Shown here: one piece after another, positions 1-34,259 of the stretch
Numbering within the stretch: position 1 is the first letter of the stretch
How the letters are laid out: the number at the start of each line of letters is the position of its first letter
Source of the DNA: a virus
Virus record (IMG/VR): IMGVR_UViG_3300045391_000686
Reading direction: 5' to 3' (one strand)
Length of the DNA: 34,259 nt
Position numbers and translations under genes: made by a program
Notes under the pieces: generated by a model
What the model was told of the DNA's origin: nothing
Seen by the model: the letters and a program-made list of their open reading frames with translations, nothing else
The model's database searches: none

Positions 1-69
1 AAACCGTTCAACTGGTGGTCGACAAATGAAGTTGGTCGCTGGTGACTACATCGAATTATACGGATGGCG
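1..69. repeat. Left copy of a 69-bp exact direct repeat shared with the window end (34191-34259). It is the assembly overlap of a circular or circularly permuted genome.
   Basis: Positions 1-69 (aaaccgttcaactggtggtcgac...ttatacggatggcg) are identical to 34191-34259. The repeat lies inside the tail-fibre ORF, and joining the ends keeps that ORF in frame. Confidence 0.95.
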
Positions 70-145
70 TAAATCAGCTGGTGCAAGCGACGCATCACAA
101 AACTTTGCCGTTTCTCTATCGGGATTCTTGGTATCTAGGACATAG
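2..145 (+). CDS. 3' end of the tail-fibre gene that starts at 33754 and continues across the circular junction (stop TAG 143-145)
   Basis: The frame carries through the repeat: ...NRSTGGRQMKLVAGDYIELYGWRKSAGASDASQNFAVSLSGFLVSRT*. On the 34,190-bp circle the product is 193 aa. Confidence 0.8.
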   Translation, partial: NRSTGGRQMKLVAGDYIELYGWRKSAGASDASQNFAVSLSGFLVSRT

Positions 146-156
146 GGGCGTTCGAC

Positions 157-444
157 ATGGATTTGAGCGCACTAGTACAAAATTTCGGCTTTCCAGTAGC
201 GGCAGCCGTTTTTTTCATCTGGATGTTTGTATCACAAGCCAAAGAACACAAGCAGGATTTGAAAGACATTGCCGTCAAATCAGTGCAAGCAATTGACGCT
301 GGAACTGAAGCCATCAAAGACAGCACCGAACAAATAAAAGTGAACAATACCCGATTGGATGAAAATTCGCACAGTCTTGGTGAAGTAAACGTGCTATTGT
401 CGCAACAAAGGAATCGAAACAATGGCATGGGAAACGGTAACTAG
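157..444 (+). CDS. BhlA/UviB-family holin-like membrane protein (95 aa)
   Basis: N-terminal TM segment followed by a charged coiled region. NFGFPVAAAVFFIWMFVSQAKEHKQDL resembles the BhlA pattern (QGPFAVLFCWLLFYVMKTSKERESKL as recalled from memory). It is the first gene of the lysis cassette. Confidence 0.55.
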   Translation: MDLSALVQNFGFPVAAAVFFIWMFVSQAKEHKQDLKDIAVKSVQAIDAGTEAIKDSTEQIKVNNTRLDENSHSLGEVNVLLSQQRNRNNGMGNGN

Positions 445-610
445 TATGTTGGCAGCGGCAACCATAATCGGTATCATATTGATAAGCGGTGGCGCTAGAA
501 TTTGGGTTCGAAAGCGATTTGATGTTTCTGAACACTTTGAAAAGATAGACGAAGCCGTGAAACGTCAACAACTAGCGAAAAGGAAATTGCACAGTGTTCA
601 ATCTAAATAA
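422..610 (+). CDS. Small single-pass membrane protein (62 aa), lysis-cassette accessory
   Basis: RBS aaaggaatcgaaaca before the ATG. TM helix SMLAAATIIGIILISGG followed by a basic tail. Overlaps both neighbours (23 and 17 nt). Confidence 0.5.
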   Translation: MAWETVTSMLAAATIIGIILISGGARIWVRKRFDVSEHFEKIDEAVKRQQLAKRKLHSVQSK

Positions 611-1397
611 AATCAAAAGAATCAAAGTCAACCATCGACAAGCTTTCGATGCAATAACTATTGCCGCCATCATTTTCGGTCTGTTGGCGCTGGTTGCGCT
701 TATCTACTACCAAGCACGACCAATGAAGCTTGCTGACATTAAAGTGCCAGTGGCAACCGACAAAGCTTCATACTACGCTGGACAGGAAATCGGCGGCATC
801 TTTTTTGGTGAAACATTCTATGACGGCAACGTGAAGATTCTTCGTGAAGTATTTTGCACCAACTACAAAGGAATTATTGACCCACCAAAAAACGGTGCTG
901 ATGGCAAATTCTTTGACACTATCACAAAACCACGCAAGCTTGAGGGCAACACCATTCCGATTGGATTTCTACCAACCGACGTGCCGACTGGTTCGAACTG
1001 TGTCATTCAATTCACAAATGTGTACAACATCCAGACACCATTCGGCGTGCGCAATGAACAATATCAATACTACACGCAAAACTTTTCAATAATCAGCAAG
1101 GAACGCCGCCAGCAACTTGACTGTGAAGCAAGCGGCAAGTCAACAAAAGAATGCACCGATGCCGATGAAACGACTGTCGACGGCAATGCAATCAACAGCA
1201 CCGACAACACATTTGGCGGCGCTTCTTCATCTGTGGGTGGTGGTGACGATAATCAAACAAATAATGAAACAACCACAAACAGCACGCCAAACAATGCCGT
1301 GCCACCATCCAGCAATGACCAGACGCCAGCCGAACCAGTTCAGCCGCCACAGCAATGCGGCGTCAATCTTCTTGGAATCAAACTATTTTGCCGATAG
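594..1397 (+). CDS. Type II membrane-anchored protein with a Ser/Thr/Asn/Pro-rich C-terminal tail (267 aa)
   Basis: GTG start 10 nt after aaaagg. Signal-anchor ITIAAIIFGLLALVALIYY, a globular middle, then low-complexity NSTDNTFGGASSSVGGGDDNQTNNETTTNSTPNNAVPPSSNDQTPAEPVQPPQQ. Confidence 0.7.
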   Translation: MFNLNKIKRIKVNHRQAFDAITIAAIIFGLLALVALIYYQARPMKLADIKVPVATDKASYYAGQEIGGIFFGETFYDGNVKILREVFCTNYKGIIDPPKNGADGKFFDTITKPRKLEGNTIPIGFLPTDVPTGSNCVIQFTNVYNIQTPFGVRNEQYQYYTQNFSIISKERRQQLDCEASGKSTKECTDADETTVDGNAINSTDNTFGGASSSVGGGDDNQTNNETTTNSTPNNAVPPSSNDQTPAEPVQPPQQCGVNLLGIKLFCR

Positions 1398-1440
1398 TGG
1401 TATCATAAGCATATGAACTAATGAAAGGAAAAATGACGAT

Positions 1441-2865
1441 ATGAGCTATCAACTACTACCGTTCAGACAATCACCAAACTACACGCCAGCTGGTCAAACA
1501 GCGGCTTTTTATGGTCGACCACGAATCATCACTGATGGTGCTGGTCACTGGTGGGATGCACCCGAAAGATTTCCGTCATTCGCTGGTGTAGTTGCCACGT
1601 TGATGAATCCAGCACGACAGGCATCAGCACAAGATGTCGTCGGTGACGGCGTTGTGCAGCCGCTAGTGCGCAAAGAAGACACTTCATGGGCAACAGGTGG
1701 TGCGAATCCATTCACATATTCAATTGAATGTGACCCACAAATCATCTACCGATGGCGTGCAGGCGGCGACAAAGCGAAAGCAAACCGCATCTTCGAAACA
1801 TTATGTGAACGCATCGCTGACGTGAACATGCACAACACACCATGGTCACCACATTGGCGCTGGATGACCACAGGATGCAACCCGATTGATTGGGCTGACG
1901 TCAACCGTCGTGCCAAGGAAATTTGGGCGCAGAAATACGGTTCACCAGTCACGCCACCACCAGCGCAAAGCGCCAACATCGTTTGGGAAAAGCTACCGAC
2001 ACCAGTTGCATACGTCACCAACAAGCAGCCGACAAAGCTTTGGAACTTCAATCAAACTGGTTGGGCTGGATTCGGCAACGGCGTTCGTGACTTCAACAAG
2101 GGTGAACAAATTGTCATCTATGGTCGTGCAATCAACAAGACGCTGAATGCGGTCTATCTGGTCACGCAGTACAGCTTCGAAAAGAAAATCACCAATGGCT
2201 TCAATGCCAACGATTTGACAGTCTACGTCGCACCAGCACCAGTGCCAGTGATACCAGAATGGCAACGCAACTTGAAAGACATCACGCCAGTGAAGCTGAT
2301 GGTTCTGACGGCACAGACGCCAGTTGTGAACTTGAACGATGGCACAGCCATCAAGCAACTTGGTCAAGGTACATGGATTGACTTCACCAAATCAACCGTC
2401 GTCGGCGGCATCGAATATCTGATTTCAAGCTATTCAGCAACCAACGCAATGGCAAACGGCGTGCGTCGTGCCGATGTCGGCGTGCCAGCTGAACCACCAG
2501 TCAATGAGAAACCAGAATGGCTGAAGAATTGGCAGGACATCACAGACGTGCCAATGTACGCAAGGGCAGACACCGACTTGGTGAATCTTGAAGACGGTTC
2601 GACCATCAAGGTGATTCCACGAGGTACGAAGCTTGATATTTCCAGCACGACAGAATGGCACGGTCACAAATATGCCATCACCGTATACAGCACCGACAAG
2701 AAGTTTGGTCAAGGTATTCGGCTTGATGACTTGGACATGAAACCAGTTGACGCCGATGGTGGCGATGTTGAACCAGCACCAACGCAGCCAACCATCGAAG
2801 AAAATGTGAACTGGTTGATGAAAGCCGTCAAAGCAATATTGGCTTTCTTAAAAATTAACGTATAG
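1441..2865 (+). CDS. Endolysin: N-acetylmuramoyl-L-alanine amidase (amidase_2/PGRP type) plus three SH3b-like wall-binding repeats
   Basis: 474 aa. The N-terminal ~170 aa are amidase_2-like (SPNYTP..., GHWWD, SAQDVV, TYSIECDPQ). A Pro-rich linker follows, then three ~80-aa repeats (KLWNFNQTG.., PVVNLNDGT.., DLVNLEDGS..) and a C-terminal amphipathic helix NWLMKAVKAILAFLKINV. Confidence 0.9.
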   Translation: MSYQLLPFRQSPNYTPAGQTAAFYGRPRIITDGAGHWWDAPERFPSFAGVVATLMNPARQASAQDVVGDGVVQPLVRKEDTSWATGGANPFTYSIECDPQIIYRWRAGGDKAKANRIFETLCERIADVNMHNTPWSPHWRWMTTGCNPIDWADVNRRAKEIWAQKYGSPVTPPPAQSANIVWEKLPTPVAYVTNKQPTKLWNFNQTGWAGFGNGVRDFNKGEQIVIYGRAINKTLNAVYLVTQYSFEKKITNGFNANDLTVYVAPAPVPVIPEWQRNLKDITPVKLMVLTAQTPVVNLNDGTAIKQLGQGTWIDFTKSTVVGGIEYLISSYSATNAMANGVRRADVGVPAEPPVNEKPEWLKNWQDITDVPMYARADTDLVNLEDGSTIKVIPRGTKLDISSTTEWHGHKYAITVYSTDKKFGQGIRLDDLDMKPVDADGGDVEPAPTQPTIEENVNWLMKAVKAILAFLKINV

Positions 2866-2880
2866 AAAGGAAACATTGAA

Positions 2881-3183
2881 ATGAATGTTGTCGAGTTTTT
2901 ACAAACAATAGTGGTATCGGGTGCGGCAGTAGTCGCAATCGTGCAGTTTCTCAAATCGAACTTCGTGCCAGCCACGGTGTTCAACAAATACCCACGTCTG
3001 ACGACGTTTGTGGCGTCTGTATTGGCGACACTGGTTGCAGTATGGCAAAAGTGCCAAGACGTCGTTGCAGGCTGTCAAACGCTTCTTCAGCAGCCACTTG
3101 ACTACGCAGCGGCAGTCGTCGGAATCTTCTTGATTGCCGTCGTGCTGTACAACAACGTATTGCGTGACAAGCCACAAAGCTGA
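2881..3183 (+). CDS. Putative holin (100 aa, about three TM segments)
   Basis: Lies immediately downstream of the endolysin with a good RBS (gaaaggaaacattgaaATG). Hydrophobic segments are IVVSGAAVVAIVQFL, TFVASVLATLVAVW and AAAVVGIFLIAVVLY, with a charged C-terminus. Confidence 0.65.
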   Translation: MNVVEFLQTIVVSGAAVVAIVQFLKSNFVPATVFNKYPRLTTFVASVLATLVAVWQKCQDVVAGCQTLLQQPLDYAAAVVGIFLIAVVLYNNVLRDKPQS

Positions 3184-3293
3184 TACACTTGAAAAGTTCA
3201 GTGGTTCACTACCCATAGACCGTGACGTTTCGCACCTGTTTCGTCGGTAGTAGCAGAATGAACATGACAGTGTGGGATTGAGTTTCAAACAAG

Positions 3294-3318
3294 AAAGCCG
3301 CCGAAAGGTGGTTTTTTT
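3294..3318 (+). terminator. Rho-independent terminator at the end of the late/lysis transcription unit
   Basis: aaagccgcc gaaa ggtggttt: a stem with two G-U pairs and a GAAA loop, followed by a T7 run (3312-3318). Confidence 0.6.
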
Positions 3319-3338
3319 GTACCTATGTTATATTCACG

Positions 3339-3383
3339 AAAGTATAGAAAAGTATTGACAAAATGGCAAGAATGCGCTATACT
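3339..3383 (+). promoter_or_regulatory. Early promoter P1: tandem decamers AAAGTATAGA/AAAGTATTGA, -35 TTGACA (3355-3360), 17-nt spacer, -10 TATACT (3378-3383)
   Basis: Consensus sigma-70/sigma-A hexamers at the ideal spacing. It is one of four near-identical cassettes. Confidence 0.7.
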
Positions 3384-3521
3384 GTATACAGAATCGAAAA
3401 CAAAACAAAAACGATTCAAACACCTCTGGTTGTGATATACGCCGCACTGAACTTTCAAAAGCATCAGTCAATAAGTCGAACAAGCAACATTTTGACAGGG
3501 GTGTTTTTTCTTTGGTCAAGA

Positions 3522-3566
3522 AAAGTACAGAAAAGTATTGACAATTGTGGCACGGTCATATACAAT
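3522..3566 (+). promoter_or_regulatory. Early promoter P2: AAAGTACAGA/AAAGTATTGA, -35 TTGACA (3538-3543), 17-nt spacer, -10 TACAAT (3561-3566)
   Basis: Same cassette as P1, P3 and P4. The -10 lies 36 nt upstream of the first early ATG (3602). Confidence 0.8.
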
Positions 3567-3601
3567 TGAAATATCAACAAAGGAAAGGCACATTTGACGA
3601 T

Positions 3602-3802
3602 ATGCAAACCAACGAAGTACGAACCACCGAAGAAACAAAAGACTATGATTGCTTTACAGGCGGCATCATCACCAAGCATTGGGTCACATACCACTACCCA
3701 CGACCAGTGACTTTGGTTCACTACACAGCCACCAAGCACAACGGCGAAACTTCAAAGAAATATACCCGAATCGGCAACGCAACCAACTGGTTGGGCAAAT
3801 AA
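3602..3802 (+). CDS. Early hypothetical protein (66 aa)
   Basis: First cistron after P2. RBS aaaggaaagg, start context TTGACGATATG. Confidence 0.65.
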   Translation: MQTNEVRTTEETKDYDCFTGGIITKHWVTYHYPRPVTLVHYTATKHNGETSKKYTRIGNATNWLGK

Positions 3803-3804
3803 TC

Positions 3805-4125
3805 ATGGCAGCCGAACCATACACGAAGTCAATCAGCTGTCCTGAACACCCACAGGACAGCCACACAGCCGTTCTGTACACATTTGGGCATCAGCACGCA
3901 GGCATTTGGGAATGTCTAGTCACAGGCGCTTCAGACAGCTGTGAACACGAATCCACGCATGTCGAAGAAGCCGTGCAAGACCATTTGGGCGTGCAAGGTC
4001 ACTACCAGACCGAACATTCAATCTACGTTTGCGACCATTGTGAATGCCAAACCGACGGCGACCCCGAAGCTGATGCAGCTGAAGACCGTGCCGACGCTGA
4101 AGCTGACAATTGGCGTGATGAATAA
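3805..4125 (+). CDS. Early Cys/His-rich protein with a strongly acidic tail (106 aa)
   Basis: CPEHPQDSH, CEHESTH and CDHCEC clusters, and a C-terminus DGDPEADAAEDRADAEADNWRDE. The start is 2 nt after the upstream stop. Confidence 0.6.
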   Translation: MAAEPYTKSISCPEHPQDSHTAVLYTFGHQHAGIWECLVTGASDSCEHESTHVEEAVQDHLGVQGHYQTEHSIYVCDHCECQTDGDPEADAAEDRADAEADNWRDE

Positions 4126-4150
4126 CAAATCAAGAAAGGGGTGAAAACCT

Positions 4151-4510
4151 ATGTCAAAAGAAATGCAAACCACTGAAGTCATCAAAGATGTCTTGCCAGT
4201 GCAGCTGACAGGCGACGAACGAATGCAATGTGCCGACGCACTTGCGAATGCGTTGCAGCGTGTCGAATCAGCCAAAGAGAAAAAGCGCCGCATCGTCAAA
4301 GACTTGGACAGGGAAATTGCCGAAGTGCAGCAAGAAGCATTGGAATTGCGCAACGCTGTCGCATCGGGCAAAGAATACCGTGAAGTGATTGTGCATCGTG
4401 TGTTCGATTATGCAAAAGCAACTGTGACCGAAAGCCGAACCGATACTGGTGACGTTCTATTCACAAGGGCAATGACAGACGAAGAAAGGCAATCAAAACT
4501 GATTGACTGA
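4151..4510 (+). CDS. Early hypothetical coiled-coil protein (119 aa)
   Basis: RBS gaaaggggtgaaaacctATG. No alternative frame is open. Confidence 0.7.
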   Translation: MSKEMQTTEVIKDVLPVQLTGDERMQCADALANALQRVESAKEKKRRIVKDLDREIAEVQQEALELRNAVASGKEYREVIVHRVFDYAKATVTESRTDTGDVLFTRAMTDEERQSKLID

Positions 4511-4512
4511 TT

Positions 4513-4860
4513 ATGAATACAAATGAAAATCAATCCACACTGTTCGATAGTTACAAGCTGACAAAGGTCGAGGGCATCAGCAAGATGCCAACCGACGCAG
4601 CGTTTCACGCATTCCACCGTGCCAACCCATGGGTCGTGAAAGAGTTGGAAAAGATAGCATGGGAAATGCTTCGCAGCGGTAGAAAGAAAATCGGCATTCA
4701 AGCTTGCATTGAAATCTTTCGTTGGGAAACACGCCGCCACACTATCAGCCACGACTTCAAAATCAACAACAATTTTGCGTCACGATACGCACGTTTGATT
4801 CATGACCGCAACCCACATTGGGGTCAAGTGTTCGAACTTCGAAACATCAAGAAAGGATGA
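4513..4860 (+). CDS. Early hypothetical protein (115 aa)
   Basis: Starts 2 nt after the upstream stop. Sequence FHAFHRANPWVVKELEKIAWEML...NNNFASRYARLI looks like a conserved phage family of unknown function. Confidence 0.65.
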   Translation: MNTNENQSTLFDSYKLTKVEGISKMPTDAAFHAFHRANPWVVKELEKIAWEMLRSGRKKIGIQACIEIFRWETRRHTISHDFKINNNFASRYARLIHDRNPHWGQVFELRNIKKG

Positions 4861-4867
4861 ATCAATC

Positions 4868-5143
4868 ATGAATCCAAATGAACCATATGCAGAATTTGTC
4901 GACCTTGGCACAAGCCGTCTGATGGTATTTGCCAACCGATTCGAACACGACGGTTCGATTTCGTGGTCTATCGGCACAACCAGCGGCGCAAACGTCGGCG
5001 TGCAGATTGGCAGCAATAGTCAAAACGCACTTGCAGAATTGAAGCAGCTGAAAAAAGCCATCGACGGCGCTGTGAAATTCCACGATAATATAAACAAACA
5101 GAACGATGCGAAAGGAAAAAACAACGATGGGGTCAAGAAATAA
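4868..5143 (+). CDS. Early hypothetical protein (91 aa)
   Basis: RBS aagaaaggatgaatcaatcATG. The internal start was chosen over the 4802 ORF-track start. Confidence 0.6.
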   Translation: MNPNEPYAEFVDLGTSRLMVFANRFEHDGSISWSIGTTSGANVGVQIGSNSQNALAELKQLKKAIDGAVKFHDNINKQNDAKGKNNDGVKK

Positions 5144-5369
5144 CACGTTCATGCAATCAATCGGCACGTTCGTGATATTCATTGCCGCATTGGGCATGGT
5201 GGGCGCATTGGCAATCGCAATGATGATTGTCGGCATCTATTGGGCATTTGAAACATTGTTTTCAGTTGGCTGGTGGTGTTCGTTGGTCATCATGTTGGCG
5301 GTTGCCGCATTGTATCTGGTCGCATTATTTGGCGGCATAAAGCTTTTGAGAAAGGGCAACAACATATGA
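5127..5369 (+). CDS. Early small membrane protein (80 aa, 2-3 TM)
   Basis: RBS gaaaggaaaaaacaacgATG. Hydrophobic FVIFIAALGMVGALAIAMMIVGIYW and WWCSLVIMLAVAALYLVALFGGI. Confidence 0.65.
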   Translation: MGSRNNTFMQSIGTFVIFIAALGMVGALAIAMMIVGIYWAFETLFSVGWWCSLVIMLAVAALYLVALFGGIKLLRKGNNI

Positions 5370-5602
5370 ATATAGAATTTGACAAAGAGTGGTACAGACC
5401 ACGAGAAATTGCGCAAAAGCGATTCATCACGAATTCGCTGGACAGTGACAAGGAATCAGCAAACTACGATTTCATACTTGAAGAAATCAAACGTGGTGAA
5501 CTGAAAGCACGGAACTATTCAAAATCAGCATATCGACCATATTGGTTGGTGTCGGCAAAAGAAATCGAAAGGTATCTGAAAAGTCATGCCGCACAAGCCT
5601 GA
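5366..5602 (+). CDS. Small helix-turn-helix DNA-binding protein (excisionase/MerR-like HTH_17 pattern, 78 aa)
   Basis: ATGA overlap with the upstream gene. The WYRPREIAQKRFIT...WLVSAKEIERYL pattern is typical of Xis-type winged HTH proteins. Confidence 0.5.
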   Translation: MNIEFDKEWYRPREIAQKRFITNSLDSDKESANYDFILEEIKRGELKARNYSKSAYRPYWLVSAKEIERYLKSHAAQA

Positions 5603-5831
5603 ACCATACGAAGTCGGTCAAACGGTTGTCATTCCAGTGGCAGCCGACTTCAACTGGTCACAGCAATTGCAGATTCAAGTCGTGATGTTTGCCGAACAGA
5701 AAGCCATCATCGAAGATTTTCATGCGCAAGGTTTGAACCCTGTTCTGTCACCAGCGTTTGAAGACGGCAAGTTGATTGGTTTCGGCATCATACCAGCTGA
5801 ACGTGCTGTGCCGCCAAAGGCGCAATCATGA
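5586..5831 (+). CDS. Early hypothetical protein (81 aa)
   Basis: RBS cgaaaggtatctgaaaagtcATG. Overlaps the upstream gene by 17 nt. Confidence 0.6.
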   Translation: MPHKPEPYEVGQTVVIPVAADFNWSQQLQIQVVMFAEQKAIIEDFHAQGLNPVLSPAFEDGKLIGFGIIPAERAVPPKAQS

Positions 5832-5986
5832 TTCGCTATACACGCCGCATCAAGAACAAGCACGGCAACCACACCACCATCAAAATATTCACCAACAGCC
5901 GCATCAAGTTTGCTTTTGCATACTGTCGTGGCTGGTACGAATTCAGCCGTGGCAATTCGTTTGAGTATAATGATATTTGGTACTAA
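5828..5986 (+). CDS. Early small basic protein (52 aa), below the ORF-track cutoff
   Basis: ATGA overlap with the 5586-5831 gene. Translation MIRYTRRIKNKHGNHTTIKIFTNSRIKFAFAYCRGWYEFSRGNSFEYNDIWY*. It fills an otherwise empty gap. Confidence 0.5.
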   Translation: MIRYTRRIKNKHGNHTTIKIFTNSRIKFAFAYCRGWYEFSRGNSFEYNDIWY

Positions 5987-6008
5987 ATAATTGAAAGGGG
6001 TGTCAACC

Positions 6009-6227
6009 ATGGCAACTGAAGAAACAAAATCAATCAAAGATTTCGAACTTGAAAAAGGTGTCATCATTCATGGTGATATAAACGTGCAAAAGAAAGTCAC
6101 GGAATCTGAATTTGAACAGATGATTCATGACGGCAGCACAGGTGTGAATTTCGAAGACCGAACGGCATATCTGAAAAGCAAGGGAATCAAAGTCACACGA
6201 CAAAGTTTGATTGATACCAGTCTATAA
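6009..6227 (+). CDS. Early hypothetical acidic protein (72 aa)
   Basis: RBS gaaaggggtgtcaaccATG. Confidence 0.6.
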   Translation: MATEETKSIKDFELEKGVIIHGDINVQKKVTESEFEQMIHDGSTGVNFEDRTAYLKSKGIKVTRQSLIDTSL

Positions 6228-6234
6228 TGACAAT

Positions 6235-6441
6235 ATGGTTGAAAGCTTTGGGCGGTATGAAACAGCGTGCAAGGGCAAGCGAAAGTTTGCCACTGAATCA
6301 GACGCAGTTCGTGCCGCCAAAGAGTTGCGAAAGCGTGTTGGTGCAAGGGTCAAACCGTACCAGTGCCAACATTGCCAGCAATGGCACAACGGTCATTTTC
6401 GCAGAATAATCAAAGCGCTTCGACCTCTGACAGTTGAATGA
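6235..6441 (+). CDS. Early small protein with a CxxC...H zinc-ribbon-like C-terminus (68 aa)
   Basis: YQCQHCQQWHNGH motif. The start is uncertain: ATG 6235 or TTG 6211. Confidence 0.5.
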   Translation: MVESFGRYETACKGKRKFATESDAVRAAKELRKRVGARVKPYQCQHCQQWHNGHFRRIIKALRPLTVE

Positions 6442-6485
6442 AAGTATAGAAAAGTATTGACAATCATGACAATCTTTGCTACACT
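6441..6485 (+). promoter_or_regulatory. Promoter P3: AAAGTATAGA/AAAGTATTGA, -35 TTGACA (6457-6462), 17-nt spacer, TGn-extended -10 tgcTACACT (6480-6485)
   Basis: Third copy of the cassette. The leader carries GAAAGG and ATGACGATATG. Confidence 0.8.
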
Positions 6486-6522
6486 GAAAAGGTCAACAAA
6501 TAAAGAAAGGTCAAATGACGAT

Positions 6523-6756
6523 ATGACAAAAAAATCAACAACACCAACAACCGATGCAGCCGCATCAAACAAAAAGACAATGCCAGCCACACTGAAGACA
6601 GTTGTGACACTGGTTGAGGTAGTAGCACGCTTCTTGGCAGCATACCTTTTATTGAACAACTTCGACCACATCGTGGCAGTTGCAGCAGGATGGTATTTCC
6701 TGATAACCGCAGCCATGGCGTTCGTCGCACTAGTTCACAAAGCATCTAAAAACTAG
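6523..6756 (+). CDS. Small membrane protein (77 aa)
   Basis: First cistron after P3. Two hydrophobic helices VVTLVEVVARFLAAYLLL and VAVAAGWYFLITAAMAFVALV. Confidence 0.65.
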   Translation: MTKKSTTPTTDAAASNKKTMPATLKTVVTLVEVVARFLAAYLLLNNFDHIVAVAAGWYFLITAAMAFVALVHKASKN

Positions 6757-6757
6757 C

Positions 6758-6788
6758 GAAGCAGCCGTCACCACGACGGCTTTGCTTC
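6758..6788 (+). other. GC-rich hairpin without a U-tract between the membrane-protein gene and the annealase gene
   Basis: Arms gaagca+gccgtc and gacggc+(tt bulge)+tgcttc around an accac loop. No T-run follows, so it is more likely a processing or stability element or a weak attenuator than a full terminator. Confidence 0.4.
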
Positions 6789-6810
6789 ATATACCGAAAG
6801 GGGTATTTTT

Positions 6811-7494
6811 ATGGCGAAGACTGACGCCGCAACTGAAGCAAAAAAGCGCAAGACAGAATTGAAGTCACAGTTCGGTGAATTCATTCCAGAGGGCAACGAC
6901 CCTGAACAGCTATACAAGCAATGGGTTTCAGCACTGTTCGGAAAAGAAGAAACACCAGACGACGACATGCTATTTCGTGCGCTGACAATGGCAAAGCTTG
7001 CAGGAATCGACATTCGTGGCGGTTTGCTGTACATCAAAGACGGCAACGTCATCATCAACATCGACGGTCTTGTGGCTATTGCTGACAAAACTGGTCAATA
7101 TGGTGGCACGTCAAAAGTTGAATATCAATACGACGAAAACCAGAAAGCCAAATCGGTCATCGTTGGCATCTACAAAATCATTGGTGAACACGTTCTGACA
7201 CCAGAACAGATTGTCATGATGGATGAATACGACACTGGTGATGGCTTATGGGCTGACGCAAAGGACGGCGGCAAGAAGCTGTCAATGCTGAAGAAAGTCG
7301 GTTTGGCGCACGTCATTCGTGCATCATTCACCACTTGTGCTGGTCTGTACATACCTGAAGAAGTTTCGGGCGTTGCCAAAAAGAAAGTCGCAAAGACGCA
7401 ATCTGAAATGGAAACGAACATCACCAAGGCACTTGCGAAGAATCGCAAAAAGGGTCAATCTAATATTGAACCAACCAAAGCAAAGAAAGCATAG
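6811..7494 (+). CDS. Single-strand annealing protein, RecT/Red-beta superfamily (227 aa)
   Basis: The pattern ...AGIDIRGGLLYI..INIDGLVAIADKTG...MMDEY...W...KLSMLKKVGLAHVIRASF...LYIPEE matches RecT/Bet hallmarks (DG, MLxKxA..R.aF, EE). Confidence 0.8.
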   Translation: MAKTDAATEAKKRKTELKSQFGEFIPEGNDPEQLYKQWVSALFGKEETPDDDMLFRALTMAKLAGIDIRGGLLYIKDGNVIINIDGLVAIADKTGQYGGTSKVEYQYDENQKAKSVIVGIYKIIGEHVLTPEQIVMMDEYDTGDGLWADAKDGGKKLSMLKKVGLAHVIRASFTTCAGLYIPEEVSGVAKKKVAKTQSEMETNITKALAKNRKKGQSNIEPTKAKKA

Positions 7495-7499
7495 ACGAT

Positions 7500-8120
7500 A
7501 TGCAATACAACGTGAAGAACGACGGAAAGCTTCACACCCGATTCAGCGACCTGATGCGTGCAACACCACATCAAGTGGAAAACATCATCAAAGAACAGTT
7601 GGGTGAAAAAGAACGCTTCAAATCAGATGTCATGGACTTCGGCAGCATCCGTCATGACATGTGGGAAAAGGAATCGAAAGAAACAGGCATGTTGCCAGTG
7701 GTTTTTCGTGACGCATTTCCGCAATACAAAGATTTGCAAATCACACATGCTGAAAAAGAATTCGCAACCGAACTGTTCAAGAACATCGTGATTCACAGCC
7801 GACCAGACGGCGTGTCTGTACCATCAGCCATTGTGGTTGACTACAAGACCATGGTCAAAGGTGCAGGCGGCGCACGACGGTATGCCAGTTCGAAGCAATT
7901 GCCATTCTATTCATTCCAACTTGGCATTCACAACATACGCATCAAAAAATATGTGTATCTGGTTGAAATTTGGAACAAAGAATATACGGAAATTATCGGG
8001 TACGACTGTTTTGAAAAGACCGTCGGCTTGATTGATATTGCCGCCGCAAAGAAGTGGGCGCATGACCGCTGTGAAGTGCTTGCAATGGGCATGAAAATGG
8101 CAGGGTTGTGGAAAGGTTGA
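7500..8120 (+). CDS. PD-(D/E)xK exonuclease (RecB/Cas4/YqaJ-like), partner of the annealase (206 aa)
   Basis: GSIRHDMWE, then RPDGV....IVVDYKT (D...D-x-K motif), then QLPFY. It is adjacent to the RecT-like gene. Confidence 0.7.
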   Translation: MQYNVKNDGKLHTRFSDLMRATPHQVENIIKEQLGEKERFKSDVMDFGSIRHDMWEKESKETGMLPVVFRDAFPQYKDLQITHAEKEFATELFKNIVIHSRPDGVSVPSAIVVDYKTMVKGAGGARRYASSKQLPFYSFQLGIHNIRIKKYVYLVEIWNKEYTEIIGYDCFEKTVGLIDIAAAKKWAHDRCEVLAMGMKMAGLWKG

Positions 8121-8126
8121 CCGCTT

Positions 8127-8171
8127 AAAGTATAGAAAAGTATTGACAATTGAAACATGCTTTGCTACAAT
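8127..8171 (+). promoter_or_regulatory. Promoter P4: AAAGTATAGA/AAAGTATTGA, -35 TTGACA (8143-8148), 17-nt spacer, TGn-extended -10 tgcTACAAT (8166-8171)
   Basis: Fourth copy of the cassette. Its leader gaaatatcatcaaagaaagg is almost identical to the P2 leader. Confidence 0.8.
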
Positions 8172-8204
8172 AGAAATATCATCAAAGAAAGGATGAAAAA
8201 CGAT

Positions 8205-8807
8205 ATGCAAGAACAACCAAATCTGACACCAGTCAAACGACAGGTGACCACCATCAGCAATCAAGCTGGTGACCTGATGATTGATTCGCAAGAATCATTG
8301 TCACAAGCGACAGACATTCTGTCGAAAATCAAGACTTCAGCGAAAGACTTGAAGTCACGCAAAGAAGAAATCACCAACCCATTGAACGCAGCGCTGAAAT
8401 CAGCACGTTCATTGTTCAAGCCGCTTGAAGATGATTTGGCAACAGCCGAACGCACCATCAAAGGCAAAATTCTTGACTACTCAAATGAGGTTGAAGAAGA
8501 AGCACGCAAGAAAGCCGCAAAGCTTGAAGACCGTGTTGAACGTGGCACGATGCGCACCGACACAGCAATGCGCAAGATGGATGAAATCGAAACTGTCGGT
8601 TCATCTGTACAGGGCGCAAGCGGTTCAGTGCAATTCCGCATGGTACGCAATATCAAAATAGTAGACCCGACCAAGATTCCATTGAAGTATCTTTCAAACG
8701 AAAAAGTCTTGGCAGCAATCAGCGCAGCAGTTCGAACAGACGTTCTGAACGGCACAAAGGTCGATGGCGTTGAAATAGTCGAAGAAAAGCAAATTGCCGC
8801 ACGATAG
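8205..8807 (+). CDS. Siphovirus Gp157-like / DUF1351-like coiled-coil protein of the recombination module (200 aa)
   Basis: Long coiled-coil N-terminus, then the C-terminal pattern VQFRMVRNIKIVDPTKIPLKYL...VLNGTKVDGVEIVEEKQIAAR as in Gp157-type proteins. Assigned from memory of the family pattern only. Confidence 0.45.
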   Translation: MQEQPNLTPVKRQVTTISNQAGDLMIDSQESLSQATDILSKIKTSAKDLKSRKEEITNPLNAALKSARSLFKPLEDDLATAERTIKGKILDYSNEVEEEARKKAAKLEDRVERGTMRTDTAMRKMDEIETVGSSVQGASGSVQFRMVRNIKIVDPTKIPLKYLSNEKVLAAISAAVRTDVLNGTKVDGVEIVEEKQIAAR

Positions 8808-8824
8808 CGGCAAAGGGTGGGAAC

Positions 8825-8929
8825 ATGATTCGCAAACGAAAAGTCGAACGTCGCAACAAGCTTGCACGAACGAAAAGAATCCAGAAATTGCAGCTGGTCG
8901 AACAGTTGCAGGAAGTGAAATTCGCATGA
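8825..8929 (+). CDS. Possible very basic mini-protein (34 aa)
   Basis: RBS aagggtgggaacATG. Its stop overlaps the next ATG (ATGA). The alternative reading is a TTG start at 8794 in the other frame. Confidence 0.35.
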   Translation: MIRKRKVERRNKLARTKRIQKLQLVEQLQEVKFA

Positions 8930-9204
8930 AATACTATCAAATCAAAGCAAAGTACATCGCACTGTTGGTGGCACAAGCCATCGTGAAACGCTTCATTGTG
9001 CCAGTAGTTGGCGCAACCGCAGCAAGCATCAAAGCGACATTGAGTTTGCCACATACCATTGTGACGGCATACCAAGACGCAAAAGAATCAGCAGCACTTG
9101 ACGTTGAACTTGAAGCCGCACTGATTGACAAAGAGTTTTTGAACCGTGCATCTGTCGGTTTGACTGAAGAAGAATCAAAGCGCATCAAATCATTGGGTCT
9201 ATAA
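8926..9204 (+). CDS. Hypothetical protein (92 aa)
   Basis: ATG within the 8794-9204 ORF. ATGA coupling upstream and TAATG coupling downstream. Confidence 0.55.
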   Translation: MKYYQIKAKYIALLVAQAIVKRFIVPVVGATAASIKATLSLPHTIVTAYQDAKESAALDVELEAALIDKEFLNRASVGLTEEESKRIKSLGL

Positions 9205-9332
9205 TGAACGACCCATTTGGACGGCTGTTGTTGTTCATGCTGGAACGGCGTTTCAAACGCATACAGCGCAACCACGGCATGATGCGAATAATTGGAAAGA
9301 AGTTCACCATTTGGGTGACAGAAAGGCGCTAG
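9204..9332 (+). CDS. Possible small basic protein (42 aa)
   Basis: TAATG overlap with the upstream gene. It fills the gap before 9335: MNDPFGRLLLFMLERRFKRIQRNHGMMRIIGKKFTIWVTERR*. Confidence 0.35.
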   Translation: MNDPFGRLLLFMLERRFKRIQRNHGMMRIIGKKFTIWVTERR

Positions 9333-9334
9333 AC

Positions 9335-9895
9335 ATGGGAACAGCATTTGACAAGGGCAAAGCATACGAATTGCACATTGCCAAGCTAGTGCGCAAGAAA
9401 GCCGACAAAGGTTCAATGCGCAACCGTGGCAGCCACACGGCAAGTACGCATGACGCCGACGTCTTCACGAATCTACCGATTCACATTGAAGCCAAGCATC
9501 ATGAAAACGTGCGCATCAAAGACTGGATGGAACAAGCCGAAGCCGCTTCATCATTCCATCAGACAGCTGTCGTTGCATTCCGCATCGACGACAAAGACTA
9601 TGCCGCACTGAATTTCGAAGACTTGATGAACCTGTTCGTGCAGATTGCCGACCAGCAAGCCGAAATCAACGATTTGCGTGCGCCAGTTGAACACATAGTC
9701 GTCAAACCAGCCAAAGCCGCTGAAAACGCACGACATGAAGCCGTGGCGCTATCGCAGAAAGCAATCGCAAAGAAGAAAGATGCACCAGCCATCAAATACG
9801 ACAAAAACGGTCACATTGTCGATGAATATGGCTATTGTATGCAAAAGGGTTGCAAGTACAATCGAAACTACCGACCACCGAAAGTGAAACGATAA
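9335..9895 (+). CDS. PD-(D/E)xK nuclease, probable Holliday-junction resolvase-like enzyme (186 aa)
   Basis: The pattern GTAFDKGKAYELHIAKLV...DADVF...IHIEAKH (D...E-x-K) with a basic, Cys-containing C-terminus. RBS gaaaggcgctagacATG. Confidence 0.55.
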   Translation: MGTAFDKGKAYELHIAKLVRKKADKGSMRNRGSHTASTHDADVFTNLPIHIEAKHHENVRIKDWMEQAEAASSFHQTAVVAFRIDDKDYAALNFEDLMNLFVQIADQQAEINDLRAPVEHIVVKPAKAAENARHEAVALSQKAIAKKKDAPAIKYDKNGHIVDEYGYCMQKGCKYNRNYRPPKVKR

Positions 9896-10374
9896 TGAAG
9901 AAGAAACCAGACGTCACAGACCAGTTGGTCGAAGCACGGAAAAACATTGAAGTGCTGAAAGTGCAGATGGATGACGACATTGACGTCACCAACGAATTGG
10001 CATACAGCGACGAACAGCTGAAGCGATTGGCGACCAAATTGCCACGCATCATGTTTCAAGCGTCGCAAAGCACCGTGTTGAAGTTCATCGACTTCAAAGA
10101 TGCCAAGCGCAAGGTGAAAAAAGAATTGGCACTTGCGATGATGCAAGCCAACCAGATGAAAGATGATTTGTCATCAGCTGAAGACCGCAAAGCGTGGGCG
10201 CAGAATGCTGACAATGTTGAGAAAGCCGAAATCGACTTGATACAGGCTGAAGCCGAATACCGCATGGCTGAATTTCATTTCCAAGCATATGACAATTTGT
10301 ACATGGCGGTGAAGAAGATGATTGACATGCGCATGGCTGAAAACGCAGCGCAAGAAAGGGCAAACCGAACATGA
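9895..10374 (+). CDS. Hypothetical coiled-coil protein (159 aa)
   Basis: TAATG overlap upstream and ATGA overlap downstream. Confidence 0.6.
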   Translation: MKKKPDVTDQLVEARKNIEVLKVQMDDDIDVTNELAYSDEQLKRLATKLPRIMFQASQSTVLKFIDFKDAKRKVKKELALAMMQANQMKDDLSSAEDRKAWAQNADNVEKAEIDLIQAEAEYRMAEFHFQAYDNLYMAVKKMIDMRMAENAAQERANRT

Positions 10375-10688
10375 ACGACGGCATCATCACACAGTTCACG
10401 AATCAATTGATTTCGAATATTGAAGCGATGCACGAATTCTTGTTTGGCAAGCCAAAGCACGCAAACTGTCGCAGTATCACCATGGCGGTTGACCCGATAT
10501 TCTTTGACGGCAAACCCCGATACATGGACATCAAACCACCAGAAACATACGAAGACTATCAAATAAGAAAGTGGCTTTCACAAGTGCCACACGGCGGCAT
10601 CGTTGGCAATATGGCTGTGCTTATATGCTATAATGAAAAACATCCGTCGGCGTCACTTGTGATTGTCGAGGACATCAAAACCATATGA
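10371..10688 (+). CDS. Hypothetical protein (105 aa)
   Basis: RBS agaaagggcaaaccgaacATG. ATGA overlaps on both sides. Confidence 0.6.
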   Translation: MNDGIITQFTNQLISNIEAMHEFLFGKPKHANCRSITMAVDPIFFDGKPRYMDIKPPETYEDYQIRKWLSQVPHGGIVGNMAVLICYNEKHPSASLVIVEDIKTI

Positions 10689-11314
10689 ATATTGACTATC
10701 GAAAAGTGATTTTGGCATTCATTGCAGCGGTCATCATTGCGATACCAACAGCAGCGGCATTCCAGAATCGAACCAACCAGATTGAAAGTGAACGGCAAGA
10801 CAAAAGCCGACTTCAGCTTGACGTGAAAAAGAAAGATTCTGAACTTGAAAAACTCAAGATTCAGACCAAAGAAAGCGAAGCCGAAAAGCTACGCATTCAA
10901 CAGGAAAACGAACAGCTGAAGAAAGATTTGCAAGCCAAACGTGAACGACAGGCTGAAGAACAGCGATTGGCGGCGGCGCAGGCATCGAAACCAGCCGCCG
11001 TTTCTGTTGGCATCAGTGGCAGTTGCGAATCATACCGACCATTGGTTCAAAAGTATTTCGGCGCAGCAACAGCGTCGGCAATGATAACCATGCAGAAAGA
11101 ATCGGGATGCAACCCGACAGCCGTGTCACCGACAAACGACCATGGATTGTTTCAGCTGAACGGTCAACCAGTATATGACCCCGAAGCCAACATTCGCATT
11201 GCATACGCCAAATTTGTGTCACCACGCCGTGGCACGAATCCAAACTGGTCGGCATGGTATGCGGTTTGTACACCCGACCTTGTGCCAAAGTATTCGGGCA
11301 TCTGGTGTTCGTAA
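10685..11314 (+). CDS. Membrane-anchored lytic transglycosylase (TM helix, coiled coil, SLT/lysozyme-like domain; 209 aa)
   Basis: TM helix VILAFIAAVIIAIPTAAAF, a heptad-rich region, then MQKESGCNPTAVSPTNDHGLFQLNG...IAYAKF (catalytic E-S and GLxQ motifs). Confidence 0.75.
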   Translation: MNIDYRKVILAFIAAVIIAIPTAAAFQNRTNQIESERQDKSRLQLDVKKKDSELEKLKIQTKESEAEKLRIQQENEQLKKDLQAKRERQAEEQRLAAAQASKPAAVSVGISGSCESYRPLVQKYFGAATASAMITMQKESGCNPTAVSPTNDHGLFQLNGQPVYDPEANIRIAYAKFVSPRRGTNPNWSAWYAVCTPDLVPKYSGIWCS

Positions 11315-11351
11315 ACATAAACAGATAGAATGGTTTCATGACGATAGAAAC

Positions 11352-11421
11352 GCCGACATCATTCCGACCTTTCACCCACTCGTGAATTGCATATCGTCAT
11401 TCGGAACTGGTGTCGGCTTTT
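11352..11421 (+). terminator. Two-tier hairpin plus T4 run; candidate intrinsic terminator or attenuator at the early/late boundary
   Basis: GCCGACA (11352-58) pairs with TGTCGGC (11411-17). TTCCGA (11362-67) pairs with TCGGAA (11401-06). TTTT follows at 11418-21. The apical loop is large (33 nt). Confidence 0.45.
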
Positions 11422-11441
11422 CTGTTGCCATCCGCAGCGTG

Positions 11442-11463
11442 AAAGTATAGAATAGTATCAGCA
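11442..11463 (+). repeat. Degenerate fifth copy of the promoter-cassette upstream element (AAAGTATAGA/ATAGTATCAG) lacking a TTGACA -35
   Basis: gaAAGTATAGAAtAGTATcAgCA compared with the consensus AAAGTATAGAAAAGTATTGACA. There is no -10 at the cassette distance. Confidence 0.6.
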
Positions 11464-11494
11464 TAGACGATATGCAGAAAGCGAGGGTATAAAA

Positions 11495-11791
11495 TTGAAA
11501 AACTTCTTCAAACGTAAACCGAAGCCGCAACCAGCTTCGAAAACTGTGCCGCTGAAAACGAAAGCGTCACCAAAAACCAAAGCAGCGATTGACTTCTTCA
11601 ACGACAAGAAATCAGCCGTCGACATGCTGGAAACAGACCGACGCCGCAAGTTCGTTCATAGTGGGTATACAAAGACGAAAGTCGACCACTTCTTTGAATG
11701 GGTAGAAAAGCAGCCATGGGGCATGTGGGCTGTGTATGCAGTAGCAACCGCATTCGTCGTTGCTGTCGCTTATTGGGGTATAAAGCAATGA
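11495..11791 (+). CDS. Tail-anchored membrane protein with a Lys/Pro-rich N-terminus (98 aa); first gene of the late operon
   Basis: TTG start 7 nt after gagggt. C-terminal TM helix WGMWAVYAVATAFVVAVAYWGI. Confidence 0.55.
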   Translation: MKNFFKRKPKPQPASKTVPLKTKASPKTKAAIDFFNDKKSAVDMLETDRRRKFVHSGYTKTKVDHFFEWVEKQPWGMWAVYAVATAFVVAVAYWGIKQ

Positions 11792-11931
11792 AGCAACGTA
11801 CTTTGAAAGCCGTCGGTTTGGCGCTTGCGCTTGCAGGCGCATTCGGCTTTGGCATGTGGTTCATGTATTTCATCCAGTGGGTTGAAGTGTTCACCAAATT
11901 CATGGAAATGACGGAAAAGGTTTTCAAATGA
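11788..11931 (+). CDS. Small single-pass membrane protein (47 aa)
   Basis: ATGA overlaps on both sides. TM helix AVGLALALAGAFGFGMWFMYFI. Confidence 0.5.
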   Translation: MKQRTLKAVGLALALAGAFGFGMWFMYFIQWVEVFTKFMEMTEKVFK

Positions 11932-12869
11932 GAATCGCATTTTTGGGCAACTTCAACGTGCCGTTCACCAGTGAATCACACTACGCCGCAACACTTGAAA
12001 AGATGGGTCACAAAGTCATTCGTTTGCAAGAACCAATGGTGACCACAGACCGTGTGTATCAAGTCGCTATCGAATGCGACATCTTCTTTTGGGTTCACAC
12101 GCATGGATGGGATTTGAAAGGCAACCGCACGATGACTGAAGTGCTTCGTCGGCTTGAACGCAAGGGCATTCCATCAGTGGCATATCATCTTGATTTGTAC
12201 ATGGGTTTGCGCCGATGGAACGAATACCATGACCACGAATACTTCAAAGTGAAACACTTCTTCACTGTCGACAAATTGATGGCTGATTGGCTGAACGAAA
12301 ACACCAACACGGCTGGTCACTATTTGCCAGCTGGTGTGTTCGAACCAGAATGCTATATTGCCGACAAAGATGACCGCTTCGATTTCGATGTGGTCTTTGT
12401 TGGTTCACGTCGCTACCATCCAGAATGGCAGTACCGACCAAAGCTGATTCAGTTTCTTGAACAGACATATGGCAAGCGATTCGCACACTTCGGCAATGAC
12501 GGAAAGCACGTCGTTCGTGGCGATGAACTGAATCGACTATATGCCAGCGCCAAAGTTGTTGTCGGTGACACGCTTTGCATTGACTTCACATACCCACACT
12601 ATTGGTCTGACAGAATCTATGAAACCACTGGTCGTGGTGGCATGATTATTCATCCATTCATTGAGGGTATAGACACGCAGTTCGAAGCAGGAAAAGAAGT
12701 CATGTTTTACCAATACGGTGACATGCGTGATTTGAAAACCAAGATTGATGAATTGCTGAAAGATACCGAATATCGTGAAAAAATCCGTTTGGCTGGTCAT
12801 GAGCGCACGAAGCGTGACCATACATACACCAGCCGATTGCAAACAATAATTGACACAGTAAAGGGGTGA
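11928..12869 (+). CDS. Glycosyltransferase, CgeB-like (GT-B fold, Glyco_trans_1_2 type; 313 aa)
   Basis: The C-terminal pattern SDRIYETTGRGGMIIHPFIEGIDTQFEAGKEVMFYQYGDMRDLKTKIDELLKDTEYREKIRLAGHERTKRDHTY matches the CgeB-type GT signature. Confidence 0.7.
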   Translation: MRIAFLGNFNVPFTSESHYAATLEKMGHKVIRLQEPMVTTDRVYQVAIECDIFFWVHTHGWDLKGNRTMTEVLRRLERKGIPSVAYHLDLYMGLRRWNEYHDHEYFKVKHFFTVDKLMADWLNENTNTAGHYLPAGVFEPECYIADKDDRFDFDVVFVGSRRYHPEWQYRPKLIQFLEQTYGKRFAHFGNDGKHVVRGDELNRLYASAKVVVGDTLCIDFTYPHYWSDRIYETTGRGGMIIHPFIEGIDTQFEAGKEVMFYQYGDMRDLKTKIDELLKDTEYREKIRLAGHERTKRDHTYTSRLQTIIDTVKG

Positions 12870-12871
12870 CC

Positions 12872-13561
12872 ATGAAAATATTTGCACATGACCCACGATT
12901 CATCTTTGATGGTCGTGATGATTCAAAAACTGACGCCGTTGTCGTGCGTGAGATATGGTGCGAAAACGTATACGAAGTCTTTGACGGTGATTTGAACGAC
13001 ACAGGCATTGTGGTCGACCTTGGCGCAAACATCGGCGCATTCACTCTGTATGCGGCAGCACTTGGCGCAAAGAAAGTGATTGCCGTTGAACCGCAAAAAG
13101 AAAACGTCGAAATGCTGGTGAAAAACGTCGGCGCAAATCGTCACAACGTGCCGAATTGTGAATTCGTATTCGATGAACGTGGCATCAGTGGGTACATGGG
13201 TGAAGCAATGATGAACGCCAAGCATGGTGATTCATCTATCGTTGGCGTGCATTCGTCGACTATGAACACACCAGCTGGAAAAGAAGATTTCACACAGCGA
13301 ATTCGCACGACGACGCTGGACGGCTTGTTCAAAGACCATGGGCTTGAATTCATTGACGTGCTGAAAATTGACATCGAGGGTCTTGAGGGTGAAGTGATTT
13401 TGGCGGCATCAGAAAGCACGCTGAATCTGTGTCGATACATCACTCTTGAATATGACCAGCACGCAAATGACCTTGGCGCTATCGTCGAGAAATTGAGCAA
13501 AACACATCAAATCAAGTATGTCGGCAGCAATGGCGGCATGTTATTCGGAAAGAGGTATTGA
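12872..13561 (+). CDS. FkbM-family SAM-dependent methyltransferase (229 aa)
   Basis: VVDLGANIGAFTLYAAALGAKKVIAVEPQKENVEMLVKNV and FIDVLKIDIEGLEGEVI are FkbM (Methyltransf_21) hallmarks. ATG 12872 lies 5-6 nt after aaagggg (a GTG at 12866 is the alternative start). Confidence 0.8.
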   Translation: MKIFAHDPRFIFDGRDDSKTDAVVVREIWCENVYEVFDGDLNDTGIVVDLGANIGAFTLYAAALGAKKVIAVEPQKENVEMLVKNVGANRHNVPNCEFVFDERGISGYMGEAMMNAKHGDSSIVGVHSSTMNTPAGKEDFTQRIRTTTLDGLFKDHGLEFIDVLKIDIEGLEGEVILAASESTLNLCRYITLEYDQHANDLGAIVEKLSKTHQIKYVGSNGGMLFGKRY

Positions 13562-13562
13562 A

Positions 13563-14138
13563 ATGAATCGTCAAACACGTCGCAGCGCAGACTTCGACAT
13601 CAAGAAGTACATCAAAGCAAGCAATGAAATTGAGGGCATATACAGCGAAGAAGAAGATGCACAATCGCTTTTGGCATGGGCATATCTTGAACAGCTGGAT
13701 TCGCTTTCGCACGCTGACATCATGCGTGTGCAGAAAATCATCACGCTTCACCAAGAAGACTTGCAGCCAAATCAACGTGGGTACTACCGTGGCATGGCAG
13801 GCAACATGACAAACGTATCTGTCGGTGGTCGGGTTGCACCTGATTATTCACTAGTTGAAGACTTGATGCGCAATTGGCTGATGGACGTGGCACAAATGAC
13901 GCCGCTGATTGGTCACATTCGATTTGAAATGATTCACCCATTCGTCGACGGCAATGGTCGCACTGGTCGCATGTTGTACTGGTATGTGTGCAAGCGCCGT
14001 GGCATCAAACCAACGTACTACAACGCCGACGAAGAAAAGAATCGTCAAGCATACTACCGACTATTTGAACACGAACGTGTCATCAAGCTTTCGAACATGG
14101 GCTGGATTATCAAAGACGACAAGGATTTGCAGTCATGA
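13563..14138 (+). CDS. fic: Fic-domain protein (191 aa) with the canonical AMPylation motif and an N-terminal inhibitory-helix motif
   Basis: HPFVDGNGRTGR fits HxFx(D/E)GNGRxxR. SNEIEG near the N-terminus fits (S/T)xxxE(G/N). RBS gaaagaggtattgaaATG. Its stop overlaps the next ATG. Confidence 0.9.
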   Translation: MNRQTRRSADFDIKKYIKASNEIEGIYSEEEDAQSLLAWAYLEQLDSLSHADIMRVQKIITLHQEDLQPNQRGYYRGMAGNMTNVSVGGRVAPDYSLVEDLMRNWLMDVAQMTPLIGHIRFEMIHPFVDGNGRTGRMLYWYVCKRRGIKPTYYNADEEKNRQAYYRLFEHERVIKLSNMGWIIKDDKDLQS

Positions 14139-22540: not shown

Positions 22541-23809
22541 ATGTCCAAGCAAGAACAAATCGAAACCGTGCTTGACGACGAAGCTGTGAAAGCAATTGCA
22601 GCCGAAGTCGCAAAAGGGATGGGCGACACCATCAAGTCAACTGTTGACGAAGCTGTCAAAGCAGCTATGCCAGCAGAACCAGTCGTCAAAAAGAACGTAA
22701 GCACCAAGGGTGCAGACGGTGACACACCATCGAATGATGATGACGCACCTGAAGAAGACGAAGCAACGAAAGCGCTGAAAGCACTTTCACCAGCCAAGCG
22801 TCTTATGCGTTCAGCAATCGCATTGTCAAAGGGTGACCGCAGCACGCTGAAGTCACTGAACGCTGTTGCCATTGGTAACATCGAAAAAGCAGGCTATGCA
22901 ACAAGTGATGTCAACGCTGACGGTGGCTACATCGTTGCAGACCCAGAGTTCGAAGCTGAAGTTGAGAAACTTGCTGAAGACTATGGTGTTGCATTCGTTG
23001 AAGCAGATGTTCGAAACATCAGCACCAACGCCATCAAGACCAACAAGCGTGGTTCAAACGTGACCATGTACGAAACTGGTCAAGGTGCGAAAAAGCGTGG
23101 TACTAAACTGACCATCGAACGAATTCTTGTTGAGCTTCGCAAGTTTGCCGCAATTGCTATCGCAACCGACGAACTAGTTGAAGACGCAGCCATCGACTTT
23201 TGGGCTGAAGTCACACAAGGCTTCGCAGAGGAACGCGCACGCATCGCTGATGAACTAGTGTTCACTGACGACGGCGGCAGCCTGTACAACACCAGCGGTG
23301 TCGGTACTGGTATTCTTGAAACTGACGGTGTTGCAGTTGAAACAGTGGGTGCAAGCATCCAAGACATCACATGGGATGACCTGTTGAACGCTGAAGCCAA
23401 AGTGCCAACCAAGAGTGCGAAGAACGGCAAGCACTTCATGCACCGTTCAATCTGGAACATTCTTCGACAGAACAAAGACGACCAAGGTCGATACCAAGCT
23501 TTGCCAAGCGCTGGTCTGGTAACACCATGGGGTACACCTGTTGTGCTTGTTGACGTTCTACCATCAGCAACAGAGGGTGGCGCAAACAACGGTTACACTG
23601 TATTTGGCGACCTGAAGCGTGTGAAACTGTACGTCAAGCGTGGTCTTGTTCTTACAGAGGGCAAAGAAGCCACTGTCACCGATGCTGACGACGAAGAAGT
23701 CAACCTATACGAACAGGACATGAGCGCATTGCGTGCTGTCACTCGTATGGTCGCACTGGTGAAATTCCCTGAAGCATTCTGTGTCATCGGCACTGGTACT
23801 GTTTCCTAA
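22541..23809 (+). CDS. Major capsid protein, HK97 fold, with an N-terminal delta-like domain (422 aa)
   Basis: Follows the protease. ADGGYIVADPEFEAEV and downstream patterns are typical of Phage_capsid (HK97 family). Confidence 0.9.
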   Translation: MSKQEQIETVLDDEAVKAIAAEVAKGMGDTIKSTVDEAVKAAMPAEPVVKKNVSTKGADGDTPSNDDDAPEEDEATKALKALSPAKRLMRSAIALSKGDRSTLKSLNAVAIGNIEKAGYATSDVNADGGYIVADPEFEAEVEKLAEDYGVAFVEADVRNISTNAIKTNKRGSNVTMYETGQGAKKRGTKLTIERILVELRKFAAIAIATDELVEDAAIDFWAEVTQGFAEERARIADELVFTDDGGSLYNTSGVGTGILETDGVAVETVGASIQDITWDDLLNAEAKVPTKSAKNGKHFMHRSIWNILRQNKDDQGRYQALPSAGLVTPWGTPVVLVDVLPSATEGGANNGYTVFGDLKRVKLYVKRGLVLTEGKEATVTDADDEEVNLYEQDMSALRAVTRMVALVKFPEAFCVIGTGTVS

Positions 23810-23845
23810 TATCAAATAATAAAGTAGAGAAAGGAAACACATATC

Positions 23846-24367
23846 ATGGCTAACATTGCAAATGTACGAATCGGTGACTGTGACGTCTTCTTGAACGAAA
23901 TCCATCTTGGTCACACCAAAGGTGGCGTCGAATTTACTTTCGAACGTGAATTTGAAGACTTAACCGTCGACAAGTACGGCAACATGCCAGTCGATATGGC
24001 GCTTACTGGTCAAAACTTGCTTATCAAAGCATTCTTGGCTGAAGTGACGAATGACAACTACAATGTTGCCATTCCAGAGGGGGCGTATGCACTCGGTAGC
24101 GAAGACGACAAGTTGGGTCTTGGACGTGATTCGGGCTACCTATTGCGACAGGATGCCAAGCCATTGCGCTTGCACCCACGCAGTCGTGCAGCCGACGACC
24201 TTTCTGAAGACATCTACATTTGGCTTGCGGCATCTGTTGAGAATGTCGAAATGGGCTTCAAGATTGACGAACAACGTGTTCTTGAAACAACATTCCGTGC
24301 ATTCGTTGACGAATCGCAGCCAGACGGCAGTCGTCTTGGTCGCATAGGCGCTGAAGCTATTTCGTAA
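23846..24367 (+). CDS. Abundant virion protein, best guess major tail (tube) protein; capsid decoration protein is the alternative (173 aa)
   Basis: The strong RBS and the terminator right after it imply high expression. The pattern VRIGDCDVFLNEIHLGHTKGGVEFTFEREFEDLTVDKYGNMPVD resembles tail-tube proteins. No tube gene exists at the canonical site upstream of the chaperones. Confidence 0.4.
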   Translation: MANIANVRIGDCDVFLNEIHLGHTKGGVEFTFEREFEDLTVDKYGNMPVDMALTGQNLLIKAFLAEVTNDNYNVAIPEGAYALGSEDDKLGLGRDSGYLLRQDAKPLRLHPRSRAADDLSEDIYIWLAASVENVEMGFKIDEQRVLETTFRAFVDESQPDGSRLGRIGAEAIS

Positions 24368-24390
24368 GAAACGGCATTCGGGCAGCAATC

Positions 24391-24418
24391 AGAGGTCGGA
24401 AACGACCTCTTTTTGTTT
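24391..24418 (+). terminator. Strong rho-independent terminator after the capsid and tube-like genes
   Basis: Perfect 8-bp stem agaggtcg/cgacctct with a GAAA loop, followed by ttttgttt. Confidence 0.85.
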
Positions 24419-24575
24419 GTGCTTTTGTAGTACAATATGAATATGGGTACAATCGACGAAGCACTAAAACGGCGCAAGGCAATCAGCCAAGAACAAATCA
24501 CACATCGTGCAATTCTTGAACCTGAAACCACCAGACAAGCGCCAAAGCCACGTCAAAACAGAAAGAGGGTGACAA

Positions 24576-25190
24576 ATGGCATACGCAACACAAAGCAGCG
24601 TTGAACAAGCACTTGGACGTTCACTGACGACTAGCGAAGCCGCTGGTCTGAATTCATTATTGGCGGCAATTGATTCGTACATCAACAAAACCATTGGTCG
24701 TTCATTCGGCGCTGGTGTTGAATCTACACGGTACTATGACGTTGAACGCAGCCGCATGGTTGACGTTGACCCATTTGTGACATCTGAAGTCGTTGGTGAA
24801 GAAACAGTGCAGCGTGCATTTGAAGTGTTCTATGTCGATGCCGACGAAAACAAAGTGCAAGACGTTGATTCAAGTGACTACGAAGCACGACCACGCAACG
24901 AAAGCGTCAAGACGTGGCTTCACCGTCGCACTGGTCTTTGGGGTTCGGGCTGTCCATCCAACGTGACCAACTTGGCTGTCAAAGCATTCTACGGTGGCGG
25001 CGCTGTGCCAGCTGACATTTCATACGCAGCTTCATGGCTTGCAGCACAGGCAATCAGCGCACAACTTGGCATGTCATTATCAGTGAAATCAGAATCCATT
25101 GAGGGGTACAGCCGCACGTTTGCCGACATGACGAAAGACAACGTGACCATCACCAGCATCTTCGACAATTATCATGAGGTCATTTTATAA
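24576..25190 (+). CDS. Head-tail connector (gp6-like adaptor; 204 aa)
   Basis: The N-terminus YATQSSVEQALGRSLTTSEAAGLNSLLAAIDSYINKTIGRSF is typical of Phage_connect_1 proteins. RBS agaaagagggtgacaaATG. Confidence 0.65.
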   Translation: MAYATQSSVEQALGRSLTTSEAAGLNSLLAAIDSYINKTIGRSFGAGVESTRYYDVERSRMVDVDPFVTSEVVGEETVQRAFEVFYVDADENKVQDVDSSDYEARPRNESVKTWLHRRTGLWGSGCPSNVTNLAVKAFYGGGAVPADISYAASWLAAQAISAQLGMSLSVKSESIEGYSRTFADMTKDNVTITSIFDNYHEVIL

Positions 25191-25516
25191 TGCTTGACGG
25201 CTATCTTGTCGACCAGTGCGAAGTGATAGCGACCACCAGAAACGATTTCGGTGACGAAGTTGAGGGTGTGACGCAAACTTTGCCGTGTCGATGGCGTGAC
25301 ATCACGCTGGTACGCCGTGCAGCGCATATGGACACATCAGACGCCAATGCGCTTGTTCATTTTGCACCAGACGCCGCCGTGGAACGTGGTTCGATTCTCA
25401 AGTTCAATGGTGAATACTATCAAGTGGATGAAATCACATACGCAAAGCGACTTGGTGAAACCACCGTTCAGTTCATCAAATGTGGTGTGACCATCACAAA
25501 TTTGGGGGTTTCATAA
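25190..25516 (+). CDS. Head closure / head-tail joining protein (108 aa)
   Basis: Size, position and the ...ILKFNGEYYQVDEI pattern. TAATG overlap upstream. Confidence 0.6.
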   Translation: MLDGYLVDQCEVIATTRNDFGDEVEGVTQTLPCRWRDITLVRRAAHMDTSDANALVHFAPDAAVERGSILKFNGEYYQVDEITYAKRLGETTVQFIKCGVTITNLGVS

Positions 25517-25899
25517 TGGGCGCATCAGTACACGTTGACAACAAGATGGCTGTTTTCATGCGTGCCAACGAAGCAGCAATGGAACGTGCGCTTGAACGCA
25601 TGGGCAATGACGTCTTCGTGCTTTCACAGTTCAAAGTGCCGTTTCTCAATGGTGACTTGAAAAGCAGCGGTGAACATATTCGCATGGGTCGGCTTCATCG
25701 TCGTGTACAATATGGTGAAAGCGGTGCGCAAGGCTACGCATCATATCAGCACCGTGGTATGAGAAAAGACGGAAGTCGCATCGTTCGAAACTACACGACC
25801 AGTGGAACGAACAAAAAGTTTCTTGAAGACAGTGGCAAAATCATTGCGCCAAAGTCGGGTCAATATTTCAAACGTGAATTCGAAAGTGTGAGGGTATAA
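25516..25899 (+). CDS. HK97 gp10-like neck / tail-completion protein (127 aa)
   Basis: TAATG overlap. Patterns VPFLNGDLKSSG and YASYQHRG; position in the connector block. Confidence 0.55.
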   Translation: MGASVHVDNKMAVFMRANEAAMERALERMGNDVFVLSQFKVPFLNGDLKSSGEHIRMGRLHRRVQYGESGAQGYASYQHRGMRKDGSRIVRNYTTSGTNKKFLEDSGKIIAPKSGQYFKREFESVRV

Positions 25900-25900
25900 C

Positions 25901-26305
25901 ATGGCGGTTCTGGACAATCCAATAATTCAAGACATTGCCAACTACACGGCTGACAACACTTCACTTGTCATTCGTGACACCATCTACGCTGGTGAACTGA
26001 AGCGTGGTGTGAATGGCGTTTTTGCCGTTGCCGCACCGTCTGAAGCACCCGACAAAGAAACAGGCATTCTGTACCAGTCGGTGGATTTTTGGGCAAGGAA
26101 CGAAGACACTGGAAAAGCATTCGAACATCTGACTGAAATCTTCAATCTGTTTGACCGCAAACACCACTACACGGCAAGGGGTTATTTTGTGCATTTCAGT
26201 CACAATGATTCAAACATCGAAGACATGGACAAAGACGCAGAGGGCGCAAAGTTGCTAAAGCTTTCCGTTCGTTTTATACTAAACAGCACAACAGCATTAT
26301 CATAG
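25901..26305 (+). CDS. Tail terminator-like protein (DUF3168-like; 134 aa)
   Basis: Last gene before the chaperones. The pattern IRDTIYAGE...GILYQSVDFWARNED..AFEHLTEIFNLF resembles tail-terminator proteins. Confidence 0.5.
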   Translation: MAVLDNPIIQDIANYTADNTSLVIRDTIYAGELKRGVNGVFAVAAPSEAPDKETGILYQSVDFWARNEDTGKAFEHLTEIFNLFDRKHHYTARGYFVHFSHNDSNIEDMDKDAEGAKLLKLSVRFILNSTTALS

Positions 26306-26322
26306 AAAGGTATCATGACGAT

Positions 26323-26712
26323 ATGACACAACAACCACAACAGGACGCAACATTTGACTTGGACTTGGACACTCTTGGGCAGTCCAAAAAGCGTGTGAAA
26401 ATCGGCGGCAGCGTCATCGAATTCGACCCACCATCATTGCAAGATTTGATTGAACTTGCCAAATTGGGCAGCAAGCTTCAAAAGATTCAGAACCAAGGTG
26501 ACAATGTAGACATCGACAATATGTCTTCAGTCATGGATGAATTATCAAATGGCTTGACCAACATCGTGCCAGAATTGAAAGAACACAAATTGAACATGGA
26601 ACAGCTTCTTGCGCTGATTGATTTGTTTGTACAATCGGCACAGCCGAACGACACCAAGGAACTTGAAAAGCGTGGCATCAAGCTTGACGGTGACCAAAAA
26701 AAAACGGCGTAA
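26323..26712 (+). CDS. Tail assembly chaperone (gpG-like; 129 aa)
   Basis: Lies immediately upstream of the tape measure, is acidic, and ends just after an A9 slippery run. Confidence 0.75.
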   Translation: MTQQPQQDATFDLDLDTLGQSKKRVKIGGSVIEFDPPSLQDLIELAKLGSKLQKIQNQGDNVDIDNMSSVMDELSNGLTNIVPELKEHKLNMEQLLALIDLFVQSAQPNDTKELEKRGIKLDGDQKKTA

Positions 26713-26999
26713 GGCTTATCAAGATGGTCGCAATATTCTTGCGATTCTATAACGGCTACACACTGACGCAGTTGATGAAAGAACCAGCACACTGGTTCTT
26801 TTCTCTGTTGAATCAAGCTTTCAAATTGGACGCTGAAGAACATTTGAAACTGTTGGGCGTGGCAGCATACCCACACATGAAACAGCAGCAGGCAAACGAA
26901 TTGCGTCGTGCTTATGTTGACAACAGTCGTGATATACTTGAAATATTGAAAGACTTCAATGATAACAGTGGTATCGGGCAACTGAAGAAAGAAATGTAG
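26323..26999 (+). CDS. Tail assembly chaperone G-T fusion product made by a -1 frameshift at 26696-26704
   Basis: After the slip the reading is ...DQKK/KNGVRLIKMVAIFLRFYNGY... to stop 26997-26999. This is the conserved G/GT arrangement of long-tailed phages. Confidence 0.65.
26696..26704 (+). promoter_or_regulatory. Slippery A9 run (gac caa aaa aaa acg) for programmed -1 ribosomal frameshifting
   Basis: An A AAA AAA heptamer lies in the zero frame 2 codons before the stop. The -1 frame is open from here to 26999. Confidence 0.7.
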
Positions 27000-27007
27000 A
27001 CACTAAA

Positions 27008-29356
27008 ATGGCAGAAAAAATCGGCACAATCTACTACGACCTAGACTTGGATGATTCGAAGTATAAATCGAAATCCAAAGCGGCTGGTAGTGATGCCGAC
27101 ACGTTTGGTTCAAAGTTGCAGGGTGCGACGGTGCAAATGGCGGCACTTGGTGCGGCAGCTGGTCTTGCATTGAATCAAGTGGTGAATTGGCTTGAAAAGT
27201 CTGTCGATGCCGCCGTGAAGCAGCAAAACGCATTGATGGGTCTGTCATCAGTGGCAAGAGGTACAGGAAACGACATCGACAAAACCACGCAAGCGGCAAA
27301 GGATTTGTCGCAAGATGGTTTGATGCCATTGGGTGATGCAGCGTCGGGATTGAAAAACCTGTTGGCGGCTGGTTTCAGTCTACCCGAAGCAATCAAGTTG
27401 ATGGAACGATTCAAAGATTCGGCGGCATTTGGTCGTCAAGGGTCATTGGAATTCGGTCAAGCGATTGTCGGTGCGACAGAGGGTATCAAGAACGGAAACA
27501 GCGCACTGGTCGACAACGCTGGTGTGACCAAAAACTTGTCGAACATGCTTGTCGATGCTGGATTCAGCGCACAAGACTTGGCAAAGGCAAGTGACGACGT
27601 GAACGTGCGCATGGCGCTATACAACGGCATTATCAAGGAAACGGCAAACCAGCAGGGTGACGCCGCCAAGCTTGCTGATTCGTTCGGTGGTGCATTGGCA
27701 CGACAAAAGACGGCAGCCACAAATCTACAAGTCGCAATCGGTACAGCGCTTCAACCAGTGCTTACGAAAATCATGGAAGCTGTCGCACCGTTGCTTGAAA
27801 AGTTTGTCACATGGGCAAAGGAAAACCCGAAGCTGGTTGCGGCAATCGCAGCAGTCGTCGTCGTTCTGTTGGGCTTATTGGCTGTTTTCGGCATCGTTGG
27901 GGCGGCAGTAGCAGCATTCATGGCAATTGGTACGGTTGGCGTCGTTGCGGCGGCTGTGGCGGCTGGTATAGCGCTTCTTGTGGGCATCTTCATATACTTT
28001 GGTGACACAATCAAAGCTGTCGCAAAAACTATTGGTGAATTCGTCGGTAGAATCGTTCAATGGTTCAAAGACCATTTCGAAACAATCAAGAAAGTCGTTC
28101 TGACTGTTTTGGCAGTAGCATTCGCACCATTGATTGCAACCGTTCTGTTGATTGTCGGCGTCTTCAAGCTGTTGGTCTGGATTGTGCAGACAGTGGCAAC
28201 CATATTCATGGCAGTCTTCAACGCAATATGGGCAGTCGTACAATTTGTCTTCAATGGCATCATGATGTTGTGGAACACGATTCTTGCGCCAGTGTTCAAC
28301 GCAATCATGTTCATACTTGGTGCGCTTTTCCAAATCTGGTGGACTATCTTCACAGGCATCTTGCAAGTGGTATGGACTATCGTTTCGACCATAGCGCAAA
28401 TCATCTTCGTTGTACTGATGGGGGTCTTCAACTGGATTCTGAACACGTTCTTGAAGCCACTGTTCAATTTCTACGTCGCTATATTCACGGCAATCTGGAA
28501 CGTCATTTCGACAGTATTCAACGCCATCTGGAACGTCATCAGCATGGTCGCTGGTGCAATCTGGAATGTCATCGTTTCAGTGTTCAACGCCGTGCTGAAC
28601 TTCGTGCGTGGCGTATTCAACTGGATTAAAGACGCAATCATTTCACCGATAGTGGCAGCATACAACCGAATTGCGCAAATTGTCGGCGGCATCAAAGATG
28701 CAGTTGTCGGCGGTATTCGCAGCGCCATCGACGGCATCAAGAATTTTGTCGGTGACGCAATCAACGCTGGAAAGAACCTGATTGATGGAATTGTCAAAGG
28801 TGTATCGGGTGCGAAAGATGCAGTCGTGAACAAGGTCAAAGAAATTGCAAGTGGCGCACTGGATGCGGTGAAGAAGTTTTTCGGAATCAAATCACCATCA
28901 AGGGTCATGGCGCAAATGGGTGACTTCATGATGCAGGGTATGCAGAACGGCATCGAACGTGCTGGTTCAGCCGTCGTGAAAGCCGCCACAACGATTTCGG
29001 GCAAAATAAGTGATGGAATGCAAGACAGCTTGTCGAACGTGTCACAGGGCGCAAGAAACGTCGTTGGCGTCTATCGTGGCATGTATGGGCAACTGAACGC
29101 AATGAACATGGCATCAGCTGGTGCGCTTGCTGGTAGCATGACCGCAATCGGCAATGCAGCGAATGAAAATCCAAACGGTGCAATCGCACAGCCACCAGTC
29201 AACGTGACGCTTGAACAAAGCGGAATCGTGGCACGTTCACGAAGCGAATTCCGTGACATCATCGCTGACGGCATTGAAGCTGTCAACGAAGATTTGCGTG
29301 CAAGGGGTTACAACGAAATTGGTGACGGTAAAGTGAAAGGACAGAGTACATCATAA
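27008..29356 (+). CDS. Tape measure protein (782 aa)
   Basis: Largest ORF, downstream of G/GT. Helical N-terminus, a ~300-aa hydrophobic core with periodic aromatic FNxIW repeats, and a C-terminal globular part. Confidence 0.9.
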   Translation: MAEKIGTIYYDLDLDDSKYKSKSKAAGSDADTFGSKLQGATVQMAALGAAAGLALNQVVNWLEKSVDAAVKQQNALMGLSSVARGTGNDIDKTTQAAKDLSQDGLMPLGDAASGLKNLLAAGFSLPEAIKLMERFKDSAAFGRQGSLEFGQAIVGATEGIKNGNSALVDNAGVTKNLSNMLVDAGFSAQDLAKASDDVNVRMALYNGIIKETANQQGDAAKLADSFGGALARQKTAATNLQVAIGTALQPVLTKIMEAVAPLLEKFVTWAKENPKLVAAIAAVVVVLLGLLAVFGIVGAAVAAFMAIGTVGVVAAAVAAGIALLVGIFIYFGDTIKAVAKTIGEFVGRIVQWFKDHFETIKKVVLTVLAVAFAPLIATVLLIVGVFKLLVWIVQTVATIFMAVFNAIWAVVQFVFNGIMMLWNTILAPVFNAIMFILGALFQIWWTIFTGILQVVWTIVSTIAQIIFVVLMGVFNWILNTFLKPLFNFYVAIFTAIWNVISTVFNAIWNVISMVAGAIWNVIVSVFNAVLNFVRGVFNWIKDAIISPIVAAYNRIAQIVGGIKDAVVGGIRSAIDGIKNFVGDAINAGKNLIDGIVKGVSGAKDAVVNKVKEIASGALDAVKKFFGIKSPSRVMAQMGDFMMQGMQNGIERAGSAVVKAATTISGKISDGMQDSLSNVSQGARNVVGVYRGMYGQLNAMNMASAGALAGSMTAIGNAANENPNGAIAQPPVNVTLEQSGIVARSRSEFRDIIADGIEAVNEDLRARGYNEIGDGKVKGQSTS
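28490..28588 (+). repeat. Three tandem 33-bp (11-aa) repeats inside the tape measure gene
   Basis: gcaatctggaacgtcat.. (28490), gccatctggaacgtcat.. (28523) and gcaatctggaatgtcat.. (28556) encode AIWNVISTVFN, AIWNVISMVAG and AIWNVIVSVFN. Confidence 0.85.
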
Positions 29357-29724
29357 TGGCAACAAAAGACATGTCAATCATCGTCGATTCAACGGTTTTG
29401 CCGCTATATTCGACGTTGCGTGAACAAACTTCAGCGATAGAAAGCGAAAATGTGACGTTGGACGGCACAATGTACACGGATTTCACATCCAACCGTCGTG
29501 CATGGGTCGTCGGCTGGAACAAACTCAAAGCCGAAGACTATGACACTATTCGTGCGCTGTACAATGCACAGTACAGCACGGAATCAATACCACTGGTCGA
29601 AATACCTGAATATGGCGTCACAGCGCCGATGAAGCTGGTCATCAGTGACCGTGACATTCGGCTGAACGGTGAAATCATTGAGGGATTCACGCTGACACTA
29701 AAAGAACAGTATGCGATAAGCTAG
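29356..29724 (+). CDS. Minor tail protein, lambda gpM-like / minimal distal tail protein candidate (122 aa)
   Basis: TAATG overlap with the tape measure. Size and position match gpM. Confidence 0.4.
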   Translation: MATKDMSIIVDSTVLPLYSTLREQTSAIESENVTLDGTMYTDFTSNRRAWVVGWNKLKAEDYDTIRALYNAQYSTESIPLVEIPEYGVTAPMKLVISDRDIRLNGEIIEGFTLTLKEQYAIS

Positions 29725-29736
29725 GGGGCGCACACA

Positions 29737-31278
29737 ATGCAGGCAACGACCACAGCATTCACGAACAGGGCAAACGGCGCAATGCGAAAGCTGACGCACC
29801 GTGCTTTGATGTCGTTTCCACGCAACTACAATCCAGCCGTGACATTCTTCACGATTGGTGTTTCTACTATTGGCGGCGCTGACATCATCAAAGGTGTTGG
29901 CGATGTTGTTGCTGAATGGGACAAATATCAATACGACGATTATTCATACCGCATCAAAAGCATCGAAGTCACACGTCAAGAAGAAAACTTCAATTCAACC
30001 ACACTTGCACAAGCCGATGTTGTCATGGAAAATCACGACAACTATTTCACGCCGAACCGTGGTTCAGTCATAGACGAATTCATTTTGCCATACCGACCAA
30101 TAAAATTGGCAGGCGGCTTCGGTGAAGAAGCAATTCCACAGTTCGTTGGCTTGACCGAAAAGATGCCATCTGTTGAAGAAAAGTCAAAGACGATTTCATT
30201 GCACGCCATCGACTTCATGTATTCGTTATTCAACCGACCACTTGATGCAGCTGTCATGTACCAAGATATGCGCACCGACCAAATACTTGCGGCGCTATTG
30301 GTAGAGTTTGGCATTTCACCGACACAATACAATTTTGATGTCGGGTACAATATCATTGCATTTGCATTCTTCGACAAGGGTTCAAAGTTCGGTGATGTGG
30401 TCAAGAAATTGATGCAAGCCGAAATGGGGCGCTTCTTTATGGACGAAGAAGGTGTCATCAGATTCAAAAACCGACAAAACTATTTGTCATCACCAGTATG
30501 GTTTTTCAACGAAACCAACATCATTGATATACAGACAAGCAAGCAAGACGACATCATCAACGTAGTCGAAATCAAAGCCAATGTGCGTGAAGTGCAGGCA
30601 AATCAAAAGTTTTGGGAATTGCAATCAGCTGTCGTTGTGCCGCCGAATTCATCACTGACATTGTGGGCTGACTTCGAAGACCCTGTGACAACTGTTGATG
30701 ACCCCGAATACATCACACTTGCCGATACGTCGCTATACACTACCAACACAGCTGAAGACGGTTCGGGTGATGCGGTATCAGTCAACTTCGCATTGGACAG
30801 CACGACGCAGTTTTCAAAGTCGTTTCAGATGGTTTTCGAAAACACCAATGCTTTTGCGGTCTATATCACGACGCTTGAGCTATTTGCACGACCAGCAAAA
30901 ATTGTCAAAGAATTGTACATTCGTGAAGAAGACAGCATCAGCGTCGGCAAATACGACGAACGTGTGTTGACTATCGAAAACGAATTCTTCAACAGTGACG
31001 CTGAAGCAACTTCAAAAGCAAAAATCATTCTGGATGATGAATCGAACTACGCCAATACATACATCATGAACGTCAAAGGCAATCCAGCATTGCAGGTCGG
31101 TGACCCTGTGAACGTATCGGTCTTCGGTAGTGCCGATGTATTTGTCATCAAGAAAATAGTCAACCGATGGGAAGCTGGAAAGTTTTCGCAAATGCTGACG
31201 GTCAAAAAGAAGTCATTCAGAACATTCTTCACCGTTGGAATATCAACAATCGGTGGTGTGGATGTGATAGCGCCATGA
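29737..31278 (+). CDS. Tail tip / baseplate hub-like minor tail protein (513 aa)
   Basis: Second gene after the tape measure and the largest tail-tip ORF. It carries a duplicated FFT(I/V)G(V/I)STIGG(A/V)D(I/V)I motif near both termini. Confidence 0.5.
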   Translation: MQATTTAFTNRANGAMRKLTHRALMSFPRNYNPAVTFFTIGVSTIGGADIIKGVGDVVAEWDKYQYDDYSYRIKSIEVTRQEENFNSTTLAQADVVMENHDNYFTPNRGSVIDEFILPYRPIKLAGGFGEEAIPQFVGLTEKMPSVEEKSKTISLHAIDFMYSLFNRPLDAAVMYQDMRTDQILAALLVEFGISPTQYNFDVGYNIIAFAFFDKGSKFGDVVKKLMQAEMGRFFMDEEGVIRFKNRQNYLSSPVWFFNETNIIDIQTSKQDDIINVVEIKANVREVQANQKFWELQSAVVVPPNSSLTLWADFEDPVTTVDDPEYITLADTSLYTTNTAEDGSGDAVSVNFALDSTTQFSKSFQMVFENTNAFAVYITTLELFARPAKIVKELYIREEDSISVGKYDERVLTIENEFFNSDAEATSKAKIILDDESNYANTYIMNVKGNPALQVGDPVNVSVFGSADVFVIKKIVNRWEAGKFSQMLTVKKKSFRTFFTVGISTIGGVDVIAP

Positions 31279-31829
31279 CGACAATTCTTTCTGATAAACG
31301 CACCAGAGTTCACGCAGTACCATTCCGTGGTCTGTGGTTTTCAAATCTGAATTATGGCGGCGTAGGCAATACGCTTGATGATGGGCAAGCCGACGGTGAC
31401 TTGCGACCATTTTCGTTGGCATCTTCGACACAAGTGCGCATTGCTACACCAGCCAAGGGTGATTTGATTGAAGCACGATTGACGATGCAATTCACAGTAC
31501 CGAACACGGCAGGCACGACGCTTGAACTATATGTTGGAACATTCGACACTGACGGCATCACGCCGCTGACAATATCATCTGAAGAAATTTCACGAATGCA
31601 CAAAATATTGACTGGACTTTCAGCACCATACACATACGGTGCTGGTGAAGAAGTATTCATTGACGGCTTGAATCTGATGCAATTGATACCAAAGAGGGGT
31701 GACGCAAACTTCAACGAAGACGCTTTCATCGTCGGGCTGAAACTGACGTTGGCTGGTTCTTCAGCGCAATGGTACTTGAACCGATTCCAGCTTGATTGCA
31801 GCACGCAGATTGCAGAGGTGAAGAAATGA
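31275..31829 (+). CDS. Tail tip module protein (184 aa)
   Basis: ATGA overlaps on both sides, within the tail-tip block. Confidence 0.55.
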   Translation: MTTILSDKRTRVHAVPFRGLWFSNLNYGGVGNTLDDGQADGDLRPFSLASSTQVRIATPAKGDLIEARLTMQFTVPNTAGTTLELYVGTFDTDGITPLTISSEEISRMHKILTGLSAPYTYGAGEEVFIDGLNLMQLIPKRGDANFNEDAFIVGLKLTLAGSSAQWYLNRFQLDCSTQIAEVKK

Positions 31830-32350
31830 GCGACAGCGGTCAATTGAAAGTTGGTCGACCAGACGCAGCGCTGGACGGCGGTTTTATATTCGAACAGTAT
31901 TGCGGCGGCAAGGGCGGCGGCGGTTGTCTTGACCCGCTTGGAATCACAGGGATTGCCATTCCATACAAGATGCCACGTTCAATTGTGCGGCATCGTCGCA
32001 TTTTGCTGGAAAACAAAGAGTTCAACGGCGTGCGCATATACACAGACGGTGGGTCGAACGGTTTGTGTTCACATACACTTGGCACTGAAGTCGGTTTCTA
32101 CTTGGCGCTATCAGTCGACGGCAACTTGACGGCTGACGAAATGTTGCAGCGTGGCAAGCACATCATTGGGGCTTTGCCATTCGACATTGAGTTTCTAGCC
32201 AAAGACATACCGCAACCGAAAGAACCAAGCTATGATGGGTATATCTATTTGCAATACTATTGGGGCAATGCAGGGTATATGAACGAGGGCGGCGCAATTG
32301 ACCAGTATTCAATGAGAATCAAAAAACATGACTATGATATTGAGCTTTGA
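31826..32350 (+). CDS. Tail tip module protein, Gly-rich N-terminus (174 aa)
   Basis: ATGA overlap upstream. Contains GGKGGGGCLDPLG. Confidence 0.55.
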   Translation: MSDSGQLKVGRPDAALDGGFIFEQYCGGKGGGGCLDPLGITGIAIPYKMPRSIVRHRRILLENKEFNGVRIYTDGGSNGLCSHTLGTEVGFYLALSVDGNLTADEMLQRGKHIIGALPFDIEFLAKDIPQPKEPSYDGYIYLQYYWGNAGYMNEGGAIDQYSMRIKKHDYDIEL

Positions 32351-32352
32351 CC

Positions 32353-32850
32353 ATGAGTGAATCAAGCAAACACCATTTCTATCACTACACAGCACGTTCA
32401 GTCGTGTTGGCTGATTATGCGTGGTGCGGCGGCAAAATACTTTTGTATGTGATGCCACCTGAGAAAGCACTGACGATTGAAAATATGTTCGTTCACTTCA
32501 AAGCGACATTCGACAGTGCAATTCCATCTGGTCAACGGCTTGTGAAGTCAATATCTATCGTCGACAAGCGACCATTTTTCTATGATTCGAACAGCGACGT
32601 GAACTATATGCGCACACTTGATTTGAATATACTTGCCGACGGCAGCAGGAAAGTCGACATCAAAGTCGACATTTCACATTTGCTAAAAAAAGACAACGTG
32701 GGCTTTCGTGAATATTTCAGCGATAGCAGCACGCCAAATCTGACATATGTCATGATAGAACCAGACGATTCATTGATTGGAAATAATAACATAGGAAGAA
32801 TTGACTTATGGAAACTAGACGCACAATTCACTACGCAGGGAATACGGTAG
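32353..32850 (+). CDS. Tail tip module protein (165 aa)
   Basis: ATG 2 nt after the upstream stop (a TTG at 32347 is the alternative start). Confidence 0.55.
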   Translation: MSESSKHHFYHYTARSVVLADYAWCGGKILLYVMPPEKALTIENMFVHFKATFDSAIPSGQRLVKSISIVDKRPFFYDSNSDVNYMRTLDLNILADGSRKVDIKVDISHLLKKDNVGFREYFSDSSTPNLTYVMIEPDDSLIGNNNIGRIDLWKLDAQFTTQGIR

Positions 32851-33155
32851 ACATTCCACATCCAAGCCGCAAGAATCTGAAGCGGCGATTCAGCGGCAAC
32901 CCTTTGAAGAAAGCGCTGATGAATGATGATGTCGAAATAAAACCGATGACAGTCATTCCAAAAGTATGCGCCACGACACAATGCGTGTGGTGCGCAGTCG
33001 AGTTCGAAAGCGAAGCCATCAGATGCCGTGTGTGCGGCAATTGCCAGTATTGTGGCATGTTTTGCACGTCAAAGAACGAATGCAGCAATTGCGGAAACAT
33101 GTTGCCGCCAGAATTGCGTGTGGATGAACAGCGTCGTGTTGTAAGATTTGAATGA
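32808..33155 (+). CDS. Cys-rich metal-cluster-like protein in the tail-fibre region (115 aa)
   Basis: Ten Cys within 44 residues: CATTQCVWC...CRVCGNCQYCGMFC...CSNC. Overlaps the upstream gene by 43 nt. Confidence 0.5.
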   Translation: METRRTIHYAGNTVDIPHPSRKNLKRRFSGNPLKKALMNDDVEIKPMTVIPKVCATTQCVWCAVEFESEAIRCRVCGNCQYCGMFCTSKNECSNCGNMLPPELRVDEQRRVVRFE

Positions 33156-33160
33156 AATAG

Positions 33161-33169
33161 TGCTATAAT
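33161..33169 (+). promoter_or_regulatory. Possible extended -10 promoter (TGcTATAAT)
   Basis: tgcTATAAT lies in the 40-nt gap before 33196. There is no good -35. Confidence 0.3.
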
Positions 33170-33195
33170 CGAAACCATAAGGGAAACTAAAAAAT

Positions 33196-33750
33196 ATGCA
33201 AGTAAACGACCAACTAGTCAATCAAATGCTTCGGAATCTACCGCAAGACCAGCAGAATCAATTTGCTTCAGTTTTGCGCAATGAAGTCGCATATGAGGTC
33301 GTTTGCAACACCACAGATGTCACCGAAGAACGTGACGTGCCGACACTTGATGAAAGTGGTGAAAAGCAATATTTCAAGACTGGTGAAAAAGCTGGTCAAG
33401 TAAAAACCCACAAAGAAAACGTCGTCGTGCAGCGTGGCACAAATGGGCGTGTCATTGCGCACATTATGAAAGACGGTCAAGTTGTGCCGCTGAAAGATGA
33501 AAACGGTGACATGTGGCTTCGTTCTTCACGCCGCCGTACTGATGGCGAATACGGTTTTGAATGCTGGTGTGGTCTTGATTCACGCATTGCACCGAATGAA
33601 GCAGGCATTTTGAAAGCCGACGGAACGCAGCCGACGAAAGAAGATTTGTACCACATGGCTGAAAACTTGCAGAATTCACCACCGAAATACGCTACAATAA
33701 ACCATGAACGTGATGTTGATGGTTTCATACTTCGAAAGGTAGGAAAATAG
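33196..33750 (+). CDS. Hypothetical protein adjacent to the tail fibre (184 aa)
   Basis: RBS taagggaaactaaaaaatATG. It is the only long ORF in this interval. Confidence 0.6.
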   Translation: MQVNDQLVNQMLRNLPQDQQNQFASVLRNEVAYEVVCNTTDVTEERDVPTLDESGEKQYFKTGEKAGQVKTHKENVVVQRGTNGRVIAHIMKDGQVVPLKDENGDMWLRSSRRRTDGEYGFECWCGLDSRIAPNEAGILKADGTQPTKEDLYHMAENLQNSPPKYATINHERDVDGFILRKVGK

Positions 33751-33753
33751 AAA

Positions 33754-34259
33754 ATGGCATACACAGCATGGTCGGTTGTATACGGTGAACAGCCAACAGC
33801 CGCAAAATGGAATCAACTAGGCACAAACGATGCTGGATTCAAAGACGGCACAAACATCGACGACGATGCTATTCTTGCACGGCACATTGCTGACGGCGTA
33901 GTTGATGACGCACGATGGCGGAACAATGTCACATTCCGTGGCTATACTAGCACCAACCAAGCTGGTATCGGTGCAGGCGTATTCACAAAAATGACACAAG
34001 ATTTGGAAGAATGGGATACTGGAAACAATTTCAATCCGACACTTTCACGCTTCGTCGCACCATATAACGGTATCTATTATTTTGAGGGTGCGTTTTCCGT
34101 ACCAAACAATGATGTTCGTATTTTTGCCAGCTTATACAAGAACGGTGTTGAAGCATATCGTGCGACAAATGGCGCATACACTGGAAGTGCAAACCGTTCA
34201 ACTGGTGGTCGACAAATGAAGTTGGTCGCTGGTGACTACATCGAATTATACGGATGGCG
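33754..34259 (+). CDS. Tail fibre / receptor-binding protein with a C1q/TNF-like C-terminal domain; runs off the window end and finishes at 145 after circularisation
   Basis: The N-terminus MAYTAWSVVYGEQPTAAKWNQLGTNDAGFKDGTNIDDDAI is a common phage fibre N-terminus. The C-terminal FVAPYNGIYYFEGAF...LYKNG...GDYIELY resembles C1q-like jelly rolls. There is no stop before 34259. Confidence 0.7.
   Translation, partial: MAYTAWSVVYGEQPTAAKWNQLGTNDAGFKDGTNIDDDAILARHIADGVVDDARWRNNVTFRGYTSTNQAGIGAGVFTKMTQDLEEWDTGNNFNPTLSRFVAPYNGIYYFEGAFSVPNNDVRIFASLYKNGVEAYRATNGAYTGSANRSTGGRQMKLVAGDYIELYGW
34191..34259. repeat. Right copy of the 69-bp terminal direct repeat (identical to 1-69)
   Basis: Exact identity with 1-69. 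Confidence 0.95.

Follow-up and report, generated by a model that had tools for sequence, protein, structure and literature searches.

The window, i.e., the whole analysed stretch of 34,259 nt, is a complete genome of an uncultivated phage from a wastewater/freshwater habitat. An exact 69-bp direct terminal repeat marks a circular assembly of about 34,190 bp, so that absences described as "genome-wide" are literally so. The GC content is 46.8%, every gene is located on the + strand, and non-coding DNA amounts to 3.6 kb. The phage is tailed, has an HK97-type head module, and its genes follow the order of a natural siphovirus. The following features were recognised:

1-69, + strand: left copy of the exact 69-bp direct terminal repeat, identical to 34191-34259
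1441-2865, + strand: endolysin with an N-terminal amidase domain
11928-15187, + strand: conserved module of four genes
11928-12869, + strand: first glycosyltransferase of the module
12866-13561, + strand: FkbM-type methyltransferase
13518-14138, + strand: Fic
14135-15187, + strand: second glycosyltransferase of the module
15188-17230, + strand: variable slot that separates the glycosyltransferase from the small terminase
17231-23809, + strand: packaging and head module
17231-17806, + strand: HTH/small-terminase-like protein of the head module
17751-19286, + strand: TerL of the head module
19334-21370, + strand: portal of the head module
21671-22534, + strand: prohead protease of the head module
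22541-23809, + strand: HK97-type major capsid protein of the head module
27008-31278, + strand: tail genes
27008-29356, + strand: 782-aa ORF with no family match, with an orthologue kept at the same position in relatives
29737-31278, + strand: tail protein
34191-34259, + strand: right copy of the 69-bp terminal repeat (circular-assembly overlap)

The first-pass annotation, made from the letters alone, had reported that several palindromic words are missing. Exact counting gave zero copies in the window for GATC, CCGG, GGCC, CCWGG, GGWCC, CCNGG and GGNCC and a single CGCG at position 23234, exactly as reported. The maximal-order Markov expectations are 123 for GATC, 95 for GGCC, 67 for CCGG and 112 for CGCG, so that 0–1 copies of these 4-mers stand against 67–123 expected, and 26 and 12 for the 5-bp CCWGG and GGWCC. 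A synonymous-codon shuffle preserving both protein and codon use (200 replicates) predicted 98 copies of GATC (minimum 75), 95 of CGCG, 80 of GGCC, 55 of CCGG and 32 of CCWGG. Counts of the other, comparison 4-bp palindromes range from 92 to 207: TCGA 207, TGCA 195, CATG 187, GCGC 154 (including those at 167, 687 and 1927), ACGT 138, AGCT 113 and GTAC 92; GAATTC is present in 27 copies. The words are excluded from each of the three reading frames as well as from the 3.6 kb that is non-coding. With 0–1 copies against 55–98 in the codon shuffle, and other palindromes at or above expectation, the loss is word-specific rather than compositional, as had been proposed.

The named words stand, but the extent of the loss had been greatly understated, since TTAA (7 copies versus about 107 expected), GGAG/CTCC (0 on both strands; CTCC is expected 17 times on the sense strand) and many 5- and 6-mers are gone as well. 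Beyond TTAA and GGAG/CTCC, about 14 other non-palindromic words have been eliminated. The residual sites are as follows:

739-28629: span of the seven residual TTAA, starting at 739, 2848, 2855, 8125, 19117, 23960 and 28626
22942-22946, + strand: the only CCCAG/CTGGG site (about 50 expected), kept in three of the four closest relatives
23234-23237: lone CGCG, in codons CGC-GCA (Arg-Ala) of the capsid gene
30448-30452, + strand: the only GAAGG/CCTTC site (about 62 expected, both strands)

The lone CGCG results from a private synonymous CGT to CGC change, all four closest relatives having CGTG at that site. The distribution of 6-bp palindromes is bimodal: 44 of the 64, for which 207 copies in total would be expected, are absent, and the remaining 20 total 331 copies versus 256 expected. 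The window has eliminated 19% of all 5-mers. Analysed in one pipeline, the window and its close relatives have about 29–42 eliminated words, T7, phage K and SPP1 3–6, and an unrelated phage from the same habitat 0–1. Asymmetric words, lost in both orientations or in one, make up most of the window's eliminated set.

The word loss has left a footprint in the coding sequence, much as the first reading had described. After a G-ending codon, Ile is encoded by ATT (83) or ATA (24) and never by ATC, which elsewhere accounts for 311 of 578 codons, while Asp before a C-initial codon is always GAC (77, with GAT 0; elsewhere GAT 217 of 582), the in-frame GAC CTG at position 7548 being an example. Neither of the dipeptides PG and GP occurs (22.4 expected for each), and no other dipeptide with an expectation above 5 has a count of zero. 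At orthologous GATC, CCGG, GGCC and CGCG positions, about 25–50% of removals, depending on word and lineage, were synonymous and the rest non-synonymous. The loss of PG and GP and this partly non-synonymous removal accord with the claim that selection reached the protein sequence. The absence of GGAG/CTCC on both strands means that ribosome-binding sites read GAAAGG, as in the GGAG-free site GAAGAAAGGAATCACAAACT (16646-16665, + strand); GAAAG or AAAGG occurs upstream of about a third of the genes, and GGAG upstream of none. The word loss is deep enough to delete two dipeptides and reshape ribosome-binding sites.

Relatives of the window phage, assembled from JGI, ENA, NCBI and Logan data, constitute one gene-syntenic family. 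Where they derive from independent metagenomes, they share this kind of loss but differ in the set of words that is missing. GATC, CCGG, GGCC, CGCG, TTAA and CCTTC are missing on the window side of the family and abundant in sister clades; CATG is absent in the L036/L050 lineage only; ACGT is absent in L014 and present once in the more distant ERZ795_43; AACGTT has 0 copies in the window versus 18 in c10941_28. Sites conserved in relatives correspond to single-nucleotide variants in the window. The relatives also bear on the proposal of class-wide avoidance of CCNGG and GGNCC. It is not provable inside the window, because CCSGG contains CCGG, and the proof is supplied by a sister clade, in which CCGG (72–164 copies) and GGCC (60–126) are abundant, yet CCSGG, CCWGG, GGSCC and GGWCC are each found in 0–1 copies.

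One could suppose that such gaps arose from a neutral compositional or mutational bias or from passive mimicry of the host oligonucleotide signature. The window does have a biased composition, with the TA dinucleotide at 0.40 of expectation, TAA/TTA and GAG/CTC depleted 5–8-fold and a purine-loaded coding strand, and bacterial genomes rich in R-M systems likewise under-represent such palindromes (PMC6286503). However, the zeros persist under both the Markov and the codon-shuffle nulls, the hexamer palindromes are bimodal, and compositional twins of the lost words are not depleted (GCGC 154 versus CGCG 1; TCGA 207 versus GATC 0). Moreover, relatives with the same GC content and codon usage hold 70–200 copies of words forbidden in the window, and avoidance of words such as CAGAAG, CTGGC and GTCAG is gained or lost between genomes with 78–89% identity. 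Neutral bias or host mimicry is thus largely refuted and seems a very improbable cause. The chance that the pattern is a technical artefact, arising in assembly, library preparation or filtering or from engineering or recoding of the sequence, is negligible. Nothing specific favours it except that the sequence is metagenome-derived with an assembler overlap at its ends, while the same missing set recurs in relatives with 85–98% capsid-protein identity that stem from independent sources, several projects and assemblers being involved (JGI, NCBI GCA_054403495.1 and Logan SRR runs), and other lineages from comparable data show different word sets. Cloning-scheme sites, e.g., GAAGAC and the 27 copies of GAATTC, remain, and the siphovirus gene order is natural.

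A further layer of the loss concerns about 10 words absent in a single orientation: CTGC, GCCC, GCCT, TCCC, GTCAG, CTGGC, TCAGG, CCCAA, GTTCC and CTCAT. Observed versus expected counts are 0/74 for CTGC and 216/238 for its reverse complement GCAG, 0/40 for GCCC and 91/95 for GGGC, 0/32 for GTCAG and 61/34 for CTGAC, 0/31 for CTGGC and 39/32 for GCCAG, and 0/25 for CCCAA and 46/35 for TTGGG. GCTC is likewise absent (0/49), although there the reverse complement GAGC is depleted too (14/57). The pattern is of the T7/EcoP15I type, an asymmetric word being confined to one orientation and the retained orientation occurring at normal frequency. CTGCAG, whose apparent absence had been noted earlier, indeed has 0 copies but is not a separate signal, since it is missing because CTGC is absent on one strand; this trivial consequence does not point to a PstI-like enzyme.

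The strand-asymmetric absences (CTGC, GCTC, GCCC, GCCT, TCCC, GTCAG, CTGGC and others), and perhaps that of GGAG, could instead result from selection at the RNA level, the phage evading host endoribonucleases (toxin or abortive-infection RNases) or ribosome-stalling internal Shine-Dalgarno-like GGAG rather than DNA restriction. All genes lie on the + strand, of the 77 single-orientation exclusions in the family as a whole 69 concern words that are pyrimidine-rich on the coding (sense) strand, the reverse complements are unaffected, and most of the family consistently lacks CTGC, GCTC and GCCC, all of which would fit such selection. In a genome of this kind the non-coding DNA would mostly be transcribed too, so losses there are no counter-evidence, and minus-strand genes in relatives seem recently acquired and so are uninformative on transcript versus genome orientation. 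On the other hand, the sense strand also lacks CTCC, which means that GGAG avoidance extends to both strands of the DNA, and CTGAC/GTCAG has been purged in opposite orientations by different lineages: the window retains only CTGAC, L016 and L055 have 0 CTGAC and 20–22 GTCAG, and L036 and L013 lack both orientations. It is the only orientation flip across the family that survives strict thresholds. A sister-lineage phage of the family carries an orphan Type III Mod, a homologue of EcoP15I Mod (E = 7e-57), and in L007 asymmetric and several palindromic avoidances were lost together, which suggests a common host-dependent cause at the DNA level. RNA-level selection appears unlikely as the explanation of these absences.

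No DNA methyltransferase was detected in the window, including the slot 15188-17230, or in the window-side genomes. The 11928-15187 module, found in avoiding and tolerant lineages alike, does not resemble a DNA methyltransferase module. Three relatives carry DNA methyltransferases in the variable slot (C5, Dam-like and Type III Mod); these enzymes occur only in tolerant lineages and sporadically, which gives partial support for avoidance tracking context. One methyltransferase cannot explain the tolerance of four different 4-mers, and differences between hosts would have to be invoked. Concerning the host, the sole full-length match of the endolysin among 50,697 phage records was its homologue in the TM7 phage DolZOral124_53_65 (87% coverage, 30% identity, E = 2e-38), and genome scans revealed only one distant relative, located on a contig that is entirely phage and had been binned into a Saccharibacteria MAG. 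Judging from these sequence matches, both weak pointers, Saccharibacteria might be the host.

Avoidance of restriction sites, as suggested in the first-pass annotation, accords with a loss that is word-specific, independent of reading frame, extends into non-coding DNA and involves lineage-specific sets in homologous phages. We consider it very probable that avoidance of the sites of multiple restriction systems, including probable evasion of orientation-dependent enzymes, is the best explanation, and we infer restriction enzymes as the selective agent. A phage with no detectable DNA methyltransferase would escape host restriction-modification by lacking the recognition sequences, and site-destroying point mutations, synonymous where possible and otherwise amino-acid-changing, would be fixed since a site-free genome stays uncut. 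Very many specificities would have been met, probably across a host population and not in one cell. The avoided words could be assigned to three putative classes. Orthodox Type II palindromes would include GATC, CCGG, GGCC, CGCG, TTAA, CCNGG, GGNCC and about 20 further hexamers. Asymmetric words missing from both strands (GGAG, CCTTC, CTGGG, GAGTC, GTCTC, CAGAAG and others) may correspond to Type IIS/IIG or BREX-like systems. The loss of asymmetric words from one strand would disarm enzymes needing two inversely oriented sites (such as Type III or Type ISP).

Some observations temper this interpretation. The single-strand layer could result partly from RNA-level or other strand-linked selection, given that 69 of 77 words are pyrimidine-rich and that there is one flip, and the losses of CTGC, GCTC and GCCC are more stable across the family than expected of fast-changing Type III specificities. 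The implied number of specificities, more than 40, is very high versus any single known host, and the match of the avoided words to named enzymes and to a host repertoire, as first proposed, is putative. It can be tentatively proposed, at somewhat less than even chances, that the phage sequence is a high-resolution record of the pan-immune restriction repertoire, with more than 40 specificities and a large share of one-orientation words, of an uncultivated host, maybe Saccharibacteria/CPR. In that case, natural phages would face a major and rapidly shifting selective pressure from orientation-dependent systems (Type III, ISP-like), one that went undetected when about 4,000 viruses of cultured hosts were surveyed, and lineage barcodes would let R-M specificities and host partitioning be read straight from metagenomes.

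The avoidance principle itself is already known; what is unusual is its scale here, together with the strand-asymmetric layer. The TM7 phage DolZOral124_53_65 (MG269973.1), which shares the endolysin homologue, has a small avoidance set of its own, and five of its seven eliminated words (CCTTC, CTAAG, GGWCC, GGATA and CCCAA) are also eliminated in the window, an overlap that discriminates poorly because of the large share of 5-mers eliminated there. It differs in its unrelated genome architecture and structural genes, a GC content of 52%, and abundant CCGG and GGCC. The first 50 kb of staphylococcal phage K (Kayvirus) contain no GATC or GGNCC and 30 CCNGG; GP dipeptides cannot be encoded there either, which provides a precedent for GP loss together with full absence of a 4-bp palindrome and GGNCC. 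However, CCNGG is present, only three words are eliminated in the same pipeline, and a GC content of 29% makes many expectations small. The host of phage K and the host enzymes Sau3AI and Sau96I are known. SPP1, a Bacillus phage, is likewise a siphovirus of a Gram-positive-type host, with CCWGG, GCAGC and GAAGAC eliminated in the same pipeline, but its eliminated words number 4–5, and GATC, CCGG, GGCC and CGCG are not eliminated at the thresholds used.

T7 resembles the window phage in being virulent and of similar size, with genes on one strand, missing Type II sites and a one-orientation Type III word, but it has 4–6 eliminated words and one documented one-orientation word versus about 10 in the window. 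T7 also relies on the Ocr protein and retains GGAG-type ribosome-binding sites and PG/GP dipeptides. As a control, the pipeline recovered GATC and CCWGG as eliminated in T7. Every CAGCAG, the asymmetric Type III word of EcoP15I, lies in one orientation in T7, preventing cleavage (PMC3874151). A survey of about 4,000 prokaryotic viruses established restriction-site avoidance as a phenomenon that is most pronounced for orthodox Type II sites and among non-temperate dsDNA phages, elimination of a site being the minority outcome (Rusinov et al. 2018, PMC6286503); in contrast to that survey, it is asymmetric words that dominate the eliminated set of the window.

Exact string matching over the 34,259-base window found no GATC, CCGG, GGCC, CCWGG or GGWCC, hence no CCNGG or GGNCC, and a single CGCG at position 23234, as the first-pass annotation had claimed; the other words that it had described as common were indeed plentiful (GCGC 154, TCGA 207, TGCA 195, CATG 187, ACGT 138, AGCT 113, GTAC 92, and GAATTC 27 copies). 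The GC content of the window is 46.8% and is even along its length. The missing words were observed 0–1 times against maximal-order Markov expectations of 12–123, and were also compared with a synonymous-codon shuffle preserving all proteins and global codon usage.

Counts of the missing words in the window
GATC: observed 0; Markov 123; shuffle 98 (minimum 75 in 200 shuffles)
CGCG: observed 1; Markov 112; shuffle 95
GGCC: observed 0; Markov 95; shuffle 80
CCGG: observed 0; Markov 67; shuffle 55
CCWGG: observed 0; Markov 26; shuffle 32
GGWCC: observed 0; Markov 12

The exclusions persist whichever of the three frames is considered and extend to the non-coding 3.6 kb; the one CGCG arose by a synonymous change of CGT to CGC that is private to the window. 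The proposed footprint in codon choice was likewise recovered: after a G-ending codon, isoleucine is encoded by ATT (83) or ATA (24) and never by ATC, which makes up 311 of 578 Ile codons elsewhere, and before a C-initial codon aspartate is always GAC (77 GAC, no GAT), while GAT is used in 217 of 582 cases elsewhere. Neither Pro-Gly nor Gly-Pro, the dipeptides said to be forbidden, occurs in the window proteins against an expectation of 22.4 each, and no other dipeptide expected more than 5 times is missing.

The loss of words, however, far exceeds what had been reported initially.

Further words depleted in the window (observed / expected)
TTAA: 7 / 107
GGAG, + strand: 0 / 45
CTCC, + strand: 0 / 17
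CCTTC: 1 / 63
CTGGG: 1 / 50
GAGTC: 0 / 32
CAGAAG: 0 / 38
GCAGTG: 0 / 20

GTCTC, ACGGG, CCCGC, GGATA, ATTAC, and CGGAC are likewise gone or almost gone. Since GGAG, the Shine–Dalgarno core, is forbidden, the ribosome-binding sites of the window read GAAAGG or AAAGGG. The 3′ end of 16S rRNA carries a CCUUUC tail in many non-proteobacterial lineages, to which a GAAAGG-type site would be complementary. The window lacks 44 of the 64 six-bp palindromes, for which the expectations sum to 207; 20 of these 44 are free of eliminated 4-mers (expectations summing to about 94), including AACGTT, ATCGAT, GATATC, GCATGC, CGTACG, GGCGCC, CACGTG, GGTACC, GTGCAC, and ATGCAT; the remaining 20 palindromes occur 331 times versus 256 expected, so that the distribution of hexamer palindromes is bimodal.

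For calibration, all genomes compared were passed through one uniform pipeline, in which a word was considered eliminated if its expectation was at least 15, its observed count did not exceed the larger of 1 and 5% of expectation, and no shorter eliminated word lay inside it. The window yielded 5 palindromes, 14 both-orientation, 10 single-orientation, and 13 ambiguous eliminated words; the corresponding numbers of eliminated words were 4–6 for T7, 3 for phage K (first 50 kb), 4–5 for SPP1, and 0–1 for L030, an unrelated phage of the same habitat. About one in five of the canonical 5-mers that could be tested in the window (98 of 504) counts as eliminated in one or both orientations.

The window belongs to a large uncultivated family: searching with the capsid protein gave 247 matches, at 52–98% identity for the 120 listed, many lying on contigs of 33–37 kb in JGI, ENA, NCBI, and Logan data. 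A metagenome scan gained few extra loci; among the source projects, PRJEB14051 comes from a wastewater treatment plant in Sweden. When 17 contigs of the family were compared, with a separate codon-shuffle null for each, the sets of missing words, or barcodes, proved lineage-specific. The window-side lineages (capsid identity 71–98%) are devoid of GATC, CCGG, GGCC, CGCG, TTAA, and CCTTC, while two sister clades (60–70%) carry 68–196 copies of each of GATC, CCGG, GGCC, and CGCG. Other words are missing from the sister clades instead: CATG is absent in the L036/L050 lineage and ACGT in L014; GGTGA, CACGG, and GCAGC are absent from both strands in L016 and L055, the latter two words also in L014; GTCAC/GTGAC is absent in both sister clades, and CAATTG occurs 0–1 times in L014, L016, and L055. 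The relative L007 (75% identity) lacks GATC, CCGG, and GGCC and has 31 CGCG, 28 GGAG, and 43 CTGC; the possibility that these 'forbidden' words are confined to a recently inserted three-gene cassette was rejected, as they are spread over the entire locus. That insertion (L007 4734–7793, between the portal and protease genes) encodes a 112-aa protein with a BppU_N baseplate domain followed by 506-aa and 399-aa products with no family match; most avoidances are gone from the lineage that carries the insertion, which may mark a host switch.

The claim that CCNGG and GGNCC are avoided as classes gained support from the L036/L050/L013/L046 lineage, where CCGG (72–164 copies) and GGCC (60–126) are abundant, yet CCSGG, CCWGG, GGSCC, and GGWCC each occur 0–1 times. 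They are therefore genuine 5-bp classes, and the lack of Gly-Pro is family-wide. An attempt to use sister-clade Pro-Gly and Gly-Pro as a guide to their replacements in the window failed because both dipeptides are missing there too, from which the avoidance of CCNGG/GGNCC is seen to be independent of that of CCGG/GGCC. Where relatives share a site, the window variants differ by single nucleotides (GTCAG to GTCAA; CTGGC to CTGGT, CTTGC or TTGGC; CAGAAG to CTGAAG or CCGAAG). At GATC, CCGG, GGCC, and CGCG sites of sister clades in orthologous genes, the window amino acids are unchanged in about 25–50% of cases and differ in the others, the share varying by word and lineage.

Several compositional peculiarities accompany these patterns. 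The TA dinucleotide stands at 0.40 of expectation in the window, and TAA/TTA occurs 189 times versus 630–1293 expected on both strands, a depletion not confined to TTAA; GAG/CTC is reduced about 8-fold (Glu GAA 610 versus GAG 62; Leu CTC 9). These biases, which may conceal more degenerate avoided motifs, are relaxed in the sister clades, where TTAA, GTAA, and TAAA are present. GCCGGC is strongly over-represented in L036 (52 of 164 CCGG sites in 21 kb versus about 5 expected from length); across whole loci of its clade (L036, L050, L013), the GCCGGC excess is accompanied by GATC, CCGG, and CGCG at roughly twice the uniform expectation. Two unrelated phages of 31–33% GC that share only a glycosyltransferase with the family (L026 and L027; IMG/VR 3300020049_008792 and 3300020046_004297) contain no GATC, CCGG, GGCC, CGCG, GCGC, CATG, ACGT or CCWGG (e.g., no GATC, CATG or ACGT in 16 kb), and extreme multi-site avoidance may be common in the habitat that they share with the window.

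A further layer of losses in the window is strand-asymmetric.

Single-orientation words in the window (observed / expected on the + strand, then for the reverse complement)
CTGC 0 / 74; GCAG 216 / 238
GCCC 0 / 40; GGGC 91 / 95
GTCAG 0 / 32; CTGAC 61 / 34
CTGGC 0 / 31; GCCAG 39 / 32
TCAGG 0 / 29; CCTGA 20 / 18
CCCAA 0 / 25; TTGGG 46 / 35
GTTCC 0 / 17; GGAAC 32 / 45

These words are absent whatever the frame (for CTGC, 28, 31, and 15 copies were expected in frames 0, 1, and 2) and also from non-coding DNA (CTGC 0 versus 9.7 expected, with GCAG at 16 versus 14.6). CTGCAG, which had been suspected to be missing, indeed has a count of zero, but this is not a separate loss: it is a trivial corollary of the absence of CTGC. 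Among the five closest genomes (74–89% nucleotide identity), nine single-orientation words toggle between eliminated and fully present, including GTCAG, TCAGG, CTGGC, and GGTCT/AGACC; CAGAAG and AACGTT also toggle among family genomes.

The best explanation for the window is classical restriction-site avoidance at an extreme. Point mutations would remove the sites, and selection by many R-M specificities would hold them absent; orthodox Type II enzymes could account for the lost palindromes, Type IIS/IIG or BREX-like recognition for asymmetric words gone from both strands, and enzymes needing two inversely oriented sites for one-orientation losses. For part of the strand-asymmetric layer a cause at the RNA level could be considered, since 69 of 77 single-orientation losses across the family remove a pyrimidine-rich word from the sense strand, and the minus-strand genes available in relatives do not separate DNA-level from RNA-level selection. 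This seems rather unlikely, however, as CTCC is gone along with GGAG, L007 has lost asymmetric and several palindromic avoidances together, and the window, c63020, and L010 have lost CTGAC/GTCAG in one orientation, L016 and L055 in the opposite one, and L036 and L013 in both. Strict thresholds reduced three apparent flips of this kind to CTGAC/GTCAG alone, which lowers confidence in a Type III reading.

An exact 69-bp direct repeat of the window start at its end is a mark of circular assembly, indicating a complete genome of about 34.19 kb. All credible genes are on the + strand; besides tail genes, the following were identified.

1441–2865, + strand: amidase-type endolysin
11928–15187, + strand: glycosyltransferase / FkbM-methyltransferase / Fic / glycosyltransferase module
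17231–23809, + strand: small and large terminase, portal, prohead protease, and HK97-type capsid protein

The conserved module at 11928–15187 may serve to modify a glycan on the host surface, or the virion, and shows no correlation with the avoidance pattern; its second glycosyltransferase has 31–37% identity to proteins of otherwise unrelated phages of 31–44% GC (L026–L032). Apart from the endolysin, the early/middle region encodes a 209-aa product carrying an SLT lytic-transglycosylase domain (10685–11314), which could help to penetrate the cell wall or be a second lysin.

None of the window ORFs scanned yielded a DNA methyltransferase. Three tolerant lineages, which keep words missing from the window, have one in a slot of variable content that separates the second glycosyltransferase from the small terminase: a C5 methyltransferase in L016 (closest to M.HhaI and M.HaeIII catalytic domains), a Dam-like protein in L055, and in L050 a 566-aa Type III Mod homologue (EcoP15I Mod, E = 7e-57; Mbo45V, E = 5e-50) that has no neighbour of Res size. 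Each is private to one lineage, and none occurs on window-side contigs. These genes support the view that R-M systems, Type III among them, act on the family. As the cause of tolerance they were retained as a partial explanation only, being sporadic and of one type per lineage, and are insufficient alone for tolerance of four different 4-mers. The orphan Mod-like cassette of L050 (875–2859, minus strand, 41% GC) holds 6 of the 7 CTGC words of its contig and so looks recently acquired and still unpurged; the methyltransferase might recognise one of the asymmetric words of the family.

A megablast search of 50,697 GenBank phage records gave no match to 25 kb of the window, whose portal is less than 30% identical to that of any cultured phage. 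Capsid-protein searching of 185,579 species genomes gave no host match, and tblastn with the tail protein and glycosyltransferase yielded no host information. An alignment query found one distant relative (61% capsid identity, 37% GC), carried by a contig that consists wholly of phage sequence and was binned in a Saccharibacteria MAG; this is too weak to name the host. The distant 37% GC branch (L015, L043, L057), one member of which is binned in a Saccharibacteria MAG, lacks GCGC, CGCG, and GGCC and has almost no Shine–Dalgarno-like motifs upstream of genes (0 of 17 in ERZ795_43). The sole full-length endolysin homologue among the 50,697 phage records belongs to TM7 phage DolZOral124_53_65, other matches covering only the amidase domain, mainly in phages of Actinobacteria. 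Five of the seven words eliminated in this TM7 phage are also eliminated in the window (P = 0.004), an overlap that discriminates poorly because the words of SPP1 overlap too. According to a preprint, R-M components are present in CPR genomes, at a density that is not exceptional. Saccharibacteria (TM7), or a bacterium with a similar cell wall, can be put forward as the host tentatively, as a possibility rather than a probability.

Restriction-site avoidance is textbook biology, and the known examples, to our knowledge, involve a few words only. The window is unusual in how many words are eliminated, in the predominance of asymmetric ones, in the one-orientation layer, and in the effects on proteins (no Pro-Gly or Gly-Pro) and translation signals (no GGAG). 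Elimination was found in 7.1% of orthodox Type II site–genome pairs and in less than 0.5% for other types (Rusinov et al. 2018, PMC6286503). The window offers a measure of how far innate-immunity pressure limits phage coding capacity, and its family forms a natural series of close genomes with differing barcodes in which site-purging rates are measurable and which could reveal trade-offs between avoidance and methyltransferase carriage and the weight of orientation-dependent (Type III-like) restriction. The barcodes forecast which enzymes fail to cut window DNA and, given host methylomes, may aid host assignment of uncultivated phages; a CPR host would fit the idea that CRISPR-poor lineages rely on R-M defence. 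No report of dipeptide loss via site avoidance was found in the searchable literature; phage K lacks GGNCC in its first 50 kb, which implies the same loss of Gly-Pro there as in the window. For the one-orientation losses a documented precedent is T7, in which all 36 EcoP15 sites lie in one direction and which, unlike T3, is unrestricted (PMC3874151).

What the first reader, a model, noticed from the sequence alone, without database searches (positions are those of the whole stretch)
1435..26325. Start-associated sequence: (G/A)ACGATATG sits on the start codon of eight genes
GACGATATG, with ATG as the start codon, occurs at six sites:
- 1435-1443 (endolysin)
- 3596-3604 (first gene after P2)
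- 6517-6525 (first gene after P3)
- 7494-7502 (exonuclease)
- 11466-11474 (mini-ORF heading the late operon)
- 26317-26325 (tail chaperone)

AACGATATG occurs at 8199-8207 (first gene after P4) and 19328-19336 (portal). A given 9-mer is expected 0.13 times per strand in this length (34259/4^9).

Elsewhere I found CGATATG only twice, at 21546-21552 and 23992-23998, both on internal Met codons. That is about the chance expectation for a 7-mer.

The motif fills the spacer between the GAAAGG RBS and the ATG. Three sites share the 12-mer ATGACGATATGA.

It marks the first cistron of every promoter cassette and a few key late genes. The idea parallels the start-associated sequences (SAS) reported for cluster K mycobacteriophages, although the sequence is different. 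Possible roles are a binding site for a translational regulator (protein or sRNA), a processing site, or a translation enhancer.
Basis: seen in the sequence. Interest (0 to 1): 0.65.

Follow-up and report, generated by a model that had tools for sequence, protein, structure and literature searches.

The report
Start-codon motif with matching antisense RNA
An uncultivated phage lineage puts the same 9-base sequence on the first start codon of nearly every transcription unit and also encodes a small structured RNA whose exposed loop is its exact complement, which suggests that one antisense RNA controls translation across the whole phage genome.

Summary
(G/A)ACGATATG occurs 9 times in the window (0.34 expected). 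Eight copies lie on the coding strand with their ATG opening an ORF.

In 11 related metagenomic phage genomes (proteins down to 40-60% identity, GC 38-47%), ACGATATG is invariant at 44 Shine-Dalgarno-preceded ORF starts.

The motif follows position, not gene identity. It marks the first cistron after a promoter, and the "mini-ORF" at 11472 is a conserved late-operon leader rather than a gene.

The inverted copy lies in a conserved hairpin between the last early gene and the late promoter. Stems and inner hairpin vary between lineages, but CAUAUCGUCA is invariant and predicted unpaired. A conserved -10 box precedes it and a terminator follows, so I predict an ~85-nt RNA (11338-11424).

This RNA also pairs with the late leader through a second, lineage-specific helix over the Shine-Dalgarno sequence, with the late promoter between the two arms, as in phage T4 gene e.

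Best reading (about 0.4): the motif is the shared target of this antisense RNA. Rivals are a protein or ribosome operator with cis masking only, a DNA operator, and a sigma-dependent pause site. It is analogous to cluster K start-associated sequences, not homologous.

The parts
1435..1443 (+). Motif GACGATATG on the start codon of the endolysin (amidase) gene, 1441-2865. An extended -10 box, TGGTATCAT, lies at 1398-1406.
   Evidence: conserved in R1 and R2
3596..3604 (+). Motif on the start of the first gene (3602-3802) after promoter P2 (TTGACA-17-TACAAT, 3538-3566).
6517..6525 (+). Motif on the start of the first gene (6523-6756) after promoter P3 (6457-6485).
   Evidence: orthologous site conserved in R1, L130, R2, L224 and L227 while the leader sequence diverges
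7494..7502 (+). Motif on the start of the PDDEXK/YqaJ-type exonuclease gene (7500-8120). A -10-like TAATAT lies at 7461-7466. In R1 a 52-codon gene is inserted exactly after this ATG.
8199..8207 (+). Motif AACGATATG on the start of the first gene (8205-8807, Gp157-like) after promoter P4 (8143-8171).
11326..11331 (+). Predicted -10 box (TAGAAT) of the antisense RNA, directly after the stop codon of the SLT-domain gene. The equivalent box is TAnAAT or TATAAT in 11 of 11 lineages.
   Evidence: inference: no transcript data
11338..11424 (+). Predicted ~85-nt structured RNA (anti-leader / anti-motif RNA).
- 5' AUGACGAUA, 11338-11346
- Outer stem, 11352-11367 paired with 11401-11417
- 33-nt internal region, 11368-11400, beginning with the invariant CCUUU
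- Inner hairpin within that region
- Unpaired CAUAUCGUCAU
- U-tract, 11418-11424
   Evidence: no Rfam family matches
11390..11398 (-). Ninth, inverted copy of the motif. On the + strand RNA it reads CAUAUCGUC, the exact complement of the motif. It is invariant in every related genome that covers the region.
11425..11453 (+). Late-operon promoter, TTGCCA-17-TAGAAT. It lies between the anti-leader and the leader.
11461..11494 (+). Conserved late-operon leader, GCATAGACGATATGCAGAAAGCGAGGGTA. The motif is at 11466-11474, about +6 from the predicted transcription start. The SD sequence GAGGG is at 11483-11487, and the first late gene starts with TTG at 11495.
19328..19336 (+). Motif AACGATATG on the portal start (19334-21370). 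A -10-like TATGAT lies at 19290-19295; relatives have TATAGT, TATACT or TATTAT there.
26317..26325 (+). Motif on the start of the gene upstream of the tape-measure gene (26323-26712, putative tail assembly chaperone). A -10-like TATACT lies at 26275-26280.

Best explanation
(G/A)ACGAUAUG is an RNA-level operator built onto the first start codon of the phage's transcription units.

Shown:
- The motif is under strong purifying selection.
- It is fixed relative to the AUG but lies at a variable distance (+6 to about +36) from promoters.
- It follows promoter-proximal position rather than gene identity.

Shown in sequence: the genome carries one exact complement, CAUAUCGUCA. This is the only long invariant stretch of a conserved hairpin between the last early gene and the late promoter, and it is predicted to be single-stranded in 10 of 11 lineages.

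Inferred: the hairpin is made both as the 3' end of the early operon transcript and from its own -10 box, as an ~85-nt RNA ending at a terminator.

Proposed mechanism:
- The exposed 10-11 nt segment pairs with positions -7 to +3 of each motif-bearing initiation region (9-13 bp; -16 to -20 kcal/mol for six of the seven sites on gene starts, -11.7 for the portal). This occludes the AUG from the 30S subunit. Because downstream genes are mostly translationally coupled, it would set the output of whole operons.
- With the late-operon leader it forms a longer duplex: the motif helix plus a second helix over the Shine-Dalgarno sequence. In cis this silences read-through transcripts, as in phage T4 gene e. 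In trans it would impose a threshold on late expression.

The direction of the effect (repression or activation) and its timing are not known.
For: 1. The motif is non-random and conserved.
- 9 copies against 0.34 expected.
- Across 11 genomes (222 kb), ACGATATG occurs 59 times on the sense strand. 44 are at SD-preceded ORF starts and 8 are late leaders. Positions -5 to +3 are invariant.
- It persists where proteins are only 40-67% identical and GC content ranges from 38 to 47%.

2. The motif follows position.
- The R2 homologs of w6811 (RecT-like) and w13563 (Fic) sit behind TTGACA promoters and carry the motif. The window copies are internal to operons and lack it.
- Upstream -10 scores are higher for motif genes than for other genes (p=0.0003).
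- Orthologous leaders diverge while the motif stays unchanged.

3. There is a complementary RNA.
- One inverted copy is found per genome, always between the SLT-domain gene and the late promoter.
- The fold is the same in 10 of 11 lineages, with different stem sequences. z-scores of the four full-length RNAs that were folded are -3.1 to -6.5.
- The complement has an unpaired probability of 0.86-0.95, against 0.22-0.33 for the rest of the hairpin.
- Only CCTTT and CATATCGTCA are invariant in the hairpin.
- The stems show compensatory changes.
- A covariance model finds exactly one hit per related genome and none in unrelated loci.
- A conserved -10 box precedes the hairpin in 11 of 11 lineages, and a terminator follows it.

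4. Pairing with the late leader is supported.
- Natural flanks add stability over shuffled flanks: p=0.0005 in R2, 0.0055 in L125, 0.05 in the window.
- The R2 anti-leader prefers its own leader by about 12 kcal/mol.
- Where the leader motif has drifted, pairing is kept: G.U in L224 and a single bulge in L227.

5. The complement is more conserved than the late-leader copy. That fits an RNA segment constrained by many targets.

6. Motif-bearing initiation regions are the best predicted targets among the 55 tested.
Against: - There are no expression data. The RNA, its promoter and any trans effect are predictions.
- The own-promoter call rests on the -10 box only. The -35 region is poor and overlaps conserved coding sequence.
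- No lineage was found in which motif and complement changed together. The core helix is invariant, so it gives no covariation evidence.
- Lineage-specific matching of the flanks of the initiation regions to the flanks of the RNA segment is weak: 27 vs 16 matched bases in the window lineage and 17 vs 15 in R2.
- The common extended consensus ATGACGATATG is kept in R2 although its RNA flank would pair with TTGACG.
- The invariant CCUUU and the complement are in the wrong order to pair together with an SD-then-motif initiation region. That order fits only the late leader.
- The inverted copy is also explained by cis masking alone, if an unidentified factor constrains the motif.
- One repressor acting on early and late units alike needs extra assumptions about timing.
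Confidence: 0.4

Rival explanations
1. Operator for a protein or for the ribosome, with cis masking only. The motif is recognised on mRNA by an unidentified factor: a RegA-like translational repressor, another RNA-binding protein, or the initiating ribosome itself acting as an enhancer. The inverted copy exists only to sequester the late leader in read-through transcripts, as in phage T4 genes e, soc, 49 and I-TevI. It has no trans role.
For: - The motif has a fixed register on the AUG and is invariant across hosts of different GC content.
- The architecture matches T4: the late promoter lies between the two arms and the SD is in the second helix.
- T4 RegA operators overlap the AUG of about 30 mRNAs.
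- The order CCUUU then CAUAUCGUC in the loop fits only the late leader.
- The ATGACGATATG consensus does not depend on the loop flanks.
- Some relatives encode a KH (KhpA/B-like) RNA-binding protein.
Against: - No candidate protein is shared by all lineages. The KH gene is absent from the window, R1 and L224 and was not called in L227.
- No RegA-like or other RNA-binding domain was found in about 40 window proteins.
- A cis clamp needs neither a closing GC stem that displays the complement as an unpaired strand nor its own -10 box.
- The complement stays perfect where the leader copy has drifted.
- Other uncoupled genes with the same SD and spacing lack the motif, so it is not needed for translation as such.
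Confidence: 0.27
2. Double-stranded DNA operator, similar to the stoperators of mycobacteriophage L5. A phage DNA-binding protein recognises the asymmetric 9-11 bp site downstream of each promoter and blocks or modulates transcription. The inverted copy and the +6 copy bracket the late promoter.
For: - The sites are promoter-proximal and co-oriented with transcription.
- There are three motif-like sites around the late promoter: 11338, 11390 (inverted) and 11466.
- A perfect inverted copy is what a DNA site would look like.
- Stoperators are the DNA-level comparison drawn in the cluster K paper.
Against: - The distance to the promoter varies from +6 to +36 while the register on the ATG is exact in 44 of 44 SD-preceded starts. 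A DNA roadblock does not require that.
- The lineage-specific second helix between anti-leader and leader, the compensatory stems and the unpaired display of the complement are RNA-level features that a DNA site does not explain.
- Apart from the HTH of the small terminase, no repressor-like HTH protein and no integrase was found.
- No prophage relatives were found in 185,579 species genomes.
Confidence: 0.13
3. Sigma-dependent promoter-proximal pause element. (G/A)ACGAT on the non-template strand is read as a -10-like hexamer by sigma still bound to early elongating RNA polymerase, as AACGAT is at lambda pR'. This would pause the polymerase next to the first start codon.
For: - The lambda pR' pause element is AACGAT at +1 to +6 (PMC4005639).
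- The motif has the critical A2 and T6, lies on the non-template strand, and sits at +6 to about +36 from predicted promoters.
- RACGAT also occurs 4-7 nt before four further starts.
Against: - Sigma recognition does not explain invariant C3 and G4, or the invariant ATG in the non-start copies.
- The inverted copy and the RNA structure remain unexplained.
- No Q-like factor was identified.
- Several sites have only weak promoter predictions.
Confidence: 0.06
4. By-product of mobile promoter/leader cassettes or a recombination linker. The 9-mer is the conserved end of a copied cassette and serves, at most, as a short homology for gene shuffling.
For: - The early promoters share an upstream block, AAAGTATAGAAAAGTATTGACAAT.
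- R1 has a gene inserted exactly after the motif ATG.
- The motif moves with promoters to different genes in R2.
Against: - Within cassettes, the 20-30 nt between the -10 box and the motif diverge freely while the 8-mer is invariant in 44 sites across lineages with 40-60% protein identity.
- Gene conversion would homogenise the whole cassette, not 8 nt of it.
- Sites without the cassette (portal, tail gene, endolysin) and the inverted copy are not explained.
Confidence: 0.05

Closest known systems
Start-associated sequences (SAS) of cluster K mycobacteriophages (Pope et al. 2011, PMC3203893; still without a known function in 2025, PMC12699233)
   Same: - A short asymmetric repeat, about 10-19 copies per genome, at gene starts that strongly prefer ATG.
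- One orientation only, plus a single inverted copy that is not at a gene start.
- Conserved across subclusters on genes of different families.
- Absent from other phages.
   Different: - The sequence is unrelated: GGGATAGGAGCCC is absent here.
- SAS lies 3-7 bp upstream of the start and contains the SD core. This motif lies downstream of the SD and includes the AUG.
- SAS is confined to non-structural genes. This motif also marks the endolysin, portal and tail genes and the late leader.
- No ESAS-like 17-bp inverted repeats were seen here.
- Here the inverted copy sits in a conserved structured RNA. Nothing comparable was found in the cluster K passages read.
Phage T4 genes e, soc, 49 and I-TevI: the initiation region is sequestered in early read-through transcripts and late promoters lie inside the hairpin (PMC3014915)
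   Same: - An upstream segment pairs with the SD and AUG region of the first late gene's leader.
- The late promoter lies between the two arms, so late-promoter transcripts lack the masking arm.
   Different: - Here the masking arm is itself displayed in the loop of a GC-clamped hairpin, with its own -10 box and a terminator.
- Its core is the complement of a motif present on many other start codons.
- The main helix covers an AUG that starts no gene.
Phage T4 RegA translational operators (PMC3014915)
   Same: Many phage mRNAs share a recognition element that overlaps or abuts the AUG and allows global translational control.
   Different: - RegA sites are A+U-rich with no strict consensus. This motif is an invariant 8-mer.
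- No RegA homolog was found.
- A complementary RNA is encoded here.
Trans-acting base-pairing small RNAs of bacteria and prophages (general knowledge)
   Same: - A promoter, a structured body and a Rho-independent terminator.
- A short, invariant, unpaired complementary segment.
- Complementarity to the initiation regions of several mRNAs.
- The complementary segment is the most conserved part of the RNA.
   Different: - The targets appear to have been standardised to one identical site on the start codon of each transcription unit of a lytic-type phage.
- The RNA also acts as a cis anti-leader.
- The review read here notes that no trans-acting small RNA had been characterised from T4.
[quoted passage not shown]
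   Same: Asymmetric sites of about 13 bp, co-oriented with transcription, scattered at gene boundaries across the genome.
   Different: - Stoperators are DNA sites for the prophage repressor and have no fixed register on the ATG.
- This phage shows no lysogeny genes.
- The comparative evidence here points to RNA.
Sigma70-dependent pause element of lambda pR', AACGAT (PMC4005639)
   Same: The same hexamer, on the non-template strand, close to the promoter.
   Different: The invariant flanking bases, the ATG register and the inverted copy are not expected for a pause element.

Membership tests
Cluster K SAS | 13-bp consensus GGGATAGGAGCCC with at most 2 mismatches | tested here: not met
   At up to 3 mismatches there is only one match, GCGATAGCAGCAC (3 mismatches), and that is within chance expectation.
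Cluster K SAS | Sits 3-7 bp upstream of the start and contains the SD core AGGAG | tested here: not met
   The motif includes the ATG and lies 3-7 nt downstream of the GAAAGG SD.
Cluster K SAS | One orientation, with a single inverted copy not at a gene start | tested here: met
   8 sense copies and 1 conserved inverted copy in the window, and the same pattern in relatives. The feature is described in PMC3203893.
Cluster K SAS | Restricted to non-structural genes; about half of the sites carry ESAS 17-bp inverted repeats | tested here: not met
   The motif is also on the portal, tail, endolysin and (in L124) capsid starts. The upstream regions are promoters, and no inverted repeats were seen in them by eye. 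No formal ESAS search was run.
T4 gene e-type masked initiation region | An upstream segment complementary to the SD/AUG region of the late gene leader | tested here: met
   Motif helix of 11-12 bp plus a second helix on GAGGG. Flank-shuffle p ranges from 0.0005 to 0.05, with 0.16 in L130.
T4 gene e-type masked initiation region | The late promoter lies between the arms, so late transcripts lack the masking arm | tested here: met
   TTGCCA-17-TAGAAT at 11425-11453 lies between 11390 and 11466. The order is the same in R2, L219 and L224-L227. The promoters are predictions.
T4 gene e-type masked initiation region | Read-through transcripts are translationally silent | not testable with these tools
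   Needs reporter or ribosome-profiling data.
Trans-acting base-pairing small RNA | Own promoter and Rho-independent terminator | tested here: inconclusive
   The -10 box is TAnAAT or TATAAT in 11 of 11 lineages, at a fixed 6 nt before AUGACGAUA in the window lineage, but the -35 is weak. The terminator stem covaries and is followed by a U-tract.
Trans-acting base-pairing small RNA | Conserved structure with an unpaired, invariant complementary segment | tested here: met
Trans-acting base-pairing small RNA | Complementarity to several initiation regions | tested here: met
   9-13 contiguous bp; -15.7 to -20.4 kcal/mol for six of the seven motif sites on gene starts and -11.7 for the portal, against a median of -7.4 for all 55 starts.
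Trans-acting base-pairing small RNA | RNA detected and regulation shown by compensatory mutations | not testable with these tools
   No transcript data are available.
T4 RegA regulon | RegA-family protein encoded | tested here: not met
   No such Pfam or PHROG hit among about 40 window proteins. Not every ORF was scanned.
L5-type stoperators | Cognate repressor and a temperate lifestyle | tested here: inconclusive
   No integrase or repressor-like domain was found, and there are no prophage relatives in genome contigs. Many proteins remain unannotated.
Sigma-dependent pause element | -10-like hexamer (A2, T6) on the non-template strand within about 30 nt of the transcription start | tested here: met
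   RACGAT lies 12-36 nt after predicted -10 boxes. Pausing itself cannot be tested here.

The most novel reading that the evidence does not exclude
A lytic-type phage standardises the first start codon of each of its transcription units to one 9-nt sequence. It controls all of them, together with the early-to-late switch, through a single ~85-nt antisense RNA whose unpaired loop segment is the exact complement. This would be the first mechanistic explanation for a start-associated-sequence system, and a genome-wide small-RNA regulon encoded by a phage against its own genes.
Probability: 0.4. Interest if true: 0.85.

Novelty: new variant of a known kind. Interest (0 to 1): 0.72.

Why it matters
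Start-associated sequences have been known in cluster K mycobacteriophages since 2011 and still have no mechanism.

This is an independent, unrelated example in an uncultivated phage group that has no close relative in GenBank phages. It comes with a concrete and cheaply testable candidate partner: a conserved structured RNA that displays the exact complement of the motif.

If the pairing is real:
- It shows how a small phage using only host-type promoters can coordinate all its operons and its early-to-late switch after transcription, with one RNA.
- It suggests re-examining the single inverted SAS copy in cluster K phages for the same logic.
- It offers a compact, orthogonal RNA-and-operator pair for synthetic control of translation.

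Even if only the cis part holds, it extends the T4 gene e principle to an unrelated phage group.

Tried and rejected
- GenBank phage searches. Nucleotide searches found nothing. The portal protein is only about 24% identical to known portals.
- Prophage and host search in 185,579 species genomes, with portal and endolysin as queries. Nothing was found, so the host is unknown. I could not test whether host genes or host 16S rRNA relate to the motif.
- Rfam and tRNA scans. No hits.
- Loose DNA pattern scans of IMG/VR. The first gave mostly chance single hits. In the second, after filtering, only already-known relatives carry several copies plus the inverted copy.
- Mini-ORF peptide (MQKARV). Rejected, because the ORF is not conserved.
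- Three-codon upstream ORF ATGACGATATGA (Met-Thr-Ile-stop overlapping the start). It is present in only about a third of sites, and its AUG is only 4 nt from the SD, so it is unlikely to be used.
- Extended pairing with the initiator-tRNA anticodon loop, or with the 16S 3' tail. Checked by hand against remembered sequences and no convincing complementarity found. No tool test was run.
- Local hairpins between the motif and its own 5' leader. Only a 5-bp AUAUC/GAUAU pairing was seen by eye, in the P2 and P4 leaders, and it is not conserved (sequences).
- KH-domain protein as the universal motif binder. Rejected: tblastn finds it in R2 but not in the window, R1 or L224, and no KH gene was called in L227.
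- Lineage-specific co-variation between the flanks of the initiation regions and the flanks of the loop. Inconclusive.
- RNAalifold on a MAFFT alignment of the hairpins. It predicted nothing because of register shifts. I replaced it with per-lineage folds and a covariance-model alignment.
- More distant carriers of the conserved early protein (L220, L222, L223, L229) and L145. These are unrelated phages without the motif or, for the four loci searched (L145, L220, L222, L223), the RNA.
- No lineage with an altered motif was found.

Full report
**1. The observation**

RACGATATG occurs nine times in the 34,259-bp window. The expectation is 0.34, and no shuffle out of 100 reaches nine.
- In seven of them the ATG opens an ORF of 66-678 codons, with a GAAAGG-type Shine-Dalgarno (SD) sequence about 12 nt upstream.

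**2. What the sequence is**

- All genes are on the plus strand.
- Recognisable functions are an amidase endolysin, a RecT-like protein, a PDDEXK/YqaJ-type exonuclease, a Gp157-like protein, a PDDEXK_15 nuclease, an SLT-domain protein, glycosyltransferases, an FkbM-type methyltransferase, a Fic protein, terminase, portal and tail genes.
- No GenBank phage is close. Nucleotide searches are empty, and the portal is only about 24% identical to known portals.
- No prophage relative exists in 185,579 species genomes, so the host is unknown.
- Relatives come from metagenomes:
  - R1, a complete 33.7-kb IMG/VR contig
  - R2, a divergent IMG/VR contig with proteins 40-67% identical
  - L124, L125 and L130
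  - L219 and L224-L228, found through a conserved early protein; their GC content runs from 38% to 45%

**3. The motif is selected, and it follows position rather than gene**

- In 222 kb from 11 genomes, ACGATATG occurs 59 times on the coding strand. By my own calculation about 3 are expected.
- Of those, 44 are at SD-preceded ORF starts and 8 are in late-operon leaders. Positions -5 to +3 never vary, and position -6 is G 33 times, A 9 times and C twice.
- Orthologous leaders diverge freely between the -10 box and the motif, while the motif stays unchanged.
- In R2, the homologs of window genes 6811-7494 (RecT-like) and 13563-14138 (Fic) lie directly behind TTGACA promoters and carry the motif. 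In the window these genes are internal to operons and lack it.
- In R1, a 52-codon gene is inserted exactly after the motif ATG at the exonuclease junction. The displaced exonuclease gene is then coupled through TAAATG, without a motif.
- In the window, motif genes have better -10-like elements 21-51 nt upstream than other genes (Mann-Whitney p=0.0003). The -10-like boxes before the portal, tail-gene and endolysin starts vary among relatives the way functional -10 boxes do: TATGAT, TATAGT, TATACT, TATTAT.
- The motif therefore marks the first start codon of a transcription unit. Its distance from the promoter varies from +6 to about +36, but its register on the ATG is exact. That argues for a function on the mRNA at initiation rather than on promoter DNA.

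**4. The copy at 11466 is not a gene start**

- It has no SD.
- Its "mini-ORF" is not conserved as an ORF:
  - six codons in some relatives
  - ATG-TAG in L125
  - ATG-TAA in L224
  - only two codons in L226
  - frameshifted in L130
  - fused in frame in R2 and L124
- What is conserved is the nucleotide block GCATAGACGATATGCAGAAAGCGAGGGTA. It begins about 5 nt after the predicted transcription start of a TTGCCA-17-TAGAAT promoter and contains the SD (GAGGG) of a first late gene whose identity varies.

**5. The inverted copy lies in a conserved structured RNA**

Every related genome that covers the region has exactly one inverted copy. It is always between the stop codon of the SLT-domain gene and the late promoter. 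On the transcribed strand it reads CAUAUCGUC.

Folding each lineage separately gives the same design in 10 of 11:
- a GC-rich outer stem
- a small inner hairpin
- CAUAUCGUCA(U/A) left over as an 11-nt unpaired strand
- z-scores of -3.1 to -6.5 for the four full-length RNAs that were folded

Further points:
- The stems differ in sequence between lineages. Only CCTTT and CATATCGTCA are invariant.
- The complement has an unpaired probability of 0.86-0.95, against 0.22-0.33 for the rest of the hairpin. L226 is the exception at 0.47.
- Within the window lineage the stem shows compensatory changes: GCCGACA/TGTCGGC, GCCTG/CAGGC and GCCAG/TTGGC, and TCCGA/TCGGA against CCCGA/TCGGG.
- A covariance model finds one hit in each of the 17 related loci that cover this region (these include several loci from the same lineage) and none in unrelated loci or in L127, a related locus that does not reach this region.
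- On the covariance-model alignment the covariation score is 0.29 against 0.19 for shuffles (0 of 500 reach it), and nine pairs change on both sides. Register shifts keep the paired fraction at 74%, and the alignment is fitted to the model.
- A -10 box precedes the hairpin in 11 of 11 lineages: TAGAAT, TAAAAT, TACAAT, TATAAT or TATGAT. In the window lineage it sits a fixed 6 nt before AUGACGAUA.
- A U-tract terminator follows. In the window lineage the outer stem itself serves as the terminator stem. In R2, L219 and L224 a separate terminator hairpin follows, and the sequences of L225 and L226 show the same arrangement.
- I therefore predict an ~85-nt RNA at 11338-11424. The sequence is in any case transcribed as the 3' end of the last early operon.
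- No Rfam family matches.

**6. Pairing with the late leader**

- The loop and the leader form the motif helix (11-12 bp), an internal loop, and a second helix that covers the SD.
- Natural flanks stabilise the duplex more than shuffled flanks: p=0.0005 in R2, 0.0055 in L125, 0.05 in the window and 0.16 in L130.
- The second helix differs in sequence between lineages. The R2 anti-leader prefers its own leader by about 12 kcal/mol.
- In the window lineage, the bases opposite GAGGG vary only between C and U.
- Where the leader copy has changed, pairing survives. GGCGATATG in L224 gives a G.U pair, and GACGATAATG in L227 gives a single bulge.
- With the late promoter between the two arms, this is the arrangement of T4 genes e, soc, 49 and I-TevI. 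There, read-through transcripts are translationally silent and late-promoter transcripts lack the masking arm (PMC3014915).

**7. Why I favour a trans role as well**

- The complement is displayed unpaired by a closing stem, and it has a promoter-like box of its own. A cis clamp needs neither.
- It is more conserved than its cis partner. It stays perfect where the leader copy drifted, as expected if the start-codon copies, which pair through the 9-mer alone, also constrain it.
- Predicted duplexes with six of the seven motif sites on gene starts are -15.7 to -20.4 kcal/mol, and -11.7 for the portal. The median over all 55 starts is -7.4.
- Because most downstream genes overlap or abut their neighbours, blocking the first AUG would control whole operons.
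- No transcript has been observed, and no lineage shows motif and loop changing together. Flank co-variation is weak, and the CCUUU-then-complement order fits only the late leader. I put this model at about 0.4.

**8. Rivals**

- An unidentified RNA-binding protein or the ribosome recognises the motif, and the inverted copy is only a cis mask (0.27). A KH (KhpA/B-like) protein exists in L219, R2, L225 and L226. tblastn finds no homolog in the window, R1 or L224, and none was called in L227.
- A DNA operator of the stoperator kind (0.13). This does not explain the exact ATG register or the RNA-level covariation.
- A sigma-dependent pause element (0.06). The lambda pR' element is the same hexamer, AACGAT (PMC4005639), but invariant C3, G4 and ATG and the inverted copy are not expected for a pause element.
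- A cassette or recombination by-product (0.05). This is contradicted by the divergence of everything in the cassette except the motif.

**9. Relation to known systems**

- The closest phenomenon is the cluster K SAS. It shares placement at starts, a single orientation, conservation across gene families, and even the single inverted copy away from any start (PMC3203893). Its function was still unknown in 2025 (PMC12699233).
- This motif is not a member of that family. The consensus is absent, and the motif lies downstream of the SD, includes the AUG, and also marks late genes.
- I file it as a new variant of a known kind: an independent SAS-like system that, unlike cluster K, comes with a candidate partner.

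Noticed in passing
window 3355-3515 (+): Promoter P1 (TTGACA-17-TATACT, 3355-3383) is followed by no motif and no credible ORF. Instead there is a ~125-nt sequence ending in a terminator-like stem and U-tract (CACCUCUG...CAGGGGUG UUUUUU). Parts of it are conserved at the same place in R2, L225 and L226. R1 and L227 carry a second version. It is probably another phage non-coding RNA.
   Followed up: partly
window 3338-3354, 3521-3537, 6440-6456, 8126-8142, and 11441-11457: Each early promoter has the block AAAGTA(T/C)AGAAAAGTA immediately upstream of its -35. R2 has AAAGTAGAAAAAAGTG. The late promoter region contains a near copy, AAAGTATAGAATAGTA, whose A-to-T change creates its -10 box TAGAAT. 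This may be an UP element or a factor binding site.
   Followed up: no
window 33161-33201: A strong extended -10 promoter (TGCTATAAT) precedes gene 33196-33750. Its start carries only half the motif, AAATATGCAA, which is still 8 nt complementary to the loop sequence UUGCAUAU.
   Followed up: partly
window 22534-22543, 9888-9897, 5123-5129: Degenerate motif copies sit on other starts. The major capsid gene has AACGATTATG (the exact motif in L124). Gene 9895 has AACGATAATG. Gene 5127 has AACGATG, with a second AACGATG 21 nt upstream.
   Followed up: partly
window 11338-11346: In the window lineage, the predicted 5' end of the antisense RNA is AUGACGAUA. This is a near copy of the motif and can pair over 9 bp with the RNA's own complementary segment, UAUCGUCAU (a pseudoknot-type self-mask). 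In L140 an A-to-G change keeps it as a G.U pair. The element is absent from the R2-type lineages.
   Followed up: partly
R1 (IMGVR_UViG_3300005664_000029) 14553-14711, compared with window 7500: A 52-codon gene for a probable membrane protein is inserted exactly after the motif ATG. The exonuclease gene downstream then starts at TAAATG without the motif. This suggests gene gain by recombination at the motif.
   Followed up: partly
L219 7160-7423; R2 10493-10735; L225 15610-15876; L226 15563-15814: Some relatives encode an 83-88 aa KH-domain (KhpA/B-like) RNA-binding protein next to the PDDEXK_15 gene. It is absent from the window, R1 and L224 by tblastn, and none was called in L227.
   Followed up: yes
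L219 640-690 and 3115-3160: Two TTGACAAGC promoters have their -10 boxes only 7-9 nt before the ATG. They would give leaderless or nearly leaderless mRNAs, and one of them begins ATGACGAC.
   Followed up: no
window 4513-4860: A 115-aa early protein (phrog_13625, function unknown) has its last 91 residues 100% identical between the window and R1, while neighbouring genes are 45-90% identical. Homologs also occur in unrelated phages, including high-GC and jumbo-like contigs.
   Followed up: partly
window 11928-15990: The operon behind the late promoter begins with two glycosyltransferases, an FkbM-type methyltransferase and a Fic-domain protein, ahead of the terminase genes. Relatives add other sugar-modifying enzymes. 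This may be a virion or cell-surface glycosylation module.
   Followed up: no

Follow-up and report, generated by a model that had tools for sequence, protein, structure and literature searches.

A hairpin between two operons of a phage looks like a small RNA gene antisense to the phage's start-codon motif

The stretch of viral DNA analysed here (IMG/VR record IMGVR_UViG_3300045391_000686; 34,259 nt, hereafter the window) carries, downstream of a gene for an SLT protein, an intergenic region (11315-11494) in which an earlier note, made from the letters alone, had listed five elements and read them as a terminator/antiterminator switch. Re-reading the sequence recovered all five. These are: a motif copy, ATGACGATA, at the 5' side; a GC-rich hairpin in which GCCGACA (11352-58) pairs with TGTCGGC (11411-17) and TTCCGA (11362-67) with TCGGAA (11401-06), followed by TTTT (11418-21); TGCATATCGTCAT (11388-11400) in its loop; AAAGTATAGAATAGTAT (11442-58); and GACGATATGCA (11466-76), which heads the short reading frame ATG CAG AAA GCG AGG GTA TAA in front of the TTG start at 11495. 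The window holds four exact copies of GACGATATGCA and one with a single mismatch, while shuffled sequences average 0.99 copies and none of 100 reaches five. The elements and motif copies of the region are not due to chance; the direct and inverted copies are real, conserved and non-random. The coordinates of the features discussed below are collected in Table 1.

Table 1. Observed and predicted features of the window, in order of position
Feature	Coordinates	Strand	Remarks
Predicted target ATGACGATATG on start codon (1441) of a 474-aa gene	1433..1443	+	11-nt exact seed complement
Predicted target TGACGATATGCAA on start codon (3602) of the first gene after early promoter 3538	3595..3607	+	13-nt complement; duplex -20.0 kcal/mol
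Predicted target ATGACGATATG on start codon (6523) of the first gene after promoter 6457	6515..6525	+	11 nt; -16.8 kcal/mol
Predicted target GACGATATGCAAT on start codon (7500) of a 206-aa YqaJ-like gene	7494..7506	+	13 nt; -20.6 kcal/mol
Predicted target ACGATATGCAA on start codon (8205) of the first gene of the operon ending with the small RNA	8200..8210	+	11 nt
-10 box TAGAAT of the predicted small-RNA promoter	11326..11331	+	structured RNA begins 6 nt further on
5' motif copy	11338..11346	+	ATGACGATA (AUGACGAUA); single-stranded in the mature fold, unpaired probability ~1.0 for 11338-44
Predicted small RNA of ~85 nt, hairpin/terminator displaying an antisense loop	11338..11424	+	-32.2 kcal/mol, z = -5.8
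Outer (terminator) stem, 5' arm	11345..11367	+	pairs with 11401-11424
Small inner hairpin UUCAC-loop-GUGAA	11371..11386	+	11371-75 pairs with 11382-86
Exposed antisense segment (seed), 14 nt, UUGCAUAUCGUCAU	11387..11400	+	core CAUAUCGUCA invariant
Outer stem, 3' arm, and U-tract (UUUUCUG)	11401..11424	+	class 2 relatives: UUUUUUGUU
Predicted downstream-operon promoter TTGCCA-17 nt-TAGAAT	11425..11453	+	predicted start A11460
5'-terminal leader hairpin GCAUA-GACGA-UAUGC (11461-75)	11461..11476	+	carries motif copy GACGAUAUGCA (11466-76)
Shine-Dalgarno GAGGG and TTG start of the downstream operon's first gene (98 aa, C-terminal membrane helix)	11483..11497	+	from sequence
Weak predicted target ACGATATG on portal start codon (19334)	19329..19336	+	8 nt only; conserved in L062, L063
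Predicted target ATGACGATATG on start codon (26323) of a 129-aa late gene	26315..26325	+	11 nt; -15.8 kcal/mol

The region was compared with 19 related uncultured phage sequences, and the structure in 16 variants. Since the first search pattern fixed both arms, conservation of the 5' motif copy among its matches is meaningless; protein-based retrieval then added relatives, and with these the 5' copy proved not to be universal. It is present in the window-type sequences, in class 2 and in L035, L036, L062 and L063, and absent from six relatives (L024, L030, L031, L032, L033, L061). Identity of the neighbouring SLT protein falls to 42-48% in this set, and the downstream protein has strongly diverged too. 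The SLT homologs L003, L028 and L029 have no evident element downstream of the SLT gene, nor has L034 in its flanking intergenic sequence; L009/L011, L017 and L019 were discarded as chance pattern matches. Among GenBank phages there was no nucleotide match, and terminase identity was at most 28%.

Folded in isolation, 11338-11424 is more stable than expected by chance (Table 1), and across the relatives its architecture persists as the stem sequences undergo compensatory substitutions. The stems comprise 32 pairs, for which 99.3% of the pair cells in the relatives' alignment are paired and six pairs show double-sided changes; slid controls gave 31-45% paired and no pair with double-sided changes. 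RNAalifold scored four of the five proximal pairs as compensatory. A single topology is found in all 16 variants despite eight different, unrelated outer-stem sequences, with compensatory variants such as GCCUGUCCGA/UCGGACAGGC, GCCAGCCCGA/UCGGGUUGGC and GACCCACCGA/UCGGUGGGUC. The two tiers seen in the earlier note are there, but the hairpin has more than these: an A-tract/U-tract base and the inner hairpin, whose stem variants UUCAAC/GUUGAA, UUUGC/GCAAA and UUAC/GUAA all still pair. Between the inner hairpin and the 3' arm lies the seed, with a mean unpaired probability of 0.87-0.96 in each of the 16 variants. Its core CAUAUCGUCA is identical in all relatives, including those retrieved via protein only, so that a conserved single-stranded seed sits inside a conserved structure. 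The short ORFs show no conservation.

That a real hairpin and U-tract close the upstream operon is confirmed by the same comparison, in which the stem covaries. The GC-rich stem GCCGACA../..UGUCGGC runs into UUUUCUGUU as in an intrinsic terminator; class 2 relatives have a 10-bp stem, again covarying, and then UUUUUUGUU. The loop is not the short one (3-8 nt) of such terminators: it measures 33 nt, which is why a consensus terminator scan missed the structure, and it holds the inner hairpin. A separate canonical terminator follows the loop-bearing hairpin in L024, L030, L031 and L033, and in L061 as judged by eye only; one example is GGUGAAguaaUUCGCC-U7. Elsewhere the element itself ends in a U-tract.

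The earlier note had proposed that this terminator is conditional: the 5' copy would pair with the loop over 9 bp, or the loop with the leader copy over 11 bp, each helix competing with the stem, and a factor would flip the structure and gate read-through from the early operon. All the arms exist. In nascent RNA ending at 11400 or 11410, before the 3' arm has been made, the 9-bp helix is the minimum-energy fold (-11.3 kcal/mol), and it may on that account modulate termination in the window's subclade; the 5' copy also co-occurs with an integrated terminator (the sequences named above). The layout recalls attenuators of the riboswitch, T-box and leader-peptide types, which likewise combine a GC-rich hairpin and U-tract with a segment farther upstream that can enter a competing helix while the RNA is nascent. 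As a conserved switch, however, the proposal is improbable. The full terminator fold is 17 kcal/mol stabler than the forced 9-bp alternative (-32.2 versus -15.4), and the 9-bp helix, although it forms first in nascent RNA, lacks its 5' arm in the six relatives listed above. In read-through RNA the 11-bp helix loses to the terminator plus leader hairpin (-44.8 versus -46.9); nor can it act on termination in cis, because 11466-76 is transcribed 45 nt past the termination point and so does not lie upstream of it as a competing element would. Where the terminator is separate (L024, L030, L031, L033) pairing of the loop cannot touch it. The search for covariation in the relatives had a divided outcome: the terminator stem covaries, but the arms of the alternative helices are invariant and hence offer none, and the sole informative change (L005, G>A with C>U) favours the local leader hairpin. 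The claim that both helices exclude the stem holds for nested folds; sterically, a pseudoknot that combines the 9-bp helix and the lower part of the terminator stem can be envisaged. Unlike attenuators, finally, the locus has no evident ligand or sensor domain and no Rfam match.

The downstream operon also has a conserved predicted promoter of its own. What had been taken for half a promoter cassette that lost its -35 possesses one, TTGCCA at 11425-30, 17 nt 5' of TAGAAT (11448-53) and kept in relatives. The two hexamers match the sigma-70-type consensus at 10 of 12 positions, and the relatives carry TTGCCA, TTGCAT or TTGACG, a spacer of 16-17 nt, and TAGAAT, TAAAAT or TATAAT, as expected of a sigma-70-type promoter with 17 ± 1 nt spacing. 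In three of the relatives TGgTAAACT takes its place, with the start falling on the same A. With a complete sigma-70-type promoter in place of the supposed half, the next operon would not need read-through for its transcription. Its predicted transcript begins with the leader hairpin, whose arms vary yet pair (ACAUA/UAUGU, AUAUC/GAUAU, ACAUAU/AUAUGU, GUCAU/AUGAC, GCAU/AUGC). L030 and L033 keep this hairpin, but with only 8 Watson-Crick and 2 wobble pairs to the seed, so it may be selected for its own sake. The leader mini-ORF (MQKARV*) was rejected as a coding feature: its length and frame differ in every relative, being reduced to a start-stop in L005 and fused in frame in L024.

A second, putative promoter signal precedes the hairpin. 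Every one of the 16 variants has a -10 hexamer, TAnAAT or TAAACT, at a fixed distance of 6 nt (once 7) before the first structured base, while the spacer and the upstream sequence vary freely, and a terminator is present in all. No -35 was recognisable upstream of TAGAAT (11326-31), and the promoter may be weak or factor-dependent. These observations bear on a cis-only reading, in which the element would be only a terminator and 3'-end stabiliser whose loop pairs within the same molecule (with 8200-8210 or with the read-through leader) and not in trans. The first gene of the hairpin-ended operon (8205) does carry the motif wherever its ortholog was identified among the relatives examined, and loop-leader pairing can occur when 11315-11500 adopts its minimum-energy fold. 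We nevertheless regard a purely cis-acting element as unlikely, given the dedicated -10 box, the several relatives with a two-hairpin small-RNA architecture, and the location of most motif copies in other transcription units (after promoters 3538 and 6457, and in the late region).

The core CAUAUCGUCA is the exact complement of the motif [A/T]TGACGAT-ATG found at start codons. The usual arrangement is a Shine-Dalgarno GAAAGG, 4-5 nt, then [A/U]UGACGAU-AUG, and at no fewer than seven gene starts in the window the motif occupies positions -8 to +3/+7 relative to the start codon; the motif is indeed start-associated, as had been noted, and a further copy lies in the next operon's leader. The 8-mer ACGATATG occurs eight times on the + strand of the window against 0.67 expected, and each ATG is that of a gene start or the leader. 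Across 13 genome pieces, seed matches of at least 9 nt number 62 in sense and 6 in antisense (p = 8e-13), and 42 of the 62 coincide with the ATG of ORFs that are 40 codons or longer. The window's longest match has 13 nt; relatives reach 14-15 nt, a length kept by the sites on orthologs of the 7500 gene in L021 and L035. Motif-bearing genes are both early and late (endolysin position, portal, a tail-region gene), and the presence of late ones does not fit a simple logic of shutting off early genes. When the whole window was scanned with RNAduplex in 30-nt windows, the top-ranked peaks were motif sites; at -14 kcal/mol or below there were 25 sense and 19 antisense peaks and the strands were not separated. 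Because peak counts at this weak threshold do not tell the strands apart, the regulon is defined by the exact motif and not by energy. At several motif sites a mini-ORF, ATG ACG ATA TGA, overlaps the real ATG, and the motif's primary role may be translational, with no need of a small RNA.

Sites and seed change together. In genomes whose seed reads ..UUG|core, CA follows the ATG at 25 of 51 motif starts, compared with 0 of 15 where it reads ..GGU|core (Fisher p = 4.6e-4, without phylogenetic correction; the counts, which cover 12 of the more than 100 genomes of the family, are phylogenetically non-independent, and the two seed alleles represent perhaps one or two evolutionary events). Conversely, [AG][CT] follows the ATG at 10 of 15 starts in the ..GGU|core genomes and 15 of 51 in the others (p = 0.015, subject to the same limits). 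The leader copy switches from ATG-CA to ATG-[AG]C along with the seed allele. Complementary sites of 8-15 nt lie at a functional position, the start codon, and co-vary with the seed. The target substitutions seen in L005 (C>U), L030 (A>G, C>U) and at site 6879 of L032 (C>U) each leave a G-U pair with it. Scanning with a 16-mer for the second seed allele gave 17 chance matches and one already-known contig.

The earlier note had left open whether a factor binding the motif would be RNA or DNA directed, and of these RNA-level pairing is the best reading. On the DNA side, the copies would be operator half-sites for a phage or host protein, the inverted pair 11388-98 / 11466-76 bracketing the late promoter. 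This pair does flank 11425-53, and several of the copies follow predicted transcription starts by 5-30 nt. Operators are very unlikely in view of the strand bias (62:6) and the constant alignment with start codons, the variable distance between the inverted copies (65 nt here, about 85-105 nt in L024 and L031), the restriction of substitutions in the copies to G-U-compatible transitions, and the constant position of the reverse copy in the unpaired loop of a covarying RNA hairpin.

We give equally little credence to molecular mimicry, whereby the start motif would pair with a host RNA (e.g. rRNA) or bind a protein, and the loop would imitate the host RNA or a minus-strand transcript display a sense decoy. 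The A-tract/U-tract base pairing at the hairpin foot means that the hairpin could terminate in both directions, and a conserved CCUUU beside the loop, which we take to resemble the 16S 3' tail, can be counted in its favour. No minus-strand genes or promoter were found nearby, however, and the separate terminators in L024, L030, L031 and L033 have an orientation that serves the + strand alone. An anti-Shine-Dalgarno role for CCUUU(C) was rejected as the main explanation: it is accounted for as the 5' strand of the inner hairpin, and lies on the wrong side (5') of the seed for collinear pairing with Shine-Dalgarno and start codon.

The explanation that we favour, and consider somewhat better than an even bet, is that 11338-11424 encodes a regulatory RNA of about 85 nt whose loop is antisense to the phage's own start motif, and which also terminates the upstream operon. 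The earlier interpretation holds only in part: the region would more probably regulate translation than act as a terminator/antiterminator switch. Two sources of the RNA are proposed, a -10-only promoter of its own with a start at A11338 and the 3' end of the upstream operon's transcripts; it would end at the U-tract, near 11421-24. It would consist of a long outer stem and a large loop composed of the small inner hairpin and the unpaired UUGCAUAUCGUCAU. Pairing with the motif sites over 10-15 bp would control ribosome access or mRNA stability, the likeliest outcome being occlusion of the start codon, i.e., repression. The first gene of the RNA's own operon is among the predicted targets, which would provide feedback, and the leader of the following operon (start near 11460), with the motif in its 5'-terminal hairpin, would be another. 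Sequence, structure and comparison establish the covarying fold, the invariant loop and its exposure, the signals for promoter and terminator, and the strand-specific, start-locked targets with their co-varying flanks; accumulation of the RNA, its pairing in vivo and the sign of its effect are inferred.

Several known systems have parts of this design. In DapZ-type 3'-UTR RNAs the upstream gene carries the promoter at its very end, the operon's terminator is shared, and a conserved single-stranded seed is found upstream of or within the terminator. All three traits are predicted here, with the differences that the RNA is phage-encoded, that in most variants its seed is housed in the large loop of the terminator itself, and that its targets would be the phage's own starts.

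Closer in setting is the c4 antisense RNA of P1/P7, a phage-encoded structured small RNA whose antisense loop pairs with the ribosome-binding region of a phage mRNA (PMC12197685). The predicted RNA resembles c4 and the related P4 CI in being phage-encoded and structured, with the antisense segment in a loop. A further likeness is that the c4 RNA heads the operon that it controls and has complementary copies up- and downstream of it in the same region. The c4 RNA is processed by RNase P, whereas the RNA predicted here would have its own -10 box and terminator, and its target is the repeated start-codon motif of many genes, not one operon. There is no sequence or structure homology with c4 either: Rfam gave no match in the window at the gathering threshold, C4 included, and a search of 11200-11600 at E <= 10 gave no C4, only two unrelated families, a miRNA precursor and a snoRNA, both scoring far short of their gathering thresholds. 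Nothing pointed to an immunity or antirepressor function, and neither integrase nor repressor was seen in this phage. To our knowledge the phage antisense RNAs described (c4, CI, sar, OOP) each control one locus. If the favoured explanation is true, the phage would have one post-transcriptional means of controlling a set of early, lysis and structural genes together with the next operon's leader, unlike such one-locus RNAs. For annotation, terminator hairpins with unusually large conserved loops are worth re-examining as small-RNA genes.

The start-associated sequences (SAS) of Cluster K mycobacteriophages are short asymmetric motifs that mark where translation of some of the genes begins; all copies but one share an orientation, and the function is unknown (PMC3203893, PMC11373665). 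Pope et al. (2011), who described mycobacteriophage start-associated sequences, asked whether RNA or protein recognises them, and in Cluster K the function has been open since 2011. The motif here is likewise start-locked and in one orientation, with its reverse copy in a hairpin loop. The Cluster K motif GGGATAGGAGCCC is 13 nt long, contains the Shine-Dalgarno sequence and lies 3-9 nt upstream of the ATG, where it was not found in this phage; it is unrelated in sequence to the motif here, which spans the start codon itself, and phage lineage and host are unrelated too. The resemblance is one of design, not of descent. We suggest, tentatively and with more doubt than confidence, that start-associated sequences in phages may be the targets of a dedicated phage-encoded antisense RNA, one hairpin-loop RNA controlling a genome-wide set of genes, and that the design may be independent here and in Cluster K. 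Since the lone reverse SAS of Adephagia falls in a conserved hairpin loop, the RNA hypothesis is directly testable in a cultivable system with existing RNA-seq.

The Adephagia hairpin is strong, conserved and covarying and occupies an intergenic gap, at about record positions 58,640-58,720; the single reverse copy lies in its 10-nt loop, CCUCCUAUCC. Ekdilam has the variant loop CCUCCUUCCCC.

The spacer between the transglycosylase gene (SLT) and the TTG start at 11495 holds all five elements claimed for it in the earlier note (table). Folded alone, the element at 11338-11424 reaches -32.2 kcal/mol (z = -5.8), against a z of only -2.3 for the entire spacer (11315-11500). On wholly computational grounds we lean towards regarding it as a candidate gene for a phage antisense small RNA, which also serves to terminate the operon upstream. 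Through the loop it exposes, this RNA would base-pair both with the start-associated module that the phage's own genes carry and with the hairpin in the leader of the following operon, the likeliest effect being repression by start-codon occlusion. In the relatives examined the first gene of the operon ending in the RNA bears the motif wherever that gene was identified, which suggests feedback on the RNA's own operon.

Features of the element, its surroundings and the comparable mycobacteriophage hairpin
Feature	Coordinates	Strand	Basis or remark
5' motif copy, ATGACGATA	11338-46	+	sequence check
Two-tier hairpin, then TTTT	11352-58/11411-17 and 11362-67/11401-06	+	sequence check
Reverse motif copy, TGCATATCGTCAT	11388-11400	+	in hairpin loop
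Downstream promoter	TTGCCA 11425-30, 17 nt, TAGAAT 11448-53	+	promoter scan
"Half cassette" of the earlier note, AAAGTATAGAATAGTAT	11442-58	+	sequence check
GACGATATGCA	11466-76	+	heads 6-codon ORF before the TTG at 11495
Adephagia hairpin	L037 38655-38720 = JF704105 record ~58,654-58,719		gp92-gp93 gap

The motif is indeed non-random: the window has four exact copies and one with a single mismatch, where shuffled sequences average 0.99, and the 11-mer first recognized is the long form of a wider start-associated module. The 8-mer ACGATATG occurs eight times on the + strand of the window (0.67 expected). At seven sites (1441, 3602, 6523, 7500, 8205, 19334 (portal) and 26323) a gene starts on its ATG, usually in the context GAAAGG, 4-5 nt, [A/T]TGACGAT-ATG; the eighth (11472) lies in the leader, the 5' end of the downstream-operon transcript. 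Only two further copies exist, one inverted in the hairpin loop, the other at 34161 (-). At 1433-1444, 6515-6526 and 26315-26326 the motif reads ATG ACG ATA TGA, a three-codon mini-ORF at optimal Shine-Dalgarno distance whose stop overlaps the real ATG (ATGA), and termination-reinitiation coupling may drive translation of the genes starting there.

The GenBank phages searched contained no relative. Uncultured-virus and metagenome collections were searched by protein and by pattern, the neighbouring transglycosylase as query giving 127 homologs, many of them from contigs of 33-36 kb, followed by contig look-ups. Since the first pattern fixed both arms, the pattern hits are biased; the protein-based hits (retrieved sequences L024, L030-L033, L035, L036 and L061-L063) are unbiased. 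All searches combined yielded the region in 19 distinct versions, each with the gene order SLT, element, small membrane protein, glycosyltransferase, methyltransferase. The element core is unchanged in all versions despite heavily diverged flanking proteins (SLT down to 42-48% identity, the downstream protein likewise diverged).

Covariation of the arms is evident: the outer stem occurs as eight unrelated sequences, every one paired. Pairing extends to 99.3% of cells in the closer set, where 6 pairs carry double-sided changes, against 31-45% and 0 pairs in slid controls; in the wider set 4/5 proximal pairs are compensatory. The inner hairpin covaries too (UUCAC/GUGAA, UUCAAC/GUUGAA, UUUGC/GCAAA, UUAC/GUAA), and the exposed segment held in the outer stem's large loop keeps the invariant seed core CAUAUCGUCA, with a predicted unpaired probability of 0.87-0.96 in every variant. 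As a promoter signal, 16/16 variants have a -10 hexamer (TAGAAT, TAAAAT, TACAAT, TATAAT or TAAACT) 6 nt (in one case 7) ahead of the first structured base; the spacer and the sequence upstream vary, and none of the 16 has a recognizable -35. The U-tract directly follows the outer stem except in L024, L030, L031 and L033, where it comes after a separate canonical terminator hairpin (L061 is alike by eye only); seed hairpin plus separate terminator is the classical small-RNA shape.

The earlier note had read the locus as a terminator/antiterminator switch, the stem being opened by a 9-bp helix (5' copy with loop) or an 11-bp helix (loop with leader copy). Consistent with this, the minimum-energy fold of nascent RNA to 11400 or 11410 is the 9-bp helix (-11.3 kcal/mol). 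In constrained folds, however, the terminator (-32.2) outweighs the forced 9-bp alternative (-15.4), and in RNA that reads through, the combination of terminator and leader hairpin (-46.9) is more stable than the forced 11-bp helix (-44.8), which cannot decide termination in cis because the partner strand is not transcribed until the termination point has been passed. As the 5' arm is also absent in six relatives, and loop hairpin and terminator are separated in four, a conserved conditional terminator is unsupported; the observation behind it stands. It is possible that the 5' copy modulates termination within the window's subclade, and we infer that a pseudoknot of 9-bp helix and lower stem may let both coexist. 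The 6-codon ORF, present in the window, is not conserved among relatives.

The half cassette, thought to have lost its -35, provides the -10 region in a promoter that is complete, since -35 and spacing are kept in the window and in relatives (TTGCCA/TTGCAT/TTGACG, 16-17 nt, TAGAAT/TAAAAT/TATAAT); three relatives have TGgTAAACT in its place, with the predicted start on the same A. The 5'-terminal leader hairpin GCAUA-GACGA-UAUGC bears the motif, and its arms vary with pairing kept (ACAUA/UAUGU, AUAUC/GAUAU, ACAUAU/AUAUGU, GUCAU/AUGAC, GCAU/AUGC).

Start-codon sites in the window are complementary to the loop over 11-13 nt, with duplexes of -15 to -21 kcal/mol, and in relatives the complementarity extends to 14-15 nt. 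When each of 13 genome pieces was compared with its own seed, 62 matches of 9 nt or longer were on the sense strand and 6 on the antisense (p = 8e-13); in 42 of the 62 the match falls on the ATG of an ORF with 40 or more codons, the rest being mostly 5' and leader copies. There are two seed alleles, ..UUG|CAUAUCGUCA|U and ..GGU|CAUAUCGUCA|AC. CA follows the ATG in 25/51 motif starts with the first (nine genomes) and 0/15 with the second (three genomes; Fisher p = 4.6e-4), and [AG][CT], as the seed predicts, in 10/15 with the second (p = 0.015), all counts being phylogenetically non-independent. The leader copy switches with the allele as the start-codon copies do, and four changes within target copies are transitions preserving G-U pairing with the seed. 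The inverted pair had alternatively been taken for two DNA operator half-sites; its variable spacing, the strand bias, the start-codon register and the G-U transitions argue instead for RNA-RNA pairing. The motif-bearing gene set differs among close relatives: the window's gene at 8927 has no motif, whereas its ortholog in the relative L001 (1241-1255) has the longest match found, 15 nt, ATGACGATATGCAAT.

Mechanistically the closest systems are P1/P7 c4 and P4 CI, loop-displayed antisense to the ribosome-binding region (PMC12197685); no homology to these was found, and the element, unlike them, would target a multi-gene motif. Closest in design are the start-associated sequences of Cluster K mycobacteriophages, whose function is still unknown (PMC3203893, PMC11373665). 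In Adephagia (JF704105) the sequence occurs 16 times in sense orientation and once reversed, and the reversed copy lies within the 10-nt loop, CCUCCUAUCC, at the apex of a strong intergenic hairpin. The hairpin is kept in 126 mycobacteriophage records with a compensatory G-C to A-U change; Ekdilam has the variant loop CCUCCUUCCCC. We found no mention of a reverse copy in a hairpin loop in the published accounts of these sequences that were consulted.

A 17-nt block, AAAGTATAGAA[A/T]AGTAT (3338-3354, 3521-3537, 6440-6456, 8128-8144 and 11442-11458), immediately precedes the -35 at four strong early promoters, whereas at the downstream "late" promoter it overlaps the -10, so placed that a hypothetical factor bound to it could activate the early promoters and block the late one. 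In three relatives the late promoter has AAAGTATGGTAAACTAT instead. A second candidate small RNA (3355-3512) has a consensus promoter (TTGACA-17-TATACT), then about 120 nt without a plausible ORF and a long-range stem AACACCUCUG/CAGGGGUGUU plus U6, making a large-looped terminator (-26 kcal/mol, z = -2.3).

The endolysins of relatives (L036 1643-2791, GH25 + LysM; L062 487-1449, GH25; L032 1514-2545, Amidase_2), together with the GAAAGG Shine-Dalgarno and TTG starts, hint at a Gram-positive host. KhpA/B are small-RNA-binding proteins of Gram-positive bacteria. No KH_KhpA-B domain gene was recognized in the window; such a protein is encoded two genes before the transglycosylase in L031 (7415-7681) and L061 (8847-9101), relatives that share the second seed allele.
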